Shown: in pieces, positions 1 through 64,000 of the stretch
Position numbering within the stretch: the first letter of the stretch is position 1
Layout of the letters: each line of letters begins with the position of its first letter
Virus record (IMG/VR): IMGVR_UViG_3300028591_000143
Span: 33,589-97,588 of that record
Strand: one strand, 5' to 3'
Source of the DNA: a virus
Lineage: Duplodnaviria > Caudoviricetes
Length of the DNA: 64,000 nucleotides
Translations under genes and position numbers: made by a program
The notes under the pieces: generated by a model
Database searches by the model: none
Seen by the model: the letters and a program-made list of their open reading frames with translations, nothing else
What the model was told of the DNA's origin: nothing

Positions 1-78
1 AGGAACATTAATTGGGATAACATTCATCTTTTTTTCTTCATTATCCACACTCAAATAATCATTATTAATTTCTTTCAT
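1..78 (-). CDS. N-terminus (runs off window) of a third paralogue of the SF2 helicase-like family
   Basis: Hand translation MKEINNDYLSVDNEEKKMNVIPINVP matches 50576 (…DSKMNIIHIDVP); preceded by the same ~175-bp element as 50576. Confidence 0.7.
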   Translation of the reverse strand, partial: MKEINNDYLSVDNEEKKMNVIPINVP

Positions 79-256
79 ATTTAATAATTTTAACAATTAA
101 TCCCACTGAAGGACGCCAGGTAAAGGGCGCCTTCAGTTCATTTATTAGGATTATACGTCATTATAAGTGTGAAATAACTATTTTAAACTCTATTTTTTCT
201 AGCCCACTATAATAAGTACCTTTGTTATAGAAAATGGTTACTTTTCTAATCTCCCC

Positions 257-432
257 AAAAATCAATAGGGGTCTCATTCTAAGATTCTTTCTTTCCTCCT
301 CCGTTAAGAAAAATCCGTTAAGAACCGAGGGACAGCCGAGGTTTAGGATTTTTTAGGAGGAGATAGAAAGTGAGTGAGAGAAGGGGTTCAATTCGTTAGA
401 ATTGTGGCCACGGGAAGGCCTTCTCTCACCTT
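257..432 (-). repeat. Structured ~175-bp element, copy 1 (upstream of helicase paralogue)
   Basis: Near-identical reverse complement of 50154-50361; internal stems GTGAGAGAAGG/CCTTCTCTCAC and TCCTCC/GGAGGA. Confidence 0.9.
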
Positions 433-466
433 ATCTTTACCCGCCCCTTTTCCACTTCTTTTTTTT

Positions 467-515
467 TAGATTCCAGGGTCCACATTAAAGGGTAGATTCT
501 AAGATCGCCCTGGAA
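467..515 (-). ncRNA. Putative tRNA-like three-way-junction element (type B)
   Basis: P1 UUCCAGGG/CCCUGGAA, small hairpin, UACCC-UUUAAU-GUGG, then U-CUA; covaries with 45957-46005. Confidence 0.55.
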
Positions 516-525
516 TTAATTTATT

Positions 526-1095
526 TTATTGATTTCTTTTATAACAGTCACAAATTCTATCCTCGCTTGTTCCCCAATTTGTATTAGTTCTGAGGTAATT
601 TGTTCTGTCATATTCATAGTCTTCCGGATACACACCTGATACCCAAGACTCATATTTTTCTGTAGTATCGCCTCTACCACAAACGCACCCACAATCATCG
701 TCATATTCTTGGGCGAAAAGGTGGGCGTATTGGAATTTAAGGCGTAGAATAAGAGTGGAGAGTAGATCAGCCCAAGAGAACACAAATCTATCCTGGTCAT
801 AATTTTCACTCTCTACCTCAACGCCTATTTCTTCCGCCCAATCCCTCGCCCGTTCAGTACATATCATAGTAGAGCCTTCATCAGCTACTTCATAGATTTT
901 CTGAATCTTAGCTTTTATATTATCTTCGGTGTTTAACATTAATTCTCTGTTTATATATTTTAGGGCTTGTGTATAATAAGGATAAAGCACCTCTCTATTC
1001 TTTGTATGATCAAGCTGTGTTAGTCCGAGAATTTTAAGAAGATAAGTTATAGATTCTTGATATTCGAAGTAGCATTGTTCAAGATCCCACGTCAT
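526..1095 (-). CDS. Hypothetical protein, Cys-rich C-terminus
   Basis: 189-aa ORF, co-oriented at end of tail region. Confidence 0.75.
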   Translation of the reverse strand: MTWDLEQCYFEYQESITYLLKILGLTQLDHTKNREVLYPYYTQALKYINRELMLNTEDNIKAKIQKIYEVADEGSTMICTERARDWAEEIGVEVESENYDQDRFVFSWADLLSTLILRLKFQYAHLFAQEYDDDCGCVCGRGDTTEKYESWVSGVYPEDYEYDRTNYLRTNTNWGTSEDRICDCYKRNQ

Positions 1096-1104
1096 TTCAT
1101 TTTA

Positions 1105-1542
1105 TTATTTTATTTTAATTCGATCAGCATAAGTACTCCAATTTTCTGTAGATTTATAAGTATTTACTGATTCGGAAGGTACATAAATAGGAGAATTATT
1201 TGTATTATTAAATGCTTCGTCACCTAAAGTCGGTGGGGTGGTATTTGATATAGTAATCGAAGTTAATCCAGTACAACCCCGAAATGCCTGTTTTCCAATA
1301 CTAGTAACAGAATTAGGTATATTAATTGAAGTTAAACCCCTACAATCAATGAATGCACCCTCTCCAATACTAGTAATTTCTCTATCGAATTTAATAATAC
1401 CTTTTCCATTTTCATAAGTATTAGAAATTATAATAGCATCACCATAAGATCCATCTGTAGGAGTTATTATTTCTTCATCAATACTATTATACCAAATTTC
1501 ATCATCTGGAGGGGTAATATTTTCTATAGGGGGTAATAACAC
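1105..1542 (-). CDS. BspA-like leucine-rich repeat protein
   Basis: ITSIGEGAFIDCRGLTSINIPNSVTSIGKQAFRGCTGLTSITI plus IYVPSESVNTYKSTENWSTY cap. Confidence 0.85.
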   Translation of the reverse strand: MLLPPIENITPPDDEIWYNSIDEEIITPTDGSYGDAIIISNTYENGKGIIKFDREITSIGEGAFIDCRGLTSINIPNSVTSIGKQAFRGCTGLTSITISNTTPPTLGDEAFNNTNNSPIYVPSESVNTYKSTENWSTYADRIKIK

Positions 1543-1612
1543 TTCTTACCCTTAATATCCACTCCCTTTCATTATCATTTAATCCTAAGTTCTTGTAGTT
1601 TATTGTCATATT

Positions 1613-1915
1613 CTAGTCTCCTATTTGTTCTTCTGTATTATCTCCTTCATCATGAGAAACTGGAACAATAGCCTCTCTGATCTCATAATATGGTTCAGGC
1701 ATTCTACTGTATAAATCATCTATAGTTCCTTGATAGTTATTTATCTGTTCTTGTGCAACTCCTATATAATGAAGATTACGAAGAACAAGTTTATAATTAT
1801 TACAAGTACAAACCTCTCCTTCTGCAAGATCTTTACCACAAAATGCACACTTTCTTATTCCATCGAGCTCAAGGACACACTCTTCTAATGTTCTTACTTT
1901 AGCCATATATTTCAA
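1613..1915 (-). CDS. Small Zn-finger hypothetical protein
   Basis: CAFCG…CTC; 100 aa. Confidence 0.65.
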   Translation of the reverse strand: MKYMAKVRTLEECVLELDGIRKCAFCGKDLAEGEVCTCNNYKLVLRNLHYIGVAQEQINNYQGTIDDLYSRMPEPYYEIREAIVPVSHDEGDNTEEQIGD

Positions 1916-1925
1916 TTTTTAATAG

Positions 1926-4430
1926 TTAAACATAATTTTGAATAACATTAATTATTACGACATCAGTACCATCCTCTATGATAACTTTTGCACCCCTAGG
2001 ATTAGTTGTATTTGCACTATTTGCTGTAATAGTTAATGAATTAGTTCCAACATTTATAGTAGATGGAACTGTTAACCATGTAGCAGGTGTATTATCTGGA
2101 TTTAAGGCTGATACATTTAAGGCATTGGCATGATATATATTAATTGTAGCAGAACTATCAGCTGCCGCACCAACCAAAATAGAGGTATCAGAAACTTGAA
2201 TTCCTATAGTTTCACCCATCATATCAGTCCAGTATGTTCCATTCCAACAGATATTTTTCGAAATCGTGGTATCATAATATATAAATCCAGCATCCGTGCT
2301 TGATAAGGTTGGTCTTAATGTGTTATCTCCATTTCCTATTATAGTTTGTCTCCAATTATATCCATTATATAACATTGGAACTCCTTTTTCTTCATCAAAA
2401 TACTGATAACCTTTTTTTGTAGTATCATCAGAGAATTCTGGTTTAATAGATGGATTAATTAACTTATAATCATATTTTGGAATATTCTGAAAGAAATATA
2501 AAAAAGCTATATAGCCACCATTATTAGCATTTACTATCGCAAATACATCATAATCATACTTACTTGGAAAATCGCATATTAATACCCAGCGTATATTCTG
2601 AAAGGTTCCAAATCCAAATATAGGATACATATAAGCTGTAGTCCGAAAATAATACTTATTTAGTTCAAATGGTGGAGCTACTCCTATTACGGGTTCATAA
2701 ATATTCTCTGAAGTATTATAGTAATAATAATCAGAATAATTACTTTCCCATGTTTCTGGGGATGTTTCTAATAGTATATAATTTTCATTTACCTTTTCAA
2801 AATATTTACCCAATTCAAACGGTGGAGCTATACCTTTTATTTGCGGATAATTTGTATCACTTGACTTATACCTATAATTATTATAATTAGTTTCCCAATC
2901 ATTTGGTTCTTCTAATAATAGTTCGTTTTTTCTAAGTTCTATATATACATTTTCACCGTCCGCTTGAGAAAAAACTATTGTAGTAGGCGTGGTTGTCTCA
3001 AATGTATTCAGTATCGTTTTAGTTGAGTTACTTGAAACATTGTCCTCATAAAAAGATGGTGTTCCTATAGTGTATCTATTACGTATGAGTATTTTAGAAT
3101 TTAGTTCACTACTTCTTACTATAGTATTATTTGGACCTCCTATAGTAAAATTAGACGTCTCTCCTTTATGAAAATATTGCCAATTTTCAATTTGGTAGTC
3201 TTGTATCTCTTCAAATGTCATTTCTGATTTTGGACTTAAAGGGAAATATTCCATAGTATTGTGAGTACTGGTATCAGGAACAATAAAGATATTTGAAATA
3301 TATGCTTCCCCATTTCCAGATGTATATTCTAATTTAAAGGTAAGTATTATAGAAGAGTCTTCTGTTAAATTAAATGGAATGTTATATAACATTAGTTTCT
3401 GTTCTCTAAATACTGGAAAGCGTTTAGTTGATGTTGAACTTCCCCTAACCCTTAATGATAGACTAAAACTTCCATAATATGACTTTGCAGCATAAAATAT
3501 TATTCTATAACTTCCACTATTGAGAAATCTGCCTCCCTGAAGTAAGTCAGTGGTAATACTAGAAGTTACACTAAGCTTAGTAAATCTACTATAATTAAGA
3601 TATGTATCAGTAAGATTCTTAGACCAAGAACAATAAAATCCTGTTCTCTCTATATTCTTACAATAATTCATCAATACATCTTCTGTAGGACTTAAATATG
3701 TATATGCGTCTTCACTAAGATAGTGTTTCATTTTAATACTATTTTCTCCAATAAGTTTACATTTATTGTAATAAAACTTAATAGCTGAGTTTGAAGATGT
3801 GAAGTGTAAAAAGCTTACTTCAACGCCGGTCAAAAAAAACTTTACTCTTTCTGCATAAGTTACTCCCTCAATGCCCAAATCCACAAAGGATGTTCTATAT
3901 TCATTGTTATTAATTATATAGTTTTTTTGTCCCGCATTATATTCAAAATATACCTTTTCAAATCTTATAGCTAAATCACTTCCTTTAATATTAATTCCTA
4001 TTGGATTTCCCTCCATTAAAGTACTTTCAATGACAAGCGATCCAAAATAAGTATCATTTTCAGCACACATTATTCCACCACCATCTATATAGCTCCATTC
4101 ACGATAATAAAATGTATTAGCCACATAAGTAGGTTTTGTGCCACTTAACTTAATATATTCGTTATTTTCTTTTCTATAATATCTTGTATCCCACTGACTA
4201 TTCCAAGTACTTGGTGCGGTACTTGAGGTTTGTAGTGTATAAGTATCATATTCCCCCTCTCCTAACGTTGAGTGATTACCTTCAATAACGCACGATGTAA
4301 TATTTGTTCCTGAAAAAGCATGCGGTCCACGTGCATATATTCCCCAATAGTTACCAATTATTACAACCTGAGTCATTAAACAGTCTGCAAAATTGGTGAT
4401 CTTCTTACGTAGTAAGTATTGGTTGTCCAT
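1926..4430 (-). CDS. Tail fibre/spike, C-terminal part, with terminal BACON-like domain
   Basis: Beta-helix-like start, WETNY/APPFEL repeats, GFIYYDTTISKNICWNG motif, WLTVP…NPRGAKVII BACON-like end. Confidence 0.75.
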   Translation of the reverse strand: MDNQYLLRKKITNFADCLMTQVVIIGNYWGIYARGPHAFSGTNITSCVIEGNHSTLGEGEYDTYTLQTSSTAPSTWNSQWDTRYYRKENNEYIKLSGTKPTYVANTFYYREWSYIDGGGIMCAENDTYFGSLVIESTLMEGNPIGINIKGSDLAIRFEKVYFEYNAGQKNYIINNNEYRTSFVDLGIEGVTYAERVKFFLTGVEVSFLHFTSSNSAIKFYYNKCKLIGENSIKMKHYLSEDAYTYLSPTEDVLMNYCKNIERTGFYCSWSKNLTDTYLNYSRFTKLSVTSSITTDLLQGGRFLNSGSYRIIFYAAKSYYGSFSLSLRVRGSSTSTKRFPVFREQKLMLYNIPFNLTEDSSIILTFKLEYTSGNGEAYISNIFIVPDTSTHNTMEYFPLSPKSEMTFEEIQDYQIENWQYFHKGETSNFTIGGPNNTIVRSSELNSKILIRNRYTIGTPSFYEDNVSSNSTKTILNTFETTTPTTIVFSQADGENVYIELRKNELLLEEPNDWETNYNNYRYKSSDTNYPQIKGIAPPFELGKYFEKVNENYILLETSPETWESNYSDYYYYNTSENIYEPVIGVAPPFELNKYYFRTTAYMYPIFGFGTFQNIRWVLICDFPSKYDYDVFAIVNANNGGYIAFLYFFQNIPKYDYKLINPSIKPEFSDDTTKKGYQYFDEEKGVPMLYNGYNWRQTIIGNGDNTLRPTLSSTDAGFIYYDTTISKNICWNGTYWTDMMGETIGIQVSDTSILVGAAADSSATINIYHANALNVSALNPDNTPATWLTVPSTINVGTNSLTITANSANTTNPRGAKVIIEDGTDVVIINVIQNYV

Positions 4431-6142
4431 GTAGGTTTTGTTCCCGTTAATTTTTTGTACTTTCCTGTTGATGAGTCATATTGATAATAATCGGTATGAC
4501 CACCACTATCCCAATTAGATGGCTTTGAAGTTTGAAGAGAACACCCCGTCCAAATATCAATACCATGCCGGAAATTAACAAAAGAACATTGAGTAATAGT
4601 TATTGGTCTACTAGGTCCTCCTGGAGTACTCCACCAAACACCATCACTTCTCCACCGTCCTTCAAAATATATATTTGCTAAGCTTGCTGAAATGTATGAT
4701 GCGGGAGTGCCTGTTATATATTTACTAGTGTGTTTTGGATGTAAGTCATCGTTTCCGACAAAATTATCATCTCCAGAATAGTATCCTCTAACATCTAGTA
4801 TACAATCAATGTGATCCGATGCAGAAGAGTCTTTTGCTTTTAGTATAGTTGAATTTGCACCCTTAGCATTATAGTTCGTATTAAAGTTATCTTGTATACT
4901 TTGTCCCTTCAATGAAAAAGACCTTTGAATAATAATCGGACGCGTGATATTATATTGTCTTGCGTATAAGGAAATATTTCCAAAAACTGCTATAGCTCTT
5001 TCAATTTTATCAGCATCGTTTCCTCGGAACCAATCTGCGAAAACCTCATTTTTAACTTTTCCACTAACAACAAGATCTTCGCCTATCCATTCATTAGTAC
5101 CCTCTATTTGGCAATTGTTTAAATTAAGATTTCCATTATTAATAATGCCGCCGTTTATTTTTAAAACAGAATTAGCTGGCATAGTAAAAGTACCACCACC
5201 TAGGTCGAAATAATCTTTTACTTCAAACACCGTATTTGTGATCGGTATAGCAGTACCATCAACGGTGGGTGCTAGTTGTTCTTGAAAACTCGTTGTACTA
5301 TCTCCTTCAACGGGTGCTTTGAGTACTTTATAACCCATACTGCGAAGCTTGGAAACACCATCAACCTCAGCACTGACAGCCACTCTATCATTAAGAGCTG
5401 CAACTACGGGAAATTTATCTTGCATCTCAGGAATATCCTCTTGAGCCCCAATGTTAGTTCTTGCAGTTTCTTTTTGATTATTCGTAAAAGATTGTTGAAT
5501 AGTAACATCAATGGATTCAATACCATCAGCTACAGCCTTAGTAGTGGGAGCTTTAGTTTGAGATTTAGTTTCCAGATTAGTCTCTAAGTTTGTAGTAACG
5601 AATTTATTTCCACTATCTTGCCAATTTCCCCCATCACCCTCATATAGATAAATATAGTAGACATTAGGATCAATACTAGATACATAAGCATATCCTTTTT
5701 CAGATAATTGAGAAGTATCGGGGAGACTTTCTATATTATCATACTGACCATAATATCTTCCAGTGGGTAGTTTATCTACTTTACCTGCTAATTCATTTAC
5801 TTCAGATTTAGTAGCAGCTCCTAATTCAGATAGAGATACGTTACCATCTAATTCAATATTATTTATTTTCGGTTTGTTATCTAAGCTATTATAGTCTATT
5901 TCTACATCTGCTTGTTTTTGGGTAAGTTCTAATGTACTTGTCTGAGGATCTAATTGATACCAATACTCCTTTATTCCTCCACCCCTTTGTTTAATTCCTA
6001 CGGTTAGTCCAAGAACCTTATAATTATTTAATGATGTATTAGCCTCCTCGATGGAATTATAAGGACCGTATCTAAGATCGACATTAGGAATATTTTCAGA
6101 GTTAGTTATTATTCCTCCATTATTTATAGTTAAATTTCCCAT
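4376..6142 (-). CDS. Tail fibre/spike, N-terminal part (probably frameshifted into 1926..4430)
   Basis: DYNSLDNKPKINNIEL, QKETARTNIGA and beta-helix entry DADKIERAIA…YNITRPIII motifs; 55-bp out-of-frame overlap. Confidence 0.75.
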   Translation of the reverse strand: MGNLTINNGGIITNSENIPNVDLRYGPYNSIEEANTSLNNYKVLGLTVGIKQRGGGIKEYWYQLDPQTSTLELTQKQADVEIDYNSLDNKPKINNIELDGNVSLSELGAATKSEVNELAGKVDKLPTGRYYGQYDNIESLPDTSQLSEKGYAYVSSIDPNVYYIYLYEGDGGNWQDSGNKFVTTNLETNLETKSQTKAPTTKAVADGIESIDVTIQQSFTNNQKETARTNIGAQEDIPEMQDKFPVVAALNDRVAVSAEVDGVSKLRSMGYKVLKAPVEGDSTTSFQEQLAPTVDGTAIPITNTVFEVKDYFDLGGGTFTMPANSVLKINGGIINNGNLNLNNCQIEGTNEWIGEDLVVSGKVKNEVFADWFRGNDADKIERAIAVFGNISLYARQYNITRPIIIQRSFSLKGQSIQDNFNTNYNAKGANSTILKAKDSSASDHIDCILDVRGYYSGDDNFVGNDDLHPKHTSKYITGTPASYISASLANIYFEGRWRSDGVWWSTPGGPSRPITITQCSFVNFRHGIDIWTGCSLQTSKPSNWDSGGHTDYYQYDSSTGKYKKLTGTKPTWTTNTYYVRRSPILQTV

Positions 6143-6143
6143 A

Positions 6144-6866
6144 TTATCTAAATATTATTTTTATATTATCTGTAGGATCGAATTCAGCAAATCCTGGATG
6201 ACTAATTCCCCAAACATGATAAGTTTTTTCGTTTATTATAATATCCTCGTGTTCTGCAGTATTATCAGTTAATAAGTTTTGAGACATTATTTGTCCTCCT
6301 GAAGTAAATAATATTTCTTTCGGAGTACTATTTTCATTATATACCAGAAACACTAGGGAGTTTTGTCCAAATTCTTGATAGTAGGTTGGCATTTCTTCAA
6401 TATTATATCCAGACATCAAAGTTTTTAAAGTATTTTCATTAGTCGAGAAAAAATTATTTCTAGACATATTAACCCAACCTACATAATAATCAAAAATAAC
6501 ATCTTCTTTTTGATCATAACTAAATACTTCTATAACATTGTCTGTTCTGCTCCATAAAATAACTATTCTATGAAGATCATTTTCTGTTATTGTGATTGTA
6601 GTTTTTAAAGAATCCAGTTGTTGGTTATCTATATACATTATGGCATCTGGGTATTCTGATAGGAGAACTGGATCGAAAATCAATTCAACAGTATTTCCAA
6701 TTATAGTGAATTTAGTTCCTTCACAGTTTTTTGGTATATTAGTTTTTAAAAATAAACTCTCATCCTCCCCCGTTTTTAAATAGACTGGTTTATTATAGAT
6801 TTGAGTCATTAATTCTAGTATTAAGTTTTCCATAATATTTCCTGTTCTTTCTGTGTTTGTGTCCAT
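6144..6866 (-). CDS. Hypothetical virion protein
   Basis: 240-aa ORF between hub-like gene and fibre. Confidence 0.65.
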   Translation of the reverse strand: MDTNTERTGNIMENLILELMTQIYNKPVYLKTGEDESLFLKTNIPKNCEGTKFTIIGNTVELIFDPVLLSEYPDAIMYIDNQQLDSLKTTITITENDLHRIVILWSRTDNVIEVFSYDQKEDVIFDYYVGWVNMSRNNFFSTNENTLKTLMSGYNIEEMPTYYQEFGQNSLVFLVYNENSTPKEILFTSGGQIMSQNLLTDNTAEHEDIIINEKTYHVWGISHPGFAEFDPTDNIKIIFR

Positions 6867-7906
6867 CCTCCATCAATAATACCTCTTAATTCAGTGTGCC
6901 ATCCGAAGGGTTTTCCTGTAGTTCTATCAACGACTCCACAATTTCCATTACTAAAAAATACTTCATTACTATAGACTAAGCATTTTGTGTAATCTTCTGG
7001 ATCTTTCTTCTCACTATCATCAGCTCTTTTAAATTTTACTAAATCCCCCAGTCTAAAATTGTTAGGCATTACAATTCCAGAGAGAGTATAGTTTGCATTA
7101 TAATCTGTATTAAATAAAGTAGTATTATAGAGAAAATTATCTATTAAGTTATCATATCCGGATCTACATATAAAATAATCAGCCCCTAATACAGAAGTTA
7201 CATTTTTGGGAGGAGTATAACTAGATTCGGTCCAAGGATTTATGATAGGATAATTTTGTGTACGAGAATAAGTTAGGGTATAAGGTTCAATATTAGTTAA
7301 GTCCCCAGTACCCCCTCCTAAAATTTCTGGTATATTTTCATCTATATTTTCGTCCAACATTCTATGATTAATCCCTATAATATCTTTTATAACTAATCCA
7401 TCCCATCCAAATCCGAAGATAGATCCTTGCTTATAAGAATAACAAAGACGTTTACAGAAGTTAAATGGTGTTTCGCAAAGTTGATGAAGGAGTTGGTTAT
7501 TATTTTGATCTGAGTCGGTTCTTATATCGAGGTTAGAATAGAGATAATTAAGAGCATCATTAATATCCTCATAAGTTCTAGATTCTCGTATACTAAAAAA
7601 ACCAGGATCAGAACAACAAATAAAGCCAATCTGAAGATTATTTCCGTCGTATTCTCTATGATTAATAAACATGGGGACTTCAAAACAAAAACCGCCATCA
7701 TTATTGTCTTCGATTATAATGGTTCCCGTATTTTGTTCTGTGATCCATTCCATTACACCTTCATCTTGTGGGAATATTAATGATGCTGTTCCCGTAGGTA
7801 AATCCCCTCCTAAAACTTCCTTCATTTGCAACCATTCTATACCAAAACCCTTCTCTGTCCACTCTTTAATATCAAAACTTATATCTTGAGAATTAGTCTG
7901 TTTCAT
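6821..7906 (-). CDS. Putative baseplate hub (gp27/gpD-like)
   Basis: Position after gp53-like gene; size; QLCETPFNFCKRL and FRLGDLVKF motifs typical of hub proteins. Confidence 0.55.
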   Translation of the reverse strand: MKQTNSQDISFDIKEWTEKGFGIEWLQMKEVLGGDLPTGTASLIFPQDEGVMEWITEQNTGTIIIEDNNDGGFCFEVPMFINHREYDGNNLQIGFICCSDPGFFSIRESRTYEDINDALNYLYSNLDIRTDSDQNNNQLLHQLCETPFNFCKRLCYSYKQGSIFGFGWDGLVIKDIIGINHRMLDENIDENIPEILGGGTGDLTNIEPYTLTYSRTQNYPIINPWTESSYTPPKNVTSVLGADYFICRSGYDNLIDNFLYNTTLFNTDYNANYTLSGIVMPNNFRLGDLVKFKRADDSEKKDPEDYTKCLVYSNEVFFSNGNCGVVDRTTGKPFGWHTELRGIIDGGWTQTQKEQEILWKT

Positions 7907-8208
7907 ATCATTCCTAGTATTGAATCAAGTGTAGTTTTAGGAAGAACTCTAAGAATTGTGCCCTTTGAAAAACTTGATAATGGAAGTTTAACTTGCAGGA
8001 GAAGTAATCCGAGATAAGAAGAAGAACCGTAAATATCCTGTGCTATAAGATCTGGGCGAAATTCATGTATAGTGATCTCAAAACTCTCCCTATATAAGCT
8101 TTGATCGTTTATCAGGGAGAGTAATAGAGAATCATATACATCATACCCGGAGATATAGTTGCTAGGATCATTCTTCGCTGTTATTATTTTATTCTTTTTT
8201 TTAAACAT
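7903..8208 (-). CDS. Baseplate LysM-like protein (gp53/gpX-like)
   Basis: RPDLIAQDIYGSS…GTILRV motif. Confidence 0.7.
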   Translation of the reverse strand: MFKKKNKIITAKNDPSNYISGYDVYDSLLLSLINDQSLYRESFEITIHEFRPDLIAQDIYGSSSYLGLLLLQVKLPLSSFSKGTILRVLPKTTLDSILGMI

Positions 8209-9553
8209 TGTAATTTCTCCTTAGGTATTCTTGTTGTTTTCTAAGACGCTTTGTGTGATATCCCTCTCCTGCCGTACTATACCCACTTCCTGGAACAGGA
8301 TTTGTGTTTGTAAAGTATATGTTGTTAACACCAGTAATAAAACTCACTAAAGAATCATTTGAATACATAGTGGCTGGAGTTAATGTGAGATTAATATCGC
8401 AATAAAGAGGTGATAATTTTTCTGTAAATGGATCTTTTACCATAACTTTAGAGAAATTCATAGTAATATCCTGACAAAGCAATGAAGAGATAGAATAATT
8501 TGTTCCTATTCTCAGTTTCAATGTTCCTTCTTGTGGGGCATCTATATCTTTATAACTTGGTTTATATCCCCCCGGTGCTTTTTGCCAAGATATTAAACCC
8601 TTAAAGTATTCATCTACCCTAGCTAGAGTATCATCTGCTATATTTTTGATTTCTTCATTCATAACCCCAAAATGATTAACTATAGTATCACCTATTGAAT
8701 TGGCAGACTCTACTAAACTTGGTCGAGCCTCTTCTATAGTTTTTCCTCTATTGGACCGTACATTAGATAAAGCACTGTCGATAGTTGTAAAACCTTCATT
8801 TATATATTCCTTAAGGGACTTTCCAGCTTTATTTGCTTTGTCTTTTATTTGAGCTAATCCCTCATCTGTATTAGCCCAGGAACTTATTGAACTCTTAAGT
8901 AACCCTAATCCGCTCTCTTCAAAAGTTCCATTTACATAAGGAAGAATGATTTTTACTTGATCGACCGTACTAATCATTGTATGTTTTTCCACGTCAAACT
9001 TAGGAAATATTGTATATTTAAGACCAAGGTTACCAAAAGCAGTTCCAGATCCTGAATAATAGGTAAATCTAGATCCCTGTATTATTAAACTATCATTAAT
9101 ACGGGAAGATATTAAATTTATTCCCCCTTTTGCTAGTGTTGATACAGTTCCTAGTATATCTGTAGCTGTTGATGTGACTGCATTTCCTTCCTCGGCTGAT
9201 TTTATACTCTGATTTTTAGAAGTAGCTGTAATAAGGGAAAGCATATCTTGTACAACTGGAATATAAGGCCCAATTGTTCTAGCTCTATTCCATATTTCTG
9301 AAATGGCATTATCTCCAACAGGTGTCCATCTATTAGCTACAGCCACATTAAAATCATCCTGAAGTATAGCCTGAGCAATAGGAGTAGAACTATAACCACA
9401 TGTTTCAGATTTATCACCCTTAAAATAAGTCTCTGTATCCCCGTCTTCTACATTTTTCCAAGTTTTTGTTTTTGTATCATATTGTTTGTTTGGATGAAGA
9501 GATACAGATGTTAAAGGATCATTTAATTGTCTATCGTAATACCATCCTTTCAT
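8201..9553 (-). CDS. Putative baseplate/tube-initiator protein
   Basis: Follows tape measure; C-terminal QDITMNFS…PLYCDINLTLTP tube-fold pattern. Confidence 0.5.
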   Translation of the reverse strand: MKGWYYDRQLNDPLTSVSLHPNKQYDTKTKTWKNVEDGDTETYFKGDKSETCGYSSTPIAQAILQDDFNVAVANRWTPVGDNAISEIWNRARTIGPYIPVVQDMLSLITATSKNQSIKSAEEGNAVTSTATDILGTVSTLAKGGINLISSRINDSLIIQGSRFTYYSGSGTAFGNLGLKYTIFPKFDVEKHTMISTVDQVKIILPYVNGTFEESGLGLLKSSISSWANTDEGLAQIKDKANKAGKSLKEYINEGFTTIDSALSNVRSNRGKTIEEARPSLVESANSIGDTIVNHFGVMNEEIKNIADDTLARVDEYFKGLISWQKAPGGYKPSYKDIDAPQEGTLKLRIGTNYSISSLLCQDITMNFSKVMVKDPFTEKLSPLYCDINLTLTPATMYSNDSLVSFITGVNNIYFTNTNPVPGSGYSTAGEGYHTKRLRKQQEYLRRNYNV

Positions 9554-12500
9554 ACTTGTTGATTTTTAGTATTTGTCTTAGCAGGACTCTTACCTCCACT
9601 ATTCTGGTTATTCTGTACTATAGCATTATAAATAAGTGGTAAATATTGTGCAGTAGCTTTTGTGTGTTCAGCTGTTTCTGCTGTCATCTGTGCTGTAATA
9701 AGACTTGATGTTTCTGTCGTACTTACACTATTAGATGAATTGTCTGTCATTTGCACAGAATTTTTATTTCCAGCTTTTACATTTTTTCCAGCAGTAGTAG
9801 CATTAGATATGGGGGTATTTGTTTTTGTTGTGGTTCCTCCTAATATTGAATAGGCTGTTGGGTAAGAATCGGGCCTTGAGAGAAGACTTAAACCATAAGA
9901 ACTCGAGTTTGGGGATTCTGTAGTTGGTATAGATGTATTATTACTATCTTCAATACTTCCCACAAAGGAGTTATAAATTCCACTTGCGTTTTTTAATCTA
10001 GGCCTCCATATTGTATCTTCATAGCTCACAAAATTCTTATGATGTTTTCTATAAGTATCCTCCATACTCTTTTTTGTAGCTGGACCTGCATTAGACCCAT
10101 TTTCAAATCCCCTAGTAAAAAGATCTACGGTTTGTTCTATTATTTCTTGTGGTGTGAGATTATTTGTAGATAACGCACGAATTGAATTATATACACGCCT
10201 CTTCTTAAACTCCTGCAAGAAAAACTCAAGTTGATCCTCTAATGACACAGCATGTATTCCAGGAAATGATCTTCCAGGATATTTATTTTTCCACCAAGCT
10301 TCAAAATCACCCTTTCTACTATTTGACCATTGACAGATTCCTTCTCCAAAGGGCTTTCCAGCTTTATATTCTCCAACATTAATAGCTCCCGGATTAAAAT
10401 TAGACTCTTGCTGTATAACACCTGCAATACCAGCAGCCTGTTCATCAGTAAAACCATCTTTTTTTAGAAAATTAAATATTTTTCTAGCATTAGCCTCTCT
10501 CTCTTCCTTGGTTATCTTTTTTATGGTTATATTCCCCCTATTATCTAGGGTACTGAAGTCTCCACCACCTAGATTAGCCCTGGCAGAACTAGAATATTGA
10601 GGGTCAGAACCTGATCTTCTTTGCTCATACATTTCTGCCTCATACTCTATATCTCTAATACTACCCATAGATTTCTCATACTTACTATCGTGATCAAATG
10701 TATCTAGGTGTTTTTGAGTAGCATTCATTCTTCCCTCGGTAATTATTCCCTGATTTTTTAAGTTTCTGAGAGCTAATTCTTGAGTATCTATAGTATAATC
10801 CTCTATGGAATTTGATCCTACAAGTTTATAAATAATTCCTCTAATAACAGATGAATCTATTTTTACAACTCTCCAATGATCTTGACCTGTTCTACTATTA
10901 AAGTCAGGCTCTTCTACTAACTTTATTTTATCTCCCTCAGCACTTTCATAAACAATCTTTCGATAATAAGTAGAAAAATCATAACCCGATTGATAAAATT
11001 CTCTTTCTCTAGTTCCGGAAATTGATTTATTAATGAGTTTTATATTAATTTGCTCCAAATCTGTGGAAGGGACTTTAAATAATGTTGTAAATTTTTCAAA
11101 CACGAGAATATCATTGGCCTTAGATAGTAGTTTAAGTAAATATAATAACTTCTCCATATCAATGTCAAAATTATGTTGACTTTTTGGTCTTCCTATAGTA
11201 GTATACATAAGGCCATAATTACCTGTTACTTGGGTCCTAACTGCCTGACTTGACTTCCCCCAACTATACTCCCCTCTTATCTGTTTGTATATATCCAAAG
11301 AAGCTGCTAAAGTTCCTCTATACGAGGCAGTAGATAATCTATCTCCAAGGGGTGTTAGATCTATTTTTCTTAAGGTACTTACTCCACTTGCATTTTTATA
11401 TACACCATTGCCAACTCCTGTAGTAGTTACTGTTCTATGTAGGTTGTGAAGTCTTAGTGTTAATATATCCGCTTCTCCAAAATATGAAAGCAAATCACTT
11501 CCTCGTTCTCTTAAAAATCGCTGTTTGGTTGATTCTTTTGATCTATCTTTTTCTTTTATTCCATTTTTATTTGCCCAATCTTGATATTCTTTTTCTATAT
11601 CAACTCCACCGCCATTCTTTTTTACTAAAACAGCATTTCCACTATTATCTGTTAGGCTTATTCCTTTTCCTTTTCCTAGTTTTGCAGCTAATTCTTTGGA
11701 ACCACTACTTGTATCTTCACCTAAGGCTAAACTATCTCTAATCTCACTCTCTCTTTCTTTATTTAACATGGCTCGGGCGGCTTTTGTTCCCCCAAAGAAA
11801 ACACTAAGCCAATCTAAGAGACCCTTTACTGCTTGTCCCGGTCTTAAGATACTACCCCAATCATGATCTTTTAAAATATTATCTGCTAATTGTTTTCTAT
11901 CATAAAGCGCCCTGGATAATTTTTCTAGGATTACATTAAATACACCAGTTTCCTCTTTATTCCATAACGCAAATCTAATCTTTCCTATAAATGTTTTCGG
12001 ATCATCTAAATCAATCTTTCCATCACCTCCAAAAATTCCCCCTACTCTCTCTCCTATGACATCAATCCATCCCCTTATCTTAGTCTCTGCATTATCGATA
12101 AAGTTTAAGATCTTGGGGAGTCTAGTAGCTAATCCGATAAGTCCTATGGTTTTTAGCATGTTCATAAAGGGATTACTCATACGCTCTGCCATTCTTCTAG
12201 GATCCATGGCTTTAGTTATATCTTTTCCTAATCCCTCTAATTTTCTCATCATCTTATTCGCATTTCTCGTTAAGCTGCTCTCTCTTCTCTGATATTCTAA
12301 GTTTTGTTTCTGAAATTGAGCATCTTGACGGGCGAATACATTAGTTAACCAGGCTTTAAATTTTCCTTGTGTGTCTTCCTTCGGCCTTATACTAACATCC
12401 CTTCCTTGTACCGGACCACCTTGTATGTTAGTAGTATTATTATTTATGGTTATGTTTTGTGGTCCCTGTCTTACTACCTTTGTTTCTTTTATGACTCGAG

Positions 12501-12765
12501 GCTGATTTAATCCATAACCCCCGAGAACATTACGTGTGGTAGAATTCAATCCATCCATAGCCATAATCTCTGCAGCCTGTCCGAGAGTTTGTCTTTGGGC
12601 TTGCATATTCATAGCATTATTGGCCTGGAGTGCTAAATTTTGTTGTTGTTCCGCTTGTATTGCTAAGAGTTGGTTTTGAGCCTCCTGATAACTTTCAAAC
12701 TCTTTTCCAGACTCAACCCTTTTCTCGGCAATTCTTCTCGTTTTTTTATCTGTGCTCTCTGCCAT
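9550..12765 (-). CDS. Tape-measure-like protein with phage tail lysozyme domain
   Basis: Helical N-terminus; GFTDEQAAGIAGVIQQESNFNP…GICQW…R…LEDQLEF motif. Confidence 0.8.
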   Translation of the reverse strand: MAESTDKKTRRIAEKRVESGKEFESYQEAQNQLLAIQAEQQQNLALQANNAMNMQAQRQTLGQAAEIMAMDGLNSTTRNVLGGYGLNQPRVIKETKVVRQGPQNITINNNTTNIQGGPVQGRDVSIRPKEDTQGKFKAWLTNVFARQDAQFQKQNLEYQRRESSLTRNANKMMRKLEGLGKDITKAMDPRRMAERMSNPFMNMLKTIGLIGLATRLPKILNFIDNAETKIRGWIDVIGERVGGIFGGDGKIDLDDPKTFIGKIRFALWNKEETGVFNVILEKLSRALYDRKQLADNILKDHDWGSILRPGQAVKGLLDWLSVFFGGTKAARAMLNKERESEIRDSLALGEDTSSGSKELAAKLGKGKGISLTDNSGNAVLVKKNGGGVDIEKEYQDWANKNGIKEKDRSKESTKQRFLRERGSDLLSYFGEADILTLRLHNLHRTVTTTGVGNGVYKNASGVSTLRKIDLTPLGDRLSTASYRGTLAASLDIYKQIRGEYSWGKSSQAVRTQVTGNYGLMYTTIGRPKSQHNFDIDMEKLLYLLKLLSKANDILVFEKFTTLFKVPSTDLEQINIKLINKSISGTREREFYQSGYDFSTYYRKIVYESAEGDKIKLVEEPDFNSRTGQDHWRVVKIDSSVIRGIIYKLVGSNSIEDYTIDTQELALRNLKNQGIITEGRMNATQKHLDTFDHDSKYEKSMGSIRDIEYEAEMYEQRRSGSDPQYSSSARANLGGGDFSTLDNRGNITIKKITKEEREANARKIFNFLKKDGFTDEQAAGIAGVIQQESNFNPGAINVGEYKAGKPFGEGICQWSNSRKGDFEAWWKNKYPGRSFPGIHAVSLEDQLEFFLQEFKKRRVYNSIRALSTNNLTPQEIIEQTVDLFTRGFENGSNAGPATKKSMEDTYRKHHKNFVSYEDTIWRPRLKNASGIYNSFVGSIEDSNNTSIPTTESPNSSSYGLSLLSRPDSYPTAYSILGGTTTKTNTPISNATTAGKNVKAGNKNSVQMTDNSSNSVSTTETSSLITAQMTAETAEHTKATAQYLPLIYNAIVQNNQNSGGKSPAKTNTKNQQV

Positions 12766-12818
12766 CTCTCTTTATAATTAATAATAAAAATAAAGAACTA
12801 TAACAAATTAATTCATTG

Positions 12819-13217
12819 TTATAATTCTTTACTTATCGTCTTATCCCAGTCTATATCCCCTCCATTCATAAATTCACTCATCTTGTGGTTTTCTATTTCA
12901 AGAGAGGAAATAAGTCTGGTAAAAAATCTCCTCGAAGACTTTGATTTTAATAATTTTCTCATTTCAGGATAACACTCAAAATGTATACCAAAATGAGGAT
13001 GTAATTTAAGGGGCACATCTATTAAACCTGCACTCCTCTCATACCTCCCTCCATATACCATTATTATCTTCTGCCCTTCACATTCACTTACTACTATGGT
13101 GTCTTTATGTTTGTTCTTGTAAAAAAGTATTATCCTAGAATCTCCTCCATAACCATACTTCTCTTCTATACTTTTTCTTCTGTTATTTCCCATAGTTTTC
13201 TCCAATCTAAATAACAC
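12819..13217 (-). CDS. Hypothetical protein, tandem paralogue 3 (true start probably MGNN)
   Basis: Similar to 13166 and 13610 (YG.G.D.R.I..Y..KHK; GIHFECY; RRFFTRLI). Confidence 0.75.
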   Translation of the reverse strand: MLFRLEKTMGNNRRKSIEEKYGYGGDSRIILFYKNKHKDTIVVSECEGQKIIMVYGGRYERSAGLIDVPLKLHPHFGIHFECYPEMRKLLKSKSSRRFFTRLISSLEIENHKMSEFMNGGDIDWDKTISKEL

Positions 13218-13570
13218 CCTCTGATCATATAATCACCTATCCGATGACCAAAGACAACTAATTCTCGGATGATTCTTATAAATTCCCTCCTTGCACATTT
13301 TCCCTTTAGCTGATCTAACATGTCATGGTAGTCTTCAAAGTATACAGTTAATCCACCGAAGGGAGTTTTATCTGGAGTAATTATAGCTCTTCCATAAGTA
13401 AATTTCTTTGGCCCCGTATGAACCTGAATATATAATTTCTCGGAGGTATTGGATTTACTTATTGAGATTCGATTTTTATGTTTATCGTGGTATAAATAGA
13501 TTAAACGCGTGTCGGATCCAAAACCATATTCTTTCTCTGCTTTTTTCGAAAATTTAGTCTTATCTCTCAT
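13166..13570 (-). CDS. Hypothetical protein, tandem paralogue 2
   Basis: Highly similar to 13610..14011 (MRDKTKFSKKAE…). Confidence 0.8.
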   Translation of the reverse strand: MRDKTKFSKKAEKEYGFGSDTRLIYLYHDKHKNRISISKSNTSEKLYIQVHTGPKKFTYGRAIITPDKTPFGGLTVYFEDYHDMLDQLKGKCARREFIRIIRELVVFGHRIGDYMIRGCYLDWRKLWEITEEKV

Positions 13571-13609
13571 ATCATTAATAAGGAAAATAAAGAACTATAA
13601 CATTCTCAG

Positions 13610-14011
13610 TCATAATTCTTTACTCTCTGTTATTTCCCACAGCTCATTCCATAGCAACCTGTCTCCAATCATATGATCCCCTATTCTATGACCGAGAACA
13701 ACTAACTCTCGGATAATTCTTATAAATTTCCTCCTTGCACACTTCCCCTTTAACCGATTTAGCATATCTTCATAATCCTCAAAGTATATGGCTAGTCTAC
13801 CAAAGGGAGTTTTTGTTGGGGGATCTATTAGTCCAACAGAATAGTTATGCGGCTTGGAAAATACTTTTATATATATCTTTTCTGAGTCATTGGATTTACT
13901 TATTGAGATTCGATTTCCATGCTTGTCTCTGTATAAATAGATCAAGTGCGTATCAAATCCTGTACAATATTCTTCCTCTGCTTTTTTCGAAAACTTAGTC
14001 TTATCTCTCAT
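13610..14011 (-). CDS. Hypothetical protein, tandem paralogue 1
   Basis: Highly similar to 13166..13570. Confidence 0.8.
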   Translation of the reverse strand: MRDKTKFSKKAEEEYCTGFDTHLIYLYRDKHGNRISISKSNDSEKIYIKVFSKPHNYSVGLIDPPTKTPFGRLAIYFEDYEDMLNRLKGKCARRKFIRIIRELVVLGHRIGDHMIGDRLLWNELWEITESKEL

Positions 14012-14015
14012 ATCA

Positions 14016-14264
14016 TTAATAAGGATCTGACTTTGTTGAATATCGTATAAATCCCGTCCGTAGTGCTTCTTCTTTTGTCATAGTAAATACAATCTTAGTA
14101 TCCATTTTCTTATATTTTCCGGACGACATTAATACACCCTCACGGATTTTATAGGTTGTTTTGTTTCTCGTTTGTTTTCCTTGGGGGTATCGTAGTTTGA
14201 ATCCTATATACCCCCTGTCGGACTTTATTTTTATTCTTTTCTGTATTTTGCGTTTATTGTTCAA
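14016..14264 (-). CDS. Small basic hypothetical protein
   Basis: 82-aa ORF overlapping the helicase stop. Confidence 0.45.
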   Translation of the reverse strand: MNNKRKIQKRIKIKSDRGYIGFKLRYPQGKQTRNKTTYKIREGVLMSSGKYKKMDTKIVFTMTKEEALRTGFIRYSTKSDPY

Positions 14265-16354
14265 GGTTCAGTTAGGTCTTTTATTGTTTCTTCTTTTATC
14301 GAGACTATTAGATATCCTTTGTCTCGTTTTCCTGTCTCTTCGTTTTTTATGTCGACGGTTTTGATTATAAAGTAATCTCCAAGATCCACTGCCTTCGGAG
14401 TTTTTGAATACCCAACAGAATCATATAGATGTTTTAGTTTCTTTTTTATTTCTGTCTTTGTATATTTTTCTCCAACAGTAAAGGTATCTATAATTAATGT
14501 CCCTATATCTATTGATTGATTCCCTATTATTCCCTCATATGCTTTCTTCATGTCTGTTGCATCAAATCTTAAGGCTCTCATTCTATCTGGCCCTAAAACA
14601 ACATAGTAATTATTAAATGATTCAGGTAAATGTGGTAATAATGAGTTAGCAACACTTTCCTCTAGAGAACATAGGTACCGTAATTTATCAGGAAGGTATT
14701 TATAAGAATATAGTTTATCGAGATAAAAATTAATATCATCTACTTCTCCTATTGTTTTTGATAACGAAGAAAATACATTAAACCTATCCTTATAATCCAC
14801 TTGTTGTACATCGAAAGCCCTCATTTCTGATATCATCACCAATTTATTAAAAACTGGTTGTAAATCTGATCCAGCATGTTTATTTACTGCTACAAAATTC
14901 TTTCTATAACTACTTAATTTTGTTAACTCTAAATATGCACTTGCTAAATCATGTTTGGCACTACTATTAGAGGTATTATATGCATCGAGTAGATTATTAG
15001 TAACTCTCTCTTTATTATCTAAATAATCTTTAAACTTTTCAGTCGTAATTACTTTCGTATTGAGTTTATAAAATAATTCTGCTCTGTTTTTCCAAGGATT
15101 CTCATCTAATCTCTGTCTTCCAAGAATCTGTGGTAAGTCTAGAGTAATATCAACTGATAAACAATCCACATTAGCATCAGAAAATATAAAAGACCTGGCA
15201 TTAGTAGAATAAAAGTCTGCTCCAAGGTACACTGTTCTGGTACAAAGGGTAAACATTTTGTGGGGTTCTCCTTCTTTTGGAACAGTACCTATACACCTCT
15301 TTGTCTTATTTACTGACACATCTCCTGCTTTCTTTAGTGCAGTTTTTATTTTTCTCTCATTTTCATCATTTCCTGAACAAAGAATATTAGCTTCATCTAA
15401 TTTGAGACCACACTTTTTAATTATATCACAGAGATTTTTGACAGAATTAATATAAAACACAGCCTCTTTACTATATACTTCCTCAAAACTGCCATCTTCT
15501 TTTTGTCGTGTGAGCTTTTCAAATTTGCCCTCTCTGTAGGTATTAATGATCCTCTCTACTTCTCCAATCATACTTTTCTTTGAAGAAATTAGCTTGGTTT
15601 TTATATAAGGTTTAATAACTCTTCCTGGATTTTCACTAGTCCAATCAAGCTCATAGTAGGGAAGGTCTTTGTATTCATCAAGTTGTTCCAGATATGTGTC
15701 GATCATTGGTGTAGCAGAAAGATAAATTACATTATCTAATCCTTTTAGATTATACATGAATTCATTTTCAGTATCGGGCTTGAAGCGTGAATCACAGAAA
15801 ATACTCTGAAACTCATCAACTATAATTTTATATTTTTTTATTGAATCTCCAAGCGTCTCTTTTATCCTCCGAAAAGAATCATAGGTGACCATAAACTTCG
15901 GAGACCTATGGTATTTGATATAACAAAGTGAGACATGATCTTCTATCTTTTTCTTAAGTTGCTTGGTGTATTCCTCTGCCCTTTTCTTTGTTTTTTCTTC
16001 TTTTTCCTTCTCTGTGTCTCCATCTAATAAACCTTTCTTGGACTTTGAATCCTTTGAAATGTCCTTATCATAATTCTCAAAAGAGTTATATTCATTCCTT
16101 AGGTATAGTAGATTTTCTTGATCTTTATGTTGTTCCTCTTTATTTTCAAGAAGGACTAATCTAGGACTACAAAGAATGACTGGATAACTGTTTGTGAGCC
16201 AATACTCAGTATATCCACATCCGGTAATAGTTTTGTTCATTATGTAGGATTGATTCTCCGGAACTAGGTCCCTCAATCTTTTACCCTCTTCAAGGTTGTC
16301 CCAATCATTGATATACCTAATATCTCTGGGAACTTTAATTACGTATTTCTCCAT
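14261..16354 (-). CDS. SF2 helicase-like protein with C-terminal putative DNA-binding domain
   Basis: TGCGYT (I), VTYDS, IVDEFQ (II), LSATP (III), TRTVYLGADF (V), QILGRQR (VI); C-terminal KTPKAVDLGDYF. Confidence 0.85.
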   Translation of the reverse strand: MEKYVIKVPRDIRYINDWDNLEEGKRLRDLVPENQSYIMNKTITGCGYTEYWLTNSYPVILCSPRLVLLENKEEQHKDQENLLYLRNEYNSFENYDKDISKDSKSKKGLLDGDTEKEKEEKTKKRAEEYTKQLKKKIEDHVSLCYIKYHRSPKFMVTYDSFRRIKETLGDSIKKYKIIVDEFQSIFCDSRFKPDTENEFMYNLKGLDNVIYLSATPMIDTYLEQLDEYKDLPYYELDWTSENPGRVIKPYIKTKLISSKKSMIGEVERIINTYREGKFEKLTRQKEDGSFEEVYSKEAVFYINSVKNLCDIIKKCGLKLDEANILCSGNDENERKIKTALKKAGDVSVNKTKRCIGTVPKEGEPHKMFTLCTRTVYLGADFYSTNARSFIFSDANVDCLSVDITLDLPQILGRQRLDENPWKNRAELFYKLNTKVITTEKFKDYLDNKERVTNNLLDAYNTSNSSAKHDLASAYLELTKLSSYRKNFVAVNKHAGSDLQPVFNKLVMISEMRAFDVQQVDYKDRFNVFSSLSKTIGEVDDINFYLDKLYSYKYLPDKLRYLCSLEESVANSLLPHLPESFNNYYVVLGPDRMRALRFDATDMKKAYEGIIGNQSIDIGTLIIDTFTVGEKYTKTEIKKKLKHLYDSVGYSKTPKAVDLGDYFIIKTVDIKNEETGKRDKGYLIVSIKEETIKDLTEP

Positions 16355-16454
16355 ATATGTAATAGTTTTTAATTATTTTAATTTCTGTTTAATACAGATT
16401 CCAGTTTTAATAAAGGAGCTTCTTATATAGAAACTTCCTTAAATATTTTTATTA

Positions 16455-16471
16455 CATATATAAGGGTTTGA
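16455..16471 (-). promoter_or_regulatory. Phage promoter-like motif CCTTATATATG
   Basis: TCAAACCCTTATATATG about 100 bp upstream of the helicase; recurs in about 12 intergenic sites. Confidence 0.6.
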
Positions 16472-16690
16472 GAAAAAATGAGGGTAAAAAAGTGGTCGAA
16501 GAGGTTTTGTTAGAAGAGAAAATAACTAAAAACCCCTTAAAATACCCCTAAAAGTGCTATTTTAAGTGGTCGCTGCGACAAAAGGGTGTGAAACAAAGGA
16601 GCTATCCTAATATAATACCTATCTATTAAAAATGTCGCAATATTATGTAAGAGTACTTTATTTTAAGTGGTCATAAAAAATTGAGGGTAC
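16455..16690. repeat. Promoter-plus-repeat block similar to 49937-50070
   Basis: CATATATAAGGGTTTGA…AAGTGGTCG…AAAATACCCC…AAGTGGTC…AAAAAATTGAGGGT in both places. Confidence 0.8.
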
Positions 16691-16969
16691 ACTTTTTCGA
16701 GCTAACAGAGGAGCATCCGGTAATATAATGGAACAAAAAGTGTATTTAGTGCAGTTATAAAAAAGTAATATTGTTTCCCTCGTTATAATCCCCTTTGGGG
16801 CTTACAACTTCGAAAATTCCCCAATAATTTTGTAGAAGAGGCGTAGCCTATTCCTACAATGATAACCCTGTAGCAACTCAAGTGGGTCCCACTGAAACCG
16901 ACGTAGGAGGTTTTATGGGCTTGAGTTGTGGAAGGGTGTCAGGAGGGAAGCTCCTGTGTTAGCGAGAAT

Positions 16970-17016
16970 TAGGTCCGTAGTTGTAATCGAATACCACGCC
17001 TTAAAGCGCTACGGAC
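16970..17016 (-). ncRNA. Putative tRNA-like three-way-junction element (type A)
   Basis: P1 UCCGUAG/CUACGGA, CGC/GCG hairpin, UGGUA-UUCGAU-UACA, then C-CUA. Confidence 0.6.
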
Positions 17017-17083
17017 GATATGAAAAAACATATAATTAAAGTTCCCGACCGATATCACATCGACCGAGAGTGTGATTAGGTCA

Positions 17084-17830
17084 TTAGAGGTTATCCCAAC
17101 TTCTTTTGAAATGCTCAAATGCCAAACTAAGTTGGACATCAGATCTATCGGTTCCATCTGCATCTACTCCGTTTTCCAGGTTTTAATAATAAATTTTGTT
17201 TATTACTTAGACTATATCTTTTTCTTCTGTACATAGTCGTTGAGCCCATAAAAGGGTTGCTGATTAAGTTTTTCCTTTTCCAGCAGTTCTCAGATTTCTT
17301 AATATTTTTTTTATATTAAGGACAAATTATTTATCGAGCGGAGCGTCCATAATCACGCAGTTATAGAAGTGGATAGTACGGACATCTAGACGAGAGGAGT
17401 TAGTGAGATAGAGTTCGCAATCCGTAACCAAGTCATCTTTACGGAAGCTATATTTAGTATCTCTATCAGCAATTTTTTGTTTCCAGTCATCCACGAAATA
17501 GGAGATAGCCTGATCTTCTCTATCCACGAAGCTGAGGGTGAGCTGACCGGAAGTATTCTGACCTGTTTGTTGTCTAATCACGAAATTTCCTCTCATTCTT
17601 TTTTCGAAGCCAGACACAGAACTATCTATACCGACCTGAACGCTATTAAGTCTTGCGTTTATAATAGTGTCGCCGGGGTAATAAACAATTCTAGGGCCGT
17701 TATTCAGGAACTTAAATTCCCACATATCACCCCTTAGAAACTCTTTATTATCGTCTCTATAGGTGGATGTGTAGTCAATAAAGTGCATACGTCCATTACT
17801 TTGACGGACTAATTCTGTTACTGTTGCCAT
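17084..17830 (-). CDS. Tail tube protein, two exons (17333..17830 and 17084..17176), 196 aa spliced
   Basis: Tube-like QLTLSFVD…FYNCVIMDAPLD is continued in frame by ENGVDADGTDRSDVQLSLAFEHFKRSWDNL* after intron removal. Confidence 0.8.
17177..17332 (-). ncRNA. Miniature group I intron (156 nt)
   Basis: Exon ends in U with P1 U•G wobble; P (AACUGCUG), Q (AAUCAGCA), R (UCAACGACUA), S (AAGAUAUAGUCU); terminal G. Confidence 0.9.
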
Positions 17831-20301
17831 TATTCACTGTAATTAATTGTTATATCGAGACCTATGTTATTGTTTATTAGGTCTTTTACTCCTGTTTCTA
17901 TTCTCATCGCCAGTTTATTTTGGGTATATGAGATAGAGAAATCGGTTATATTTATGTAATCTATTATAGAGAAGCTTTGTTGGAGATTGTTTAGTATAGT
18001 TTCTAGGATTTTTCTAACCTCGATATCACTTCTTTTAGCCAAGTAGTTCCATTTTTGTTTTTTCAATTCTCTAGTTATTTTACTTATAGCGAATCTCATC
18101 CAGGCAGTACTATTATAAACCTCCCCGTTGCAATAGTCTTTGTAATAATAGATTTGGTTATTTGTGGTTAAGTAGTTGCTTTTATAGTGTTTTAGTGTTT
18201 TTTCGATTTCTTCTCCGTCTTCTGTATATGGATTAATAAGAAAATCCAGGTAATTTATATATTGGACAGAGACGGAGTATATATCAAAGAATAGACCTGT
18301 GAGATAAATATAATAAGCTGGTCTAGGTCTTCTATAAACTGTCATATCCTGGAAGAAATATATGAGTCTATTATCAAGGTCGCCGAGGTAGTTATAAATA
18401 AAATCGCCCTTATTTTCTGCTACCTCTATAGTTTCGATATCAGTTTCTTGAATCAAACTATCATCTCCTTTTTTATAATATTCATCATTACGTTTCCAGA
18501 GTATATATGGTTCTAGATCTTTATTCCATTTAGGTAAATTTTCTACTTCATTGATTATAAAAGTGCTTGGATTATTTTGGATAAGTACTTGAAAATCCCA
18601 ACCCTTAGCATAGTCAAGGAATTTTTGTTGATATTCTAGGTCTGATAATTTGTTTGTGTAGAGTTTTTTATCTGGGACCAAGAAATAATCTGGACTTATA
18701 TTATCTTCCGAGAACATCACACTCATAGCTTTCCAATACATTTTAGGGTTATAGTTTTCAGTCTTAGCTCCCTGTAATATCCAATCTCCTTCACGTAATC
18801 CAGAATTTATATTATTAAATCTTAAGTGAACCAGTTTAGATTCCTTAGATACCCTATAGTCCAATCTTTCTTCTCCTGGTTCTGGATGAAGTTTACCCTC
18901 AAATATCTCAGAGTAGTTAAACCTAGAAATTGTGATTTGGTATACTTCTCCTGGGGTTACTGTAAAAACACTAAATTTTATATTATCCGTATTATAATCC
19001 TGGTCGCTCTTTCCTATAGTTTTGCTCCATACTTCAAATCCCCAATCATTTTCAGGGAGTTGAGAGCATAGAAGGTTTTGTGTTTCTCTATAATCAGCGG
19101 CCATATTAAAACCGGGAAAATCAAAGTAATAATCGATAGGGATAGGAATTTGGGAATATATTTTATCATCCTCAATATAATATCCTAATCCTTCTATAAA
19201 TCCAAGAAGATCTCCCCATCTTGTTATATTTTCTCTTCGATTATTTCCTGAATCATCTCTTTCTTCTGGAATAAACCTTTTAGAAACCCTATTATCAACT
19301 CTTTCGGATTCTTTAAGCCATCTAGATCCGTGGAAATTGTAATATTCATTATTATATAAATATTTTTTATTTGTATCTAATTCTGGTACAAGTTCATCTA
19401 CCTCTCCACCATCCTCAAGATCATCCCAGTCTGCATCATTATAAGCCAGATAGTAATTATTTTTTGTAATAGGATCTGGAATAACGAGATAGTAATAGTC
19501 GGGGAGTGTATCTTGTTCAGCATTGTTATAAGAGATAGATGCACAATAGGTAGAGTTCAGGTTTTCTAGTTTTATAGGTTCATCCGGGTTTATAGTAGGA
19601 ATATTAGAATAATTCTTACTAAAAACGCCGAGTCTTTGTTCATGATATTCAGGATTACATTCGATTATATTTCCTGTGTATTCTGGTTTTGGTATAAGTA
19701 ATGTATCTCTATTTTCCTGAGATATTGTAGTTTCTTCTGTATTTTGTGGAAGATCTTTTTCAGAAACCCAAGAATCAAAAATCCATATATACCAACAACC
19801 AATACTATCATTAGAAGTTATCCATTGTCCTCCTATATTCACAACCCAACAATTCTCCGGTACAACAAAGTACTTAGTATCTGGGTCGGGATTTTCAGGA
19901 TAAGTCTCTACCTCTCCACCGTCCATAAGAGAGTCCCAATCTACCCTAAGACCTCCGACCCAATATTTAGTACTAGGATCACCGGAGGAGGGTAAAGATT
20001 CGGGGGTTGGATAAGTTTCATTAGCGGGAGTATATTCTGAAAGATTTATATATTGATCATCCTTTATTTTTTCCTCAGATACAGGTTTATAGAGATAAAG
20101 GGATATATTTCTTTCTAGGAGTTCTGAGAAATAATCATAGTCTGTGAAGTTTTTTCCGAACCATATATCAAGTTCATCTTTATTTCGAATTATCACAGGT
20201 TTTTCATAACTTAACCCAGAATCAGTAACTTCAGATAGAATAATATAGTCGTTAGTATTCTGTAAATATTGTATACGTATTGAATTAAGTTTTATGTACA
20301 T
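17830..20301 (-). CDS. Second tail-sheath-like protein
   Basis: N-terminal KPVIIRNKDELDIWFG and C-terminal AISKITREL…VRKILETIL…QNKLAMRIE parallel the ends of 27877..30345; adjacent to tube. Confidence 0.55.
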   Translation of the reverse strand: MYIKLNSIRIQYLQNTNDYIILSEVTDSGLSYEKPVIIRNKDELDIWFGKNFTDYDYFSELLERNISLYLYKPVSEEKIKDDQYINLSEYTPANETYPTPESLPSSGDPSTKYWVGGLRVDWDSLMDGGEVETYPENPDPDTKYFVVPENCWVVNIGGQWITSNDSIGCWYIWIFDSWVSEKDLPQNTEETTISQENRDTLLIPKPEYTGNIIECNPEYHEQRLGVFSKNYSNIPTINPDEPIKLENLNSTYCASISYNNAEQDTLPDYYYLVIPDPITKNNYYLAYNDADWDDLEDGGEVDELVPELDTNKKYLYNNEYYNFHGSRWLKESERVDNRVSKRFIPEERDDSGNNRRENITRWGDLLGFIEGLGYYIEDDKIYSQIPIPIDYYFDFPGFNMAADYRETQNLLCSQLPENDWGFEVWSKTIGKSDQDYNTDNIKFSVFTVTPGEVYQITISRFNYSEIFEGKLHPEPGEERLDYRVSKESKLVHLRFNNINSGLREGDWILQGAKTENYNPKMYWKAMSVMFSEDNISPDYFLVPDKKLYTNKLSDLEYQQKFLDYAKGWDFQVLIQNNPSTFIINEVENLPKWNKDLEPYILWKRNDEYYKKGDDSLIQETDIETIEVAENKGDFIYNYLGDLDNRLIYFFQDMTVYRRPRPAYYIYLTGLFFDIYSVSVQYINYLDFLINPYTEDGEEIEKTLKHYKSNYLTTNNQIYYYKDYCNGEVYNSTAWMRFAISKITRELKKQKWNYLAKRSDIEVRKILETILNNLQQSFSIIDYINITDFSISYTQNKLAMRIETGVKDLINNNIGLDITINYSE

Positions 20302-20303
20302 GT

Positions 20304-23036
20304 TTAATGCGGGGTTAAGTATGGTATTATTCTATTATCCTCCCCAATAAAGTTTAGTTGTTGTGCTTTATCCGGAGTAATGATTTCTTTCTTTCGTCTT
20401 TTTTGCATTTCATTCCAGATTTCCCAATTTTGATATTCATTTCCTAAGGATGAATCGAAATCAGGTCTGTCATCAGGATTAGGAAACCATTCTTCAGGTT
20501 CTATTATACTTTTTAGTCCTCCATCCCCAAATACAGGTCGAATTGTTAGTGGAAGTTTATCTTCACTTCTAAATGGTTTTTCTTCTAATTCTCCGACAAT
20601 AGAAAAACTAACATTAAGATCTGAACCGCCACTATCTACTTCTCCTGTATAATCCTCAGAAAAATCCTTAAGAACACATAGAAGATAGAAAGCACGAGCG
20701 GTAAAGAATTGTGGGGTCATTATATAAACACTGATGAGGAATGTTATGTTTTTATAAAAGGCAGCACATACAGTTTCTTTATCTACGGCTGTCGGAATTG
20801 GATTTATTTCGAAATAATAGTCTCCAGTGTGTGCCTCTGAATTATATACAGCAACATCAGCACATTTTTGGAAGTAATGTTTCCAAGATTTCCACTGATC
20901 ATCTACTATAGTCATTCTGAACTCGTTTGTATATTCAGAAGTAACCGGATAATTAATTTCTCCGTCGAATAATCCTAAACTTTTCGTAGTTAATTTTGAT
21001 TTCTGTAATTCAAAACCCGATAAAGGAATCCACTTATTATATTCTGTTTTAGCTCCATGTTCTACTAAGTTTATAGTATTTATTTCCCTTGGGCTTGGAA
21101 GGAATGAATATCCACCATTTATGGCTTCATATACAATACTTCCATCATTTACCCAAGGCTCCATAAGTACTTCCCAATACATATTTGAATCTAATGTCCT
21201 TGAAATTCCCTTATTTACTTTTCCGGCGGTTGTTATATAGGGGCTTTTTTCTAAGATATCTAATAACTTATCTGCTGAATCCACATCAATGACTTTAGTA
21301 TCACATAAGTCTTGAAGGGTTAGGTTTAGTCCGGTAGGTTTTTGTGAGTAATATCCCCCAAAATACTTTAGAAAATCAGAGTGGTTTTCATAAGAATTAA
21401 ATACTTTATTAACTTCATCCCCATATTTCAATCCCCTATCATTTTCGCTTTTTTCTGGTCTTCTTAAGGGACTTGGACTATTTTCTCCACTAAATATATT
21501 TTCTAGTCCTTTTTTTACTACACCACGGATCATATTACTTGCTAGATTTCCTATACCGCTTTTTTGATCCCAGCCTGTATATCCTAGATTACCCAAAGCT
21601 CCTGATAATCCTTCTGTTATAGCCTTATGTACTATACTTCCACTATCTCCGGGAAGTCTATCTTTATTTAATTTTAAAGCCCTTTCGGTTTGTTCTCTAG
21701 CTTCTATTAATAATCCTAAAGTCTCGTTTATTAATGTGGCTCTCAAAGAACCTTTAACCCATGGACCTAATGTATCTTCTGCTATTTTTCTTAGAAGTCC
21801 ACTAGCCCCATTTTGTAGAACTGTTCCAAGACCTGACCAATAAAAAGGAACTCTAGTATAATTATTTTCTAGATTTTCTATAGGAGGTTTATCTGATTCT
21901 GTCATTTCCATTATTCCTTCTGGTAAATTTTCAATATCACCATCCTCCTTAATCAGTTCTTGTCTTTCTTCTGATAGTTCTTGATCTTCTCCTGTCTGTT
22001 GAAGAGGAACTATAAAAGAATTTAATAATCTTTCTTCATATTCATCTGCTCTTTCGGGACTTATTCTAGATCCGGATAAATAAGCAGACATAAGAGAGGC
22101 TATCCTTTCTGACCATTCATTCCCCTCATTTTCTCTAAGTAAACGAATGGCTAATTCATACAATCCCTCTTCATCCAGCCTATTATTAGCGTCCTGTATA
22201 ATAGCCCGTAATTCTTCGCTCCTAGATTGTCTTAGGTCTTCAAGCTCCTCCGGATTTATAGTTTCCTTATGATCTTCTAAGTTCTCTGGATCTTCTGAGG
22301 GGGTATGATTAATTATAGTATGATCAAGTTCTTCTATATCATCTCCAATCCTTAATTCCTCACGCTGATCCTCTAAGTTTTCTGGAGCGTTATTTTGATT
22401 CGGGCTGGAACTAAGGACGACATTACTTAGGCTGGGGATATTCTTTTCATCTCCAACAATAGTATAAATATCATCCACTAGTTCAGGATCACGTGTTTCT
22501 GTTGTGAGGGATTCAATATAGTCTGATAAATTCCCACTTTTTAATTCTCCCCCTAATTTCTCTGTTTCTGTTTCTAGCTTTGGATCATCAGGGGTTTTCT
22601 TTAACCTGATGGGATTTTTTTCTAATTCTACCTCTTTTTCTTCCCCGCCTAATTTTTCAAACTTATTTTCCAGACGTGTATCCCGAAGATCCTCTAGTTT
22701 TCTCGTCTGTGTTTCTAGTTTGGGATCTTTGGCGGGGTTGAGGTTTACTTTTTTATCCACAAGCTCAACCCTCTTATCACCATCCAACTCTATTCTCGTA
22801 TCTTCAAGTTTAGGGTTGTCATTGGTAGAGAGTTTTAGTTGTTCTTCAGGGAGCTCATTTATCTTAGGAACTTGTGGGGTATCTTTTCCAGGGACTTCTA
22901 AACTATTCTTATCTAATTCTATGTAAGGATCTTTTTTTATTTCCTTTAGATATTTAGATAGAGCAGCAATTTCTTCAGGTCGTGTAAGTTGATTATACCC
23001 TGGAATTTTATTACTTTTTCTAATATCCGTATCCAT
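20304..23036 (-). CDS. Virion protein: acidic repeats plus C-terminal tube-like domain
   Basis: DPKLE repeats; EFRMTIVDD…LCVLKD…SDLNVSFSI aligns by eye with the spliced tube. Confidence 0.55.
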   Translation of the reverse strand: MDTDIRKSNKIPGYNQLTRPEEIAALSKYLKEIKKDPYIELDKNSLEVPGKDTPQVPKINELPEEQLKLSTNDNPKLEDTRIELDGDKRVELVDKKVNLNPAKDPKLETQTRKLEDLRDTRLENKFEKLGGEEKEVELEKNPIRLKKTPDDPKLETETEKLGGELKSGNLSDYIESLTTETRDPELVDDIYTIVGDEKNIPSLSNVVLSSSPNQNNAPENLEDQREELRIGDDIEELDHTIINHTPSEDPENLEDHKETINPEELEDLRQSRSEELRAIIQDANNRLDEEGLYELAIRLLRENEGNEWSERIASLMSAYLSGSRISPERADEYEERLLNSFIVPLQQTGEDQELSEERQELIKEDGDIENLPEGIMEMTESDKPPIENLENNYTRVPFYWSGLGTVLQNGASGLLRKIAEDTLGPWVKGSLRATLINETLGLLIEAREQTERALKLNKDRLPGDSGSIVHKAITEGLSGALGNLGYTGWDQKSGIGNLASNMIRGVVKKGLENIFSGENSPSPLRRPEKSENDRGLKYGDEVNKVFNSYENHSDFLKYFGGYYSQKPTGLNLTLQDLCDTKVIDVDSADKLLDILEKSPYITTAGKVNKGISRTLDSNMYWEVLMEPWVNDGSIVYEAINGGYSFLPSPREINTINLVEHGAKTEYNKWIPLSGFELQKSKLTTKSLGLFDGEINYPVTSEYTNEFRMTIVDDQWKSWKHYFQKCADVAVYNSEAHTGDYYFEINPIPTAVDKETVCAAFYKNITFLISVYIMTPQFFTARAFYLLCVLKDFSEDYTGEVDSGGSDLNVSFSIVGELEEKPFRSEDKLPLTIRPVFGDGGLKSIIEPEEWFPNPDDRPDFDSSLGNEYQNWEIWNEMQKRRKKEIITPDKAQQLNFIGEDNRIIPYLTPH

Positions 23037-23039
23037 TGC

Positions 23040-23477
23040 TTACTCTTCGATGGTTTCAATAATACTAGAGAGAGTGTATGCAAATAAGGTTTCAGCAGCC
23101 TCAGAATAAGCTTGTTTCATAGAGATTTTAAACCTGTATGTTCTCTTATCCCTCGTATACTGTAATTCATCTCCCACCTGTAATGAATCATCCGGAGTAT
23201 AAGATTCTATAGTATCCCGGTTTCTATTCCATACATCTCTCATCTCATTCATATTTATTATAAGCGTTGTTGTAAATTGCTCATAATCATTTTCAAGAGT
23301 CGTATCAGAGGAATATGAGCCTCCAAATACATTCCTCCACTTATCATTCTTAGGACGAAGAACAACAAACTCAGTACCCATAAGTTTCATTTGTACTTTT
23401 ATATTCTTCATTCCTATCGAGTAGAATTTATTGGCCTTTTCTAAGTTTTTGGAGGCCATACTTTCTGCATTACTCAT
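23040..23477 (-). CDS. Putative head-closure/neck protein
   Basis: 145 aa; LQVGDELQY…YRFKI pattern; position. Confidence 0.45.
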   Translation of the reverse strand: MSNAESMASKNLEKANKFYSIGMKNIKVQMKLMGTEFVVLRPKNDKWRNVFGGSYSSDTTLENDYEQFTTTLIINMNEMRDVWNRNRDTIESYTPDDSLQVGDELQYTRDKRTYRFKISMKQAYSEAAETLFAYTLSSIIETIEE

Positions 23478-23836
23478 TGTTCATCTATTATTACACAAAA
23501 TTCCTCATTTTCTATAATGAACTTTACTACTTTTATATACTGTGCGTCTGTTAATTTCCCTGAGAGAGATAATATAAATACGTTTCTATCAAAAATAGTA
23601 CGAGTTCTTATAAAAGGGGCAACAGATCTTAAAAAATCTTCTATATCATACTGACTATACTCAAGCTCTATCGGTACATAAATCTTAGTATTTATAGGAT
23701 CAGCTGTTATAGAGATATAATCTCCAGGAACAGAATCTCTTACTTCATAGTCATCAATTCCAGATCGATCTAAGTTATCTGTTATCCTTTCTAGAAAATT
23801 ATTGGAGTACTTTTTTTCTCTCAATACAATCATCAT
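23474..23836 (-). CDS. Leader-bearing putative internal virion protein
   Basis: Starts MMIVLREKKY|S. Confidence 0.7.
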   Translation of the reverse strand: MMIVLREKKYSNNFLERITDNLDRSGIDDYEVRDSVPGDYISITADPINTKIYVPIELEYSQYDIEDFLRSVAPFIRTRTIFDRNVFILSLSGKLTDAQYIKVVKFIIENEEFCVIIDEQ

Positions 23837-25044
23837 CCCTCGTATATATTAAATTTTATCCGAGTTGACATTAATTTTTTTATTATAAGATCAAACTCAG
23901 ATAGTGAATTGAAAGAATAATTGTAAACTACTGATCTCCCTATCTCCGAACGTCTTATTTTGGTTTTTAGAGAAGACCATACTGTTTTATCAATATCCTT
24001 CATTTCTTGACTATCTTTTTCTACAGTAACTATAAATAAGCCTTGATTCATTGACATATTATTCTTGGCTTTTTTATCGGATACTGTATAATTGAACCCC
24101 TCAATATAGTGGAGTCGTTTTAGTGTGTCTTCAAGATAAGAATTACTATAAGATTTCTTGGGAAGTAAAAATCCCTCTCTTGCCAGGTCCTTTAAAGATA
24201 TCTCACGACAAGCTTCATGAATCAATCCTATAAGAATTGAAGGAATAGCAGCATAACCAAATTTAAGCGATCTAGCATTCTTTGCTCCTGTATTTCCTAG
24301 GATTTTTAAAACTTCATATTTATTGAGGGGCTTAACACTAAAAGACTTCTGACTCTCCTCTAATCTCCCCCTAACAAGTGCATTATTGTCAAGAAGATTT
24401 ATTTTTGTTTGCAGAATTTCGGAAAGTTCTATCATAAAATTAGAGATGACTTGATAATTGGTAAATGTGATAGATACAGCCCAACAATTATTATCGGGGT
24501 TTATGGCAACAGAAGTATATCCCATTCCATAATATTTCTTACAATAATAATCAAGGTGCTTATTCAGTTTATCCATTTCTTCATCATTTACCCGATTAGT
24601 ATACATCGTGACTTTATTATCCTGAACTGCAAAACAAATCTTATAGTCACATACATTTCTATCATTAAAAGCAAACCTCTCTTCCATAGTGGCTCTCTTT
24701 TCAAGCTTATCCCCCAAAGGAATACTGGCTGCTTTATAAATACCATACTCTCTTCTTATACCTTTATCTATTTCTTGGTATTTAACTTTGGACATAGGTT
24801 TGTGAAGATAGTTGATAAGAATTTTTAATGCCACACCAGTAAGAGCACCATATTTAGCACCCGTCGCAGCTCCTTGTCCTACGGTAGATTTTTTATCTAT
24901 CTTTCCGACAATGGCTCCTATAATAGCACCTCCGATTGTAGATTTCCCTATTACTTCAAGCGAGGATGGTAGGTTTTCTTCATCTTTGGTTCCTGTAAAA
25001 TGCCCTTCCTGTATTGTAAATTCTTTTTGTCTAAATTTTATCAT
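23833..25044 (-). CDS. Leader-bearing glycine-zipper protein
   Basis: MIKFRQKEF|T; IGGAIIGAIVG…GAATGAKYGALTG. Confidence 0.75.
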   Translation of the reverse strand: MIKFRQKEFTIQEGHFTGTKDEENLPSSLEVIGKSTIGGAIIGAIVGKIDKKSTVGQGAATGAKYGALTGVALKILINYLHKPMSKVKYQEIDKGIRREYGIYKAASIPLGDKLEKRATMEERFAFNDRNVCDYKICFAVQDNKVTMYTNRVNDEEMDKLNKHLDYYCKKYYGMGYTSVAINPDNNCWAVSITFTNYQVISNFMIELSEILQTKINLLDNNALVRGRLEESQKSFSVKPLNKYEVLKILGNTGAKNARSLKFGYAAIPSILIGLIHEACREISLKDLAREGFLLPKKSYSNSYLEDTLKRLHYIEGFNYTVSDKKAKNNMSMNQGLFIVTVEKDSQEMKDIDKTVWSSLKTKIRRSEIGRSVVYNYSFNSLSEFDLIIKKLMSTRIKFNIYEG

Positions 25045-25063
25045 AATGGTTTTTTATTATCTA

Positions 25064-25915
25064 TCAATGTGCTGGTTGGAGTTGTGGTCTTTGTACTACC
25101 CTTCTAAAAGTATTACGAACGTTATTTACTGTCCCATGAATACTATCCCCACCAATAACAGGTCCTAATACATTTTTGGTTCCATTTTTAAACCAATCAT
25201 ATCTTGCTTTTTGTGATGAAGTTAAACCTTTTCCTTGTGCCGCATTTATCAAATCCATCCCAGCATCTAATTCCCATTTTGAAAGAACAGGGGCAGAAGC
25301 GATAATTCCCTTAGTGGCTGGATCTACTGGTAATGCGATCGCTAATGCTGGCTGTCCAACTTTAGCACCAGCCTGAAGTGCCGCGTTTTTTATTACAAGT
25401 CCTGGTCTAGCTACTACTGCTCCACCCGCTTTTCCTACAGTGTTAATAATAGTATCACCAGTTCTATTGTAGAGAGCATCTGCAGTATTATATGCGGTTT
25501 TTTTAGTATTCTCTACTTTCTTATTGATATTTTGGTGTTTTTTGTTAATAACTTTGGCTGAGTTTTCTGGTAAAGATAGACTACGAGCCCTTTTCGCTTT
25601 TTTTGTAATAGAAGGTAGACCAGTAGTTTGTGCAACTCCTTCTAAAACCGATGCTTTTGCTTTATTATATTTAGAGAGTATTCCAGTGGCGGCAGCTTTT
25701 ATAGGATTAGATCCAGCCTCTTTTAATGCGACCTTAGACCTAAGTAATTTTTGTGCTTTATTACTATATAATTTCTGATCCATAACCACACTAAAAGCCT
25801 TAAGCTCAATTACTGGTTTTCGTTTTATGTAGGGGTTTCCGGGATCAGTTGGTAGTCTTTTGAAAACCCACTCCTTTACTTTTGGTAATATTTTCTTTGG
25901 TCTAAATTCCGGCAT
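25064..25915 (-). CDS. Basic Ala/Gly-rich putative internal protein
   Basis: Internal LKAF|S and QKLY|S motifs; Lys-rich. Confidence 0.7.
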   Translation of the reverse strand: MPEFRPKKILPKVKEWVFKRLPTDPGNPYIKRKPVIELKAFSVVMDQKLYSNKAQKLLRSKVALKEAGSNPIKAAATGILSKYNKAKASVLEGVAQTTGLPSITKKAKRARSLSLPENSAKVINKKHQNINKKVENTKKTAYNTADALYNRTGDTIINTVGKAGGAVVARPGLVIKNAALQAGAKVGQPALAIALPVDPATKGIIASAPVLSKWELDAGMDLINAAQGKGLTSSQKARYDWFKNGTKNVLGPVIGGDSIHGTVNNVRNTFRRVVQRPQLQPAH

Positions 25916-25928
25916 AATTTATATACAT

Positions 25929-26675
25929 TTAAATTAATAATTCACCATACCAAGAAGATTGTAATTGGTATTGGTCACATCTAGCCCGTAGTTCCATATA
26001 TGCCGAATCCAAAGATGACATAACATCAAGTGGAGAATTAGGTATTTGAACTGAGGCTTTTAGCTGTCGTAAGAAATCTAGGACATGCAAAACACAGAGG
26101 TCCATAAAATAGTTTCCTCTGGCTCCTTCTTCTACATTCATCCAATATACAGCTGCTTTTTTACTAGCCGGATTGAATGTTTTGTCAGGGAGGAAATCTG
26201 GTATTATAGGACGACTACATAATCCCTTCATATAAAATTCCGTACCCATAAGATCTCCTGTGAATAAGTAAGGTCTTTGATAATCGGTAGCGGGAAAATA
26301 GGCGCCCGGAGAAGGATAAGAAAGATTACCACCCACACGCAAATAAGGTAAGGAATTAGGAACAAGGATAATACTCTCTTCTGGAATTATACAATCTAAG
26401 AATAGGGTAAAGTTTGATTTTATTTCCTTCCATCCTTCTCTACCATAACAGGTTCCAAGTTGCCCCTCATTCAATCTCATCTCTAAGACTAGTGGATTTG
26501 ATATTTCAAACTCTCGAAGGGCTTTTTTTATTAATTCTAAAAGTATTTCATCCGCCGAAAGATAATCATTCAACCCTAGAAGTTCATCTAAGGAATCTAG
26601 GGAAATAAGGGCGCAACGGATAAATATTTTTCGCTTTAGATCAGTAAGTGTTGTCTTATCCATAATTATTTTCAA
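25929..26675 (-). CDS. Putative neck/head-tail adaptor
   Basis: 248 aa; helical N- and C-termini as in T4 gp13-like proteins; position near sheath. Confidence 0.5.
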   Translation of the reverse strand: MKIIMDKTTLTDLKRKIFIRCALISLDSLDELLGLNDYLSADEILLELIKKALREFEISNPLVLEMRLNEGQLGTCYGREGWKEIKSNFTLFLDCIIPEESIILVPNSLPYLRVGGNLSYPSPGAYFPATDYQRPYLFTGDLMGTEFYMKGLCSRPIIPDFLPDKTFNPASKKAAVYWMNVEEGARGNYFMDLCVLHVLDFLRQLKASVQIPNSPLDVMSSLDSAYMELRARCDQYQLQSSWYGELLI

Positions 26676-27800
26676 TTAATCTATGTTATATTGTGGATAG
26701 GGTATTGGAAGAAGATTAGGACGTATTGTTGTTGTTATGTCCTTATTACTTAAAAATAGTGTTTCCAATATTTCATCAATTCTATTTCTATCTACCCATG
26801 GGATCTTTATTAGAGAAATATTATTTTTTAAACAATATTCTTCTAGATAATTATCTCTCAATACTTGCTTAATGAATCCATCTAAATTTATATGGAAATA
26901 CTCAACGAATTTATAGTGCTGTAATCCATTAAATTCTATTACTTGATTAGTACTTTTGATATAGAAATCTGGAGTTAAAACAGTTTGTTGTAATAAACTA
27001 CTTTTTACTGGTATTTTATATTTTCTATCTATATCTTGAGGAGAGAAATATTTTAATAATTTAGAATAGACTATGTTTTCAGACCCTATTCTATTATATT
27101 CTTCATAACATTGAGGACACACTGCTAGACCCCTTAATATGGTATTATAATTAACTACAAATGGACCATGTATAGGACAAATTAAAGTAACTTTTCCTTC
27201 ATAGGTACTATACTCAGTTAATATTCTTGAATAGTCGTAATCAAATTTTTTGTTCTCAATTACTCTTCTATATGCTTCTTCTGGAGAGAGCGTAACACAT
27301 CTCCTTGTTATTTCAGCTGAGCATTTTTTACAGTTCCAACCTTTTCTAAGGAATCTAGAAATTCTAGTCTTTCCTATTTCATTGTGTTTTTTACATCTAA
27401 TAATTATATTAAATCTAGTACTCTTAAATAAATTAGGATCTTGTAAATCAACACCAATAAATTCTAGATCCTGACCTAGAAGCTTTAACCTATCTATCGT
27501 ATTTAGGACTAGTTCTGTTGACTTTTCTGGACTTTTCCACCATTGAGTATTAATTGAGTTTTTTTGCTCTTCTTTTCCACACTCAGGACATCCTATTCTA
27601 TAAGTATCTTTTAGTTTTGCATAGGTTGTTTCAACTACTATACCATGTATATCACACTTACAATAAATCCTTGTTTGTTTTCCATTTAACTTTCCTACTT
27701 TAATTAACTTAAAGGTCGGTCCATGTAAAATTCTAACTCTTTCTATTATTTCTTCAACTCTTTTTGTAATACTTTCTTCTGTTAACTCTTCGTATTTCAT
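26676..27800 (-). CDS. Free-standing homing-endonuclease-like protein (Zn-ribbon repeats + Vsr/DUF559-like nuclease)
   Basis: C..HG / CPEC repeats; PDFYI…VIEFNGLQHY…RD…YC…LIKIPW. Confidence 0.8.
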   Translation of the reverse strand: MKYEELTEESITKRVEEIIERVRILHGPTFKLIKVGKLNGKQTRIYCKCDIHGIVVETTYAKLKDTYRIGCPECGKEEQKNSINTQWWKSPEKSTELVLNTIDRLKLLGQDLEFIGVDLQDPNLFKSTRFNIIIRCKKHNEIGKTRISRFLRKGWNCKKCSAEITRRCVTLSPEEAYRRVIENKKFDYDYSRILTEYSTYEGKVTLICPIHGPFVVNYNTILRGLAVCPQCYEEYNRIGSENIVYSKLLKYFSPQDIDRKYKIPVKSSLLQQTVLTPDFYIKSTNQVIEFNGLQHYKFVEYFHINLDGFIKQVLRDNYLEEYCLKNNISLIKIPWVDRNRIDEILETLFLSNKDITTTIRPNLLPIPYPQYNID

Positions 27801-27812
27801 ATTAGATATAAA

Positions 27813-27862
27813 TGGGGTTGATAATAAAAAACCTTAATAGAAATTAACTTATTACCAACCCC
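27813..27862 (-). terminator. Hairpin after sheath gene
   Basis: GGGGTTG…CAACCCC inverted repeat. Confidence 0.45.
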
Positions 27863-27876
27863 AGATTTTTATTTTA

Positions 27877-30345
27877 TTATCCCTCGAAAGCTTGGTTTAT
27901 TTCCATCGCCTCATTAAATACTTCAATATATTTAAGAGCACGTTGATATCTGACTTCCACTTTAACCTTAATCTTGTTTTGTCTAGCCAGAGCCTCGTCG
28001 TAATTGCAAGTGACTAAGTAACCATCAACATTATACTCCATAGGCATAATAGTATTTTCCATAAAGTATTCAATGGTTTTTCTTACATTTTTACATAGAG
28101 TCTCAGAAATTCTCTTACCGATATACTGCTTTAGAATAATCGGCATGGCTTTAGAAATACGAATCATAAGACGAGAATTACCTTCATCATTCATTATCGT
28201 ATTTTCTGTTTGTTTTGTATAGTTATCATTCATGTTCCAGCTTTGAGTAGCTACATTCCAGATCACAGTATTAATTTTCTTGGAAAGTAGAAGTTGACGA
28301 GTTCTTTTATTAAACTCGGTAGCCGGACGTTGATATTGAACCACACCATTATCTTGACCTAGCAGAGGAGCAAACTCTCTATTGTTTCTACGATTCTTTG
28401 CAACAGCTTCCCAATAAAGGACACTTGGAGAAGCATAAAAACTCCAACCTAGAGTACCAGTATCAATATCCCAAGGAGAGCTCATATAAAGTTTATAAGA
28501 ATCCATTGAAATTTTTGAGGCAGCATTACCAATAGTCATATAATTAGTGCTGTTTACTGTTGAAATAGGATAGAAATAGTTATCATTTATAGCTATATTA
28601 GCCATATAGTTCTGATAAGATAGTTCTGTATTTCCTAAATCGCATAAACCTTCAGTGGTATAAACTTCGTCTAATACAATCTGATCTAATGCACGTTTAA
28701 GATCGGAGTCTGAAATTTTAAGAAGGTTATATTTGGTTGGATCTATTGAAAGATTTAAAAAGATCTGCTGTCTATGTCCAGCAACAGTTACTTCATCATT
28801 GTATCCATAATAATTTAGATCTAGATCCTGTAAATTCTCAGGAAGATTTAACTGAATCATAGTCAAAGCATTATTTAACTCAGATACACTTATGTCACCT
28901 CTTCCAGAAATATTACCTAGATTAAAGAAGGAGGTAATATTATTTATGCTAGGATCCCAAATAGCAACTTCATAAAAATCCTGATATAATACTGTTTTAT
29001 CTATCTCTGTCTTTGGATTTAATTCTCCACCAGTAAATGTATCTAAAGTATTAGTAAGTACTGTATAGGGAGAGGGTCCATTTTCTGTTAGAGATGATAA
29101 CTCAGATTCACTTAAAGATCTAGAAATAACAGCATTATGGTTAAATCTACGAATTCTTACTTTAAGATCAGTAGAGGAATTGAATACATTGATGGCATAA
29201 TAACTAGCGGGATCAAAACCTGACCAAGCAGCATCATTTAAGTCAATTTTAGTAGAACCATCCTCTGTCTCTGTGACGATATAACACATACCATTATTAA
29301 TTCTCTTCAGAAGATAGTATTTGACATTTGGGTCTGTTGTATCAGGAAGATTTGGATCTCCTCCAGAAGCATTATTTGGACAGAATGCTACTACATCATT
29401 ACTTGTGGTAACCGTAGTAGTTCCATTAAAGTAAGTTTTATTACCATCTTCGTCTATCTCAACTGGTAACTTTCTAATGTCATTCCATAATGCTTTTCCT
29501 ACAAACTCACATGAAGAAGGAAGATTTAAATATGGTGTCTCTTCCCAGACAAGTTTTAATGTTCTTTCATCTCCTTCTATGCCAGCAGTTATATCATCCT
29601 CATCTATAATATTCTGAGCCAGATATGCTTCTTTTATTAATAGACATCTGATATCGGGATTACTTCTAGATCCCTCATCGTTCATATCTACAACAATAGT
29701 ATCTTCATCGTAACCATTAGTTCTAAATTCATAATCTGTGCAGAGAAATTTTGATGTATCATTTAAACTATCAAGAAGATCAGGGAGGTTTCTACAGAGA
29801 TAATCATATTGAACTCCATCATCGGTTACTCTATTACCAAAGATTCCTATTCCTGATATATTAATACTCCAACCATCACTATCAACATTTGCTTCATCTC
29901 CGTAGACATCATCCAAAGCAAATTTAAACGGCCCTACTTTTTTTAGTAACTCTCCATCTCTAATGACATAAACATCTTCCGGATTGTCACTAACTAATGG
30001 TCTTACAAAATAAGTATTATTAGCCTTACTCGCTCTAACACACAATAATGAATTAGAACCAGCGAGTCTATATGCATTAGCCCACATAGTAGAAGCTAAC
30101 GTAGAGTCAGCTCCGGTATATAATTGATCTAAACTCTCTATGTAGGACTGAGTTATTTCTTGAGACGCATAGGTACTTAGAAACTCCGACTGACTTGTAA
30201 TAAGTGTTGGAGTAGAAGGGCCTGCATCCGATATAAAAGCGACACCAATAATTAAACTTTCACCTGCAGTTCGATTAACAGTCGCAGTTCTTATTCTCTC
30301 TTTAACTTTTACATAAGGTTCGAGAGTTTCTGTCCATTGTGCCAT
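27877..30345 (-). CDS. Tail sheath protein
   Basis: EPYVKVKE…PTLITSQSEFL…LLCVRA start; C-terminal SRLMIRISK…NKIKVKVEV…ALKYIEV. Confidence 0.85.
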   Translation of the reverse strand: MAQWTETLEPYVKVKERIRTATVNRTAGESLIIGVAFISDAGPSTPTLITSQSEFLSTYASQEITQSYIESLDQLYTGADSTLASTMWANAYRLAGSNSLLCVRASKANNTYFVRPLVSDNPEDVYVIRDGELLKKVGPFKFALDDVYGDEANVDSDGWSINISGIGIFGNRVTDDGVQYDYLCRNLPDLLDSLNDTSKFLCTDYEFRTNGYDEDTIVVDMNDEGSRSNPDIRCLLIKEAYLAQNIIDEDDITAGIEGDERTLKLVWEETPYLNLPSSCEFVGKALWNDIRKLPVEIDEDGNKTYFNGTTTVTTSNDVVAFCPNNASGGDPNLPDTTDPNVKYYLLKRINNGMCYIVTETEDGSTKIDLNDAAWSGFDPASYYAINVFNSSTDLKVRIRRFNHNAVISRSLSESELSSLTENGPSPYTVLTNTLDTFTGGELNPKTEIDKTVLYQDFYEVAIWDPSINNITSFFNLGNISGRGDISVSELNNALTMIQLNLPENLQDLDLNYYGYNDEVTVAGHRQQIFLNLSIDPTKYNLLKISDSDLKRALDQIVLDEVYTTEGLCDLGNTELSYQNYMANIAINDNYFYPISTVNSTNYMTIGNAASKISMDSYKLYMSSPWDIDTGTLGWSFYASPSVLYWEAVAKNRRNNREFAPLLGQDNGVVQYQRPATEFNKRTRQLLLSKKINTVIWNVATQSWNMNDNYTKQTENTIMNDEGNSRLMIRISKAMPIILKQYIGKRISETLCKNVRKTIEYFMENTIMPMEYNVDGYLVTCNYDEALARQNKIKVKVEVRYQRALKYIEVFNEAMEINQAFEG

Positions 30346-30369
30346 ATATATTATTCTTTCTTTTTATTA

Positions 30370-31026
30370 TTAACCAACTTCAACTAGATATACAGGGAAA
30401 CCTGAGTGTATGAACTTTTCTGCTATACCACAGACTAATCCTGCATCCACTGAAGAATCTGAAATTGTCGAAACAACGATATCATTATATTTGTCAGTAG
30501 CTCTGGTAACTACATTTGAACTGTTAGGTATATTCTTTACCACATTAGTAGCTAGTTGGGAAAGTTTTGGATCCTTTACTGTATTTATGAGAATTCTAAG
30601 CTCATCACTGTATTTTGAAATTACAATACAAACTTTAGTTCTCATTCTGTTAGCTTTCTCGGGATCCAATACATAATCAACTCCCTCCCTATATCCTTTA
30701 TGTCTCAGATCTAAGAGGATTTTTTCTAGGAGTCTTCTATCAACCGTTTTTGCTCTATTTATTTTTTTGCTGACTTCTTTTGCTGTTCCAACTAAAGCTC
30801 CTAGTGCCGCTCCAACAATCAATCCAATAGCAATTCCTTTGGTTTGAGACATATCAGGAACCATCTCTTTTACAGCGATCTGTTTATTATTCTCGTTGGT
30901 TACTATTTTTGTTTCTTCGTGTTTTTTCCCGAATCTAGGAATAAAAGTACCAAAAGAACCTCCTATACCTGCTCCAGTTAATGTAGAAGAAAGAATACTA
31001 AAATCTTTTTGTCTAAATTTTATCAT
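30370..31026 (-). CDS. Leader-bearing glycine-zipper protein
   Basis: MIKFRQKDF|S; GIAIGLIVGAALGALVG. Confidence 0.75.
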   Translation of the reverse strand: MIKFRQKDFSILSSTLTGAGIGGSFGTFIPRFGKKHEETKIVTNENNKQIAVKEMVPDMSQTKGIAIGLIVGAALGALVGTAKEVSKKINRAKTVDRRLLEKILLDLRHKGYREGVDYVLDPEKANRMRTKVCIVISKYSDELRILINTVKDPKLSQLATNVVKNIPNSSNVVTRATDKYNDIVVSTISDSSVDAGLVCGIAEKFIHSGFPVYLVEVG

Positions 31027-31402
31027 GTTCTTCCTTTATTATTTTATCTTTTACATCTTCTATGGGTTTTGGTAATGATTTATCTCGTATGTAGGGTTTT
31101 TGAGATATTCTTATTAACCTCTTTCTTTTTTTTAGGGCTTGTTTTTTCTCAGAGGTCGTAGAATTAATAGCATCAGTCAATTTATTAGTGGCATCTATTT
31201 GCTCTCTCTGAAATTTCTTTTCATTTTTTCCTCTAGAAACATTGATTCCTAAGTTCAAAGCACTAATTCCAGTACCAATAACTCCGATTTCTGCTTTATT
31301 ATTATCCCAAATATCCTTACCTTTTTCTACAGCTTTATCTATTTTACTACCTCTTCGAAAGATATTAGCTTTTCCAAAGTTTTTTTGTCTAAATATAATC
31401 AT
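31013..31402 (-). CDS. Leader-bearing basic protein
   Basis: MIIFRQKNF|G; IGVIGTGISAL. Confidence 0.75.
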   Translation of the reverse strand: MIIFRQKNFGKANIFRRGSKIDKAVEKGKDIWDNNKAEIGVIGTGISALNLGINVSRGKNEKKFQREQIDATNKLTDAINSTTSEKKQALKKRKRLIRISQKPYIRDKSLPKPIEDVKDKIIKEEHDKI

Positions 31403-31416
31403 CTTAGTATCCTCCT

Positions 31417-31935
31417 TTAGTAACTATATCCTTCTCGTTGGGTCATATTTTGTCTCCAATCTGCTCTTTCTCTACGTAAAGCTTGACGTTGTGCATAACC
31501 GAGTCGTTTATTGTAGAAATTAACATCTTGCTTCTTTTCTCTATATTTTTTGAGTCCTTTACCTAAACCTATAGTAGTTCCAATAACGACTCCAGCTATT
31601 CCAGTATGTTTAATTCCTCTGAGTAGGGATCTTGTGAGGGCTGGATTAGCAACTCCAGATTTAACTGTAGATGTTATGGCTTTTCTGTTTCCAACTCCCT
31701 TTAATATCCCTCCAGTAACGGCTCCAGCACCAGCACCTATAACAGCTCCCTGAGCAGCAGAAGTTAAAGGACCACTAATTCCAGGACCACGCTTCTTTTC
31801 CTCAGCTAATATATCAGAATCTTTAGCTCTTTTTAGGTTATCTGTATCATCCCATCGTGTGAATTCTCTTTGGGCATACTCATAACCATCATAAAAAGCT
31901 TGATTTATTAGCTCTTCATATATTTTATCATTCAT
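31417..31935 (-). CDS. Long-leader glycine-zipper protein (paralogue of 47244)
   Basis: …AFYDGYEYAQREF|TRWDDTDNLKRAKDSDILAEEKK; GAVIGAGAGAVTGG. Confidence 0.8.
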   Translation of the reverse strand: MNDKIYEELINQAFYDGYEYAQREFTRWDDTDNLKRAKDSDILAEEKKRGPGISGPLTSAAQGAVIGAGAGAVTGGILKGVGNRKAITSTVKSGVANPALTRSLLRGIKHTGIAGVVIGTTIGLGKGLKKYREKKQDVNFYNKRLGYAQRQALRRERADWRQNMTQREGYSY

Positions 31936-31947
31936 GTTTTACTAGTT

Positions 31948-33120
31948 TTATTGTTGCACTGGTTGATTTTGGGACTTTTCGTAGGCAAATGCTTTCTTAT
32001 CTACAGCTTCGAGGGGTTTTCTTACAGCTTTATCTCCCCACTCAAATGGTTTCCATTTAGCAGAGGCCAAACCAATTCCAGCCAAAATTCCGACAGGACC
32101 TGTTTTTCGTACAAACTTAGCGGCTTTATTCATCCAAACACCACGTCCTGGTTTTGTCATTTGATCAGCTAATTTCCCTCTACTTGTTTTTCCCATATAA
32201 AATCCCCAGTTTTCATACCAGGGAGTTTTTTCAGCGGGAGTTGCATACTGTCTTTCCTCAGACTGTGATTGTTTTATCTGATCTTTAAGCTGTTGTCTTT
32301 GGGATAGATAACCAACAGCAGGGAAAGCAGCGCCTAATCCAACAGCCAAAGCAGCTTTTCCAGGAGATCCAGCGGCATCCTTAAATGCTTCCTTACCCAT
32401 AGTCTTAGCTTTACCCCAGGCAGAATTCATAGTAGCTCTGTTAAGTTTTCCTTTTCTAGCTAACATAAGAGTTCCTGCGGTAGCTCCTAATGTTCCAGCA
32501 CCTATCAAAACTCCATTCTTTATCTTCTTGCCTAAACTTTTCTTTTCTTTCTCCGGGGTATCTACTGGCGCTCCAAGTTTCTTACGGTCAGCCTGTATTA
32601 TTTTATCTGTCAAATACCCAGTTCCAGCCATAATAGCACCAGAGGCCATCATATTAGCCATTTTCTGACCTGATCCACGTTCTTTTCCAATATCTACGAG
32701 ATCACGTCCAAAGTCTCTGGCATTATTTACGGTCTTGGATTTCTTTAACTGGGCTACAACATTATCCATCGTCTTACTTTTAGCGACTTTTCTAATACCT
32801 TTAGCGACGGGAGAGAAAACAGAATAGGTTTTTGTTTTTCTTTTTAGTGTTATTGAATAGGTGGTTTGTTGTGGTTGCATTGGGGTAGGAGTAGTAATAT
32901 TTACTGGATTTCCACTTTTAAGAGCTTTCTCTACGTTTCTATTATTAGCAGCAATTTGACGGCTAATATCTCTACTTGCTTGATCTGCCAGCATTTGTTG
33001 TTGCTTAAACTGTTTTGGCATATCAATTGCTCCTTTTACCATAGATACATTAGAGGCTGTAGCTAGTGCTTTCCCTGCAAAACCAAGTATTGAAAATACT
33101 TTCTCTCTAAACTGTATCAT
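31948..33120 (-). CDS. Leader-bearing multi-segment Gly/Ala-rich basic protein
   Basis: MIQFREKVF|S; internal ITLKRKTKTY|S and ERQY|A. Confidence 0.75.
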   Translation of the reverse strand: MIQFREKVFSILGFAGKALATASNVSMVKGAIDMPKQFKQQQMLADQASRDISRQIAANNRNVEKALKSGNPVNITTPTPMQPQQTTYSITLKRKTKTYSVFSPVAKGIRKVAKSKTMDNVVAQLKKSKTVNNARDFGRDLVDIGKERGSGQKMANMMASGAIMAGTGYLTDKIIQADRKKLGAPVDTPEKEKKSLGKKIKNGVLIGAGTLGATAGTLMLARKGKLNRATMNSAWGKAKTMGKEAFKDAAGSPGKAALAVGLGAAFPAVGYLSQRQQLKDQIKQSQSEERQYATPAEKTPWYENWGFYMGKTSRGKLADQMTKPGRGVWMNKAAKFVRKTGPVGILAGIGLASAKWKPFEWGDKAVRKPLEAVDKKAFAYEKSQNQPVQQ

Positions 33121-33122
33121 AT

Positions 33123-33431
33123 CTAAACACTCCTATCTTGTAAACTTTGGCCTGCGTTCTTAAGTCCTCTACCTATACCTCCAGTGATATTCTTACCGGC
33201 GACATAACCAGCACCAAGTCCTACGGCACCAGCCAGAAGTCCACCGCCTAGTCCATATTTAATAGCACTCCCAAGAACTTTCGCCCCAGCTAATCCTCCT
33301 GCAAATCTTCCTATATTAGAGTCTAGAACACTACCTGTCCCCTTCATAACTCCTCCGGCGGTATTTCCAAGAACATTACCAGCTGCCTCAAGAGCACCAA
33401 ATGTTTTTCTTTTTAATCTGTATCTTGCCAT
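33123..33431 (-). CDS. Leader-bearing glycine-zipper protein
   Basis: MARYRLKRKTF|G; GLGGGLLAGAVGLGAG. Confidence 0.75.
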   Translation of the reverse strand: MARYRLKRKTFGALEAAGNVLGNTAGGVMKGTGSVLDSNIGRFAGGLAGAKVLGSAIKYGLGGGLLAGAVGLGAGYVAGKNITGGIGRGLKNAGQSLQDRSV

Positions 33432-33622
33432 TTTCCTAATCTCCCATCGTTTAATTCTGTTCTTAGTTTTCTCATCTCTTTATTTAAATCAGTTCCAGCC
33501 ATTTGTCTTTGGGTATCTAATCTTCCTAGTCTATCAAAATCCTGATCATATTTTCTCCCACGCCTAAATCCTGAAACTCCTGTAGTATTAAGAGTCTTTG
33601 AAAACTTACGTAATATAATCAT
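33413..33622 (-). CDS. Small leader-bearing protein
   Basis: MIILRKF|S; overlaps both neighbours. Confidence 0.65.
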   Translation of the reverse strand: MIILRKFSKTLNTTGVSGFRRGRKYDQDFDRLGRLDTQRQMAGTDLNKEMRKLRTELNDGRLGKWQDTD

Positions 33623-34185
33623 AATTCTAAGAGATATATTTGATATTTTAATCCAAATGGTAGGATATTTATAGCTCTAATGGCATCTTGTATACTACTA
33701 AATTCAAGAACTAAGGAACGACTAGCTTTATCATATTTTAAAGCCTCTCCTAGTAATTCTCTTACAGGAATGGATAGATCAAATGGAAGGTCACTATTAA
33801 AAGATGCTCCATTATTATTACCATCATTTTTCTTTTTCTTGCTATTAGGACTAAACAATCTTTCTTCTTCAGAGAATAGCTTGTTTTTGAAACTAATCTT
33901 GATATTTAGTAGTCGTTTATCGTATACATGTTCGGGGAGTCTAACCTCGTCTGGCATTTTAGCTTTCGCTCCCACCTTAATATACATTCTATATTTATCT
34001 CTATGTCCAAATGCGGTAGAGATAACAAATCTTTCTATTACAACACTATTACCCTTTAGTATAGGTAATAATTGTGACGAGTTTATGATTTTAAATTTAT
34101 TCCGATCAGAGTATTTCATAAGCTCGACATAAAGACTTCTCATAGCATCGTACTCAGAGAATAGTTTTTGTCTAAATTCTATCAT
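33619..34185 (-). CDS. Leader-bearing protein
   Basis: MIEFRQKLF|S; internal NKLF|SEEERLF|S. Confidence 0.75.
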   Translation of the reverse strand: MIEFRQKLFSEYDAMRSLYVELMKYSDRNKFKIINSSQLLPILKGNSVVIERFVISTAFGHRDKYRMYIKVGAKAKMPDEVRLPEHVYDKRLLNIKISFKNKLFSEEERLFSPNSKKKKNDGNNNGASFNSDLPFDLSIPVRELLGEALKYDKASRSLVLEFSSIQDAIRAINILPFGLKYQIYLLEL

Positions 34186-34186
34186 A

Positions 34187-34555
34187 TTATCTTACTATTG
34201 AGAGATTATATTTTACTCCTAGGATTTCTATAATATCTAAAACTATACCTTTCTCTGGTCTTTCTGCAGTTATGACTCTTGTTTTAGTATCTATGTCTGT
34301 AATCCTCATCTGGAATATATCTCGAATTAATTTTTGTGTGTACTTATATAATTCTTTATCCTGAAGCTTTATCTCATATTGACCATCACCATTTCTTATG
34401 AATGATCTGAGTACCATGGCCTTTGAGTTAACTCTTGAAACTTGATCCGCTTGGTCTTCTGAGATAGTATTAAATCGAACACCTTGCTTCTTAAGATATT
34501 CAACTGCTTCCGGCATAAGATCTTGAATAAGTGTTTTCTTTCTAAATGAAACCAT
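34187..34555 (-). CDS. Hypothetical virion protein (degenerate leader)
   Basis: MVSFRKKTL start; 122 aa. Confidence 0.7.
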   Translation of the reverse strand: MVSFRKKTLIQDLMPEAVEYLKKQGVRFNTISEDQADQVSRVNSKAMVLRSFIRNGDGQYEIKLQDKELYKYTQKLIRDIFQMRITDIDTKTRVITAERPEKGIVLDIIEILGVKYNLSIVR

Positions 34556-34567
34556 ATTATGCGGATT

Positions 34568-35668
34568 CTAGTTTATTTTAATTTCTTCGATCTTATTATC
34601 AGATTCGAACAATTCTGCTTGTATTTCCTCTAAGAATTTATATCGGCCATCCAAAACTTCATAAAAATAAAGCTCACATCTAAATTGGCATTGATATGAA
34701 AAATTAGAGTTGTCGTCTTGCTGATATATATGATTAAAGTCCTCTGTTATTTGTCCCCATTTTACTGCCGCTGTCCATCTTTCTCCATATTTATCTGTAG
34801 TTTTAAATTCACAGAAATTAGTCAGGATATCTAAGTTATTGTATTTATTTTTAAAATCAAAAAACATAACCATATCTGGAGTTCGTAAAGTAAATTCTAT
34901 GGGAACTCTATGGGACATTAAATGATCAGTCTCATCGGTACGCTTAGGATGACTATATTTGGATGGAGTCTGATTAAACATGTAAACTATATAAGAGGTT
35001 TTTTTCAATGTTTCTTCTTTATTCCATCGGACAAGCTCAATTCCATAGTCATTCAATATTCTCCTAAGCTCTAATATAAATTGATTTTGGTAGTCTATAG
35101 CTCGTATAATATAATCATCATATCTTCTCCGTAATACATAAACAGTATCAGAATCAGATTCGAGCTCTATACTTTTACTACCTATAGATATTTTTGGGAA
35201 ATTCTTAACCGTCCAACACTTAGGTCTAGGTCCGACAGGCTTAAGATATAAAAGATTCCCAGAGTAAAAAAGAAAGTTAATGAATTCTTGATTATCAACA
35301 TCCTCTTGTGAGACTACTATTGTTGTATGATTGTAATCTTGAACTACTCTAGACTCACAATCCCCTACTATTATCAAATTTATTATGTGGGGAGAAGAGG
35401 TAAGTTTTCGTAGTTTTAATCCATTAAGAGATACATAAACATCTGAAAACCTAATTGCTTTATTCGTTGGTTCTAGTACTTGTGAAGATCCTATTTTATC
35501 TATCCCAAGGAACCCAGCAACCGAGTCAGATGTACTTCCTGGAGTATAAGTCAAAGTAATAGTAGAGGTGTTTTTATCTTCAACCAGAGAAATGGTATTT
35601 CCCTCTACTACCTTATAATACCTACACCCAGAATTAATTTTTATTCCTTGGTAGATAAGTTCATTCAT
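34568..35668 (-). CDS. Putative tail-completion/terminator-like protein
   Basis: 366 aa; VPIEFTLRT and YQCQFRCELYFY pattern; position. Confidence 0.45.
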   Translation of the reverse strand: MNELIYQGIKINSGCRYYKVVEGNTISLVEDKNTSTITLTYTPGSTSDSVAGFLGIDKIGSSQVLEPTNKAIRFSDVYVSLNGLKLRKLTSSPHIINLIIVGDCESRVVQDYNHTTIVVSQEDVDNQEFINFLFYSGNLLYLKPVGPRPKCWTVKNFPKISIGSKSIELESDSDTVYVLRRRYDDYIIRAIDYQNQFILELRRILNDYGIELVRWNKEETLKKTSYIVYMFNQTPSKYSHPKRTDETDHLMSHRVPIEFTLRTPDMVMFFDFKNKYNNLDILTNFCEFKTTDKYGERWTAAVKWGQITEDFNHIYQQDDNSNFSYQCQFRCELYFYEVLDGRYKFLEEIQAELFESDNKIEEIKIN

Positions 35669-35680
35669 TTATTCATTTTT

Positions 35681-36100
35681 TTACTGTTGCTGTTCCTTCT
35701 TCTTTGCAAAGGTTTTTCTTTTCAATGTATAAGTAGTAGCCATGTCATTCTTTTTTACTTGAGAAAACATTTTACTTCCATCACTTTGTTCTGAAGCTTT
35801 ACTTACAACACCCTTAGCAGCAAGCCCAGTACCAACAGCAAGAGTTCCAGCAAGAGCAAGGGGTTTTCCTACTCCCTTGACTACGTTTCCGAACGCACTT
35901 CCCACAGATTTATTGGTGGCAGGATTTATGTTTACGGTTTTTTGTGTAGCTAAATCAAAGGCCTGATTCGTTTTACCTGTTGCAATATGTCCTAAATTAC
36001 TCCAGTTATTAGCTCCGATGATTCTTCCAAGCGTAGAACCAGCAAATCCTCCTCCAACTCCAAACAGTTTTCTCTTTAATGTGAAAGTTGTTTTACTCAT
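35681..36100 (-). CDS. Leader-bearing Gly/Ala-rich protein
   Basis: MSKTTFTLKRKLF|G; second leader-like MATTYTLKRKTF|A at C-terminus. Confidence 0.75.
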   Translation of the reverse strand: MSKTTFTLKRKLFGVGGGFAGSTLGRIIGANNWSNLGHIATGKTNQAFDLATQKTVNINPATNKSVGSAFGNVVKGVGKPLALAGTLAVGTGLAAKGVVSKASEQSDGSKMFSQVKKNDMATTYTLKRKTFAKKKEQQQ

Positions 36101-36122
36101 AATTTTTATGTAGATTAATAAT

Positions 36123-36162
36123 AAAAACCCCCTATCACAGGTTTAATTGCAATAGGGGGTCT
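36123..36162 (-). terminator. Rho-independent terminator after major capsid
   Basis: ACCCCCTAT…ATAGGGGGT followed by TTTTATT on minus strand. Confidence 0.75.
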
Positions 36163-36182
36163 TATTGTTATGATTAGAGAGA

Positions 36183-37703
36183 TTAGAGTCCAACGGTGAA
36201 CTCAACTTTCTGAACGAGCTCTGGAGCAAGATACTTAGTACCTTCCTGATAATAAATACCAGAAGCCATTTGAGTCGGATTATTATAGTTACCAATAGTT
36301 GGGGTGTCGGTTAGAGGCATATAAATACCACGAGCAAGAGGAGCCATCTGACCATCAGCGGTCTTATGGATAGCATAGAAAACACCCTTCTGATATTTTT
36401 TATTGTCTTCAGTAGTTTCTATAGGCTCAACAATATCATCACTACGAAGAACGGGAATACCATCATACCAACCAAGTAGATCGGAGATATAGGTCATCTT
36501 CTCATTTCTCTTAAATTTACCGATAATTCCACCTTTCTGGAACTGTGAGGCAGCTTGAGTGCCAGCAACATAAGCAGTAGTGGTAACACCCTTGACAGCT
36601 CTCTTAGCAAGAGCAGTTTCAACGTTAATCAGATAAGCGTCGAATAGGTCGACTCTTGAACGATAGTCAGTAAAGGTAACATTATTAGCAGCACCAGTAG
36701 ATGTGGTATCGAAACCGATTCCTCTAGCTGAGAGGTCTAAGTCATCCATTGTGTTGCCATTATAACCCTCAACAAGAGTAGAAACGAGCTTATAGTTAAT
36801 CATCTTGGTGTAAAGCTCACGAAGTTTGGTGAACAGGAATGAAGCCATGTCAGCACCAGTAGCTTTCTTCATGGCACCAAGAGCAGCAATATTATATTCA
36901 GCGACTAGCATATCAGGAACAGTCGAGAGACCAAGCTGCTGCATTTTAGCTAGGAAGCGCTTGTCATTGGCGTGGGCATTAGTTGAGCCAGTGGTATTGC
37001 AAGGAGTACCAGTGACATCCTCTTTACCGACAATTGTGATAGAAGCTTTTGCATGAGAAGTAGCGTTATCAGCTGGGACACTGGCTAGAGTAAAATCAAC
37101 TTTACCATTCAGATAGTTAAGACTACCAGCGACCATAACACCGGCTTTGGCCATGAAGTTACCCTGACCGTCATCAACGAGCTCATAATTACCTTTACCA
37201 CCAGCAACGGGGTCAACAACTTTCACGCGAATAGTACCAGGGATAAGCTTACGACCAACAAGAGTACTATAATTAGTGCCATTAACGGTAACCTCTAGCT
37301 GGAAATTACCCATGCTATTAATATCCTTGTAGTTATCAGGACCCAGGTTAGGAATAACATTTCTCATGTCGGAGACACCAAGAACATCAAACCAGTAGAA
37401 AAGACCATTGGGTTGATCAAAGTCACGCTCGATAGACATAAAGCCAGCAAAAGAGCTAACATAAGAAGCAACTGAAGCATTAAAATACTGAGTGCTCAGA
37501 AGAGGAGTCTCGGCATAACCAGAGAAAGTCTTCTGTAATAGATTAGCACCATTAGTACCAAAAATATCAGCCTTCATTTCATCATTTCTCGAGAACATCT
37601 TAGCATATTCACGAGCACGAATTCTAGCGTCATCAAGAGACACTGAGCTATTTTTCAGAGCGGTCATCATCTCATCGCTCTGCATGTGTTCTAAATAATT
37701 CAT
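36183..37703 (-). CDS. Major capsid protein (HK97 fold, T4 gp23-like)
   Basis: 506 aa; DQPNGLFYWFD and IYMPL…NPTQMASGIYY motifs; follows protease and scaffold; strong terminator. Confidence 0.85.
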   Translation of the reverse strand: MNYLEHMQSDEMMTALKNSSVSLDDARIRAREYAKMFSRNDEMKADIFGTNGANLLQKTFSGYAETPLLSTQYFNASVASYVSSFAGFMSIERDFDQPNGLFYWFDVLGVSDMRNVIPNLGPDNYKDINSMGNFQLEVTVNGTNYSTLVGRKLIPGTIRVKVVDPVAGGKGNYELVDDGQGNFMAKAGVMVAGSLNYLNGKVDFTLASVPADNATSHAKASITIVGKEDVTGTPCNTTGSTNAHANDKRFLAKMQQLGLSTVPDMLVAEYNIAALGAMKKATGADMASFLFTKLRELYTKMINYKLVSTLVEGYNGNTMDDLDLSARGIGFDTTSTGAANNVTFTDYRSRVDLFDAYLINVETALAKRAVKGVTTTAYVAGTQAASQFQKGGIIGKFKRNEKMTYISDLLGWYDGIPVLRSDDIVEPIETTEDNKKYQKGVFYAIHKTADGQMAPLARGIYMPLTDTPTIGNYNNPTQMASGIYYQEGTKYLAPELVQKVEFTVGL

Positions 37704-37727
37704 ATATTTCCTTCTTATTTTTTGGGT

Positions 37728-39953
37728 TTATTTTCCAATCTCCTGACCTAACCAAGAGACTAGTGTATCATTAGTGTTATTTATCGATTCTTCAACTTCA
37801 TTGGCACTAAACTGAGCCTCCTGAAGTTCTGCCTGTTCGTCTTCAGCCGGAGTATTCTTAGCCTCTATAATAGCATTTACAGAGGTATTCGTAGCATCAC
37901 TAATTGCCTGTACCGCAGCAAGGGCGGCATCTTCAATGGCCTCTACACTAGGAGCAGCCTCTTCTCCCTGCTGGAGGGGAACAAGGTTTCCATTTTCATC
38001 ATAGACGGCCGGGACAACCTCTGGCTCTGGGGCGGCAGCGGCATTAACCTCAGCGAAGAACTTATCTAAGGGATTAGCAGAGAACTTCTTCTCTTCATCT
38101 TCATCCCCTCCGATCAAATCAGCAGCAGTTTCCTCACTGATAGGAGCTAAGTCAATATCATCTTCGGACACAACGGCTTTAGTATATTCTCCGTTCTCTT
38201 TATCCTTGATGACAGCGGTTTCATTGTCGATGGGAGTAATAGTCTCACCCTCAGTCTCAACAACCTCACCTTCCTCAACGGCCTTCTCAATATCAGCCTC
38301 ATCAGCCTCCTCAGAGAATAAACGACACATATAGTCAGTCATATCCTCATTCTCACTGAAGAATTTAGTCTCCTCAGCATTTGAATAAGTCTTCTCTTCA
38401 GTCAGATCAGCAGCTTCTTCTTCGCTTATCGGTTTAAGGTCAATATCATCATCAGTCATTGTGGCCTTAGTATATTCACCGTTCTCTTTATCTTCAATAA
38501 CAGCAGTCTCATCATCAACCGGAGTAATAATTTCAGAATCAGTTTCAACTTGCTCATTATTTTCAATGGCTTTCTCAATATCAGCTTCATCGGCTTCCTC
38601 AGAGAAAAGTCTGCACATATAATCAGTCATATCCTCATTCTCACTGAAGAATTTAGTCTCTTCAGCATTTGAATAAGTCTTCTCTCCGGTTAATTCATCA
38701 GCCTCTTCCTCACTGATAGGATTGCAGTTCATACTATCACCATCAATAACAACCTTAGTTAATTCACCATTATCTTTATCCTCGACAATAGCAGTATAAT
38801 CGTCGACGGGAGTTATAATTTCAGTGTCAGTCTCAACCTCATCACCACCCTCGATAGCATTCTCAATGGCGGACTGAGATGCGTCGATATCATTACAAGC
38901 CTCACTAAAGAGACGAGTCATAAAAGCGGTGTTATCAATATTATATCTAGTTACAAAGACATCATGCTCAGAGAATTCGACCTGTTCGGGCTCTTCAATC
39001 TCCTCAGTGTCTTCAACTCCAACACTTTCGAGGAGAGAAATAGCATAATCTCTAGCTTCGGTTTCATCTTCAAAAACCTGAACACCATCAATACCAATCT
39101 CCTGAAGTCTATCCACAAGTTCTTGAGCACTTTCTTCGCTATACTCAGAAGCATCGACTATCTGGTGATTAAACGCATCTATTCCAACAACATGAAGGGG
39201 CATAAATTCCTCTTCATTAGCGGTCTCTTCACCTTCCTCGCTAAAATTCTTTGAGTCTAATTCCTGAACATCCATTTCTTCATCATCCATTGTAACCTTG
39301 GCTTGATCACCACTATTCTCGTCAGTCACAATAACAGTATTGGGTTCTTCTGTTTTCTCGATTTTTAAGTCTCCAACCTTTGCAGTTTCTTGACTTTCAA
39401 TGACTTCAGAAAATAGACGCTCACAATAAGCCTGATCACTGAATATTCTCAGAACCACAGTATTATCGGTAGAAACACTGAATTCTTTCTCTTCCTCATC
39501 CTCTTCAGATCCGCACTCACAAGGATTTTGTCCACACTCTGGGCAAACATCACCCTCTGCGTTCTCTTCAACAGTAGGAGCAGGAGTTTCATCAGGATTA
39601 TGATCTTCAACTTTCTCATCAGGAGCTCCAACTTGATCACCAGGAGTCACTCCATCATCTTCCATGTGCAGATAATTCTCCGGTTGGTCTGTAGGGATTT
39701 CGACACCCGCAGGATACAGATCATAATTACCATCTTCAGCTTTCTCAGCAATAGTCCGCTCACCGTTTTCATTATCGGTGATTTCAACCTTGCCTTCACC
39801 TAAGTCAACATAAGTTAACTCATCCGTGGTAACTGAACCTTTTTGTTTTGCTTCTTCAATATCTCTAGCAACCTGTGAAGTTAATTCCTCATCACCTTCA
39901 GCAGTAGCACTAAAGATTCTAGTCATAAATCTTGTATTTTCTGGATTTTTCAT
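37728..39953 (-). CDS. Acidic scaffold/prohead core protein with 96-aa repeats
   Basis: Very Glu/Asp-rich; immediately upstream of MCP; at least 12 [KR]x[FY]S motifs. Confidence 0.75.
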   Translation of the reverse strand: MKNPENTRFMTRIFSATAEGDEELTSQVARDIEEAKQKGSVTTDELTYVDLGEGKVEITDNENGERTIAEKAEDGNYDLYPAGVEIPTDQPENYLHMEDDGVTPGDQVGAPDEKVEDHNPDETPAPTVEENAEGDVCPECGQNPCECGSEEDEEEKEFSVSTDNTVVLRIFSDQAYCERLFSEVIESQETAKVGDLKIEKTEEPNTVIVTDENSGDQAKVTMDDEEMDVQELDSKNFSEEGEETANEEEFMPLHVVGIDAFNHQIVDASEYSEESAQELVDRLQEIGIDGVQVFEDETEARDYAISLLESVGVEDTEEIEEPEQVEFSEHDVFVTRYNIDNTAFMTRLFSEACNDIDASQSAIENAIEGGDEVETDTEIITPVDDYTAIVEDKDNGELTKVVIDGDSMNCNPISEEEADELTGEKTYSNAEETKFFSENEDMTDYMCRLFSEEADEADIEKAIENNEQVETDSEIITPVDDETAVIEDKENGEYTKATMTDDDIDLKPISEEEAADLTEEKTYSNAEETKFFSENEDMTDYMCRLFSEEADEADIEKAVEEGEVVETEGETITPIDNETAVIKDKENGEYTKAVVSEDDIDLAPISEETAADLIGGDEDEEKKFSANPLDKFFAEVNAAAAPEPEVVPAVYDENGNLVPLQQGEEAAPSVEAIEDAALAAVQAISDATNTSVNAIIEAKNTPAEDEQAELQEAQFSANEVEESINNTNDTLVSWLGQEIGK
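38110..38920 (-). repeat. ~288-bp tandem repeat (about 3 units) in scaffold gene
   Basis: ATCCTCATTCTCACTGAAGAATTTAGTC at 38343 and 38631. Confidence 0.9.
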
Positions 39954-39971
39954 ACTAATTATTCTATCTAT

Positions 39972-40739
39972 TTATTTTATTTCTATATTATTATCCTTTT
40001 CTCCGATTATACCAAGAGATTTTAATTTCTCTATAATATTCTCGGGAGCATCTGGATAACGCTCTTCTATAATACCTTCAAATTCTGGCTTTGACATCGT
40101 AGTGCCTCCAAATTCGGCCCCAAGATCACCAAGAATACCAGAATCTTCCAGCCATCCCTCACGATCACCTTCTTTTTTTACTCCATGAACTTTTTTAAGA
40201 ATGGCAATACACTTAGGGGTCATGTTTAGATTATCAATAAATCCACCAAAATTACCATGACTCTGCATAACTTCGGGGACTAATTCATACTCTTTGGTTA
40301 CTGAAACAACTAACTTTGAAAATAAACGTGATTCTAAGAAAGCTGTACTGGAAATTTTAATCCCGCCATCTTCAGTAGCTTTTGAAAATCCACGCTCTTC
40401 TAGATCAGCTCTTTCTATTTCACTAAAGTTTTTCTCGTATAGATCCTTACTAATCTCTCTACCGGAGAATTCCTTTAGTTTTAATTCAAGGGGATCAGAA
40501 GTTGTAGAAAACTCCTTCTGAAAATCCTCTTCAAAAATTGAGCGTCTTTGTCTAGTTTGAACATCGGCTCCACAAACTTTACAATAACCCATGTCCAACT
40601 CTTCCTGGCTCAATTCATGTCCACAGTCACTACATAGGACTCGAGAAACTTCAACCTTAGGTTCCTCGCTACTAAATAATTTGCGTCTTGGGGTAGTAGG
40701 AGGAACATCACTAAATAATTTACGTCTTTCTTTCTTCAT
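39972..40739 (-). CDS. Prohead core-like protein with Zn ribbon
   Basis: RRKLF|S twice, CSDC…CKVC, further KEF|S motifs; lies between protease and scaffold. Confidence 0.65.
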   Translation of the reverse strand: MKKERRKLFSDVPPTTPRRKLFSSEEPKVEVSRVLCSDCGHELSQEELDMGYCKVCGADVQTRQRRSIFEEDFQKEFSTTSDPLELKLKEFSGREISKDLYEKNFSEIERADLEERGFSKATEDGGIKISSTAFLESRLFSKLVVSVTKEYELVPEVMQSHGNFGGFIDNLNMTPKCIAILKKVHGVKKEGDREGWLEDSGILGDLGAEFGGTTMSKPEFEGIIEERYPDAPENIIEKLKSLGIIGEKDNNIEIK

Positions 40740-40740
40740 A

Positions 40741-42036
40741 TTACTTTTCCTCCTTTAATTCTTCCTCTTCACTGGGAATATTATCTACATTCTTAAATAT
40801 CTCGTCAAGAACAGCTTCAATAAATTTATTATATGCTGTGGACAACTTTTGATATCTCATTTTAGATATAAATCCTTGTTTTCTTGATTCTATTCCAGCC
40901 ATTCTATAGGCCATTTGAAGATCTTGACAAGCGATTCGTAATGATTTTGAAATTGAACTAGCACCTAATAGAGTATTAATTTGCTTGTTCTTAGAAATAA
41001 CATCATCCGAAATACGATTAAGAATGTATAGAACTTCTGAAGAAACCATTGATTTAAGAATTGTTTCATCTTCAGGTTTTAAATTAGGACCCATGCTTTT
41101 TAATACTTGTTTGTAGCTTATTATCATTCTACGAAACTGGAGACGCACACCAAGTTTCCTCTCTCTAAGCTGATCTCTAATTCCAGCCACAGAAAATTCC
41201 TTCTGCTCAGGCTGTTCTTTTTTCTCTTCTTCAGTAAATTCTTTCTCTACCAGACTACTCTCATCCTCTTCTGCTTTAATGTCGCTATAAAATGAAAATT
41301 CCTTTATCTTAAGCTTAGTAAACTGACCATCAATCTTTGAAGATTTTGGTAGATCAGATATATCAACACCAGCTTCTGTGGGATTCGAAAAAGTTTTTAC
41401 TTTTATATTAATTTCGTCTGCTGTAGTTGAGAAAGTTCTGTCTTTAAATTCAGCTTTCTCTTTATCATCATATATAATTTCAGTAATATGAGATTCAGGA
41501 CCAAAACTCGGAGAAAGAGTCCAATCTAATCCCTTAATAAGTTTTATTTTCTTGGCTACGTCGGCTCCGCCATTATTTCTATCAGAACCACTCCACCAAG
41601 CCACCACAACGAGACTATTTGCTAAGAATACACCGGATTTTAATAATCCCCGCAATCTTTTTATATTCTCAGCAGCTCTAGAATCAAAATCTTCGGGATC
41701 TAAAATGTGTACTTCTGCACTTAGGAAATTCCCTCGTTCAGTCTCTTCTATATAAAATTTCTTTACATAGTGGGTTGGAGTCGAAATTCCGTCGGCTACA
41801 AGAAGTAATTGATCTGAATCCCCAATCTTCTTTTTTATTATAGATGCATCACCTGCAGATTCAGGCATACCATCTACTCCCCTACTTTTGTGTGTTAAAC
41901 AACCTAGGGTTGATCTTGTAGCTATTGATCTTTTATAATCTTCGCTCTCAAGATACTCCCTTACAGCAAGTTCGGGGATTATTGAATTATCTGCTGCACG
42001 CTGACCTAAAGGGCAACATCTAACTTTTACATCCAT
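40741..42036 (-). CDS. Prohead maturation protease (gp21/HK97-like)
   Basis: LGCLTH, PTHYV, ANSLVV, IKGLDWTLSPSF motifs; followed by a linker with five [KR]xF[ST] sites. Confidence 0.75.
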   Translation of the reverse strand: MDVKVRCCPLGQRAADNSIIPELAVREYLESEDYKRSIATRSTLGCLTHKSRGVDGMPESAGDASIIKKKIGDSDQLLLVADGISTPTHYVKKFYIEETERGNFLSAEVHILDPEDFDSRAAENIKRLRGLLKSGVFLANSLVVVAWWSGSDRNNGGADVAKKIKLIKGLDWTLSPSFGPESHITEIIYDDKEKAEFKDRTFSTTADEINIKVKTFSNPTEAGVDISDLPKSSKIDGQFTKLKIKEFSFYSDIKAEEDESSLVEKEFTEEEKKEQPEQKEFSVAGIRDQLRERKLGVRLQFRRMIISYKQVLKSMGPNLKPEDETILKSMVSSEVLYILNRISDDVISKNKQINTLLGASSISKSLRIACQDLQMAYRMAGIESRKQGFISKMRYQKLSTAYNKFIEAVLDEIFKNVDNIPSEEEELKEEK

Positions 42037-42109
42037 TCTATATTTTGTTTTAAGGTTAATCTCGAGGACACTTTTAATCCTCTAACTCTTCTATTACGTA
42101 CTATTATTA

Positions 42110-43714
42110 TTATTTATTATCTTCCACAACATACAATGCATCATAGTCGATCAGCATGTGTGGGTCAATTCCTTCTATAATTGTTTTTGTGAGAAAATTT
42201 GAGATATTAGAATACTCATTAAATATGTATGGAATTTCTACTAAGTAGATTAAGTTATTCTTACAATAATCCCTTAATTCAATATCTCTCTGTAGTTGGG
42301 CCTTAAAGTCATCCTTTGTTTTATGAAATACACTAACATATTTATAGTGCTGAACACCATTATATTCAATAATAATGTTCTTAGTAGTATTGGAAATATC
42401 TTTTAAGTAAAAATCAACTCTTATTTTACCACCACTCCTTCCAAATGTATTATCCAACCAAATCTCTCTTTCAAACTGAATACCTTGTTCCTTAAGAAAG
42501 GTATAAACCATCCTCTCTCCAGAGGACATCGACCTATTTGGATTCCCGGCCCCACATAAATGGCTATCAGGGGTTTGAAAGAAAAACTCGTCAAAAATCG
42601 GATCATATATTTCTATAGGGGTTTTTGCATTTACATAATTGACTCTGTAATATAAGTATGTTCCTTCCCCATGCACTTCATTTGCGCGGTGAACAAACTC
42701 TTCTGTGGTTAATTTAATACTTCCTCCACATCTAGGACAACCAACTCCACTAAGATGATGGCCAGCTCGTTGAAGAAATTCTCCATGAATTGGGCAAATT
42801 ATTATCACATCTTTCATACGATTAATATAATTTACCTTACTATAATCATATTTATCTCCATGGATCTCTCTTGCACGTTCAATAAACTGTTCAGTTGTTA
42901 ATCTAACTTTTCCAGCACAAAGTAAACAACCGTGTCCAGATAAGTGTTGAGATGGTGTTTGAAGAAATTCTCCATGAATTGGGCAGATTATTTTCACATG
43001 AGTATTTGCATTAATATAATTTACCTTACTATAATCATATTTATCTCCATGGATCTCTCTTGCACGTTCAATAAACTGTTCAGTTGTTAATCTAATATTA
43101 TTAGCACACAATGGACAACCACTTCCGGATAGATGTTGAGATGGTGTTTGAAGAAATTCTCCATGGATAGGACAGATTATTATGATTTTAGTATTATTAT
43201 TGACATAATTTACTTTACTATAATCATACTGATCTCCATGAATTTTTCTAGCCTCAACAATAAATTGCTCCGTCGTATGTGTTCTATGCTTACTATATAA
43301 CTCCTGACCACATTTCTGACATCTTCCTCTAGTTAAAAAATTAGAAGGATTTATCTCAAAGTCACCATGTCCTTCCACTAAGCAAGTTATGATTACTTTT
43401 TCATGAGCATTTTTATACTCAGTCTTGCTATAATCAAACCTATCACCAAACTTCCTCAAACCTCTCCTTATAAACTCTTTCGTCTTCTCATCTTTCTCAC
43501 TGTATTTCTCGTTTATAATTTGATTTATTTCTTCCTCACTTAAATTTTCTTTATACTCTTCACACTTACATTCTTCACAACAACAATTTTCTTCATGTGT
43601 AGCTTTTAATAATCTTTCTGTCAACAAACTCATAATTTTATTCTTTTTATATTTATTCTTAAACTCATTTTTAAAAAGGGAAGGATGTTTTTTAAGTTGC
43701 GCAATATTATACAC
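42110..43714 (-). CDS. Free-standing homing-endonuclease-like protein (63-aa Zn repeats + Vsr/DUF559-like nuclease); true start probably MSLLTER
   Basis: TTEQFI..AR.IHGD.YDYSKVNY…ICPIHGEF.Q….HL.G.GC repeats; SSGE…RVDFYL…IIEYNGVQHY. Confidence 0.85.
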   Translation of the reverse strand: MYNIAQLKKHPSLFKNEFKNKYKKNKIMSLLTERLLKATHEENCCCEECKCEEYKENLSEEEINQIINEKYSEKDEKTKEFIRRGLRKFGDRFDYSKTEYKNAHEKVIITCLVEGHGDFEINPSNFLTRGRCQKCGQELYSKHRTHTTEQFIVEARKIHGDQYDYSKVNYVNNNTKIIIICPIHGEFLQTPSQHLSGSGCPLCANNIRLTTEQFIERAREIHGDKYDYSKVNYINANTHVKIICPIHGEFLQTPSQHLSGHGCLLCAGKVRLTTEQFIERAREIHGDKYDYSKVNYINRMKDVIIICPIHGEFLQRAGHHLSGVGCPRCGGSIKLTTEEFVHRANEVHGEGTYLYYRVNYVNAKTPIEIYDPIFDEFFFQTPDSHLCGAGNPNRSMSSGERMVYTFLKEQGIQFEREIWLDNTFGRSGGKIRVDFYLKDISNTTKNIIIEYNGVQHYKYVSVFHKTKDDFKAQLQRDIELRDYCKNNLIYLVEIPYIFNEYSNISNFLTKTIIEGIDPHMLIDYDALYVVEDNK

Positions 43715-43742
43715 CCTCCCCCGAATTAATTATGAGTTTAAT

Positions 43743-43790
43743 TAGATCCGCAGTGTAATCGAATACTACAACTATTTCATTGCTGCGGAT
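43743..43790 (-). ncRNA. Putative tRNA-like three-way-junction element (type A)
   Basis: P1 UCCGCAG/CUGCGGA, CAAU/GUUG hairpin, UAGUA-UUCGAU-UACA, U-CUA. Confidence 0.6.
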
Positions 43791-43796
43791 TATATT

Positions 43797-44261
43797 TTAT
43801 CTTAACAATCCACTATAATATTCAGGGAAGTCAGTTTTTATTATTTCTGTTATTAATTCTTTTCTACTCAACCTACCAAAACCCCCTATTATAATTTCTT
43901 GGTTATTGTAGGTTATTTTGTATTTTTTCTTCAACCAGCCTAAACACTCAATCTTTACTACCTTATCTAAACCTTCATATAATACTTCTTCTATTTCTTT
44001 AAGGGTTGTTCTAGGGAGGGTAAAATCATTCTCCATAATACACCCTTCTCCTATAAAAACTGGGACATAATCTAGTTCTATTTCTCCTCGTATAGTCCAA
44101 GTATCGTCAAGGTTATATTTTTTGAGGTTTAAGAATGAAGGAAGATAGGCTACAAGAGAGACTAAAAGACTGGAAGGAAAGTAAATACCAAACCTCTTAT
44201 ATTCAGGGATTTTCTTTTTTATCTTAAATGCTACTGTTTTCATTTCCCTACCAAAATTCAA
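43797..44261 (-). CDS. Hypothetical protein
   Basis: 154-aa ORF. Confidence 0.65.
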   Translation of the reverse strand: MNFGREMKTVAFKIKKKIPEYKRFGIYFPSSLLVSLVAYLPSFLNLKKYNLDDTWTIRGEIELDYVPVFIGEGCIMENDFTLPRTTLKEIEEVLYEGLDKVVKIECLGWLKKKYKITYNNQEIIIGGFGRLSRKELITEIIKTDFPEYYSGLLR

Positions 44262-44586
44262 AGGTTATATAGTCTTTTAAAATTCGACCTATAATCCGTT
44301 CCTTTTCTTCGGCTTCTAATTTAAAGTCCCCAGTAAGTAAATAAGTATCTGGTAATATGACGGCCTTATAATTTTTTGGTAATTCTTCAGGTATTTTCCA
44401 GTCCCCATCTCTTAAAATATCAAAACTTTTCTCTGCCTTTTCTATGGAGCTGGGAATAAATACTGCTACCTTTGATTTATAGGCTGGACAAAAATCAGAA
44501 GCAAAAGGACGAGAAAATCTAGTTAATGAAGATATTGGTTTTCGTCTTATATCCTCTACTACCAAATAACCAAAATAAATCTTCAT
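44248..44586 (-). CDS. Hypothetical protein
   Basis: 112-aa ORF. Confidence 0.65.
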   Translation of the reverse strand: MKIYFGYLVVEDIRRKPISSLTRFSRPFASDFCPAYKSKVAVFIPSSIEKAEKSFDILRDGDWKIPEELPKNYKAVILPDTYLLTGDFKLEAEEKERIIGRILKDYITFEFW

Positions 44587-44603
44587 AGCCTTTGTTTTTT
44601 AAT

Positions 44604-44650
44604 TAGATCCGCAGTGTAATCGAATACTACCTCCCAAAAAGGCTGCGGAT
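44604..44650 (-). ncRNA. Putative tRNA-like three-way-junction element (type A)
   Basis: Same P1 and T-loop arm as 43743 with a different P2 (CCUUU/GGAGG). Confidence 0.6.
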
Positions 44651-44823
44651 TACAAAATAATATTAAAAGATATGAATTAATTGAATGAAGTTCCCTAAGA
44701 TGCCGAGGTTGTTAAATATATTAGTGATTGGTTGGGTGTAATATAACTGAAACTCTGTATTAATCTTTACCCACGACATCCTAACTTTATCTATATATTA
44801 TTTTGTGGATGTGGTTTTTACTG

Positions 44824-44878
44824 TTGAACTTGGGGTGTAATCGAATACTACAACCTTTTATTTCTGTTGCCCCAAGTT
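44824..44878 (-). ncRNA. Putative tRNA-like three-way-junction element (type A)
   Basis: P1 ACUUGGGG/CCCCAAGU, CAAC/GUUG, UAGUA-UUCGAU-UACA, U-CAA. Confidence 0.6.
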
Positions 44879-44911
44879 AGTTATTAGAAAGGAGATTTTT
44901 TTTATATTAGT

Positions 44912-45346
44912 TTAAAATATTCCAACCTTCTTTGCATTCTTTAGATATTCATAGTGACTTTTTAAATCACCATGTCTATCCTTTTTTATCTGTTTTAGTT
45001 GGAGAGGGTCGGTTTTTGCTCCAACAACTTCTCTTCTAAATACACTTTTACCTACATTTGGTCTACTTTCAAAAGCCTTAGTAAAACCACTTGGCATCAT
45101 TGAATTAATACCCTTTGGATTTCCTACCTTCGTGAAAAATTGTTTGGCTTGATTTGGATTAACATAAGCAAATTCTCTCTGGGCATATTCGTATCCTTCA
45201 CAAAATGCACGTTCCAAGAGTTCATCCAAGTCTTCATTTCCTGTACTATAAAGCTTCTCATCATAGTACTCATCATAATCACTGTACAATTTAGTTATTT
45301 TCATTATCTCTTTACTTTCACATACAGGGATTATTGTTATTTTCAC
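44912..45346 (-). CDS. Long-leader protein (start probably MKITKLYS at 45304)
   Basis: EKLY|STGNEDLDELLERAFCEGYEYAQREF|A. Confidence 0.75.
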   Translation of the reverse strand: MKITIIPVCESKEIMKITKLYSDYDEYYDEKLYSTGNEDLDELLERAFCEGYEYAQREFAYVNPNQAKQFFTKVGNPKGINSMMPSGFTKAFESRPNVGKSVFRREVVGAKTDPLQLKQIKKDRHGDLKSHYEYLKNAKKVGIF

Positions 45347-45403
45347 CTATTACCCCCCCCCCTGTATGCTATTTTTAACAAAGGGAGAGATAATATATAT
45401 ATC

Positions 45404-45934
45404 TTAATAAGCGATAGTTATTACATAAGAATCAATCCACTTAAACGCGTCTTGTAGTGAATCTGTTTCATATTTTATTTCAAAGTTTTTCTTCCCAAAG
45501 AGTCTATTTACTCCTCTACTAATTAATGCAAGGGGAGCAGTTTCGTGAGTTACTTTAAATACTCTATCAGTAGAATTAACAAACCAACTTATAGTAAAAT
45601 ACTCAGATCCTCCAGTGATTGCAATAACTGCTCTTTCTTCTTCGGCGTGTCTTATTGATGTAGGCTCTTTGCCTGTTCTAAGTTGTTTTAGTATATTTTC
45701 TTTTCCACATAGATTAACACTAGTTCCCCTTTGGGTATCATAACTAGTGTAAATTTTATCTTTTACACTAAACTTATTACATATCGTAAAATATCGTAAT
45801 AAATCCTCTGGTAGCTCTATTTCGTAATTTCCTTTATCTGGTCTTGTTGTATTTAAATTTTTACATAACCAATCTGCCAGATCCTTGTTGTGTCTGGAAA
45901 ATAAACCAAACTCTTTTTGCCTTAATATTCTCAT
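45404..45934 (-). CDS. Leader-bearing protein
   Basis: MRILRQKEF|G. Confidence 0.75.
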   Translation of the reverse strand: MRILRQKEFGLFSRHNKDLADWLCKNLNTTRPDKGNYEIELPEDLLRYFTICNKFSVKDKIYTSYDTQRGTSVNLCGKENILKQLRTGKEPTSIRHAEEERAVIAITGGSEYFTISWFVNSTDRVFKVTHETAPLALISRGVNRLFGKKNFEIKYETDSLQDAFKWIDSYVITIAY

Positions 45935-45956
45935 ACTCTTCTCTTCTCTTTTGTTT

Positions 45957-46005
45957 TAGATCTAGGAATCCACATTAAAGGGTAGACTTAAAGTCATTCC
46001 TAGAT
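45957..46005 (-). ncRNA. Putative tRNA-like three-way-junction element (type B)
   Basis: P1 UCUAGGAAU/AUUCCUAGA, GAC/GUC hairpin, UACCC-UUUAAU-GUGG, U-CUA. Confidence 0.55.
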
Positions 46006-46015
46006 ATTACTTTAT

Positions 46016-46633
46016 TTAGTGTTTGATACGTCTAGTTGCATATTTCTTGGCATACTCTTCCTCAGACATTTCGCCTTTTGCAACCTTAGTAGTATCTCTA
46101 TCTTTCTCTATCTCTTGATCATGTAAACCACTGGGATATTTCTCAGCCTTATCACTTCTCTTTTTATATAGGTGATGATTCAGGGCAGTTAAACCAGCTC
46201 CAACTGCGGCTCCACCAGCGGCACCAATAGCAGCACCTTTTCCAGTTTTGCCAAGTGAAGATCCAGCAAGAGCACCAACACCAGCACCAACAGCGGTCTC
46301 GGCCGGAACAAGAACCTTAGCAACTCTTTTAGTATTCTCTTTATTAGCCTTTTTTCTAACCTCAGGATCCTCAGAGCTCATATCTTCTACATTCTTATAT
46401 TTCTCCGGGTTCTTTCTATAAGACTTTCTCTGAGCTAGAATAGTATCTCTATCATATTTACTAATACCAAGCTCTTTCATCTTTCTATTGGACTCTCTAC
46501 GCTCTTTTCTTTCATCCTTACCAAACTCTCTCTGAGCATATTCATAACCATCACAAAAAGCTCTTTCAAGAAGTTCGTCGAGCTCATCATTACCAGTGCT
46601 ATATAATCTAGTACTTAGTCTTTCGATTTTCAT
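46016..46633 (-). CDS. Long-leader glycine-zipper protein
   Basis: RLY|STGNDELDELLERAFCDGYEYAQREF|G; VGAGVGALAG…GAAIGAAGGAAVGAG. Confidence 0.8.
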   Translation of the reverse strand: MKIERLSTRLYSTGNDELDELLERAFCDGYEYAQREFGKDERKERRESNRKMKELGISKYDRDTILAQRKSYRKNPEKYKNVEDMSSEDPEVRKKANKENTKRVAKVLVPAETAVGAGVGALAGSSLGKTGKGAAIGAAGGAAVGAGLTALNHHLYKKRSDKAEKYPSGLHDQEIEKDRDTTKVAKGEMSEEEYAKKYATRRIKH

Positions 46634-47220
46634 AACTTTCTACGGATAACTTTCTTTGCACCCTGTTTAATAACTTTTGCACCAGCAGCAAAGTCCTCTT
46701 TTGCTTTCTCAGTCATTCCCTTAATACCCTTGGCAGCTTCTCTTCTTGCCTCTTTTGTTAAAGGAATACCTTCATCAACGAGTTTCTTTCCTTTTTCCAT
46801 TGTCTTTTCGTACTCGGATTTCTTGGCGTAAGAATTATTAATTTTATAACGCTTTCCACTCTTATTACTAGTTTCAACTTTAGTGGAATTGATAAGTTTC
46901 TTGCCCTCTTCTTTTAAGTTCTGACCTTTCTTATCGATAGCATTTTCACCAAGTTTAGCAACACCGGCGAGAGTACCGGCACCAACAACAGCAGTACCTC
47001 CTACACCTGCGGCAACCTTAGCCCCAGTATGTTTCTTCTTCTTAGGTTCTTCAGCTTCTTCCTCTTCAGCAAATTCTCTCTGTGCATATTCATAACCCTC
47101 ACAGAAAGCACGCTCTAGGAGTTCATCTAGTTCGTCATTACCAGTACTATAGAGTCTCTCCTCCTCTTCCTGGACATTCTCGCTGTAAAATCTTTCAGCA
47201 AATTCTCTTCCGTTAATCAT
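46630..47220 (-). CDS. Long-leader Gly/Ala-rich basic protein
   Basis: RLY|STGNDELDELLERAFCEGYEYAQREF|A; VAAGVGGTAVVGAGTLAG. Confidence 0.8.
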   Translation of the reverse strand: MINGREFAERFYSENVQEEEERLYSTGNDELDELLERAFCEGYEYAQREFAEEEEAEEPKKKKHTGAKVAAGVGGTAVVGAGTLAGVAKLGENAIDKKGQNLKEEGKKLINSTKVETSNKSGKRYKINNSYAKKSEYEKTMEKGKKLVDEGIPLTKEARREAAKGIKGMTEKAKEDFAAGAKVIKQGAKKVIRRKL

Positions 47221-47243
47221 AATTCTCTTATTGTTTATTTTTT

Positions 47244-47696
47244 TTAGGAAGTATATTCTTCTCTCCCGTTAGTCATATTATTAGCCCAATCTTTCTTTTC
47301 ACGTCTTAGGGCCTGTTTCTTTGCATATCGTAGACGTTTATTATAGTGGTTTACTTCTTCAACCTCTTTCTGACGTTTATTAGTAGCACCTAGAGCAAGA
47401 GTACCAGCACCGATAGCAGCAGCAATAGCAACATTTTTTTTACCACCGCGTTTCACAAGTTTCTCGGCAATTCTTTTGGCTTCTCCTTTTCCTTTTTTTC
47501 TTATGATCTTACTGGCTATGTGTCCAGCAGCACCAGCACCAGCTCCTGCAATTGCTCCCGCACCAGCAGCACTCACAATCTTTCCGACTCCCGGTTTTTT
47601 CTTTTCTTCTTCAGCCAGGATATCCGAGTCTTTAGCTCTTTTTAGGTTGTCAGTATCATCCCACTTTGTAAAATTCTTAGTTCTTAGGATTAACAT
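47244..47696 (-). CDS. Short-leader glycine-zipper protein (paralogue of 31417)
   Basis: MLILRTKNF|TKWDDTDNLKRAKDSDILAEE. Confidence 0.8.
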   Translation of the reverse strand: MLILRTKNFTKWDDTDNLKRAKDSDILAEEEKKKPGVGKIVSAAGAGAIAGAGAGAAGHIASKIIRKKGKGEAKRIAEKLVKRGGKKNVAIAAAIGAGTLALGATNKRQKEVEEVNHYNKRLRYAKKQALRREKKDWANNMTNGREEYTS

Positions 47697-47808
47697 GATT
47701 TTAATGGGTTATACGTATTATTCTCGGAGTCTAATTCTTGTTTTGAATTTTCTACCCCTTCAGTAAATGTTTTTTCTTTAATATTTTCTTCGTCGTACAT
47801 AATAAAAG

Positions 47809-48132
47809 CTATTTCGGCATAGCTACAGGATCTACACCTTTTGATCTAGTTTTATATAATCCAACGTTTTTAGGAGTGTCTTCAAGGTTCTGCATTTTTT
47901 GGGTCTGAATTCTTGTTTTATCTTCATGCATATCCTTTTGCATCTCCATTTTCTGTAGTTGTTGGATTTGTTTCATTCTAGCCTTTGCCGCATCTGCCTC
48001 TATTTTTTGTTTTGTTCGTTGGTTAATCATGATCTGTCTTTGCATTCTCATATTTTCCAACTGTATATCTCTAGGGGTTAATTGCTGCGGTTCTTCTACG
48101 GCTGCAAATCTTTTCTGTCGTATTATTTTCAT
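47809..48132 (-). CDS. Leader-bearing coiled-coil protein
   Basis: MKIIRQKRF|A; Gln/Met-rich. Confidence 0.7.
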   Translation of the reverse strand: MKIIRQKRFAAVEEPQQLTPRDIQLENMRMQRQIMINQRTKQKIEADAAKARMKQIQQLQKMEMQKDMHEDKTRIQTQKMQNLEDTPKNVGLYKTRSKGVDPVAMPK

Positions 48133-49847
48133 ATACCAAGCCCTCCATTCTTTTGTTCTGGGGTTTGCTGCTGAAGAATAGACGGATCAATACCAAGTTG
48201 TTCAAGCTGACTATTAACTTTAGCTTTGGCAACTTGTATATATTGTTGTAAGGTCTCTTCGTTTATCAGATTCTCGGTATTCGGATCTATGTCTTTAAGC
48301 AGATTATGTACGTAAGTTAAGTATGCCTCAGGATCTATCAGAGGAGAAGCAAAGTCTAATGTTTGTAAGGAGGTTTGTAGGATATTTGAAATTCCCTGTA
48401 CCAAACCATTAATACTCTCACTCTGGTTGATCTGATTATTATATTCTACACTAGTCTTCTCTGATATGTGAAGTTTAATAAGTCCAGGATCAAGTTCATT
48501 CCCGTAAAGAGTAGAATATATAGCACAGACCAGATTAGTTACCGAATCCTTTATACCAGCCATAAAAGCAGCGACTCTAGAATTGGCTCGTTCAGATTGT
48601 TGGAGAACCTGCCATTTCGAGCCAGAAGTTGAGTCGATAATAGTGGCTGGAAGACCTAAAGGACCAAGAACATTATTTTTACATTGGTCTAAGGTCTGCA
48701 TAATGTCTAGAAGCTTATCACTCAACTTATCTAACGGCAACATACTATTCTTTCCGCCGAGTGTTGAGTTATAATCCGGAATAAATTTGGCAGACTGGGT
48801 TAGAGTATTTTCTATAAAGCTGACAACATCGAATTGAGAGGTTAAGAAAGAACTTATCTCATTCGTATTATTAGCCAGTTTTGTAGCTCTAGCACACAAT
48901 TCATTAGCAGTTTCGAGGGGTACTGATTTATCGAACTGAAGGAGGAATAATTGGACGGAAGTAAGATCACGTAAAGAAATAAGAGAAACTAGCAATTCTT
49001 TAATCACTAATTCCTTCACTTTTATAATCAAACTATAAAATAACGGTTCTGATGCCATATACGACTCTTTTCTCGTTACTTTATCTCGTGTTCCTTTCTG
49101 TCCCTTCCCATCTTTCGGCTTCTCTAACCACTTCTTATTTTTATCTTTCCAATCCGGCGCAAGATCATTCACTAGACGAAGATTTGAAGAAGCTATATAG
49201 ATCATTTCTCGCTTTGGGATCTCATAAATTACATTGTCTTCACCCCTTGCTAAAAATACTTCCTCTGTATCCTCTCCCTCTTCTCCACGCTTTCTTTTTA
49301 TAACAACAGACAAAGGATCAAATAACTCTTCTACCCTAAATCTCTGGTGTCCAAGCTCATCCCTCGTAGTTCTTAACATACTATAATAACCTCCATAAAA
49401 GACATAATCCTGTATATGATCTCGTATAAAATCAAATATTCGTATATCTTTTACTAAGACATCATTAATTCTCTGAGTTTTAGTTTCATCCTTATTTCCT
49501 TCCTCATCTAAAATCGTAACTAGCTGAGCTCCATTAGAATCATCAGCTAAAAAGTTTATTATATAATCAGCAAAGAAATTAGTAGCTAACTTCGAAATAT
49601 CTAAAAGCTGATAACCTTTTAACTCCGACATTTTCTCATAATAAGACGATAATCGGGATGAGGGCATGTAATTTCCTAATAATGGCGACTTTCTATCCAT
49701 ATTATCAAAAATTCTGGATTGAGTAGTGCCACCTATAGGAGAATATCCACTAGAACCATAAACGTTAGACCTTAGTGCAAAACGTCCCGATCCTAAAGCA
49801 AATGACCCGAATATCTTTTGTACTAGGTTTTCGTTTTCTCTCTTCAT
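48129..49847 (-). CDS. Putative portal protein
   Basis: 572 aa; first gene of head operon; DYVFYGGYY and LGPLGLPATII motifs. Confidence 0.7.
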   Translation of the reverse strand: MKRENENLVQKIFGSFALGSGRFALRSNVYGSSGYSPIGGTTQSRIFDNMDRKSPLLGNYMPSSRLSSYYEKMSELKGYQLLDISKLATNFFADYIINFLADDSNGAQLVTILDEEGNKDETKTQRINDVLVKDIRIFDFIRDHIQDYVFYGGYYSMLRTTRDELGHQRFRVEELFDPLSVVIKRKRGEEGEDTEEVFLARGEDNVIYEIPKREMIYIASSNLRLVNDLAPDWKDKNKKWLEKPKDGKGQKGTRDKVTRKESYMASEPLFYSLIIKVKELVIKELLVSLISLRDLTSVQLFLLQFDKSVPLETANELCARATKLANNTNEISSFLTSQFDVVSFIENTLTQSAKFIPDYNSTLGGKNSMLPLDKLSDKLLDIMQTLDQCKNNVLGPLGLPATIIDSTSGSKWQVLQQSERANSRVAAFMAGIKDSVTNLVCAIYSTLYGNELDPGLIKLHISEKTSVEYNNQINQSESINGLVQGISNILQTSLQTLDFASPLIDPEAYLTYVHNLLKDIDPNTENLINEETLQQYIQVAKAKVNSQLEQLGIDPSILQQQTPEQKNGGLGI

Positions 49848-49936
49848 AATTTAATTCCATATAATTTTTAAGGACTCACACAAATTTAATAGAGAGTCCG
49901 GTTAAAATAAAATGTAAAGAACAGCAATTTTCTCTA

Positions 49937-49953
49937 CATATATAAGGGTTTGA
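49937..49953 (-). promoter_or_regulatory. Phage promoter-like motif upstream of virion operon
   Basis: TCAAACCCTTATATATG, identical to 16455-16471. Confidence 0.6.
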
Positions 49954-50153
49954 TAAAAAAGTGGGTAAAATAAGTGGTCGGAAGCGTTTTGTTAATTAAA
50001 AAAATCCCTAAAAATCACTAAAAATACCCCCAAAAAACCAAAAATAAGTGGTCGTAAAAAATTGAGGGTCTGGAATGGGAGTGGAATGGGAATTTAAACT
50101 TGCTCTAAAATAAAGTTTAGCGAAGCGATCTAAACTTGAATATAGAGCGAATG

Positions 50154-50361
50154 AAGGGTGAGAGAAGGCCTTCCCGGGGCCACAATCCTATTTCGCTCAG
50201 TCTGACGACTTTCGCTACATTAACGGATTGAACCCCTTCTCTCACTCACTTTCTATCTCCTCCTAAAAAATCCTAAACCTCGAGTGTCTCTCGGTTTTTA
50301 ACGGATTTTTCTTAACGGAGGAGGAAAGAAAGAATTTTAGAATGAGACCCCTATTGATTTT
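50154..50361 (+). repeat. Structured element, copy 2 (upstream of helicase)
   Basis: Inverted copy of 257-432 with a ~30-nt insertion. Confidence 0.9.
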
Positions 50362-50575
50362 ATGGAAAAAGGGAAAGGGTACTTACATATATAGTGACGT
50401 AAGTTTTTTAGATTGAAATTGGGAAAATGCAGTTATAATGACATAAAAACCTAATAAATGAAAAGTTAAAGTTATCCATTCCAGACCACTCCAAAATAGG
50501 TCTGGAATGGGGATAAAATAGGAAAGAATAATATAACGTAGATTTGTAATAATCTGCAAAATAAAATAAATTGAT

Positions 50576-52666
50576 ATGACAGAATATGATGATTTTAATG
50601 AAATGGATAGTAAAATGAATATTATCCATATTGATGTTCCGGAGGGTATTGAGTATATAAGTGAATGGAAAGAATATACATTACCTCCAGAACATTCTAT
50701 TTTAGATAAAACTATTTGTGGTTGTGGTTTTACCGAATATTGTCTTAATAATAATATTCCAACTATTTTATGTTCTCCCAGAAAGAAATTATTAGAGAAT
50801 AAAGAAGAACAACATAATAGTGAAGAAGGTAGAAAAAGAGGGTTAAGTTGGGTGTATTATTTTAGAAATGACTATGAGAATAACATAGAATTTGATGGTA
50901 GTAAAGAAATAAACACTCCCTTCGGTAGATCTTCATCCAACTTTCTTTCAGAAATTCAAACACAAGAGAATTTAGATGAGATAGAGAAAGATAAGAGGGT
51001 GATGTATATAAGTAAGATAAAGAATGAGTTAAGAGAATATGTTTGGAATTGTAAAGAAAATAATACTCCCTTTAAAATTATTGTAACTTATGACTCCCTT
51101 TATCATGTCCTTAGTGTATTATCTAACTATTACTCCTCTGATGAATTTTATTGTATTGTAGACGAATTCCAATCAATTTTCATGGATGCCTCATTCAAAG
51201 CTACCGTTGAATTAGATTTTGTAGAGGATTTAAAGTTATGTAAAAATGTTCTTTACCTATCAGCTACGCCAATGTTAGAGAAGTATCTCATTCAATTAGA
51301 GGAATTTAAAAATCTACCTATGTATAAGCTTATTTGGCCTGAAAATAGAATAGAAAAGGTTAGAACAGAACTTAGGGTAGTGAGAAGTATAAATAATGAA
51401 ATAAAAGAATTGGTGGAAGATTATAGAAATGGTAAAGGAAAAGAAAAAGTATTACCCACCGGAGAAATCAAATACTCCAGAGAACTTGTTATCTTTGTCA
51501 ATTCTATCAAATCCATCTGTGATATAATAAAGAAATGCAACCTAACTCCTGATGAAACTAATATTATTTGTGCTGATTCTGGAAAAAATATAAAAGCCCT
51601 AAAAAAAGTTAAACATCAAGTTGGTAATATTCCTACTTATGGTCAATATCACAAAATGTTTACTTTATGTACAAGAACAACATACTTGGGTGCTGATTTT
51701 TACTCTACTAATGCTTTTACTGTAGTCTGTTCGGACTGCAATATCCAAACTATGACTGTTGATATCTCTTTAGATTTACCACAAATTTTAGGTAGACAGA
51801 GATTAAAAGAGAATGTGTTTAGGAATGAAGCTCTACTATTATACAAAGCAGAGACAAAAAAGATGGCTATAATAAATGAAGATAGACTGGTAAATGATGA
51901 AAAAGTAAAAGAAAAAGAAGAGAAAACACTAGAAATGCTGAAAGGATATGAAACGATGACAGATATCCAAAAGGAATTATGTGCAGAAAAGTGGGCTAGG
52001 GATGATAAATTATATGAGAAAGATTATATAGGTGTTTCTAAGCGTACAGGAAAAGCAACATTTAATTTCCTAGTTAAAATAGCTGATCAAAGAGCTTATG
52101 ATGTTTCCCGGAGAGAATATATAGATGAGATAACAATTAAAAGAGGAATTGAGAGTATAGGTAGTGCAAACGTAGTAGTAAATGAAAAAGATAATATTAC
52201 AGAAGCCATTAAATATTTTAGAGAGGAGTTTAATAGAGATAATAATTTTGTTAGGAGAATGAAGATGTTATGTGATTGTTATTTTGCCGATTCTAATTTC
52301 TTTACTGACTATGACAAAATCTTACAAACTATTATTCCTAGAGAATACTACAATTATATTAATCTTCTTGGTTTTGAGAGAATTAGAGCATTAAAGTACC
52401 AAGAATTAGATATACAAAGAGAAATAGTAAATATTGATTTCCTCAAAAAAACCTCTCTTCCATCTCTCTTTATTGTTGGTTCAAGGTATTCTAAGAAACA
52501 AATAAAAGAAATGTTAAGAAAATATTATGAAGAGAATAATATAACCAAAACTCCGAAGGCTACTGATCTTGGAGAATATTTTAATCTTAAACCTATTAAA
52601 TTAAAATTAGACGATGAATGGGAACATGGCTTTGAAATAATAAGTTTAAAGGAGGAAAGTGTATGA
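50576..52666 (+). CDS. SF2 helicase-like protein (paralogue of 14261..16354)
   Basis: CGCGFT, VTYDS, IVDEFQ, LSATP, TRTTYLGADF, QILGRQR; C-terminal KTPKATDLGEYF. Confidence 0.85.
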   Translation: MTEYDDFNEMDSKMNIIHIDVPEGIEYISEWKEYTLPPEHSILDKTICGCGFTEYCLNNNIPTILCSPRKKLLENKEEQHNSEEGRKRGLSWVYYFRNDYENNIEFDGSKEINTPFGRSSSNFLSEIQTQENLDEIEKDKRVMYISKIKNELREYVWNCKENNTPFKIIVTYDSLYHVLSVLSNYYSSDEFYCIVDEFQSIFMDASFKATVELDFVEDLKLCKNVLYLSATPMLEKYLIQLEEFKNLPMYKLIWPENRIEKVRTELRVVRSINNEIKELVEDYRNGKGKEKVLPTGEIKYSRELVIFVNSIKSICDIIKKCNLTPDETNIICADSGKNIKALKKVKHQVGNIPTYGQYHKMFTLCTRTTYLGADFYSTNAFTVVCSDCNIQTMTVDISLDLPQILGRQRLKENVFRNEALLLYKAETKKMAIINEDRLVNDEKVKEKEEKTLEMLKGYETMTDIQKELCAEKWARDDKLYEKDYIGVSKRTGKATFNFLVKIADQRAYDVSRREYIDEITIKRGIESIGSANVVVNEKDNITEAIKYFREEFNRDNNFVRRMKMLCDCYFADSNFFTDYDKILQTIIPREYYNYINLLGFERIRALKYQELDIQREIVNIDFLKKTSLPSLFIVGSRYSKKQIKEMLRKYYEENNITKTPKATDLGEYFNLKPIKLKLDDEWEHGFEIISLKEESV

Positions 52667-53691
52667 TTTATGTAATGAGAAGTGCAGCTTTTAAGGGTGA
52701 CAGCTATGAAACTATAATAAAAATAGGATATACTGGAGAGAAATCAAAGAAGTCTAGATTTGACTCATACTTAACAGAAAATCCTACCATAAAGGTTCTT
52801 TACTTAATTCCTTACGGTACAACTAGGGACGAGAAGAATTTACATAGACATTTTAAACAGTATCTTCTTTACGGTAATGAATGGTTTAAAGATGTCCCAG
52901 AGATAATTGAATTCTTTGAAAACCATAAAACCAAAGAATCATTAAAAGAATTAGAGATGTGGAAATTATCAAGTGTTCAAAGAAGGAAAAGTTCTGAAAA
53001 TAGAAGGGATAATAAAGATAAAATTCCTCTTATTAATGTTTCTGTTAATATTATACTAAGAGGAGAATTAGATAGAAAAAGAATAAAAGAACTTGAATGC
53101 TATTTGTGGTATAGATTAGATGATTTTTGGGATATTATAAGGGAAGAGTTTGGTGAGTATGAGGAAGAAATAAGAAGAGGTATAGAAGACATAAACATAG
53201 AGATTAATAATTCTAATGCCTATACAGAAATATATGATCATCTTATATCCGAGTTTAATAAAGATAATGATTTTACACGAAGGATGAAGATGTTATGTGA
53301 TTGTTATTTCGAGAATCCTGAATTTTTTACTGATTATGCTAAAACTCTTCAAACAATTATTCCTTTAACTTATCAAAACTACATAAATACTCTAGGTTTT
53401 AAGAAGATAAGAGCCTTAAAATATCAAGAATTAGATATACAAAGGGAGATATCAATATATCAGTCTCTTAATCCCACATCAATTATGTCCCTTTTTAGTA
53501 TTGGATCGAAATACTCTACTCAAGTAATAAAAGGGTTGTTAAGGAAGTATTATGAAGAGAATAATATAACTAAAACTCCTAAAGCATCTGATCTAGAAAA
53601 TTATTTTAATCTTCGTCCCTGTCAATTTATAGACAAAGAATTAGGAAAAAAGGTTAATGGATTTGAAATTATTGGTTTAAAGGAGAAATAA
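52663..53691 (+). CDS. GIY-YIG-like (T5orf172-type) nuclease fused to the helicase C-terminal domain
   Basis: IYVM…KIGYT…R…NP…EKNLH..F…GNEWF; C-terminal half closely matches the end of 50576. Confidence 0.8.
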   Translation: MIYVMRSAAFKGDSYETIIKIGYTGEKSKKSRFDSYLTENPTIKVLYLIPYGTTRDEKNLHRHFKQYLLYGNEWFKDVPEIIEFFENHKTKESLKELEMWKLSSVQRRKSSENRRDNKDKIPLINVSVNIILRGELDRKRIKELECYLWYRLDDFWDIIREEFGEYEEEIRRGIEDINIEINNSNAYTEIYDHLISEFNKDNDFTRRMKMLCDCYFENPEFFTDYAKTLQTIIPLTYQNYINTLGFKKIRALKYQELDIQREISIYQSLNPTSIMSLFSIGSKYSTQVIKGLLRKYYEENNITKTPKASDLENYFNLRPCQFIDKELGKKVNGFEIIGLKEK

Positions 53692-53892
53692 TAAAACCCT
53701 TATAAATAAAGTTGATTTATTTAATATGATAATAAGATCATTTATTATGGACAAAATAAACGAAAACAACTTAAATTCAAGAAAACAATGAGCTGGGAAG
53801 ATAAATGTAAAATGGTATCACTGCTTAATGAAAGAAATTATAAAGAAGCAAAGGCTCGCTACTCTTAACAAACCACTTAAATCCGATAAATA

Positions 53893-54273
53893 ATGACAGA
53901 CCGAGAAAAAATATTAGCCGAGATTGAACGGCTGAAAGCGAACTATGTTCCGAAAGTAAATGAAGAATATAGAGGGTTTGCTGAACATCTCTTGGATATT
54001 ATAATTGATGACATCAACTCCCTCCCCGTCAAATATCAGAGTGAGGACTTAGATGTAGAGATCAACCTCAAATACAAAAGCAATAATGCACTTATGATGC
54101 CAATTGGGGATTTTCGAGAGTTAATTCTTCACTTTACCGACTGGCAGAAATCTCGGGTTATCAACGAGGCTTGTGAGTGGCTTCAAAAACACATAAATGA
54201 TTACCTCGTGCATGGTCGTGATATTGACTTTTTGTACGATGACTTTAAAAAAGCAATGGAAAAGGAGGACTAA
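53893..54273 (+). CDS. Hypothetical protein
   Basis: Shares SEDL…DWQK..I..ACEWL…DFKKAME with 54276. Confidence 0.75.
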   Translation: MTDREKILAEIERLKANYVPKVNEEYRGFAEHLLDIIIDDINSLPVKYQSEDLDVEINLKYKSNNALMMPIGDFRELILHFTDWQKSRVINEACEWLQKHINDYLVHGRDIDFLYDDFKKAMEKED

Positions 54274-54275
54274 AA

Positions 54276-54641
54276 ATGACAGACCAAGAAATAATTTATA
54301 AAGCAATTAGTGAAGTGGTAAATACAGATAAACCAAGTGAATTTGCTGCTCACAATAGCACATGCTATACTATCGCCAAATATGTGTGCGAAAAGTTACG
54401 GGAAGAACTAAACCCACTCCCAACCGAGCAGCCGAGCGAGGACTTAGAATATCTTGCTACGTCTTTAGAAGAGACTATTGGCACATCACCTCATTCAAGA
54501 GAAACAATTATCTCTTATCTGCAACAAGCTGCCGACTGGCAGAAAAAGAGAATAATTGATAAAGCTTGTGAGTGGCTAAGGATGTGCGTTGATGTGGCTA
54601 ATCAGATTGTGGAAGACTTTAAAAAAGCAATGGAAGAATAA
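54276..54641 (+). CDS. Hypothetical protein
   Basis: Paralogous C-terminus with 53893. Confidence 0.75.
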   Translation: MTDQEIIYKAISEVVNTDKPSEFAAHNSTCYTIAKYVCEKLREELNPLPTEQPSEDLEYLATSLEETIGTSPHSRETIISYLQQAADWQKKRIIDKACEWLRMCVDVANQIVEDFKKAMEE

Positions 54642-54643
54642 AA

Positions 54644-55069
54644 ATGAGTAGAGAGATACTTTTCAGAGCCCGACGCCTTGACAACGGGGAGTGGGTTTAC
54701 GGAGATTTATACCATCAAAAGATATGTGGCAGAATCTCGCCTACTATCCATACCACGGATTATACTGGAGGTTGTGTTATTCCGGAAACCATTGGGCAGT
54801 ACACGGGGCTGATCGACAAAAATGGCAACAAGATTTTTGTGGGTGACATAATAAAATGCAACAACATGATTGAAGGGTATAAGTATATCGGTCTTGTTGA
54901 TTGGGACAAGTGCAACCCATCAATGTGTATCCGTTACAAATCCAAAGGCCGGGTTATCCATGTAGAATACGACTTTATCCATTGTGGGAATATGATTATA
55001 GAGCTTTTGGGAAACATCCACAACAACCCCGAACTGTGGAAGAATGCAAATTTTCATAAAACAAAATAA
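54644..55069 (+). CDS. YopX family protein
   Basis: REILFRA…WVYG…GQYTGLIDKNGNKIF.GDI…GNIHNNPEL. Confidence 0.9.
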   Translation: MSREILFRARRLDNGEWVYGDLYHQKICGRISPTIHTTDYTGGCVIPETIGQYTGLIDKNGNKIFVGDIIKCNNMIEGYKYIGLVDWDKCNPSMCIRYKSKGRVIHVEYDFIHCGNMIIELLGNIHNNPELWKNANFHKTK

Positions 55070-55081
55070 TAGGAGATAAAA

Positions 55082-55486
55082 ATGAGTATACAAGAAGAAA
55101 AACAATTAGTATTAAGAGATCTTTGTGCAAGAGTTCCGCATTCTCAGTTTGTAGATATAGACGGAGAGATTAAAAAATTAATAGCTATATCTAATACTTT
55201 TATCCATTTTTCAGATCTTACTGATGATGATTTAGACGGTATTTTTGATCTTGACTGTTGTGTTGTTAAACCCTATCTTCGTCCAATGTCTTCTATGACG
55301 GAGGAAGAGAAGAAAACTTATGAATCATTTATTATTGGTATTTCGAGTGATGAAACTGGTGCTTGGGAATTAACTGATTGGCTCAATAAGAATCACTTTG
55401 ATTATCGTGGGTTAATTGAGAGGGACCTAGCGAAGCCATTGGAAGAGATAAACAATAAATCAGAACAAAAAAAATCTAATCAATGA
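55082..55486 (+). CDS. Hypothetical protein
   Basis: KPYLRPMSSMTEEE…DWLNKNHFDYRGLIE; related to 59024. Confidence 0.75.
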   Translation: MSIQEEKQLVLRDLCARVPHSQFVDIDGEIKKLIAISNTFIHFSDLTDDDLDGIFDLDCCVVKPYLRPMSSMTEEEKKTYESFIIGISSDETGAWELTDWLNKNHFDYRGLIERDLAKPLEEINNKSEQKKSNQ

Positions 55487-55830
55487 GGACAATACTTTTT
55501 AGGGCTAGATGCATTAATAATGGACAGTGGGTTTATGGATACTACTCATGTGATAGTGGTAAGTATCATTTTATTAAATCCATTGATGATTACCTTGATT
55601 ATCGTATTGATCCATATACTCTTGGGCAGTATACAGGATTAATAGATAAGGATGGAAATAAGATCTTTGAGGGTGATATTATACAGTTCTATAAAACATC
55701 TGCTTATGTAATCTTCAGGAGTGGTGAGTTTTGTGCTATTGATAATAATAATACTGGCTATTTTATTATTCAGAGTGATGTTAGAATTATCGGAAATATT
55801 CATGATAACGAAGAATTATTAGATAAATAG
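55483..55830 (+). CDS. YopX family protein
   Basis: RTILFRA…GQYTGLIDKDGNKIFEGDI…IIGNIHDNEELL. Confidence 0.9.
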   Translation: MRTILFRARCINNGQWVYGYYSCDSGKYHFIKSIDDYLDYRIDPYTLGQYTGLIDKDGNKIFEGDIIQFYKTSAYVIFRSGEFCAIDNNNTGYFIIQSDVRIIGNIHDNEELLDK

Positions 55831-55854
55831 AAACCCCTCAAATCCTTATATATG
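55831..55854 (+). promoter_or_regulatory. Phage promoter-like motif upstream of tRNA-Leu
   Basis: AAACCCCTCAAATCCTTATATATG. Confidence 0.6.
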
Positions 55855-55913
55855 TGAAGAAATTATTTATGTTCTTTGCATTAGAGAATAAGAAAATGAC
55901 ATTAAGTTGTGAT

Positions 55914-55999
55914 GCTCTGGTGATGGAATGGTAGACATGAGGGACTTAAAATCCCTTGCCTGTAAAGGCGTGTGGGTTCAACTCCCACCCGGAGTACCA
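55914..55999 (+). tRNA. tRNA-Leu(TAA)
   Basis: Cloverleaf with long variable arm; loop CT-TAA-AA; encoded CCA. Confidence 0.95.
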
Positions 56000-56005
56000 T
56001 TATAT

Positions 56006-56033
56006 AAAATACTACTGCTAAAGTAGTATTTTT
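56006..56033 (+). terminator. Terminator
   Basis: AATACTACT/AGTAGTATT plus T run. Confidence 0.6.
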
Positions 56034-56053
56034 CTCATTTCCTTATATATGTT

Positions 56054-56260
56054 ATGAAAAAATTAATGAAATCTGTAGTAATTAATACTTGGTGTGGTAT
56101 ACCAGATAATTTGAAGGATGTCAACGATGATGAGGATTGGTGGGTAACCCAATTTCATTTTCTACCATTCATTATGTATCAACTATGTGACGAAAATAAA
56201 ATAATCTTTGGGTGGTTGTTTTGGTCTGTATCAATAAGATGGCCCCGTAGAGATGAATAG
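56054..56260 (+). CDS. Small Trp-rich hypothetical protein
   Basis: 68 aa directly after promoter-like motif at 56041. Confidence 0.6.
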   Translation: MKKLMKSVVINTWCGIPDNLKDVNDDEDWWVTQFHFLPFIMYQLCDENKIIFGWLFWSVSIRWPRRDE

Positions 56261-56411
56261 GTTAAATAAAAAGTTAAAGAATTATATTAGATTATACTGA
56301 AGAAGATCAACTCCATCATGGAGAAAGATGTAAAATACTATTAAGAGATTAGTAGTATTTTTTTTTCGCCTTTATTTCCTTATATTTGAAATAAAAAAAT
56401 TAAAAGAAAAT

Positions 56412-58520
56412 ATGAAAAATATCTTACCAAAATTGCAAGCACAGTTTGATAGAATGTGTGCGACAGGTAAATTATTTCAAAGTAGTATTTCTGGTCATGA
56501 GTTAGCGGATACATATTTGCTCGGTTTTGTCGAGGATCCTGTTTTTAGAGATCCTGAGAGTTCTGTGCATAATTGTAATTCCTGCAAGAACTTCATACAC
56601 CGCTATGGTACTATCTTGGCCATTGATGCTGACCTTAATATTATAACTCTGTTTGATATTCCCGATATTGACGAGGAGTATAAGGAGTCGTTTAATTTAA
56701 TGTCGGAAGAGCTTAGAGAGGCACCAATCAAAGGTGTTTTTGTAGAGACTTATGACAATCTTTCTGAGAAATTATGTTATGAGAGGCCTATAAAGAAAGA
56801 TCAAGAGAAATACTGGTTAGGACTTCAGAAAAATGTGAAGTGCTATACAGAAGAAGAGGCTAATAAATTTGGTGTAGTAAAGCCAAATGAAATCAGAGAG
56901 TTTTATCATCTTTCTGTTCAGATTCCTCGACAGTTCATAGATTTTAGTGGAAGCAGTGTGGAGGCAATACAGGGAAGATATTACGATTCTTTCATGGTTT
57001 TCAAACGGACTATGGAAGAGATACCACTCGACACAGTTTATCTTGTCAGAGATCTCATTAACCAAGGATCACTTCTCGATGGGGATGCACATCTTCATAA
57101 GATTGAGGGTATTATTCCAATGCTCATAGAATATCAGAAAGTACCAGTAGATAAGCGAGAAATCTGGTGTTGGGTAAAGTCGGTTGGGTTCAAATATGCC
57201 AAGTTCAAGAATGAACTTATTGGTGTATTATGTACTGAGCTGGCCGAAGGTAGGGAATTGAATGAGGCATGTAAAGCCTGGAACATTAGAGTTGATCCAG
57301 CTAATTATATGAAAGCCACAGCCCCTATCACTAAAAAACAAATTGAGGAGGCTAGAAAATTTGTAGTAGATAACGGTTATGAGGAATCGTTTTCTCGGAG
57401 ATGTGCTACTATTGAGGACATCAAAGCTTCGGACATTCTTCATATCAATTCCGGAGATGGTACTATTAAGAAAGTATCTATTTTCGATGATGTGAAGCCA
57501 ACCCATACTCTCCATAAAAGAAGTGAATTCGATAAGGTTGAGACGGTTGGAATAGAGAAGTTTATGTCAGATATATTACCAACTTGTACTTCGGTTGAGG
57601 TATTTCTTCTTAACCAGCACAAGAGAAACATGGTAACTCTCACAACTTCCGAAAATCCGGATAGTAAACCAATCTTTAAGTGGCCGAACAACTACTCTTG
57701 GACTTATGCCGGAAATCTAGCCGGTAAGTCTCAGATTAAAGAAGCTGTTAAGGCGGCAGGTGGTATTGTAGATTCTCCGTTCCGTTTCTCGATTATGTGG
57801 AATGAAGATGGAAGGGATATTGTAGATCTTGACGCTCACTGTGTTGAGGGAAATAAAAACTATGAGATCTATTATGGGAATAGGAAAGTTCTATCTCCCC
57901 TCGGAGGAACTTTGGATGTAGATATGATTCGTCCGGCAACAAAAGGAGTAGAAAATATCTACTACGAATCTATACCGAATGGACAATTTAAGTTCTTCAT
58001 CCGCAATTATGATGGTGGGAAACATAAGGATTGCCGAGCAGAACTCTACATTGACGGAGAGACTTATAGTTACTACATTAACCACAAGATATGCAGTGAC
58101 GAACTCATTGCTGTTGTGACTATTGAAAATAGTGTCGTGGTGAACATAGAGCAATCTAAGTATCTCACCGACAGTAACGCAACGAGCACTGAGATTTATG
58201 GTCTAGAGACTAATCAGTTCCACAAAGTAAATCTTATCTGCCTTTCTCCTAATCATTGGGAAGGAAAGGTAGGAAATAAGCACTACTTTTTCATGTTGGA
58301 GGGATGTAAATCTCCTACTAAAATCAGAGGTTTCCATAATGAGAACTTGATTCCGGAACTATTTGCTCACCGAAAAGTCATGGAGGTTTTAGCAAATACA
58401 ACGATGGTGGAGTCAACCGATAATCAGCTTTCAGGGCTTGGGTTTGATGCTACTGTTCGAGATGAAGTAATTGTGAGACTTAAAGGATCACATAATAGAG
58501 TATTAAAGATTCAATTTTAA
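56412..58520 (+). CDS. Large hypothetical protein with a YfaP/DUF2135-like domain
   Basis: HNCNSC N-terminal motif; DLDAHC…GGTLDVDM…GVENIYY. Confidence 0.7.
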   Translation: MKNILPKLQAQFDRMCATGKLFQSSISGHELADTYLLGFVEDPVFRDPESSVHNCNSCKNFIHRYGTILAIDADLNIITLFDIPDIDEEYKESFNLMSEELREAPIKGVFVETYDNLSEKLCYERPIKKDQEKYWLGLQKNVKCYTEEEANKFGVVKPNEIREFYHLSVQIPRQFIDFSGSSVEAIQGRYYDSFMVFKRTMEEIPLDTVYLVRDLINQGSLLDGDAHLHKIEGIIPMLIEYQKVPVDKREIWCWVKSVGFKYAKFKNELIGVLCTELAEGRELNEACKAWNIRVDPANYMKATAPITKKQIEEARKFVVDNGYEESFSRRCATIEDIKASDILHINSGDGTIKKVSIFDDVKPTHTLHKRSEFDKVETVGIEKFMSDILPTCTSVEVFLLNQHKRNMVTLTTSENPDSKPIFKWPNNYSWTYAGNLAGKSQIKEAVKAAGGIVDSPFRFSIMWNEDGRDIVDLDAHCVEGNKNYEIYYGNRKVLSPLGGTLDVDMIRPATKGVENIYYESIPNGQFKFFIRNYDGGKHKDCRAELYIDGETYSYYINHKICSDELIAVVTIENSVVVNIEQSKYLTDSNATSTEIYGLETNQFHKVNLICLSPNHWEGKVGNKHYFFMLEGCKSPTKIRGFHNENLIPELFAHRKVMEVLANTTMVESTDNQLSGLGFDATVRDEVIVRLKGSHNRVLKIQF

Positions 58521-58568
58521 AAAGCTTATTCTTGCTCTAGGATTTAAAATCACTAAAATATAAGAAAT

Positions 58569-58949
58569 ATGTACAAAAAAGCTGCAAAATTAAAACTCAG
58601 ATTTAATTCTCCTAAGGGATTATTATCTGTTGAGCAATTATTCGACCTCACTACATCAGATCTAGCCAATCTCATTAAGAAGGTTAATGCTGAGATCAAA
58701 AAAGAGGAGAGGGTCGATGATGATTTAGCCTTCTTAGAGGGAAAGGATGAAGTAACCTCTCTAAATGTTCTCAAATTTGACATCTTGAAGGATATTTATC
58801 TTACTAAATTGAAAGAGAGAGATGATGCTGCAACTGATCAAGAGAAGAAGGATTATCGACAGAGAATTGCTGAGATTATTAAGAAAAAGAAAGATCAGGA
58901 GTTGGAGAATTTATCCATCGAGGAGTTGGAGAAAAAGCTAAACGAGTAA
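58569..58949 (+). CDS. Hypothetical coiled-coil protein
   Basis: KLRFNSPKGLLSVEQLFDL…LSIEELEKKL; co-transcribed with 56412. Confidence 0.75.
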   Translation: MYKKAAKLKLRFNSPKGLLSVEQLFDLTTSDLANLIKKVNAEIKKEERVDDDLAFLEGKDEVTSLNVLKFDILKDIYLTKLKERDDAATDQEKKDYRQRIAEIIKKKKDQELENLSIEELEKKLNE

Positions 58950-59023
58950 TTGTTTTTTGTTTTCGGGAGGTTAGGGATTATTTTCTAACCCCCTTTATTT
59001 TAGTTAAACATACACAATGAAAG

Positions 59024-59557
59024 ATGGATGAAAAAGAAAAATCATTATTAAATATTGTATTATTAGATCTTCTTCCTTATGATACTAAGGTTGCAATAGA
59101 TTTTAAAGAGTATTTAGAGTGGTTACCTGACGGGGAACCCTACAAAGAGAAGCTAGAATTTGCCCTTAAACACCGAGGAAAAACTATAGAAGACATATCA
59201 AAGGAGCCTAATATATTATATTCATATCCATGTAAGGGAAGATTCGGAATGCTTAGGGGATATGAAAACGAAGAATATGGAGTTCCGGTTGAGTTTATTA
59301 GACCATATCTCCGCCCAGTTTCAGACATGTCAAATGAGGAAATTTGCACATTATTTAAGATTCTTGAGATAGATATAGATGGTAATGATGAGAATTGGAT
59401 AAAAGTAAATGATTGTTTGGGCATAGAGTTCTTCTTTCCTACTGGAAAGTTTATAGGAGATGTTGCAAAATCCTATGACTATCTTAATTCAATTCATATT
59501 AACTACAGGGGCCTTGAACTAGCTTTAGAAGCCCCAAAAAATATGTATAATAAATGA
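59024..59557 (+). CDS. Hypothetical protein
   Basis: RPYLRPVSDMSNEE…HINYRGL; related to 55082. Confidence 0.75.
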   Translation: MDEKEKSLLNIVLLDLLPYDTKVAIDFKEYLEWLPDGEPYKEKLEFALKHRGKTIEDISKEPNILYSYPCKGRFGMLRGYENEEYGVPVEFIRPYLRPVSDMSNEEICTLFKILEIDIDGNDENWIKVNDCLGIEFFFPTGKFIGDVAKSYDYLNSIHINYRGLELALEAPKNMYNK

Positions 59558-59652
59558 CAGAGGAAAAGAAACAAACATTAATAAAGGTTTTATAATGTTC
59601 CTTTTCCATGTTTAAAATGTCCCTTCGATTGTTATGAGAAAAATTAATTAAT

Positions 59653-60195
59653 ATGATTGTAGATATTAAACTGCGAGAAAATGCCTTAGATAGACTTAGG
59701 CAGAAATGTAGAGAATGTCTTCCAGAGGAGAATGAAGAAGATAGGGAAAAGTATCTGAAGGATGCTGTACCTATTCTTTATGACTATGATAGTGTCCGGA
59801 TTGATGAAGGAATTTTTAACTTACCTAATAGTATATACTATCATATGTTTATTGAAGGTCTCGAAAATAAAAAACCAAGTGATTATGATGTCTTATTCTT
59901 TGATGATTGGTTGGGAGATAAAGAACCTTATGGTCTTGCAGATAACATTGAGCAGATAAAAGAATATTTATCTCCTTATTATGAAGATAAAGAACATAAT
60001 TATTTTATCAATGTATATAGAGTTGATTGGAATCCAGAAAATAAGGGTAAAACTGGGGGATTTAGACCATATAAGTGGGGACCTTATTTGGGAACATATA
60101 ATCAAATAGATGAGTGTGAATACTATGATGATTGTGAGTTTCCGGAAGATTATCAAGGTTATTTAATTCATTTTCATGTTTATATGATTAATTAA
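59653..60195 (+). CDS. Hypothetical protein
   Basis: 180 aa; YGLADN.EQI…GFRPYKWGPYLG. Confidence 0.75.
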   Translation: MIVDIKLRENALDRLRQKCRECLPEENEEDREKYLKDAVPILYDYDSVRIDEGIFNLPNSIYYHMFIEGLENKKPSDYDVLFFDDWLGDKEPYGLADNIEQIKEYLSPYYEDKEHNYFINVYRVDWNPENKGKTGGFRPYKWGPYLGTYNQIDECEYYDDCEFPEDYQGYLIHFHVYMIN

Positions 60196-60229
60196 TACCT
60201 AGTTTTAAAGATAACTAATTATAATTAAT

Positions 60230-60653
60230 ATGGAAAATAGTAAAAAAACAGTTTAGGTCACAGTGGACAACTTTTGGGGAATCATGTAAACTTGTTGATG
60301 CAGGTCTTCCTAAGGAGACGGCAGATATGTGGTATGATCTAATGGATGGTGATGAACCAGAAGATAAAATAGCATATCTAGATGTAGATAGGTGGCTTGT
60401 AGAGAGTTATGAAACATATCCATGTTGGTCTTTGGGTTCACTAATGATATTATTACCAAAGATAAAAAATGAGGATGAAAATGAGTGTTATCCTGTCATA
60501 ACTCAAGAAGTGGGTACTTCCAAATGGCATTGTATCTATACTGGCACTTCACTTCATACAACAAGTAGGTATGATACACCTATAGAAGCCATTATTGACA
60601 TGATATTATGGCTTTTAGAGAATAAAATGGAGTTAAATATTCCAACCGTATAA
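60230..60653 (+). CDS. Hypothetical protein, apparently frameshifted at an A7 run (60242-60248)
   Basis: Frame of 60327 extends upstream to 60249 without a start; ATG at 60230 is one base out of frame. Confidence 0.6.
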
Positions 60654-60662
60654 CTCTTAAGA

Positions 60663-61040
60663 ATGACAAAGATGACAACGCAAACACAAGAAATTATTTT
60701 AAACGAAAGTAATACTGGTTTTACATTTGATGGTAATTACTATAACTGTTCATATATTATTGAACGTGATAAAAAATTAATTTTACAGGAAGCAGATATA
60801 TCACATCCGGAAAATATAGAAAAATTATACGTAAGAGAGTCATTATCACCTCGTAAAGTACATATATATCTAGGTGAGGCTGGTGATCCTGTAGCAATTA
60901 TGATTATTTATACTATAGATTATAAAAATAAAGGTGAGGGTAGTAGATTAGCATGCGGTGATTATTATATTATAGAAATACATGATGATAGTAGTAAGAT
61001 TTTACTTCCTCATTTCTATCAGGCCAGTATCTGTTGGTGA
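60663..61040 (+). CDS. Hypothetical protein
   Basis: 125-aa ORF. Confidence 0.65.
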   Translation: MTKMTTQTQEIILNESNTGFTFDGNYYNCSYIIERDKKLILQEADISHPENIEKLYVRESLSPRKVHIYLGEAGDPVAIMIIYTIDYKNKGEGSRLACGDYYIIEIHDDSSKILLPHFYQASICW

Positions 61041-61137
61041 TTATAAATCAATATAATGGGAATAACACTCACCTCAAATCCTTATAAATGTGAAAAACTC
61101 AAATAAAAATTAAAGAATAAAAAAATAATAACAATAT

Positions 61138-61209
61138 TGCGGGGTGGAGCAGTGGTAGCTCACTAGGCTCATAACCTAGAGGTCGTTGGTTCGAATCCGG
61201 CCCCCGCTA
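61138..61209 (+). tRNA. tRNA-Met(CAT), initiator-like
   Basis: Cloverleaf, CT-CAT-AA loop, unpaired 1:72. Confidence 0.9.
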
Positions 61210-61226
61210 CTAATAAAATAACAAAT

Positions 61227-61442
61227 ATGAAAAAATTGTTATTAATTTTAACGTTATTCGTTTGTTGTGGATGTAGTAGTAATACAGAACAACAGCAGAG
61301 TGAAAAAGTAATTGACATTTCCAACGACGGGCGGTTTGAGGTTGTCAGAATAGGCAATCATCAATATATCTTATATCGAACTGGATATAAGGGTGGAATA
61401 TGTCACTATCAAGACTGTGATTATTGTCATGGTCGACGTTAA
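61227..61442 (+). CDS. Small lipoprotein-like protein
   Basis: MKKLLLILTLFVCCGC signal/lipobox; GGICHYQDCDYC. Confidence 0.7.
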   Translation: MKKLLLILTLFVCCGCSSNTEQQQSEKVIDISNDGRFEVVRIGNHQYILYRTGYKGGICHYQDCDYCHGRR

Positions 61443-61518
61443 AAAAAGTGCATCCCTCATCAATAGGGAAGGCAATCGAGGGTCCTATAGGCAAGATCTT
61501 ATAGGTCCCTTGCTGTTC

Positions 61519-61603
61519 GGAAAGATGGCAGAGTGGTCGAATGCGGCGCTCTTGAAAAGCGTTGATCTGCGAGGATCCGGGGGTTCGAATCCCTCTCTTT
61601 CCG
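61519..61603 (+). tRNA. tRNA-Ser(TGA)
   Basis: Long variable arm, CT-TGA-AA loop, G73. Confidence 0.95.
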
Positions 61604-61614
61604 CAAATATAAAT

Positions 61615-61688
61615 TGTTCTGTAGGCCAGTTGGATAGACCGTCAGATTTTGGTTCTGAATGTCGCTGGTTCGAGTCCAGCCAGAACAA
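61615..61688 (+). tRNA. tRNA-Gln(TTG)
   Basis: TGTTCTG/CAGAACA acceptor; TT-TTG-GT loop. Confidence 0.9.
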
Positions 61689-61695
61689 CAACTAT

Positions 61696-61778
61696 GACTA
61701 TGTGCGCGAGTGGCTGAAACGGGCGGTCCGCAAAACCGTTAGGGAGACCTCACGTTGGTTCGAATCCAACCATAGTCA
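61696..61778 (+). tRNA. Atypical tRNA, anticodon GCA (Cys) on a Tyr-like body
   Basis: Loop CC-GCA-AA, long variable arm, A73. Confidence 0.75.
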
Positions 61779-61784
61779 CTAAAA

Positions 61785-61858
61785 CGGGTATTAGCGAAGT
61801 TGGTATCGCGCTTGGTTTGGGACCAAGAGATCGCAGGTTCGAGTCTCTGCATACCCGA
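61785..61858 (+). tRNA. tRNA-Pro(TGG)
   Basis: CGGGTAT/ATACCCG acceptor; TT-TGG-GA loop; one extra base in T-arm. Confidence 0.9.
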
Positions 61859-61967
61859 CAATTTTCAACAAATCATGTTTTTTGTTTTAATAAATCCTTT
61901 CATACTTTGGTCATAATTTGTTTGTATTTAGGAGGTTATTAAAACATATGTATATTGTTTTGTTTTC

Positions 61968-62007
61968 AGACACTGGGATAGTCTTCGGGCTATTCTGGTG
62001 TTTTTTT
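61968..62007 (+). terminator. Terminator after tRNA cluster
   Basis: ACACTGGGATAGTC-TTCG-GGCTATTCTGGTGT plus T run. Confidence 0.7.
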
Positions 62008-62133
62008 CAAAAACCCTTCAAACCCCTTATATATGAAAAATAGTTCGCTTTTTGTTCTTTTTCTCTTCTTAACCCCTGAAATCCTTATATATGAAATAAA
62101 AAATCATAACACAAATAGAAAAACTGATGAGAT

Positions 62134-62208
62134 GGTCCGTTCGTCTAGTTGGCCTAGGACGTAAGATTTTCATTCTTAAAATCGCGGGTTCGAATCCCGC
62201 ACGGACTA
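62134..62208 (+). tRNA. tRNA-Glu(TTC)
   Basis: Cloverleaf; TT-TTC-AT loop. Confidence 0.9.
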
Positions 62209-62212
62209 CAAC

Positions 62213-62284
62213 GCTTTGGTAGCTCAAAGGCAGAGCGATTGACTGTTAATCAATAGGTTGGGATATCGTAATTCCCCCAAAGCG
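62213..62284 (+). tRNA. tRNA-Asn(GTT), non-canonical T-loop
   Basis: GCTTTGG/CCAAAGC acceptor; CT-GTT-AA loop; G73. Confidence 0.85.
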
Positions 62285-62422
62285 CAAGAATATAACATCA
62301 TATTTGGTGTTATATTTTTTTTTATTTTTTATATCATAGTAAAAGATTCATTGTTTGAAAAACAATTACCTTATCAATCTAATATAATAAATAAAAAAAA
62401 GAGATAATAATACTATCTCTTT

Positions 62423-63343
62423 TTATTCTCTCCATTTCCACAATTGTATTTTATTTTCATTTAAATGATCTATTATCTCTAATAACTGATCCAATTCCCT
62501 TCTTCTATTGATTATATCTATTTTTTGTTGATTTATTTCATTTTTTAGAATTCTTATCTTGTTTTTTAGATTATGTTCATGGCGTAAGATAAGTTTATTT
62601 ATTCTCTCATTTAAGTGTTCTTCTGTTAATGAAAAAATCCAACCTGTATTATATGGAACTGGAACAATATTGTCTTTACTTTTCAAAAAAGCAATAGAAC
62701 CGCTATTACTTTTCACTGGCCTAACTCTACCACTTTTATCGATCCGTATTAACTTATTACAAATATGATTAAGAACATTGCTTGTACTTATAGTGAATTT
62801 AGTTACTTTCATGGGTTTTTTTATCTTTAATGTATCTAACCATCTGATACTTGGACAATAGAACCCATAGTATGTCCCATTATTATTTAATATATTAATA
62901 ATAATATTAAATATATCATTCAATGGTTTATCTTTATCTATTGAAGATATTATTTCATCTATTGAATTAATCTTATATTTTTCTTTTAGTTGATTAATTA
63001 TCTCAATATTTAATATATTATTTTCTATGCAGAAAATATCTTTAGGATAACAATTTTCATAATAAGAAAAGTATTCAGTGATTAGATAATTATCTATGTT
63101 ATGTACATATAATTGATCGTCTATTATAGCATAATCATCTAATAGACCTATATTCTCTAATCTCATATAATACTTTATATAGTTTAAGAATTTAAATTCA
63201 CTATTTATAGTAGTAGTTTTAACGCTATCCCACTGTAGATTAGTTAGATTATATGCAGAGTCTTGTTGCATATTTTTTTTTATAAGAGTAATTTCCTTTT
63301 TACTTAATCTACTATTCTTTAATCTTTCATAATACGAATCCAT
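62423..63343 (-). CDS. Hypothetical protein
   Basis: YYGFYCP…TGWIFSLTEEHLNERI; paralogous to 63351. Confidence 0.75.
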   Translation of the reverse strand: MDSYYERLKNSRLSKKEITLIKKNMQQDSAYNLTNLQWDSVKTTTINSEFKFLNYIKYYMRLENIGLLDDYAIIDDQLYVHNIDNYLITEYFSYYENCYPKDIFCIENNILNIEIINQLKEKYKINSIDEIISSIDKDKPLNDIFNIIINILNNNGTYYGFYCPSIRWLDTLKIKKPMKVTKFTISTSNVLNHICNKLIRIDKSGRVRPVKSNSGSIAFLKSKDNIVPVPYNTGWIFSLTEEHLNERINKLILRHEHNLKNKIRILKNEINQQKIDIINRRRELDQLLEIIDHLNENKIQLWKWRE

Positions 63344-63350
63344 ATTACTC

Positions 63351-63938
63351 TTATTTTATAAGGGTTTTATTTTTAAGGTTTTTTATTAAATCTTTTATCA
63401 TTTCTTTATCCTTTGTTATCTTTATTTCCCCTTGTTTTATTTTAAATAAATGAGAATCTACGATATTCATTAATCTGACTATTAATTTCTCCTTTATTTT
63501 TTCTATTGAGTTCTCTACATGTTCTTTTGTTAAGAAAAAAGACCAACTAGTGTTATTACTTTGTACCAGCTCTCCGTTTTCTTTTTTTAGAATAAATAAT
63601 GGTTTTGATAGGAAAAATATTTGCTTGATATTATCCTTCTCATATTGAGAGATATTACCTAAATCGATTGCTTCTTCTATATTATTTTCTTCTATTTTTA
63701 GCTTATGTATTATTTTTTTCTTCCCTTCTATTAGAGAATTAATAGAGTATACATTAGGATTATATATTCCGTAAAAAATTCCACTATTGCTGCTATACAC
63801 TAAATCATTAATAACTCCCATTAATTCTGTATTATTAATATTATACCTTAGTATGTCAAATGGATCTTTTAAATTTAAAGAATCCATGAGATAATATAAA
63901 ATACCAACACCTAATGGGCCTTGTTCGAAAGAAAACAC
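63351..63938 (-). CDS. Hypothetical protein (may extend upstream of listed start)
   Basis: FYGIYNP…TSWSFFLTKEHVENSI; paralogous to 62423. Confidence 0.7.
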   Translation of the reverse strand: MFSFEQGPLGVGILYYLMDSLNLKDPFDILRYNINNTELMGVINDLVYSSNSGIFYGIYNPNVYSINSLIEGKKKIIHKLKIEENNIEEAIDLGNISQYEKDNIKQIFFLSKPLFILKKENGELVQSNNTSWSFFLTKEHVENSIEKIKEKLIVRLMNIVDSHLFKIKQGEIKITKDKEMIKDLIKNLKNKTLIK

Positions 63939-64000
63939 ATGATGATCTATTCCTAATTTATTATAGTCAGAAATCTTATATGCAACACAACTATATATAG

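Follow-up and report, generated by a model that had tools for sequence, protein, structure and literature searches.

The window described here, 64,000 nucleotides in length, comprises positions 33589-97588 of a 97,588-bp contig from a large rumen/gut phage. The contig is a genome fragment (CheckV 26%), and the full copy number and replication genes are therefore out of view. An unannotated helicase-like gene is present in three copies in this phage genome (A1, A2, and B), two of which carry a conserved, hairpin-forming non-coding element upstream. When the products of 14261-16354(-) and 50576-52666(+) were searched against the whole contig by tblastn, three full-length copies were recovered, including one (genome 31549-33666(-)) that runs off window position 1. 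The three paralogues proposed in the initial annotation, the truncated ORF at the window edge among them, are thus true paralogues encoding ~697-aa proteins with an SF2 fold; A2 is 67% identical to A1 over 700 aa and 36% identical to B (tblastn). The relevant features are as follows.

1..78 (-): 5' end of A1, helicase-like; the gene extends leftward beyond the window as far as genome 31549; protein P0019 of the 97,588-bp contig, about 703-706 aa
79..525 (-): A1 upstream non-coding region, 447 nt, ORF-free
137..169 (-): conserved promoter-like TATAAT box followed by CCTAATAAATGAA, common to 50430-50462
243..430 (-): element copy 1, two-domain fold, covariance model match of 189 bits; domain 1 comprises stem P1 around a CCTTCCC loop plus the hairpin CAATTC-TAAC-GAATTG, and domain 2 a long hairpin with AAAAATCC/GGATTTTT and two TAACGGA motifs
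14261..16354 (-): B, helicase-like, 697 aa, without the two-hairpin element
16445..16572 (-): B promoter module with CTCAAACCCTTATATATG and CGACCACTT boxes, homologous to the leftward module at 49927-50054
49927..50054 (-): leftward promoter module serving a 572-aa gene and the virion block, with phased A-tracts (49990-50040) and two AAGTGGTCG boxes
50067..50090 (+): short direct repeats GGTCTGGAATGGG / GAGTGGAATGGG, read from the sequence
50102..50148 (+): imperfect palindrome of 47 bp, with two inverted (flip/flop) forms among relatives
50157..50376 (+): element copy 2, the copy 1 fold plus a 32-nt insertion in the inner-hairpin loop; covariance model match of 179 bits
50386..50396 (-): promoter-like CACTATATATG, aimed into the element on the opposite strand
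50430..50462 (+): conserved TATAAT / CCTAATAAATGAA box upstream of A2
50476..50557 (+): two leader hairpins, CCATTCCAGACC...GGTCTGGAATGG and then TAACG-GTAGAT...ATCTGC immediately before the ribosome-binding site
50576..52666 (+): A2, 696 aa; its SF2 core has DEFQ, SAT, and QIxGRQR motifs and a P-loop devoid of lysine, and is followed by a helical linker and, at the C-terminus, a winged helix
52663..53691 (+): partner gene, 342 aa, its start overlapping the A2 stop codon; N-terminal T5orf172/MUG113 (GIY-YIG superfamily) domain

The three largest ORF-free gaps of the genome are those upstream of the three paralogues, and across 80 family loci the ORF-free upstream region has a median length of 649 nt. 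A2 sits at a strand switch that coincides with the cumulative GC-skew minimum; since phage GC skew tracks transcription direction, this position is no independent evidence for an origin. Copy 1 of the element lies after the end of a long co-directional operon, and copy 2 has no co-directional gene upstream of it. As the initial annotation had noted, one copy of the gene splits the tail module: on either side of B lie the genes for the tail tube (phrog_45, E 2.7e-8) and the tape measure (phrog_9570, E 4e-16). In the relative G002, the same tube-to-tape-measure slot holds unrelated genes, and the B orthologue (L031, 69% identical) lies at a different genome location. The type-A copies are positionally stable, being 46-51 kb apart and outward-facing in three related phages, with flanking genes that vary among contigs. 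The comparison of insertion positions among relatives that had been suggested thus reveals a variable slot for B only.

The element is ~190 nt long and lies 179 nt (A1) and 215 nt (A2) from the start codon in an identical relative orientation, as first described; the boundaries given then (257-432 and 50154-50361) were correct within about 15 nt. The two copies are 95.7% identical over 141 nt (blastn) and are set apart by the 32-nt insertion in copy 2; as arms, 243-398 and 50221-50376 are 92% complementary over 156 nt, and 397-430 and 50157-50190 are 94% complementary. The motif TAACG(G/A)A does occur three times per copy, and six of its 12 occurrences in the window (13.4 expected by chance) fall inside the two elements. 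The long hairpins originally proposed were recovered as one and the same two-domain fold in independent minimum-energy folds of 11 copies, and covariation analysis found 96.1% of cells to be paired. Fourteen pairs are changed on both sides, as against 5.1 +/- 1.6 in shuffles and 2-4 in slid controls, and whole stems have been replaced among copies (e.g., GAGAGAAGG:CCTTCTCTC by GGGAAAAGCAAG:CTTGCTTTTCCC). The fold of the element is under selection.

The association between gene and element has no exception among the loci that could be compared: the element is present at 13/13 type-A genes having at least 380 nt of upstream DNA (the two described here and L001, L002, L003, L005, L006, L007, L166, L167, L169, L170, and L172), the gene-plus-element unit is present in every related phage examined, and no element was found away from a helicase-like gene in the rest of the genome or in IMG/VR. 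Across many genomes, a single gene family accounts for the link; within this family, B and distant members lack the two-hairpin element. The helicase-plus-cis-element unit of the initial annotation therefore stands; among the options then offered for it, an origin is best supported, and selfish spread is not supported for the A copies.

Further conserved features surround the element. The TATAAT boxes of A1 and A2 match at 88%, contain a CCTAATA[A/G]ATGA stretch that is invariant across 7 aligned loci, and score 10/12 as a sigma-70-like TTTAAA-16-TATAAT promoter. The promoter-like CACTATATATG differs from the phage promoter motif by two mismatches, and a TATA-type motif occupies its position in most aligned relatives. 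The short GGAATGG/GGAGTGG repeats number 1-4 in relatives (with an 11-bp period in L003), are missing at A1, and reappear as the stem of the 50476-50510 hairpin. Set against an iteron-type origin, in which an array of direct repeats adjoins an easily melted region next to the initiator gene, these repeats and the phased A-tracts are the pertinent features, and no distinct unwinding element was delimited. The 47-bp palindrome carries the loop CGAAGCGAT in wA2, L005, L166, and L169 and its exact reverse complement in L001, L003, and L170, and these hairpins align better when inverted (scores of 29-34 vs 19-25). The leader hairpins are kept in L001, L003, L005, L166, and L170, the second stem showing compensatory changes (GTATAC/GTATAC, GTAGAC/GTTTAC). 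The leftward module at 49927-50054 lies outside the helicase unit proper.

The SF2 assignment made earlier is confirmed by an AlphaFold model (pLDDT 77), in which residues 16-520 form two tandem RecA-like domains that align with Prp2 (Z 12.5, rmsd 4.5, 305 residues), DinG (Z 11.9), and eIF4A (Z 11.7), among 377 chains matched at Z >=8 (VIA-align). A Foldseek comparison with origin-binding helicases, also suggested at that stage, gave a mixed answer: HSV-1 UL9 ranked first (E 1e-7, TM 0.33), barely ahead of generic SF2 helicases, with Brr2, DbpA, and Hjm close behind, and it was not in the top 50 structural matches of VIA-align. Motifs II (DEFQ), III (SATP), and VI (LPQIxGRQR) are invariant in 20 aligned sequences and conform to the DExx, SAT, and QxxGRxxR patterns. 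The Walker A motif does not conform to GxxxxGK[ST], reading DKTICGCG[F/Y]TEY instead, a loss of the P-loop lysine that the initial annotation overlooked. Among 269 family sequences none contains G.GK[ST], and in every one that shows the motif (138 by a strict pattern and most of the remainder by a looser one) the lysine is replaced by F, Y, A, M, or C; the homologue in Psychrobacter phage D'Alembert has GVGGTT at the P-loop. "Helicase" is consequently used here for a fold, with no activity implied. Neither window paralogue matched a Pfam family at E <=0.01, PF02399 (UL9 / T5 D2) included, phmmer returned nothing at E <=1 against PDB sequences, and the protein has zero Pfam, PHROG, and NCBIfam family matches. 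Even so, the family numbers about 2,500 clusters at 50% identity.

The last ~70 residues fold as a winged helix in the model, with weak matches (Z below 6) to the RFX DNA-binding domain (Z 5.7, rmsd 2.6, 66 residues) and the phage P4 origin-binding domain (Z 4.2, rmsd 2.5, 61 residues); the NrS-1 C-terminal region is also among the matches. The winged helices of A1 and A2 are only 63% identical and their elements nearly identical, which gives no sign that a given tail is specific for a given element. The same kind of tail recurs in the partner gene, whose C-terminal ~175 aa are 60% identical to the A2 tail (tblastn). Its N-terminal part scores 24.2 bits for MUG113 (Pfam cut-off 22.3) and 16.8 bits for T5orf172, below the cut-off of 20, and its translation contains the motifs IYV...KIGYT...NEWF; orthologous partners score 24.8 bits for T5orf172 (L008) and 28 bits for MUG113 (L016). 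The pairing is also found in L008, L016, L039, L169, and L170, and the partner tail is nearest to that of its own neighbour helicase (62% in L008, 49% in L039, and 46% in L016, vs about 30% across lineages). Many helicase-like genes are followed by such a T5orf172 nuclease-like gene, although most copies, A1 and B included, have no nuclease partner; in phage D'Alembert, an HNH nuclease gene overlaps the helicase-like stop codon instead. Six 50%-identity clusters (P0177, P0183, P0241, P0246, P0251, and P0264) carry a BT4734-like_N primase-type domain fused C-terminally in the same polypeptide (PF08800, E 1e-13 to 2e-17, 50-64 bits, cut-off 22.4), one of them with a weak PriCT_1 match. These fusions are single ORFs on contigs from separate samples, and no BT4734-like primase domain is encoded on the present genome fragment.

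Several known systems resemble parts of this arrangement. The AAV inverted terminal repeat adopts a T-shaped DNA fold, with an outer stem around two small hairpins and flip/flop forms, and is recognized by Rep, a helicase plus nuclease (SF3 and HUH, respectively), at the ends of a single-stranded linear genome. The T-shaped fold and flip/flop forms seen here are similar by analogy only, the elements lying within, not at the ends of, a large double-stranded phage genome. DbpA/YxiN, which is among the top Foldseek and VIA matches, might offer another analogy in that an SF2 core and a small C-terminal domain serve one structured nucleic-acid partner (23S rRNA hairpin 92), but it has all catalytic motifs and an RRM-type tail, and the element here is at most a putative RNA. 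Like HSV-1 UL9, with its palindromic, hairpin-capable origins oriS/oriL, and T5 D2 (PF02399), the present proteins place a putative C-terminal DNA-recognition region after a two-RecA SF2 core. UL9-like SF2 proteins thus occur in phages, and a K405E exchange of the Walker-A lysine inactivates T5 D2 (PMC12543377, PMC3632103). Unlike UL9 and D2, which have a working Walker-A lysine, the proteins described here read GCG[F/Y]T, lack a PF02399 profile match, end in a small winged helix, and are encoded by multi-copy genes, each type-A gene beside its own element. In ICP1, the T5orf172 nuclease Odn (Gp88) bears the DNA-binding domain of a replication initiator, PLE RepA, and cuts the PLE origin (PMC8263062). 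The T5orf172-type partner, whose tail tracks that of the neighbour helicase, may repeat this logic, although nuclease and initiator belong to enemies (phage vs satellite) in the former case and to adjacent genes of one phage here, the shared domain is a C-terminal winged helix rather than RepA_N, and cleavage is putative. Phage P4 alpha, NrS-1 gp28, and BT4734/VirE-type AEP proteins combine primase, NTPase, and a winged-helix origin-binding domain in one polypeptide (PMC5862659), which recalls the six primase-fused clusters and the P4 and NrS-1 matches of the tail. In those proteins, however, an SF3/SF4 helicase follows the primase; here an SF2 core precedes it, the P-loop has no lysine, and a primase is absent from most members.

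Taken together, the unit can tentatively be read as an origin-like DNA site with its own initiator, that is, a replication-initiation module, to which we assign a probability of roughly 0.45. This reading gains most from the fusion to a primase in some relatives, the winged-helix tail that a DNA nuclease also carries, the near-pure Watson-Crick palindromes, and the adjoining flip-flop palindrome. It would comprise a 0.45-0.75-kb non-coding region, the core of which would be a DNA element of two domains, able to form hairpins or a cruciform, with invariant CCTTCCC and TAACG loops and short GGAATGG-type repeats at its flanks; an SF2-fold protein whose Walker-A lysine has been lost and which may read nucleic acid via its fast-evolving C-terminal winged helix; and, in many copies, a T5orf172 (GIY-YIG-type) nuclease-like protein with the same C-terminal domain. 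The helicase-like protein would bind on or beside the palindromic element adjoining its own gene and open it or hold it open, after which DNA synthesis could begin by priming, through the primase fused to it in some relatives, or by nicking, through the partner nuclease. The parts exist and co-occur, and the fusions and shared domains are real; protein-element binding, origin activity, and any enzymatic activity are what we infer. Against the origin reading, loss of the Walker-A lysine in about 260 sequences would speak against a working motor, the UL9 match is marginal, the winged-helix matches are weak, and B and distant members do without this element; the three-way junction, insertion-tolerant loops, and promoter-like motif into the element suit an RNA equally.

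Indeed, the element may instead be a structured RNA, either part of a long leader controlling the helicase-like gene or a separate ~200-300 nt small RNA transcribed divergently from it; in both cases the SF2-fold protein would bind or remodel this RNA in the manner of DbpA and its rRNA hairpin. We consider this doubtful, if a serious rival to the origin reading. A multi-helix architecture with a three-way junction, bulges, invariant UAAC and CUUCCC loops, and tolerance of 32-50 nt loop insertions would be at home in an RNA, as would the 14 covarying pairs; in 11/11 copies, folding is 7-18 kcal/mol more favourable for the strand opposite the gene (z-score -2.76 vs -1.2), that strand also carries the promoter-like CACTATATATG aimed into the element, and RNA helicases, DbpA among them, figure in the top structural matches. 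However, G-U pairs account for 1-2 of 48, which is unusual at such an RNA size (47/48 pairs are Watson-Crick in L166, L169, and L005), and mismatches of G-U type and A-C type number 15 and 9, so that neither strand is clearly favoured. Rfam 15 returned no family match over the element at E <=10 (best 18.6 bits vs a cut-off of 35; only tRNAs reached the gathering score), a scan for terminators at the hairpins found none that was clear, the protein tail is common to a DNA nuclease and primase-fused in relatives, and the promoter-like box of the gene lies downstream of the element, which may thus be outside the mRNA.

Distinctly less probable is a selfish homing cassette, in which the T5orf172 nuclease would cut the cognate locus of co-infecting relatives and repair would copy the cassette, the helicase-like gene being a carrier or immunity factor and the element a target or mobile DNA. 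The selfish spread once envisaged finds no support for the two element-bearing copies, which are old (67% identical) and keep their spacing and outward orientation in three phages; moreover, most copies are without a nuclease partner, nuclease and tail form an ancient, co-evolving pair and not a sporadic one, and a 2.1-kb gene retained by about 2,500 clusters is probably more than cargo. Homing would nonetheless account for nuclease genes that overlap the helicase stop codon both here and in phage D'Alembert, the variable flanks of type-A genes, the several gene copies per genome, and the slot that holds B and its own promoter here and unrelated genes in G002, where the B orthologue lies elsewhere. 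It is very improbable that the element is an ordinary intergenic control region kept for tight early expression of the neighbour gene, with hairpins as terminators or insulators between operons and repeats as operators: promoter-like motifs of the phage's own class do lie on both of its flanks, and copy 1 does follow an operon, but no co-directional gene precedes copy 2, the hairpins have no U-tracts and gave an unconvincing terminator scan, the invariant loops and 155-plus-nt conserved fold far exceed a terminator, and the link is limited to one gene family across many genomes.

Returning to the origin reading, an extension that we regard as unlikely, if worth stating, is that large gut/rumen phages might use several dispersed origins, each a hairpin DNA element with a cis-encoded initiator from an as yet undescribed family of lysine-less SF2 proteins, and that a co-evolving GIY-YIG-type nuclease with the same recognition domain might nick its own origin to begin synthesis or attack those of competing phages; if true, this would represent a new initiator type and a new layer of phage-phage conflict. 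Paralogues inside other genomes, distant family members included, share upstream modules of their own.

The window is the right-hand 64 kb of one 97,588-bp virus contig with a G+C content of 33%. A protein identical to the product of A2, one of three helicase-like genes considered here, is also recorded on a 178-kb contig, so the phage exceeds the 97,588-bp contig in size. Its relatives among the contigs were recovered from metagenomes of rumen and gut, and the window carries eight tRNA genes; assignment to the crAss-like phages, prompted by the 97.6-kb size, was considered and dropped, given the tail tube and tape-measure genes within the window and the completeness of the record (26% according to CheckV). 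When the two complete helicase-like paralogues were searched against the contig by tblastn, three full copies were recovered, in agreement with the initial annotation, which had proposed three paralogues, one of them running off position 1 of the window.

Helicase-like paralogues on the contig (tblastn)
Genome 31549-33666 (window 1-78 being its first 78 nt), minus strand: A1
Window 14261-16354, minus strand: B
Window 50576-52666, plus strand: A2

The ORF that leaves the window at position 1 is A1, which is complete on the whole contig. A1 and B are 67% and 36% identical to A2, respectively, and A2 is closer to genes of other phages (loci L001 and L003; 83-84%) than to A1. The two type-A genes (A1 and A2 here) are spaced 46-51 kb apart and face outward in three phages, namely the present genome, the related genome G002 (IMG/VR 3300001487_000052), and Ga0247611_10000295. 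Judged by these sequence relationships, A1 and A2 are old paralogues rather than products of recent spread, and the earlier suggestion of a selfish module spreading within the genome is not supported for this pair: A2 is nearer to the genes of other phages, and the spacing and orientation of the pair are kept. Insertion positions among relatives divide, with the type-A pair stable in the three phages, whereas the position of B is not kept in G002. The cassette noted between tube and tape measure is indeed B in the present genome; in G002, whose tube protein is 84% identical, the interval holds unrelated genes, and the B orthologue sits elsewhere in the genome. The upstream regions of B and L031, a B orthologue (69% identical), have only a promoter and CGACCACTT boxes in common. 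Three tandem paralogous small genes (window 12819-14011; 131-133 aa), 78% identical in DNA from one to the next and none of which matches Pfam, lie between B and the tape-measure gene. Of a 350-position PHROG profile, the tail-tube ORF (167 aa) covers no more than positions 134-223, and a short open frame at 17084-17182 resembles its continuation (feature 17084-17330).

Scans of the paralogues against Pfam, PHROGs, and NCBIfam matched no model, and a sequence search of PDB chains returned no match. Family matches numbered 5,237 among 8,000 candidates scored from a 90%-clustered collection, and a profile search retrieved 2,537 50%-identity clusters at E <=1e-3 (743 at E <=1e-30); the nearest clusters in a language-model atlas are viral. 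The proposed SF2 fold is supported by an AlphaFold model (pLDDT 77), which contains two RecA-like domains as in SF2 helicases and aligns to Prp2 (Z 12.5), DinG (Z 11.9), and eIF4A (Z 11.7). Motifs II (DEFQ), III (SATP), and VI (QIxGRQR) do not vary. In motif I (DKTICGCG[F/Y]TEY), the Walker-A lysine is replaced, and the pattern G.GK[ST] occurs in none of 269 family sequences; the word 'helicase' therefore denotes the fold only. The C-terminal ~160 residues, modelled alone (pLDDT 88.6), fold as a helical bundle that leads into a winged helix, and the best structural matches of this tail are weak but consistent: the RFX DNA-binding domain (Z 5.7, rmsd 2.6, 66 residues) and, also weakly, RFX5, the C-terminal region of the NrS-1 primase-helicase, and the origin-binding domain of phage P4 (Z 4.2, rmsd 2.5, 61 residues).

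Both type-A genes are preceded by a two-domain, hairpin-forming non-coding element (243-430 and 50157-50376), which lies 179 and 215 nt from the respective start codons in the same orientation relative to the gene, much as first described. The copies constitute an inverted pair (complementarity of 92% between 243-398 and 50221-50376, and of 94% between 397-430 and 50157-50190) and are 95.7% identical across 141 nt (blastn), with a 32-nt insertion in copy 2. Homogenisation within the genome by gene conversion was rejected as the cause of this identity, since the same allele is found in other phages (L005, L166, L167, L169), which points to strong conservation. Of all ORF-free gaps on the contig, the largest three (429, 972, and 728 nt) coincide exactly with the upstream regions of the paralogues; a split tail-tube gene probably accounts for part of the 972-nt one. 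The element keeps its position upstream of close homologues from other samples (L001, L002, L003, L005, L006, L007, L166, L167, L169, L170, and L172); the expected co-occurrence of element and gene thus extends to every type-A gene with enough upstream sequence (13/13, including the two here). Searched with a covariance model derived from eight of the copies, this genome yielded only the two known ones (189 and 179 bits), matching the original count, with none upstream of B and, in 361 kb of fetched loci, none apart from type-A genes. In IMG/VR, an exact 31-nt element pattern gave zero matches, and relaxing the pattern brought up 81 loci, three of them true copies (already known) and the rest chance matches. 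Across the wider family, an ORF-free stretch precedes the gene (median of 649 nt at 80 IMG/VR loci), dispersed copies number 2-5 per phage record (in the 95-400 kb records examined), and the paralogues of one genome have an upstream non-coding module of their own in common (for example L019, L022, and L028; 81-87% over 250-390 nt), with similar sharing among L056/L068/L074 and L008/L009/L011. At its outer edge, the A1 upstream region carries a separate hairpin with the stem ATTCCAGGG...CCCTGGAAT (window 467-515), to which 45947-45986 is an 88% match.

Minimum-energy folding of 11 copies, each treated independently, yielded one architecture, and the two long hairpins initially reported were recovered as a two-domain fold in all of them. 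Domain 1 comprises a 10-13-bp stem around a small hairpin or loop with an invariant CCTTCCC, as well as a second hairpin (CAATTC-TAAC-GAATTG) whose loop takes insertions of 32-50 nt. In domain 2, a long hairpin, the outer stem is in two segments, the AAAAATCC/GGATTTTT stem is invariant, and the internal loops carry two TAACG motifs. The window as a whole shows no enrichment of TAACGRA (12 found versus 13.4 expected), and half of the occurrences sit in the two elements. Because insertions were misaligned, RNAalifold on a MAFFT alignment mis-paired domain 2; it was dropped in favor of a structure mapped from the single-sequence folds. In the resulting eight-sequence alignment, pairing is present in 96.1% of cells, and 14 of the 48 pairs have changed on both sides, compared to 5.1 +/- 1.6 after shuffling and 2-4 with slid partners. 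Whole stems have been swapped between lineages with pairing kept, and the inner hairpin exhibits three different compensatory changes; by this substitution pattern, the element is a selected fold. L001 was excluded from the covariation alignment. Neither stem is intact at L001:2076-2271, where one paralogue type supplies the 5' arm of stem 1 together with the 3' arm of stem 2 and a different type supplies the arms in between; this copy probably reflects either an assembly chimera or recombination between a phage's two paralogous loci.

Two kinds of partner accompany the helicase-like protein. Six 50%-identity clusters contain single polypeptides of ~940-970 residues, each encoded by a single ORF on contigs from separate samples, in which a BT4734-like_N domain (E 1e-13 to 2e-17) comes after the helicase-like part and its tail; we take this domain to be of the archaeo-eukaryotic primase type. 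One of these clusters also has a weak PriCT_1 match, and PriCT domains go with such primases in mobile-element initiators (PMC5862659). At A2, a partner gene (52663-53691, plus strand) follows directly and overlaps the A2 stop codon; its N-terminus belongs to T5orf172/MUG113 of the GIY-YIG superfamily (MUG113 24.2 bits, cut-off 22.3), and its final ~175 residues are 60% identical to the A2 tail. The same pairing occurs beside distant homologues (L008, L016, L039; 35-43% identical to A2) and close ones (L169, L170). In each distant lineage, the partner tail most resembles that of the adjacent helicase-like protein (62%, 46%, and 49%, versus ~30% across lineages); the two proteins therefore keep a common recognition domain. 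An intron or intein, considered for the 'one-kb insertion' in some homologues, was rejected, the extra length being the adjoining partner gene with its duplicated tail. The only cultured-phage homologue found, a single and distant one in Psychrobacter phage D'Alembert (L175; OV696620, 83729-86994), has GVGGTT as motif I and lies at the inner edge of a 5.7-kb terminal repeat, after a 1.35-kb non-coding stretch rich in repeats; the next gene, which overlaps its stop codon, is of the HNH type, and tail sharing was rejected there, as this HNH neighbour does not carry the tail of its helicase.

Among four readings of the unit, a replication-initiation module ranks first, with a probability of roughly 45% on the sequence and model comparisons made here. 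A hairpin-forming, origin-like DNA site would adjoin its cis-encoded initiator, which would recognise the site via the winged helix; a primase or the nuclease partner would provide priming or nicking. Counted against this are the weakness of the structural matches of the tail, the lost P-loop lysine, which argues against a working motor, and the divergence of the A1 and A2 winged helices (only 63% identical) in the face of near-identical elements. The reading placed second, a structured RNA, is less probable but a serious rival: the junctions, bulges, and insertion-tolerant loops of the element are RNA-like, the gene-opposite strand folds 7-18 kcal/mol better in 11/11 copies, and a promoter-like CACTATATATG is directed into the element on that strand. 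Several features were counted for DNA instead: 47 of the 48 stem pairs are Watson-Crick in three copies, G-U-type and A-C-type mismatches (15 versus 9) single out no strand, and the element is flanked by short GGAATGG/GGAGTGG repeats, both direct and inverted. Directly upstream of the element, moreover, a 47-bp imperfect palindrome (50102-50148) exists in two inverted (flip/flop) forms among relatives, its 9-nt loop being the exact reverse complement between two groups (compared in L001, L003, L005, L166, L169, and L170); such an inversion, as read from these alleles, is a DNA-level event and was likewise counted for DNA. Rfam gave no family over the element at gathering score and none at E <=10, and a terminator search gave nothing convincing. 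A homing cassette, set beside both the nuclease-like partner and the kept positions of the type-A pair, is clearly less probable still, and a plain control region, last in rank, is very improbable for a fold so conserved.

Almost nothing is known of the replication origins of large uncultured phages or of their initiators. The present family comprises ~2,500 clusters at 50% identity and has a recognisable cis element, yet it has no Pfam, PHROGs, or NCBIfam entry. If the element and protein are an origin and its initiator, they would provide a sequence handle to find origins in hundreds of 95-400-kb phage genomes, as well as an SF2 'helicase' working without the canonical P-loop lysine, and a nuclease copying the recognition domain of the initiator would carry the Odn principle beyond a single Vibrio phage, into a module widespread among phages. 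Should the element prove to be an RNA, it would be a well-supported new structured RNA class tied to one protein family.

A phage-specific promoter-like motif, CTCAAAnCCTTATATATG, which is unlike the sigma-70 consensus, has eight sites in the window: 16465 and 49947 on the minus strand, and 55844, 56041, 56378, 61080, 62025, and 62083 on the plus strand. These lie 50-60 nt upstream of tRNA genes and also upstream of helicase B and a 572-aa gene. Between two AAGTGGTCG boxes, A-tracts (AAAAAAA, AAAAA, AAAAA, AAAAAA, AAAAA) phased at ~10-12 bp (window 49985-50040) may form bent DNA. A 702-aa protein of the early-gene block (window 56412-58520) matches phrog_1735 (E 6e-194; function unknown) and is without a Pfam match. 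In-frame tandem repeats of 288 nt (x3; window 38108-38867) and 189 nt (x3; 42666-43232), inside genes of 741 and 534 aa, respectively, likely encode repeated surface domains.

What the first reader, a model, noticed from the sequence alone, without database searches (positions are those of the whole stretch)
17177..17332. 156-nt group I intron in the tail tube gene, apparently without a proper P8
Seen: the annotated tube ORF stops at …DAPLD-K*. Removing 17177..17332 gives …DAPLD/ENGVDADGTDRSDVQLSLAFEHFKRSWDNL*. The removed piece has: P1 GAU|AAA-UAA-UUUGUC with U•G at the splice site; a P2 hairpin CUUAAUAU/AUAUUAAG; P3 UCUG/CAGA; P4 UGCUG/CAGCA; short P5 and P6; P7 GACUA/UAGUC; P9 UAAUAAA/UUUAUUA; and a terminal G. 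Only a few purines lie between P3' and the S element. Established: the compact Azoarcus intron is about 200 nt. Inference: this is a near-minimal ribozyme in an essential gene, so it must splice, perhaps with protein help.
Basis: partly seen in the sequence, partly recalled or inferred. Interest (0 to 1): 0.85.

Follow-up and report, generated by a model that had tools for sequence, protein, structure and literature searches.

The report
P8-less mini group I intron
A 156-base self-splicing-type (group I) intron really does interrupt the tail tube gene of this giant gut-type phage and really lacks a helix (P8) normally counted as part of the ribozyme core; it is one of many such tiny introns in related phages, so it is real and unusually small but not unique.

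Summary
On the minus strand the tube ORF runs 17830..17333, then into AAA-TAA. Removing 17332..17177 (156 nt) joins GAU|GAA and restores 30 C-terminal residues that about 390 homologues carry contiguously; intron-less alleles exist in metagenome DNA. The insert has P1 with U•G, P2, P3-P7 pseudoknot, P4, P5, P6, P9.0, P9 and a terminal G. Only 11 nt (AGAAAAAGAUA) separate P3' from P7', so no P8 can form. Six orthologous copies (154-160 nt) keep 98.9% of pairs, with compensatory changes in P2, P6 and P9. Twenty-four P8-less relatives from other genes, including RNA polymerase subunit genes, show covariation in all five P3 pairs and all five P6 pairs. It belongs to the small group I introns of 'Jug'-like jumbo gut phages, already published (Sci Adv 2026: 2513 introns, mean ~206 nt, metatranscriptome support). 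That paper gives no structural analysis, and I found no description of P8-less group I introns. Most family members keep a small P8; a minority has lost it. Splicing itself is inferred, not shown. Whether it is protein-independent is open. Earlier notes of this scan report P8-less mini introns in other giant gut phages. Verdict: real, new structural variant of a known kind, moderate interest.

The parts
17333..17830 (-). Tube gene exon 1 (166 codons, ends GAU = Asp). The annotated ORF runs 6 nt further into the intron (AAA TAA).
   Evidence: (PHROG 45 tail tube, E 2.7e-8)
17177..17332 (-). 156-nt ORF-less group I intron lacking P8
17321..17335 (-). P1: exon GAU (17335..17333) plus intron AAA, pairing with the internal guide UUUGUC (17326..17321). 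U•G at the 5' splice site. The loop UAA is the apparent stop codon. The same UUU can pair with GAA of exon 2 (P10).
   Evidence: sequence; invariant in 6 orthologues
17298..17320 (-). P2 hairpin, 8 bp with an A7 loop
   Evidence: compensatory A-U to G-C and U-A to G-C changes among orthologues
17291..17294 (-). P3 5' strand UCUG (pairs with 17229..17226)
   Evidence: all 5 P3 pairs covary in 24 P8-less relatives
17258..17285 (-). P4-P5 arm: P4 UGCUGG/UCAGCA and P5 AAG/CUU with loop GAAAAA
17245..17256 (-). P6 CCC/GGG with loop UUUUAU
   Evidence: all 5 P6 pairs covary across the class; C-G to U-A among orthologues
17234..17244 (-). J6/7 CUCAAC and P7 5' strand GACUA (R element)
   Evidence: matches the Rfam consensus; L201 has C to U, which keeps a G•U pair
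17226..17233 (-). J7/3 UGUA and P3 3' strand CAGA
17215..17225 (-). 11-nt single strand AGAAAAAGAUA where J3/8, P8 and J8/7 normally lie. No hairpin is possible. GAUA is the conserved J8/7 end.
17210..17214 (-). P7 3' strand UAGUC (S element)
17177..17207 (-). P9.0 (AG 17207..17206 with CU 17179..17178), P9 hairpin 17205..17187, 3' tail and terminal G (17177)
   Evidence: (P9 compensatory A-U to G-C)
17084..17176 (-). Tube gene exon 2 (30 codons plus stop): a loop and the C-terminal beta-strands of the tube fold

Best explanation
The 156 nt at 17332..17177 (minus strand) are a genuine, ORF-less group I intron of the small-intron family that infests Jug-like jumbo gut phages. Inferred mechanism: in the tube pre-mRNA the guide UUUGUC pairs with the exon end GAU to form P1 with a U•G wobble. 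Guanosine bound in P7 attacks after that U. The terminal G (17177) then enters the same site, helped by P9.0 and P10, and the exons are ligated to GAU|GAA. This removes the premature AAA-TAA stop and restores the last 30 residues of the tube protein. The core is canonical (P3-P7 pseudoknot, P4-P6 arm, conserved J3/4, J6/7 and J8/7), except that P8 is replaced by a 7-nt purine-rich linker fused to J8/7. Shown here: anatomy, homology, covariation, precise empty sites, and conservation of exon 2. Inferred: that it splices in vivo. Open: whether it does so without protein help.
For: The junction is exact. Homologues and the intron-less DNA alleles L199 and L204-L210 read ...GAT|GAA... contiguously. 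Rfam RF00028 aligns it full length with the P8 block deleted. The MFE fold recovers seven helices, z -4.09. Six orthologous introns of 154-160 nt come from at least five samples, in tube alleles as low as 83% identical in protein. All have an intact exon 2, 98.9% of cells paired, and compensatory changes in P2, P6 and P9. In 24 diverse P8-less relatives aligned by MAFFT, not fitted to the structure, all 5 P3 pairs and all 5 P6 pairs covary. 90.8% of cells pair, against 29-45% when partners are slid. The model R1 built from them hits P8-bearing introns in the tube genes of Jug phages at 29-79 bits, which shows homology. P8-less copies also sit in RNA polymerase beta' (next to NADFDGD) and beta-like genes. 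One of them (184 nt) is absent from an allele that reads through contiguously. Exon 2 encodes the C-terminal strands (residues 178-193, pLDDT about 88) of a fold matching contractile-tail tube proteins. Splicing of this intron family in vivo has published metatranscriptome support, 37 of 76 predicted introns (PMC12880540).
Against: There is no RNA evidence for this intron or for any P8-less copy. The Rfam score (21.3 bits) is far below the gathering score (50). P7 and J8/7 are invariant in my class set by construction, because a pattern search found the set, so P7 has no covariation support beyond one C to U change that keeps G•U. P1, P3 and P4 do not vary among the six orthologues. P5 and P6 are only 3 bp and the RNA is 31% G+C, so autonomous folding may be weak. 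Intron-less alleles that encode the identical protein show some copies are recent arrivals, which weakens the conservation argument for those copies.
Confidence: 0.85

Rival explanations
1. The intron is real and is removed in vivo, but it is not an autonomous ribozyme. Having lost P8, and with 3-bp P5 and P6, it needs a phage or host protein (maturase or chaperone) or an RNA supplied in trans to fold its core.
For: P8 normally stacks on P3 and takes peripheral contacts (established structural knowledge of Azoarcus, Twort and Tetrahymena introns). Here the helices are short and AU-rich, and no GNRA tetraloop-receptor pair is evident. The Jug paper reports many free-standing endonuclease genes.
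Against: No ORF lies in the intron. J8/7, J6/7, J3/4 and P7 match the consensus. P8 has been lost in several sublineages sitting in different genes, which suggests the core tolerates the loss. No candidate cofactor was identified.
Confidence: 0.3
2. The insert is a decayed, splicing-dead intron remnant. The phage makes a truncated tube protein or is defective.
For: A core helix is missing; the Rfam score is sub-threshold; there is no RNA evidence.
Against: Exon 2 is intact and in frame in six diverged alleles, with synonymous as well as replacement changes (6 synonymous and 5 non-synonymous codons, window versus L002). Helices carry compensatory changes. The lost segment forms core beta-strands of the tube fold. 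Equivalent P8-less introns sit in RNA polymerase genes.
Confidence: 0.05
3. This is not RNA splicing. Ribosomes bypass the 156 nt (as in T4 gene 60), or the two pieces are separate polypeptides.
For: A stop codon follows the break almost at once, and the gap is a multiple of three.
Against: There is no matching take-off and landing codon: GAU before the gap, CUG-GAA after it. The gap is three times the length of the T4 gene 60 gap and holds four in-frame stops. Exon 2 has no start codon or ribosome-binding site of its own. The insert carries every group I hallmark, with covariation.
Confidence: 0.02

Closest known systems
Small group I introns of 'Jug' (jumbo gut) phages of Bacteroides/Phocaeicola (Sci Adv 2026, PMC12880540; preprint PMC12363816)
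   Same: Same family by sequence and structure: model R1 hits both. Same kind of host genome: 360-400-kb phage contigs, and the window record is estimated 26% complete at 97.6 kb. ORF-less, about 150-250 nt, in essential genes. Splicing of many family members is supported by metatranscriptomes.
   Different: The paper gives counts and a mean length (about 206 nt) only. It has no secondary structures and no mention of the tube gene, and it likens the introns to GIR1-type internal ribozymes. This copy is 50 nt shorter than that mean and lacks P8. The window's phage is a relative (tube about 71% identical to Jug loci), not shown to be one of the described Jug groups.
Azoarcus sp. BH72 tRNA-Ile intron (subgroup IC3, about 205 nt), from my own knowledge the smallest well-studied self-splicing group I intron
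   Same: Compact, ORF-less, with P1-P2-P3-P9 core organisation, terminal G, and similar J8/7 and P7 sequences.
   Different: Azoarcus keeps a full P8 that receives the L2 tetraloop, is G+C-rich and very stable, and sits in a tRNA anticodon loop. This intron is about 50 nt shorter, 31% G+C, has no P8, and sits in a protein-coding phage gene.
Phage group IA introns (T4 td, nrdB and sunY; Staphylococcus phage Twort orf142)
   Same: Group I introns in essential phage genes; polymorphic presence between related phages; U•G and terminal-G rules.
   Different: Those are 250 to over 1000 nt, have P7.1/P7.2 and P8, and often carry homing endonuclease genes. Here J7/3 is 4 nt, with no P7.1/P7.2, no P8 and no ORF.
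Intron-dense crAss-like phages (Zeta and Delta groups; PMC7886860)
   Same: Gut phages of Bacteroidota with many group I introns splitting core genes.
   Different: Those were detected through intron-encoded protein domains, so they are large ORF-bearing introns. They belong to a different phage lineage.

Membership tests
Group I intron | P1 formed by an internal guide sequence and the 5' exon end, with U•G at the 5' splice site | tested here: met
   GAU|AAA pairs with UUUGUC, with U17333•G17323. It is invariant in 6 orthologues. Another family member at a verified junction uses a different guide matched to its own exon: GCCU/GGGC in L082.
Group I intron | Terminal G (omega G) at the 3' splice site, with P9.0 and P10 pairing potential | tested here: met
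   G17177. AG (17207..17206) pairs with CU (17179..17178) in all 6 orthologues. GAA of exon 2 can pair with UUU of the guide. No covariation is available.
Group I intron | P3-P7 pseudoknot with the P4-P5-P6 arm | tested here: met
   All 5 pairs of P3 and all 5 of P6 covary, as do 2 pairs of P4, in 24 relatives. P7 has pairing potential only: it is invariant by ascertainment, with one C to U change that keeps G•U.
Group I intron | Conserved joining strands and elements (J3/4, J4/5, J6/7, R, J8/7, S) | tested here: met
   The cmscan alignment to RF00028 matches AAxUGCxGGAAA, UAAUCxGCA, UCAAxGACUA and AAGAUAUAGUCU.
Group I intron | P8 hairpin between P3' and J8/7 (part of the textbook core P3-P9) | tested here: not met
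   Only 7 nt (AGAAAAA) lie before the conserved GAUA-UAGUC. In the P8-less class the spacer is 5-10 nt. The family norm is 27-35 nt between P7 and J8/7, enough for a small P8. Homology with P8-bearing sisters makes this a derived loss, not grounds for exclusion.
Group I intron | Rfam RF00028 gathering score (50 bits) | tested here: not met
   21.3 bits, E 0.0067 in a 1.1-kb search. No hit in the whole-window gathering scan or the own-genome scan.
Group I intron | Precise excision restores the host reading frame | tested here: met
   Removing 156 nt gives the sequence of the intron-less alleles and of about 390 homologues.
Group I intron | Guanosine-dependent self-splicing | not testable with these tools
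   Needs in vitro transcription and splicing, or RNA reads.
Jug-type small phage intron family (model R1) | Shared sequence and structure core from J3/4 to P7' | tested here: met
   The window scores 106 bits, but it is in the seed. Independent members score 29-113 bits, with 367 hits in 860 kb of related loci.
GIR1 / lariat-capping group I-like ribozyme (the comparison made in the Jug paper) | Internal ribozyme of a twin-ribozyme intron, with no exon-pairing P1 and no exon ligation | tested here: not met
   This element is flanked directly by exons, has P1 with U•G, P10 and a terminal G, and its removal restores the ORF.
Translational bypass (T4 gene 60 type) | Identical take-off and landing codons flanking a short gap of about 50 nt | tested here: not met
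   Take-off would be GAU. The codon before exon 2 is CUG and the first exon-2 codon is GAA. The gap is 156 nt.

The most novel reading that the evidence does not exclude
The 154-160-nt P8-less introns are fully autonomous ribozymes. They would be the smallest natural self-splicing group I introns. They would show that P8, always drawn as part of the conserved core, is dispensable when a short purine-rich strand links P3 directly to J8/7. That would give a new minimal scaffold for structural and engineering work.
Probability: 0.4. Interest if true: 0.7.

Novelty: new variant of a known kind. Interest (0 to 1): 0.55.

Why it matters
Group I introns are a textbook ribozyme whose conserved core is drawn as P3-P9. 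A natural, evolutionarily maintained class of about 155 nt without P8 tests how small that core can be. It also offers a compact scaffold for structure determination and for trans-splicing or circular-RNA engineering. On the practical side, standard pipelines miss these introns (Rfam 21 bits against a cut-off of 50). Essential genes of jumbo gut phages are therefore deposited as truncated proteins: the 166-aa tube entries P0004, P0010, P0011 and P0015. The family as such is already published, which limits the surprise.

Tried and rejected
- Rfam at gathering threshold on the window, RF00028 on the own genome, and an E-value scan of 8 related loci (29 kb) gave nothing. Only the narrow 1.1-kb scan showed the sub-threshold hit.
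- blastn of the region against GenBank phages found no match.
- Pfam gave nothing for the tube, the 823-aa upstream protein or the 697-aa downstream protein, and PHROGs named only the tube. The 'sheath' label of the 823-aa gene is therefore unverified.
- phmmer of the tube against PDB sequences gave only noise. The fold search was needed.
- The P0010 contig could not be fetched.
- I looked for RNA-derived contigs carrying the spliced junction. All contigs that encode the spliced-type protein look genomic (long contigs or METAG records), so they are intron-less alleles and not evidence of splicing.
- Literature searches for 'lacks P8', 'smallest group I intron' and similar terms returned nothing relevant. 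The absence of prior description rests on these searches and my own knowledge.
- A pairing between L6 (UUUU) and the A-rich linker, as a substitute for P8, was considered and dropped. L002 has no complementarity there.
- RNAalifold cannot show P3 because it crosses P7. Pairs were counted with a pseudoknot notation instead.

Full report
**1. What is at the coordinates**

The tube gene lies on the minus strand. The ORF 17830..17327 (167 aa) ends ...DAPLD-K*. Read in the sense direction, the exon ends GAU (17335..17333). The next 156 nt (17332..17177) begin AAAUAA and end CCUG.

The following 30 codons (17176..17087) read ENGVDADGTDRSDVQLSLAFEHFKRSWDNL, then a stop. The 156 nt are in frame (52 codons) but hold four in-frame TAA codons, so read-through cannot join the pieces.

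**2. Exon 2 belongs to the gene**

A database search with exon 1 found 390 relatives. Nearly all of the best 120 are 195-196 aa and read ...DAPLD-ENGVDADGTDR... contiguously. P0001 is 98% identical to the window's exons. It sits on a 628-nt metagenome DNA scaffold (L199) with no room for the insert, and its junction reads CTAGAT|GAAAAT.

Four database entries of 166 aa end in DAPLDK (P0004, P0010, P0011, P0015). They are the same truncation artefact.

PHROG 45 (tail tube) matches exon 1. An AlphaFold model of the intron-less twin puts residues 178-193, all from exon 2, into two C-terminal beta-strands with pLDDT about 88. Foldseek matches tube proteins of P1, T4, AFP, PVC and other contractile systems at E 1e-7 to 1e-4. 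The truncated product would therefore lack core strands of the tube fold.

**3. Anatomy of the insert**

In intron numbering, position i is window coordinate 17333 - i.

- P1: G-3 A-2 U-1 A1-A3 pairs with U7-C12, with U•G at the splice site. The loop UAA is the apparent stop codon.
- P2: 13-20 with 28-35.
- P3: 39-42 (UCUG) with 104-107 (CAGA).
- P4: 48-53 with 70-75.
- P5: 56-58 with 65-67.
- P6: 77-79 with 86-88.
- J6/7: CUCAAC.
- P7: 95-99 (GACUA) with 119-123 (UAGUC).
- J7/3: UGUA.
- P9.0: 126-127 (AG) with 154-155 (CU).
- P9: 128-134 with 140-146.
- Terminal G: 156.

Between P3' and P7' there are only 11 nt, AGAAAAAGAUA. The last four belong to the conserved J8/7. No P8 hairpin can form.

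Rfam's group I model aligns the stretch end to end at 21.3 bits, E 0.0067 in a 1.1-kb search. It matches the P4, J6/7-P7 and J8/7-P7' consensus and collapses the P8 block from 59 to 1 nt. That score is well below the gathering score of 50, and the whole-window scan shows nothing.

ViennaRNA independently recovers P1, P2, P4, P5, P6, P7 and P9 (MFE -30.7 kcal/mol, z -4.09). P3 crosses P7 and cannot appear in such a fold.

**4. Orthologues**

The same intron, 154-160 nt, sits at the same GAU| site in L001 (identical), L002, L200, L201, L202 and L203. These come from several independent samples, and every one has an intact exon 2.

On their alignment (A5) the full structure, including the P7 pseudoknot and P9.0, has 98.9% of cells paired, against 30-52% when partners are slid. 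Compensatory changes occur in P2 (A-U to G-C, U-A to G-C), P6 (C-G to U-A) and P9 (A-U to G-C). A C to U change in P7 keeps a G•U pair.

P1, P3 and P4 do not vary in this small set. The spacer is always 7 nt: AGAAAAA, AGCAAAU, AGAAAAU or AGCGAAU.

Window versus L002 differ in 6 synonymous and 5 non-synonymous codons of exon 2, with no stops or frameshifts.

**5. The wider family**

Tube genes of related 200-400-kb phage contigs in IMG/VR are split at several other places: after residue 48, after residue 117, at the same PxD| site, and after DGTDRAD.

A pattern for the P7 ... J8/7-P7' elements with a gap of only 8-20 nt hit more than 117 stretches in viral contigs, with over 30 different spacers.

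Twenty-four diverse copies were aligned by MAFFT alone (A2). They give covariation in all 5 P3 pairs, all 5 P6 pairs and 2 P4 pairs. 90.8% of cells pair, against 29-45% when slid, and no shuffle out of 500 reaches the observed score.

Because P3' is pinned by covariation, the 5-10 nt that follow it before GAUAUAGUC cannot be a helix. P8 loss is therefore a property of the class, not a misreading. One caveat: P7 and J8/7 are invariant here because the pattern required them.

**6. Homology with P8-bearing introns**

The covariance model R1, built from A2, finds only this one copy in the window and in the 97.6-kb record. It finds 53 hits in 16 related tube loci, with up to seven tandem hits in one tube gene region (L044). 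It finds 367 hits in 860 kb of related loci.

Most family members have 27-35 nt between P7 and J8/7, enough for a 6-7-bp P8. The P8-less state is a minority: 2 of 47 distinct copies in the unbiased tube loci.

On a rough tree of the P4-P7 core, the P8-less state needs at least 15 changes among 114 sequences, against 27 for shuffled labels. One P8-less copy (L093) is 91% identical in that core to a P8-bearing intron of L037. This suggests repeated loss or modular exchange, but the tree rests on about 80 nt and is weak.

**7. Other P8-less copies sit in essential genes**

Copies in L082 and L092 interrupt an RNA polymerase beta'-like gene close to NADFDGD. A copy in L086 interrupts a beta-like gene.

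One of them, 184 nt in L082, has a GCCU/GGGC P1 with U•G and a terminal G. It is absent from the L092 allele, where ...AMSMP-QFI... reads through.

**8. Mobility**

Intron-less alleles that encode exactly the protein expected from spliced L002 lie on long genomic contigs (L204-L210). Most carry synonymous flank variants (TTAGAT|GAAAAT) that differ from the intron-bearing flanks (CTCGAT|GAAAAC). One intron-less allele (L003 = L207) has the intron-type flanks. This pattern fits recent gain or loss with co-conversion of flanks. It is not RNA evidence.

**9. Literature**

The related 360-402-kb 'Jug' phages of Bacteroides/Phocaeicola were reported to carry 2513 group I introns, 18.5 per genome on average and about 206 nt long on average. 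Metatranscriptome reads supported 37 of 76 tested (PMC12880540).

That paper has no secondary-structure analysis and no mention of the tube gene. It compares the introns with GIR1-type ribozymes, which the exon-flanked P1, P10 and terminal-G anatomy here contradicts.

Searches for P8-less or smallest group I introns found nothing relevant. That Azoarcus (about 205 nt) is the usual small benchmark is from my own knowledge.

Earlier notes of this scan report P8-less mini introns in other giant gut phages, and 127-190-nt introns in Staphylococcus jumbo phages. The scan has therefore met this class before on other DNA. Those notes are unchecked apart from what I saw myself in the RNA polymerase loci.

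**10. Verdict**

This is a real group I intron, derived by loss of P8, in a published family of small phage introns.

Splicing in vivo is very likely, about 0.85, on evolutionary grounds but has not been shown. Autonomy without protein is open. Novelty lies in the architecture, a maintained core of about 155 nt without P8, not in the presence of an intron.

Noticed in passing
window 16770-17083 (within the ORF-free gap 16355-17083): A stretch with more G+C than its surroundings lies directly downstream of the tube stop codon and folds very stably. The minus strand gives -98.9 kcal/mol, z -4.9; the plus strand z -3.9. There is no Rfam family for it. The first 248 nt are 91% conserved in L001, and the rest is rearranged. 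It may be an unknown structured RNA or a terminator cluster.
   Followed up: partly
L044:1353-3155, L065:1353-2941, L030:1878-3260: Tube genes of Jug-type phages carry six or seven tandem hits of the small-intron model within about 1.8 kb, separated by micro-exons. In L037 one exon is only about 9-12 nt (ENG) and another about 27 nt (..TEDGTDRAD). This is an extreme intron pile-up in a 195-codon gene.
   Followed up: partly
L082:8061-8557, L092:3920-4129, L086:1471-1679: P8-less mini introns interrupt RNA polymerase beta'-like (near NADFDGD) and beta-like genes of related jumbo phages. One is polymorphic between L082 (present) and L092 (absent).
   Followed up: partly
L204-L210 versus L002/L200/L201 (tube gene junction): Intron-bearing alleles share the flanks CTCGAT|GAAAAC. 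Most intron-less alleles that encode the identical protein have the synonymous variants TTAGAT|GAAAAT. This looks like co-conversion of flanking markers during intron homing.
   Followed up: partly
L011:2080-2230: A further small-intron hit (79 bits) lies just after residue 191 of an otherwise uninterrupted tube gene. It marks another insertion site near the C-terminus.
   Followed up: no
window 55914-62284: A cluster of eight tRNA genes on the plus strand (Rfam tRNA, 45-63 bits).
   Followed up: no
window 17830-20301 and 14261-16354 (minus strand): The 823-aa protein upstream of the tube gene (presumed sheath) and the 697-aa protein downstream have no Pfam or PHROG match at E 0.01 or better.
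   Followed up: partly
protein database entries P0004, P0010, P0011, P0015: Public gene calls of this tube protein are truncated at 166 aa (ending DAPLDK) because the intron is not recognised. This is an annotation artefact that will recur for other intron-split genes of these phages.
   Followed up: yes

Follow-up and report, generated by a model that had tools for sequence, protein, structure and literature searches.

Why do a dozen ORFs of one phage, scattered over some of its virion genes, begin with nearly the same residues? We addressed this question in a window of 64,000 nucleotides (positions 33,589 to 97,588 of IMG/VR record IMGVR_UViG_3300028591_000143). In the reading that we hold to be probable, the record comes from an uncultured jumbo myophage of about 400 kb with a T4-like head module, whose own protease, of an undescribed family, would cut [KR]-x-[FY] before a small residue and process leader-tagged cargo. 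Predicted cuts are marked by an arrow throughout.

A shared leader at the N-termini of virion-module proteins

The short leader has the consensus M-I-x-F-R-Q-K-x-[FY]-[SGTA], with nine residues before the predicted cut, and begins 12 ORFs between 23474 and 48132. Every N-terminus quoted in a preliminary description of this DNA was found at its minus-strand ORF. The set, with one degenerate case, is as follows.

23474..23836, minus strand: leader ORF, 120 aa, MMIVLREKKY↓S
23833..25044, minus strand: leader ORF, 403 aa, MIKFRQKEF↓T; mature part pI 9.2
30370..31026, minus strand: leader ORF, 218 aa, MIKFRQKDF↓S
31013..31402, minus strand: leader ORF, 129 aa, MIIFRQKNF↓G
31948..33120, minus strand: leader ORF, 390 aa, MIQFREKVF↓S and four internal motif copies
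33123..33431, minus strand: leader ORF, 102 aa, MARYRLKRKTF↓G
33413..33622, minus strand: leader ORF, 69 aa, shortened leader MIILRKF↓S
33619..34185, minus strand: leader ORF, 188 aa, MIEFRQKLF↓S; two more sites at aa 102-112
34187..34555, minus strand: degenerate leader, MVSFRKKTLIQ, without the aromatic-small pair
35681..36100, minus strand: leader ORF, 139 aa, MSKTTFTLKRKLF↓G; a second site, TLKRKTF↓A, near the C-terminus
45404..45934, minus strand: leader ORF, 176 aa, MRILRQKEF↓G
47244..47696, minus strand: leader ORF, 150 aa, MLILRTKNF↓T; paralogue of 31417-31935 with a different leader
47809..48132, minus strand: leader ORF, 107 aa, MKIIRQKRF↓A

The leader of 30370..31026 is conserved in L001-L006, the G001 orthologue of 23833..25044 retains its leader, and residues M1, I2, F4, R5, Q6 and K7 of the 33619..34185 leader do not vary among six orthologues whose overall identity is 49-89%. 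Membership of 34187..34555 in the set is uncertain; its one orthologue, in L007, reads MIEFRQRKF↓L. The mature part of 30370..31026 is basic and contains a hydrophobic segment resembling a glycine zipper; its Gly-zipper Pfam matches fall below the cut-off.

Four further ORFs carry the longer leader, ending YEYAQREF, that the preliminary description had also singled out.

31417..31935, minus strand: long-leader ORF, 172 aa; 25-residue leader ending YEYAQREF↓T
44912..45346, minus strand: long-leader ORF, 144 aa; KLY↓S twice, then a helical module ending YEYAQREF↓A
46016..46633, minus strand: long-leader ORF, 205 aa; RLY↓S, then the module ending YEYAQREF↓G
46630..47220, minus strand: long-leader ORF, 196 aa; REF↓A, RFY↓S and RLY↓S, then the module ending YEYAQREF↓A

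The mature part of 46016..46633 is basic and glycine-zipper-like. Those of 31417..31935 and 47244..47696 are 54% identical, with homology beginning directly after the motif in the alignment; these two paralogues have different leaders joined exactly at the motif, a sign of modularity. A complete 400.9-kb relative has 15 strict leader ORFs among its 506 ORFs, and every one of them falls within the 98 ORFs of the virion module at 119-204 kb (hypergeometric P = 8e-12).

The motif is concentrated in head proteins

Against composition-preserving shuffles, the core [KR]-x-[FY]-[SGAT] occurs 30 times in the head core (36183-42036), where 3.8 are expected, and 77 times in region 23040-49847 (22.3 expected). 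The comparison of head with tail and non-virion proteins thus places the excess in the head core, whereas the tail genes (54 versus 45 expected) and the plus-strand genes (4 versus 9) have none. A seven-residue form, hydrophobic-[KRM]-x-[KR]-x-[FY]-[SGAT], is found 24 times in the whole 97.6-kb record (3.6 expected); 23 of the 24 copies fall inside 23040-49847, and 10 are at an N-terminus. When tripeptides in the head substrates were scanned without bias, K.FS (15 versus 0.28 expected) and R.FS (9 versus 0.15) came out on top. The same scan gave no enrichment in head substrates of the T4-type [LIV].E (28 versus 30) or the phiKZ-type [SAG].E (44 versus 34), in agreement with the non-Glu code first proposed.

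Could such a pattern lack any function and arise simply from composition, misassigned start codons or recent paralogy? Lys, Phe and Ile codons are favoured by the AT-rich genome, and some of the leader proteins are paralogues. Nevertheless, we consider this extremely improbable, as the shuffle statistics and conservation already contradict it: shuffles that keep the composition of each protein yield 3.8 sites and not 30, and the motif holds a fixed position in 120 capsid and 120 portal homologues and is kept even where protease relatives fall to about 25% identity. Furthermore, the leaders use AGT as well as TCN codons for Ser, and AGA, AGG, CGT and CGA for Arg, and every leader begins at the first start codon of its own ORF.

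Predicted substrates in the head module

The genes of the module follow a T4-like order of putative portal, protease, small core protein, acidic scaffold and capsid protein.

48129..49847, minus strand: putative portal protein, 572 aa; N-terminal site MKRENENLVQKIF↓G
40741..42036, minus strand: prohead protease, 431 aa; gp21/assemblin fold
39972..40739, minus strand: core protein, 255 aa; N-terminal MKKERRKLF↓S
37728..39953, minus strand: acidic scaffold-like protein, 741 aa, pI 4.05, 29% Asp+Glu
36183..37703, minus strand: major capsid protein, 506 aa; Gp23-like Atlas look-alikes

Together with the 12 short-leader and four long-leader proteins, these five bring the number of proteins with a predicted site to about 21.

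The look-alikes of the capsid protein in the ESM Atlas belong to Gp23-bearing clusters (score 0.98, TM 0.74), and it has a weak tblastn match to a phage capsid protein. Motif copies had been noticed near its N-terminus; there are three in the first 61 residues, with predicted cuts at Y33↓A34, F37↓S38 and F60↓S61, and judging by these sites the mature protein probably starts at S61. Among 120 homologues, K35, F37, K58, F60 and S61 are unchanged in all and residue 38 is occupied by Ser (111) or Ala (9); the residues between the two invariant sites are variable, and the sequence past residue 90 is motif-free in 117. The N-terminal [KR]xF↓G of the putative portal is likewise present in 120 of 120 homologues. 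Portal identity is only a lead, drawn from Atlas feature matches to portal clusters including Portal_T4, from size and from position; the AF2 model is poor (pLDDT 46).

The scaffold, encoded between the protease and capsid genes like gene 22 in T4, was said to have at least 12 motif copies and has 15 (0.56 expected from composition-preserving shuffles), and cutting at all of them would leave pieces of 9 to 144 residues. The recurrence noted in the core protein amounts to seven sites, all within residues 1-141 (0.67 expected from the same shuffles); its C-terminal 115 residues are site-free, and its relatives retain the MERRKLFS start.

A prohead protease from an undescribed family

In ORF 40741-42036, aa 1-195 form the protease domain, which a disordered linker (196-282) joins to a C-terminal helical bundle (283-431). 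The AF2 model of the protease has a pLDDT of 83.7, and VIA structure comparison matches it to T4 gp21 (5jbl; Z 11.6, rmsd 2.8 over 132 residues) and, next best, to herpes assemblins (Z 7-9), which bears out the protease identity first assigned to this ORF. Across 73 sequences, H49, R52, D75 and S141 do not vary. As modelled, the ORF is a Ser/His prohead protease with His49 and Ser141 as putative catalytic residues. Sequence searches of Pfam, PHROG and PDB gave no match, models of S77 and other proteases did not match it either, and tblastn against 50,697 phage records returned no matches; by these sequence searches it belongs to a previously undescribed family.

Five motif copies, reported just past the protease domain and located at residues 200-282, lie in the linker, with predicted cuts after F202, F216, F247, F267 and F281, all in stretches of low confidence (pLDDT below 50) in the full-length AF2 model. 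We examined 49 long, diverged representatives of the family, clustered at 50% identity. All have 3-5 copies just past the protease domain, and together they contain 229 sites (55.9 expected), 180 of which are in residues 156-300 (25 per 1000 aa versus 3.3 elsewhere). This family-wide clustering is the pattern expected for self-processing. At five distant loci with this protease, leaders and motif-packed scaffold-like proteins are present again.

The cuts might instead be made by a host Prp-type protease, in which case the phage enzyme would have other substrates, or none of these. Prp is the cysteine protease by which Firmicutes remove an N-terminal extension from ribosomal protein L27. In staphylococcal phage 80alpha, host Prp cleaves the capsid and scaffold proteins at F↓A (PMC5744158). 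A length of about nine residues, Phe at P1 and a small P1' are common to the leader and the L27 motif, MLxx(D/N)LQ(F/L)F↓A(S/H)KK (PMC9405229). Leaders at the distant locus L011, M..KLNL[KR]SF↓SAK, strongly resemble L27, and the 376-kb genome of a relative shares a bin with a Bacilli MAG in which Prp and a long L27 are encoded; a bacterial contig of this MAG carries rplU-prp-rpmA with the L27 start MLFKLNLQLF↓ASKKG. However, this link is one binning event, the capsid gene occurring in only 1 of 301 genomes of that order, and neither this record nor the complete 400.9-kb relative has a match to Prp (PF04327). The specificity also points away from Prp: aromatic-small dipeptides in the protease linkers have Lys or Arg at P3 in 61% of cases, versus about 15% elsewhere, L27's Gln is absent from the eight commonest P3 residues there, and P4 and P5 differ from L27 too. 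With the motif clustered in the phage protease linker across the family, as for self-processing, and with scaffold breakdown in a closed prohead requiring a co-assembled enzyme, we regard a host enzyme as improbable.

Our preferred account is that the motif is most likely the cutting signal of a new family of T4-like head proteases. From its distribution we strongly infer cleavage at the motif, and we infer the position of the scissile bond and the responsible enzyme. The motif is probably also a loading signal into the head, capsid targeting and packaging by the leader being proposed with less confidence than cleavage.

A proposed maturation pathway and the role of the leader

Inside the assembled prohead, the recognition sequence of the protease would be (hydrophobic)-[KR]-x-[KR]-x-[FY], with the cut placed in front of a small residue, typically Ser. 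Assemblins cleave Ala↓Ser and so have Ser at P1'. Their place as next-best fold, and the preference of SPN3US gp245 for Ser at P1' (PMC10052503), support a cut at this position. The enzyme would cut its own linker, releasing itself from the C-terminal helical anchor, and would break the scaffold (741 aa) and the N-terminal half of the core protein (255 aa) down to short peptides. The capsid protein would lose about 60 residues, the putative portal 13, and about 16 small, mostly basic proteins either the 9-residue leader (M-I-x-F-R-Q-K-x-F) or the roughly 25-residue helical leader ending YEYAQREF. The leader would probably also recruit cargo into the scaffold core, like the T4 capsid targeting sequence.

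Leaders are conserved beyond the core, with Arg at P5 in 90%, Gln at P4 in 65%, F/L/I at P6 in 84% and Ile at P8 in 65%, unlike internal sites, at which the core alone is conserved. This extra conservation fits a second role, such as targeting, but could be common descent of a shuffled module. Predicted mature cargo has a pI of 9.2-10.5 in 14 of 16 cases, against 4.05 for the scaffold; T4 internal proteins are likewise basic. Some leader ORFs (23474-25044) sit among tail genes, so not all are necessarily head cargo.

Several leader ORFs in the tail-gene region would suit a different view, that the motif is a real protease and scaffold signal but the leader is not a capsid address, the cargo entering the head or another part of the virion by other means. 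The leader might then be a removable cap that keeps, for example, membrane-active glycine-zipper proteins inactive until assembly, or a docking peptide, with some copies uncut. Many mature parts do have hydrophobic, glycine-rich segments that could be toxic before assembly, the 80alpha scaffold N-terminal peptide is required for assembly while its cleavage is dispensable (PMC5744158), and the case for targeting comes solely from the T4 analogy and the P4-P8 conservation. We judge this view unlikely, though worth keeping in mind. A gp21-type protease is expected to be active solely inside proheads (T4, PMC9958956), so its substrates would have to be present in them by then; a constant length of nine residues, with P5 Arg and P4 Gln invariant, goes beyond the needs of internal sites, and the leaders are restricted to the virion module.

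Comparison with known systems

In T4, internal proteins have a leader of about 10 residues, a 65-residue piece is removed from gp23, core proteins are degraded to peptides and gp21 cleaves itself (PMC9958956). The present module resembles T4 in its protease fold (gp21, MEROPS S77; Z 11.6) and in the order protease, scaffold, capsid. Its leader recalls the capsid targeting sequence of IPI-III and Alt in being about 10 residues long, in heading small basic proteins and in ending at a protease site, and its acidic, site-riddled scaffold (compare core gp22/gp67/gp68), the removal of about 60 capsid residues and protease self-processing, all predicted here, have T4 counterparts. It differs in its predicted site, [KR]-x-[FY]↓[SGAT] as opposed to (L/I)-x-E↓, in the 150-residue C-terminal helical domain of the protease behind a multi-site linker, and in having about 16 leader proteins rather than about 4, with a second, longer leader type. 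No sequence similarity to the gp21, gp20 and gp23 Pfam models was detectable.

The jumbo phages phiKZ, 201phi2-1 and SPN3US (gp175/gp245) likewise have a gp21-type protease, about 9-19 processed head proteins, multiple propeptide sites and a preference for Ser at P1' (PMC10052503). Since phiKZ and 201phi2-1 have 19 cleaved head proteins each (PMC10052503), a cargo set of about 20 is normal among jumbo phages, and the initial impression of an unusually large set does not hold for some 19-21 substrates. These phages, however, cut after Glu, at S/A/G-x-E, a motif not enriched here; their long propeptides are on inner-body and ejection proteins, whereas the leaders here are mostly of nine residues, and there is no sequence relationship. 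Herpesvirus assemblins, whose scaffold has M and R sites, share the fold class (Z 7-9) and a scaffold-like C-terminal part linked to the protease and released by self-cleavage, but have Ala at P1 and no cargo leader system, and belong to eukaryotic viruses.

Precedent for aromatic-P1 cutting comes from the 80alpha head proteins, cut at F↓A by host Prp (PMC5744158). There, as predicted here, a short N-terminal peptide common to unrelated virion proteins is cut between Phe and a small residue (PMC5744158). In that case, however, the enzyme is a host-encoded Cys protease with the motif LNLQ(F/L)F↓A, and the motif is reported on only a few phage proteins (80alpha capsid and scaffold, phage 80 capsid, phi13 tail protein; PMC5744158). 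In the present system, by contrast, the motif has a basic P3, varies together with a family of phage Ser proteases and is packed into the scaffold as well. The earlier idea of an analogous but distinct system is thus sustained by the gp21/assemblin fold, the motif clustering and the unenriched Glu motifs, and is tempered by this precedent for an aromatic P1. The sequence would be best read as T4-like maturation, with an aromatic-P1 specificity that is new and a short tag carried by mostly basic cargo.

A basic-aromatic motif is concentrated in the head genes

The virion genes of the window all lie on the minus strand and span 526-49847. Those of the head discussed most often here are:

36183-37703, minus, capsid protein
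37728-39953, minus, scaffold, 741 residues
39972-40739, minus, core protein, 255 residues
40741-42036, minus, putative prohead protease
48129-49847, minus, putative portal, 572 residues

The preliminary description had noticed that the motif [KR]-x-[FY]-[SGAT] recurs in these proteins and closes the N-terminal leaders of many small ORFs, and as an observation this stands: every N-terminus that it quoted was found at its ORF, the longer leader with YEYAQREF at its end is present in four ORFs, the acidic scaffold, in which at least 12 copies had been claimed, holds 15, the five copies after the protease domain are confirmed (residues 200-282 of ORF 40741-42036), and the copies in the core protein and near the capsid N-terminus number seven and three, the latter within the first 61 residues. 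Its interpretation, in which leaders target their proteins to the head for packaging and are cleaved off, is only partly supported, and we infer cleavage, targeting and packaging with unequal strength. When each protein was shuffled with its composition kept, 3.8 copies of the motif were expected in the head core (36183-42036) and 30 were found, and the region 23040-49847 has 77 against 22.3, whereas tail genes (54 against 45) and plus-strand genes (4 against 9) show nothing comparable. A seven-residue extended motif occurs 24 times in the whole record against 3.6 expected (23 of them in this region, 10 N-terminal).

When every tripeptide pattern of the predicted substrates was scanned without bias, K-x-F-S and R-x-F-S ranked first; [KR]-x-[FY]-[SGAT] was found 30 times against 1.6 expected. 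At this purely sequence level, the T4-type pattern [LIV]-x-E shows no excess in the predicted substrates (28 against 30.4), and the phiKZ-type pattern [SAG]-x-E (44 against 34.1), which falls in the acidic scaffold without positional pattern, is rated at expectation. Codon use in the leaders varies, with Ser written as AGT or TCN and Arg with four different codons, which argues for selection on the peptide.

The motif is also fixed in position. K35, F37, K58, F60 and S61 are the same in all 120 homologues of the capsid protein, and position 38 has Ser in 111 of them and Ala in the other 9. The stretch separating the two sites is variable, and in 117 of the 120 no motif occurs past residue 90. 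The nearest ESM Atlas clusters of the capsid protein carry Gp23 (score 0.98, TM 0.74). For ORF 48129-49847, the likeness to portal clusters, Portal_T4 among them, is one of features only, and T4 Pfam models match neither it nor the capsid protein; its assignment as portal stays a lead, since the AF2 model built from 28 close homologues (pLDDT 46) was too poor for a fold search. All 120 of its homologues keep [KR]-x-F-G at residues 11-14. The predicted cuts would leave the scaffold (pI 4.05, 29% acidic residues) in pieces 9 to 144 residues long.

Genome setting

The window covers bases 33589-97588 of the viral record. The record (97.6 kb, CheckV completeness 26%) evidently derives from a jumbo phage of about 400 kb belonging to a common uncultured group, since its relatives, whose capsid proteins are 69-81% identical, include a complete genome of 400,901 bp with terminal repeats, and homologues of the capsid protein form hundreds of clusters, found on contigs as long as about 424 kb. 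Pfam and PHROGs searches with 30 proteins of the region returned nothing useful except a weak sheath match, an HNH endonuclease, DUF723 and a glycine-zipper below the cut-off, and no cultured relative emerged when 50,697 phage records were searched by tblastn with the protease and the sheath. Other features of the surroundings are:

27877-30345, sheath candidate, weak Pfam/PHROGs match
42110-43714, minus, HNH homing endonuclease, 534 residues (phrog_559, E 9.5e-80), adjoining the protease gene on its upstream side
26676-27800, minus, ORF of 374 residues adjoining the sheath gene, DUF723 (PF05265, E 1.7e-9)
12819-14011, minus, three tandem paralogous ORFs of 132-134 residues (MRDKTKFSKKAE.. and a variant), between large tail genes
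14261-16354 (minus), 50576-52666 (plus) and 31555-33684 of the phage's own record (minus), three ORFs of about 700 residues with similar N-termini (..IPINVPKEIEYISEW..)

ORF 42110-43714, a homing endonuclease, is not a portal. DUF723 is weakly present in it too, and ORF 26676-27800 may be a second mobile endonuclease within the virion operon. The three ORFs of about 700 residues, which match no family, are scattered over tail operon and opposite-strand module.

A new protease family with a prohead-protease fold

A library clustered at 50% identity contains 90 representatives of ORF 40741-42036, and H49, R52, D75 and S141 are invariant in an alignment of 73 sequences. H49 and S141 are the candidate catalytic His and Ser of a gp21-type protease. 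Its AlphaFold (AF2) model (mean pLDDT 83.7, mostly >90 in residues 1-195) comprises a well-defined domain (1-195), a disordered linker and a C-terminal helical bundle (283-431). The top Foldseek match of the model is T4 gp21 (5jbl; probability 1.00), to which it aligns with Z 11.6 and an rmsd of 2.8 over 132 residues (VIA-align), followed by the herpesvirus assemblins (Z 7-9). Sequence methods link it to no known family: Pfam gave no match at E <= 0.01, PF03420 (Peptidase_S77) none at E <= 1 in the record in six frames, and a profile of the 73 sequences found no PDB chain. Together with the fold match, this identifies ORF 40741-42036 as a new sequence family with a predicted prohead-protease fold.

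The motif marks the family itself. In 49 long representatives it occurs 229 times against 55.9 expected, with 180 of the 229 in residues 156-300, right after the protease domain, where there are 25 copies per 1000 residues, compared with 3.3 elsewhere; Lys or Arg stands at P3 in 61% of the aromatic-small dipeptides of the linkers against about 15% outside them. Five distant protease-encoding loci (L011, L012, L046, L047 and L048) likewise have N-terminal leaders ending in the motif and copies of it at the protease's own N-terminus, and a scaffold-like protein of 976 residues with 14 copies occurs at distant protease loci. Co-folding of the protease domain (1-195) with the first 60 residues of the leader protein 33619-34185 scored 0.01, which speaks neither for nor against binding.

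Many family members (such as P0003, P0009, P0010, P0018, P0020, P0025 and P0073, and L047 at 4209-4712) have the motif at protease residues 6-9, as M....[KR]LF↓S (the arrow marks the predicted cut). T4 gp21 removes nine residues from itself, and by analogy the N-terminal segment of these members would be a nine-residue propeptide. The protease of the window has RCCP at this place. In three related loci (L014-L016), a gene of 221 residues replaces the 446-residue gene of L013, just upstream of the same 288-residue gene; the protease gene, if these genes encode it, may be split or interrupted there.

Leaders on small basic proteins

The leaders that open twelve ORFs are 7 to 13 residues long and follow the pattern M-I-x-F-R-Q-K-x-[FY]-[SGTA]; they close with the motif that marks the scaffold, capsid protein and protease. 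Orthologous genes in relatives have them as well, and in one orthologue set (49-89% identical) M1, I2, F4, R5, Q6 and K7 are invariant. In the paralogues 31417-31935 and 47244-47696 (54% identical), homology starts directly after the motif, with a leader of 25 residues on one and of 9 on the other. The complete relative has 15 strict leader ORFs, every one of them within the virion module at 119-204 kb (98 of 506 ORFs; P = 8e-12). P3 is Lys in 94% of leaders, P5 Arg in 90%, P6 Phe, Leu or Ile in 84%, and P4 Gln and P8 Ile in 65% each, giving N-terminal leaders a higher information content than internal sites. The predicted mature cargo is basic (pI 9.2-10.5 in 14 of 16).

Two further observations concern leader genes:

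26773-27333 of the phage's own record, outside the window (L037 274-834), minus, ORF of 186 residues with a canonical leader and Arg at P1' (MIIFREKLF↓R), without a Pfam match at E <= 0.01
about 45347-45371, minus, run of ten G just upstream of the GTG start of the long-leader ORF 44912-45346

The run may be an artefact of sequencing, or else a site of slippage or phase variation.

Which enzyme would cut, and in which host

We put the cut after the aromatic residue and ahead of the small one because the leader types meet the mature protein there, because the motif ends at P1 in T4 and phiKZ, and because herpesvirus assemblins prefer Ser at P1'. The related SPN3US enzyme shares this preference (PMC10052503). 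The sites are, as we strongly infer, cleaved by the enzyme of ORF 40741-42036. By analogy with T4 (PMC9958956), this protease would co-assemble inside the prohead with scaffold and cargo, free itself through cuts in its own linker, degrade the scaffold together with the first half of the 255-residue protein, trim capsid protein and portal to start at Ser61 and Gly14, respectively, and remove the leaders. With less assurance than the cleavage, the leaders may serve in targeting and their proteins may be packaged; the support for leader-driven loading consists of the same analogy and the extra conservation of P4-P8.

Precedent exists for a host enzyme in this role: the capsid and scaffold proteins of 80alpha are cut between Phe and Ala by host Prp, which also removes the nine-residue extension of ribosomal protein L27 (PMC5744158, PMC9405229). 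The leaders resemble that extension in length, P1 Phe and small P1', yet Lys/Arg, Gln and Arg at P3, P4 and P5 differ from Q, L and N/D in L27 (PMC9405229), and the L27-type motif (D/N)LQ(F/L)F↓A was not found in the substrates. The closest approach lies at a distant locus:

L011 2654-4097, plus, three tandem small ORFs beginning M..(K)LNL[KR]SF↓SAK, downstream of a distant protease homologue

These strikingly L27-like leaders come near the Firmicute extension MLxxNLQFF↓ASKK, and in sequence they hint at a shared origin or at shared recognition with Prp substrates.

A host link comes from GenBank MAG RGIG8901 ('Bacilli bacterium', water deer omasum), which holds a near-complete genome of the phage group:

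L038/L041, contig C18, 376 kb, phage genome
L039/L040, contig C25, the MAG's own rplU-prp-rpmA-obg, with a long L27

Either a binning error or a hint of the host, this is a single case among 301 genomes of that order. A Bacteroidota host, first suggested by low Shine-Dalgarno use (21 of 101 genes), was dropped because such sites are few in the co-binned Bacilli MAG as well and the Bacteroidota promoter pattern was not enriched.

Prp (PF04327) is absent from this record and from the complete relative, in which L27 genes were also sought and not found; moreover, the motif tracks the phage protease family, and digesting a scaffold in a closed shell requires a co-assembled enzyme. We therefore regard cutting by host Prp as improbable and favour the phage protease. 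A bolder proposal, which we consider rather unlikely, is that the nine-residue leader is a self-sufficient, portable address tag, read by the new gp21-fold proteases or their scaffold, with which abundant 400-kb phages load at least 20 basic, membrane-active proteins into the head for ejection into the host. The tag would then also have an evolutionary origin in common with the L27 extension that the 'phage-related' protease Prp removes in Firmicutes, an origin hinted at by the L27-like leaders of distant members of the family.

Comparison with known systems

No description of this motif or system turned up in the literature, which was searched for the leader strings and for phage maturation proteases specific for Phe. 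Should the code prove right, sequence alone would reveal the processed head proteins throughout a family of uncultured jumbo phages that is common in metagenomes, with hundreds of clusters of capsid proteins and genomes of about 380 to 424 kb. The gp21-type prohead proteases would gain a third specificity, with an aromatic P1, and a protease family found in no database would be defined; a nine-residue tag and its matching protease would also offer a compact means of loading capsids with proteins.

The way of working would be that of the T4 gp21/CTS and phiKZ/SPN3US propeptide systems. With T4, the window shares the fold of the catalytic domain and a short (about ten-residue) N-terminal peptide on unrelated small proteins, ending at a prohead protease site; a sequence-family match to gp21 (PF03420) is absent, and the (L/I)-x-E cleavage motif is, as judged from sequence, not enriched. 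Nor does the S/A/G-x-E motif of phiKZ/SPN3US gp175/gp245 appear as a pattern. The cargo set, described initially as unusually large, is ordinary for jumbo phages at about 20 substrates, phiKZ and 201phi2-1 having 19 each (PMC10052503). What differs from both systems is the sequence family, the predicted basic P3 and aromatic P1, the multi-site linker and helical C-terminal domain of the protease, and the presence of two leader types. Conceptually, the system of the window thus extends the scheme of T4 and phiKZ rather than overturning it.

Follow-up and report, generated by a model that had tools for sequence, protein, structure and literature searches.

Separable N-terminal leaders with a common aromatic boundary on small cationic proteins of an uncultured giant phage

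In the 64,000-nt stretch of phage DNA analysed here (the window), two genes encode similar protein bodies behind dissimilar N-terminal leaders, and three others carry a common leader ahead of dissimilar bodies. This arrangement raises the question of whether leader and body are separable units and what purpose the boundary between them might serve. The window is part of a 97.6-kb contig, which represents 26% of the genome of an uncultured giant sheep-gut phage. The five open reading frames picked out in a preliminary description are all present on the minus strand (Table 1). We refer to them by their lowest coordinate and to the part downstream of the leader as cargo.

Table 1. Leader-bearing genes and head-module genes of the window. 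Protease domains and motif sites are predicted.
Feature	Coordinates	Strand	Length	Leader, domains or motif sites
WDDTD-family cargo, paralogue 1 (31417)	31417..31935	−	172 aa	Leader residues 1–25 (nt 31861–31935), shortened long leader, ends ..GYEYAQREF
Major capsid protein (MCP)	36183..37703	−		Motif sites at residues 33, 37 and 60 only
Acidic scaffold-like protein	37728..39953	−		15 motif sites vs 0.56 expected
Second scaffold-like protein	39972..40739	−		7 motif sites vs 0.62 expected
Candidate prohead serine protease	40741..42036	−		N-domain residues 1–~190; C-terminal domain ~275–431
Long-leader gene (44912)	44912..45346	−		Core leader nt 45170–45259
Long-leader gene (46016)	46016..46633	−		Leader residues 1–37 (nt 46523–46633)
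Long-leader gene (46630)	46630..47220	−		Leader residues 1–50 (nt 47071–47220)
WDDTD-family cargo, paralogue 2 (47244)	47244..47696	−	150 aa	Leader residues 1–9 (nt 47670–47696), class A short leader MLILRTKNF
Portal-like protein, head of module	48129..49847	−		Single motif site at residue 13

Leaders and cargoes of the five genes

The WDDTD-family proteins 31417 and 47244 are 45% identical (BLASTP, E = 2e-28) in an alignment that begins at the residues around the phenylalanine with which each leader ends. Upstream of this phenylalanine, the leaders (25 and 9 residues, respectively) are unrelated, and neither can extend further owing to stop codons just upstream of both starts. The junction is also sharp in the DNA: codons +1 to +22 display a pS of 0.80 and a pN of 0.047, and identity is as low as 18% over the 27 nt that precede them. 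With the predicted cut after the phenylalanine, the mature parts would comprise 147 aa (31417) and 141 aa (47244), each with a net charge of +16. In a BLAST comparison of the five cargoes alone, this pair was the sole linked one (E > 0.08 for all other pairs). The preliminary description was thus right to treat 31417 and 47244 as one predicted mature protein behind two different leaders.

The genes 44912, 46016 and 46630, which sit inside ~2.3 kb and are three of the window's four long-leader genes, display the reverse arrangement. They have in common a 30-residue acidic leader that ends in ..GYEYAQREF, which in 46630 is preceded by a class D pre-leader (MINGREFAERFYS..) and of which 31417 carries a shorter form without the ..LYS|TGN start. 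A hidden Markov model (HMM) of the leader matched 31417, 44912, 46016 and 46630 only in the entire contig (E-values from 1e-23 to 2e-8), and a DNA repeat finder recovered the same three 99-nt leader copies in 44912, 46016 and 46630 at 71–80% identity. Past the phenylalanine, the amino acid identity of non-paralogous pairs of the five genes is 3–13%. Together with the start of the BLASTP alignment and the upstream identity of the WDDTD pair, this bears out two further claims of the same description, namely that the long leader heads these three genes with unrelated downstream parts and that homology stops right after the F. A resemblance of the long leader to repeats of the scaffold proteins (..FS-E-N-E-D..R-L-F-S) was considered and dropped, as the leader HMM run with --max matched the four leader genes only.

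The cargoes of 44912, 46016 and 46630 are 85, 168 and 146 aa long and carry net charges of +11, +13 and +15, respectively; 44912 may start either with GTG (45346) or with ATG (45304), and 46016 has glycine-zipper Pfam matches, all under the curated cut-offs. Four of the five window cargoes are alike in composition, being strongly cationic with a Gly-rich uncharged stretch, which the cargo of 44912 lacks.

The codons of the leaders (pS 0.76–0.92, pN 0.04–0.14) show that selection acts on the leader peptide and not on its DNA or RNA. Scans of 44400–48200 for promoters and terminators and against Rfam found nothing above chance. In a sheep-gut RNA-seq library, four 100%-identical contigs lie over the leader cluster, which is compatible with expression or with DNA carry-over. 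The synonymous sites of the leaders are saturated, so that no nucleotide breakpoints survive and recombination is untraceable. The nucleotide comparison of the five genes that had been proposed for mapping breakpoints shows the sharp junction of 31417 and 47244. Recombination of leaders and cargoes is nevertheless plausible.

The same genes can be read as products of duplication and divergence only. They would then be old paralogues in which the leader was held by purifying selection and the low-complexity cationic cargo diverged past recognition, the short leaders of the WDDTD proteins having arisen via point mutations and small indels with no exchange of modules. The clustering of 44912, 46016 and 46630 and the similar composition of four of the five cargoes, 44912 being the exception, are in line with such a history, as is the saturation of synonymous sites, which implies that the leader copies are old.

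Leader classes and cargo families in related phages

In metagenomes, the long leader is present in 94 protein clusters, and the small cationic cargoes behind it are of at least 33 unrelated kinds; by BLAST, these cargoes fall into 33 clusters that display no similarity to each other at E < 1e-4. Positional entropy is 0–1.2 bits at −30 to −1, 1.75 bits at +1 and 3–3.8 bits beyond, with the conservation upstream of the F being partly by construction because the 94 proteins were chosen by leader similarity. The residue preceding the boundary (P1) is F in 87 and Y in 7 of them. As the preliminary description anticipated for a profile search, the leader is N-terminal on diverse cargo, ending at residue 60 or earlier in 93/94 proteins (median residue 43). 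The cargo is cationic in 93/94 (median +14). The leader itself is anionic (median −5, helical hydrophobic moment 1.09) and constitutes a 30-residue amphipathic helix located between two motif sites, ..LY|S and ..EF|. No protein of 360–2000 aa was found to carry the long leader, which weakly suggests that it heads small cargo in all cases.

The leader-bearing genes are always in contigs of the same phage clade. The expectation that they would lie near head genes holds for most of them, which adjoin portal and head genes (in the window and in the relatives L005 and L012 they lie between portal and protease), but some copies are elsewhere in the phage genome. The long leader was not found in the complete 400,901-bp relative G003 or in G005, which makes it an accessory element rather than a core component of assembly.

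The WDDTD family mirrors this case, with a protein conserved from +1 onward behind three classes of leader. We read 120 homologues and anchored 119, and in all 119 the leader ends in F or Y (P1 is F in 95/119 and Y in 24/119; P3 is K or R in 117/119). One clade carries the 30-residue acidic module, and others have basic leaders of 9–11 residues. Orthologues at the same position in relatives bear the long leader (L001, L005, L004), a class B leader (L007, L008) or a class A leader (L006). Across all proteins, the leader classes are A (M-I-x-F-R-Q-K-x-F), B (..L-K-R-K-x-F), C (the long acidic leader) and D (M-I-x-G-x-E-F..). The codons of class A leaders vary little and are the AT-rich ones preferred by the genome, so their uniformity cannot separate peptide-level from RNA-level constraint.

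On the phylogeny of the mature WDDTD protein, leader class switches about six times (6 changes vs 32.7 in shuffles). It thus tracks the phylogeny closely, and leader swaps are rare. This strong clustering, and the resemblance of class A and class B leaders, both of which are short, basic and aromatic, again suit a history of duplication only. Such a history would, however, have to turn the 30-residue acidic leader of WDDTD proteins into 9–11-residue basic ones with the boundary exactly at +1, and for this an entire module must have been gained or lost. It also has to accommodate 33 mutually dissimilar cargo clusters and a partial re-assortment of pre-leader class and cargo cluster on the two sides of the conserved leader core. 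We therefore regard it as unlikely. The claim that leaders are portable modules stands as far as the pattern goes: the sharp F/Y boundary, the 33 cargoes and the three WDDTD classes support leaders that act as modules, even though their exchange cannot be traced.

A motif at the leader boundary and a candidate prohead protease

In every leader class, the final three residues are [KR]-x-[FY], and the residue after them is small (mostly S, T or G, but also A). The corresponding motif, [RK]x[FY][SGTA], occurs 76 times in the head module where 21.4 occurrences are expected (3.6-fold), compared to 61 vs 55.1 elsewhere, and 17/30 head-module proteins, but only 4/72 others, have it within their N-terminal 16 aa. 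Its placement in the MCP N-terminus, the two scaffold-like proteins, the protease linker and the portal-like protein (Table 1) fits maturation cleavage, and the MCP site ..QKTF|SGYAETP is kept in 7/7 relatives in which the MCP start was read (L002 was left out). A cut after Glu, as in the gp21 motif, is not predicted here, P1 being F or Y in the 119 WDDTD and the 94 long-leader proteins.

The head module also encodes a candidate protease. Its sequence has no Pfam or PHROG match, no protein of the contig matches Peptidase_S77 or S78 in Pfam at E ≤ 1, and an HMM profile of its alignment found nothing relevant among PDB sequences. Its AlphaFold2 (AF2) model (pLDDT 89.6), in contrast, is matched best by T4 gp21 in a Foldseek search of the PDB (5jbl, probability 1.00), followed by the EBV, HCMV and HSV proteases (assemblins). 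In BFVD, the model has 166 matches at E ≤ 1e-3, and the named ones among the best 50 are mostly prohead proteases. The residues H49, R52, D75 and S141, which include the putative catalytic His and Ser, are invariant in 61 homologues. By the fold of its N-domain, the protein is thus a candidate T4 gp21-like prohead serine protease. Its linker carries five [KR]x[FY] sites (residues 202–281), and there are none outside it. A predicted complex of its N-domain with the leader region of 46016 scored 0.01, which counts neither for nor against an interaction. All characterised gp21/phiKZ-type proteases cut after Glu (PMC5694885), so an aromatic P1 would be unprecedented for this fold; that the phage enzyme has such a specificity is suggested by motif statistics alone.

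Ten head-module proteins yielded no useful match in Pfam or PHROGs, and tblastn searches of 50,697 phage records with the MCP and 46016 were negative.

The leaders might instead stay on for good as N-terminal helices that serve in assembly or anchoring, docking for instance to the inner wall of the capsid or to the portal, with [KR]x[FY] as a binding motif. The AF2 model of 31417 is a single continuous helix that runs across the leader/cargo junction; this differs from the extended conformation expected of a protease site and counts against cleavage. Moreover, the scaffold of phage 80alpha requires its N-terminal peptide, whereas cleavage of it is dispensable (PMC5744158). On the other hand, a motif that is repeated in the scaffold-like protein and the protease linker but limited to the first 60 residues of the MCP follows the maturation-cleavage pattern of T4/phiKZ-type phages (PMC5694885), and a gp21-like protease is encoded in the same module. 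Permanent retention of the leaders appears decidedly improbable to us.

If the leaders are removed, a host protease of the Prp type could be responsible in place of the phage enzyme. Prp cuts ribosomal protein L27 and the capsid and scaffold proteins of phage 80alpha between F and A, taking off short N-terminal leaders that display the same motif on non-homologous phage proteins (PMC5744158), and the 9-residue class A leaders, with F as their last residue and a small residue next, would fit it. However, P1′ here is not Ala alone, P3 is K or R, many motif sites are internal to scaffold proteins, the phage has its own assemblin-fold protease, and the contig, which covers about a quarter of the genome, contains no Peptidase_Prp match. 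We hold this explanation to be very improbable.

Proposed role of the leaders and known systems

From the mosaic of leaders and cargoes, the statistics of the motif and the fold of the protease, we propose that the leaders are probably propeptides that the gp21-like protease of the phage removes, in a manner similar to T4 capsid-targeting sequences (CTS), with leader and cargo being separable modules and the cargo consisting of cationic internal head proteins. On this view, the products of the five genes would be precursors that begin with a propeptide, and their small, strongly cationic bodies would serve a giant myovirus-like phage inside its head, as cargo or ejection proteins. The long leader would bring the cargo into the assembling core, the targeting being suggested by analogy, and it may mask the cationic cargo until removal. 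Inside the procapsid, the protease would cut after the F or Y, to which the enrichment and placement of the motif and the fold of the enzyme point as the cleavage site. The same enzyme would shorten the MCP at its N-terminus, break up the scaffold proteins and free its own C-terminal domain. With the function residing in the leader and its cut site, the cargo could evolve as a module separable from the leader.

More speculatively, and we give this little credence, this clade of rumen giant phages may use a multi-class 'address code' of interchangeable propeptides read by an aromatic-P1 protease of the gp21 fold. Leader class would set core compartment, copy number or loading time, and the 30-residue anionic module, with a cut site on either side, would act as a mobile cassette by which any small cationic protein could become packaged cargo.

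If cleavage does take place, the principle of T4 capsid targeting would reach a clade of uncultured ~400-kb gut phages without sequence similarity to model phages, and the gp21/assemblin fold would prove able to evolve a wholly different cut-site specificity. The cargo families, of which there are at least 33, and the several classes of leader would then form a natural catalogue for asking which proteins giant phages inject along with their DNA. Mature N-termini are predicted by the sharp +1 boundary, and the leaders would be candidates for tags with which to load capsids with foreign proteins.

In T4, internal proteins reach the core by means of CTS propeptides, which gp21 takes off, and IPII and IPIII carry an identical CTS on diverged proteins (PMC9026906, PMC3012670). 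The T4 proteins concerned (IPI, IPII, IPIII and Alt) resemble those described here in that they are small, basic internal head proteins with a short propeptide at the N-terminus (as proposed for ours), in that the leader ends at a cut motif (predicted in our case) common to the MCP and the scaffold, and in the presence of a conserved leader on diverged or unrelated cargo, a proposed route to recruit packaged proteins (PMC9026906, PMC3012670). The modelled protease has the fold of gp21 but no Pfam S77 match. The predicted cut is after Phe or Tyr with Lys or Arg at P3, whereas T4 cuts after Glu. Unlike the single leader class of T4, there are at least four here, one of which is the 30-residue anionic helix between two predicted cut sites, and the cargo groups number at least 33 across the clade.

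Phages of the phiKZ/SPN3US type are likewise giant, with many processed head and ejection proteins and, as predicted here, multiple cut sites in propeptides and a protease that auto-processes its C-terminus (PMC5694885). They also have paralogues with identical N-termini and diverged bodies, such as SPN3US gp53 and gp54, which are 34% identical as proteins (PMC5694885). In contrast to the present phage, their proteases cut at A/S/G-x-Glu, their propeptides often exceed 100 residues, and exchange of leader class on one cargo is not described there. The 80alpha Prp/L27 leaders share with those described here cleavage after Phe (predicted in our case), a short N-terminal leader and a motif on non-homologous phage proteins (PMC5744158). 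They differ in relying on a host cysteine protease, an F|A site and an L27-like upstream motif at N-termini only, whereas the present phage has internal sites too and a candidate phage-encoded serine protease. The principle is thus known from the T4 CTS; what would be new here is a different predicted cut-site code and the use of several leader types.

Leader–cargo junctions in the window

The preliminary description of a shared mature part behind two different leaders is correct, and the pattern lies far beyond chance. The proteins encoded at 31417 (172 aa) and 47244 (150 aa) display 45% identity (BLASTP, E = 2e-28) in an alignment that begins at the F terminating their leaders, one of 25 residues ending in ..GYEYAQREF and the other reading MLILRTKNF; both protein starts are fixed because stop codons are located just upstream. 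Identity of the DNA is 70% over the first 30 codons past the junction (pS 0.80 and pN 0.047 for the first 22) versus 18% over the 27 nt ahead of it. The long leader was likewise rightly said to head 44912, 46016 and 46630 with unrelated downstream parts: these proteins carry a longer version of the 31417 leader, E-[RK]-L-Y-S-T-G-N..Q-R-E-F, and share 3–13% amino acid identity downstream of the F. With the cargo parts alone, BLAST linked only the 31417/47244 pair; a leader HMM matched exactly four genes of the contig (31417, 44912, 46016 and 46630), and a repeat finder identified the three full leader copies as a 99-nt repeat.

Two start codons are possible for 44912. The ORF listing gives a GTG at 45346, behind ten consecutive G (45353–45362), versus an ATG at 45304, at the equivalent of which close relatives begin (MKITKLYS..); a similar upstream extension is kept in locus L003 and the related protein P0053. 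Two Gly-rich small proteins also carry class B leaders, and the one encoded at 35681 may be trimmed at both ends, as predicted from its second motif copy. Four contigs of a sheep-gut metatranscriptomic library are 100% identical to the leader cluster (44900–47484), which is compatible with, but no proof of, its expression. Within the window, a 17-nt core, GTAGTATTCGATTACAC, occurs in three identical copies and one with 2 mismatches, versus 0.27 expected. The copies at 44614 and 44835 lie within hairpins whose stems differ compensatorily (CTTGGGG/CCCCAAG versus ATCCGCAG/CTGCGGAT); core copies flank a gene pair on both sides and follow the 44912 stop.

Features of the head module and leader cluster (head module in gene order)
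Feature	Positions	Strand	Remarks
Portal-like protein	48129-49847	minus	
Small-gene cluster		minus	
Candidate protease	40741-42036	minus	431 aa
Two acidic scaffold-like proteins		minus	
Major capsid protein (MCP)	36183-37703	minus	
Further small genes		minus	
Sheath-like protein	27877-30345	minus	
Shared mature part, long leader	31417-31935		
Shared mature part, short leader	47244-47696		
Gly-rich protein, class B leader	33123-33431		..RLKRKTF
Gly-rich protein, class B leader	35681-36100		..TLKRKLF; additional ..TLKRKTF close to C-terminus
Cys/His repeat protein	42110-43714		534 aa; four or five tandem units (..IICPIHGEF..)
Gene pair between core copies	43797-44586		
17-nt core copies	43753-43769, 44614-44630, 44835-44851, 16981-16997	minus	

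Leaders and cargoes across relatives

The mature part of 31417, which begins T-[RK]-W-D-D-T-D (hence WDDTD), was used as a query; the best 120 of 311 matches were read, and 119 were anchored at the junction. In this best-120 set, the last leader residue (P1) is F in 95 and Y in 24 anchored homologues, P3 is K or R in 117 of 119, and the cargo is conserved from +1 onward, many of its columns being invariant, while the leaders belong to class B (..L-K-R-K-x-F, about 85), class A (M-I-x-F-R-Q-K-x-F, about 23) or the long acidic class C (about 12). Even orthologues at the same position in relatives differ in leader, which is long in loci L001, L005 and L004, class B in L007 and L008, and class A in L006. 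The two window paralogues fall into one 18-row group of the mature-part tree (SH-aLRT 86). Because this tree needs 6 changes of leader class (possible minimum 2), compared to a shuffled mean of 32.7, leader replacement on WDDTD cargo is, as read from these sequences, real and recurrent but rare.

Conversely, residues 1–45 of 46016 retrieved 94 protein clusters (116–351 aa), which were anchored on the F. Column entropy is 0–1.2 bits at −30 to −1, 1.75 at +1 (A, G or S) and 3–3.8 from +2 on, and climbs again upstream of −30; as the proteins were picked by leader similarity, the upstream conservation arises partly by construction, but the exact point of collapse does not. Their cargoes form 33 clusters (single-linkage BLAST, E < 1e-4), with medians of 131 aa for length and +14 for net charge (positive in 93/94), and an uncharged Gly-rich stretch occurs in 41 of the 94. 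The leader, of 29 residues and median charge −5, is amphipathic if drawn as a helix. No long leader was found on proteins of more than 360 aa (weak evidence). The segment upstream of the core leader is also modular, with an A-like (MKIERLYS..) and a D-type (M-x-x-G-x-E-F..) form partly re-assorted relative to cargo clusters.

The sharp +1 boundary in the 94 long-leader and 119 WDDTD proteins supports the earlier proposal that leaders are portable modules. As for its recombination part, the long-leader copies of the window, at pS 0.76–0.92 and pN 0.04–0.14, retain no nucleotide breakpoints by which exchange could be traced, and these values indicate an old set of copies whose leader peptide is under strong purifying selection. 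Duplication and divergence, instead of exchange, could explain the long-leader families but does not account for the WDDTD family, and we infer that recombination is the source of the mosaic.

Leader genes are located between portal and protease in the window, L005 and L012. The relative genome G002 has two further copies close to a gene with a P-loop (Walker A motif), a putative large terminase, and loci L009 and L011 are non-head regions of this kind from the same clade; the long leader was not found in genomes G003 or G005. A predominance of non-virion contexts was looked for and not found, every leader context being a phage genome of this clade. Relatives have this P-loop gene in interrupted form (at G002:C1:53178-54958 as two pieces divided by a TAA; at L011:12169-14362 as separated fragments), a pattern suggestive of the introns or inteins described in other giant gut phages.

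Predicted cleavage motif and candidate protease

The 97.6-kb IMG/VR record (bases 33589–97588 analyzed here) derives from a sheep gut metagenome and is 26% complete (CheckV); the genome of a relative with 69% MCP identity is complete at 400,901 bp and bears terminal repeats. Pfam and PHROG gave no meaningful match for the ten head-module proteins scanned, and the MCP and 46016 protein, the two queried, had none among 50,697 phage records. The Cys/His repeat gene, between protease and leader cluster, may be mobile or nuclease-like. Its L012 homologue carries DUF723 (PF05265), and homologues adjoin long-leader genes in L009 and L011 too.

All leader classes share one ending, [KR]-x-[FY] with a small residue next. 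Among 30 head-module proteins, 76 occurrences of this motif were counted versus 21.4 expected by shuffling (61 versus 55.1 in the remaining 72 proteins), and 17/30 versus 4/72 have it among their first 16 residues. It is found in the MCP at residues 33, 37 and 60 only, the ..QKTF|SGYAETP site being kept in all seven relatives inspected at the MCP start (L002 not among them), in the portal at residue 13, and 15 and 7 times in the scaffold-like proteins (~0.6 expected for each). Such placement fits maturation cleavage.

The 431-aa candidate protease has 170 homologues (E ≤ 0.001) and two separable domains. H49, R52, D75 and S141 of its N-domain are invariant in 61 homologues. The AF2 model of this domain (pLDDT 89.6) is closest in the PDB to T4 gp21, then to herpesvirus assemblins, and has 166 viral-model matches (E ≤ 1e-3), the named ones among the top 50 being mostly prohead proteases; Pfam Prp, S78 and S77 had no match within the contig. 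All five motif sites lie within residues 202–281, exactly in the linker preceding the C-terminal domain. The gp21, phiKZ and SPN3US proteases auto-process their C-termini (PMC5694885), to which this site placement is a parallel. As many of the sites are internal and the phage has a candidate protease of its own, it is unlikely that leaders are removed by a Prp-type protease of the host (PMC5744158).

Proposed role of the leaders and comparison with T4

We conclude that the leaders are propeptides of packaged proteins, although both their cleavage and targeting we infer. Leader genes would encode precursors of internal proteins, from which the phage protease would remove propeptides by cutting after F/Y; the long leader would be a targeting or masking module, akin to the T4 capsid-targeting sequence (CTS), excised by two cuts. 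In the AF2 model of 31417, a helix runs the length of the leader, the Gly-rich middle is predicted with low confidence, and the C-terminal helix is predicted confidently.

The T4 CTS provides the precedent: propeptides of 10–19 residues, which gp21 removes, direct internal proteins to the core, IPII and IPIII share an identical leader though the proteins diverged, and the CTS was proposed as a means of recruiting new cargo (PMC9026906, PMC3012670). The present system differs in that (i) an aromatic P1 is predicted, while every characterized relative of the protease cuts after Glu (PMC5694885), (ii) there are several leader classes, (iii) the long leader is composite in architecture, and (iv) the cargo repertoire is large.
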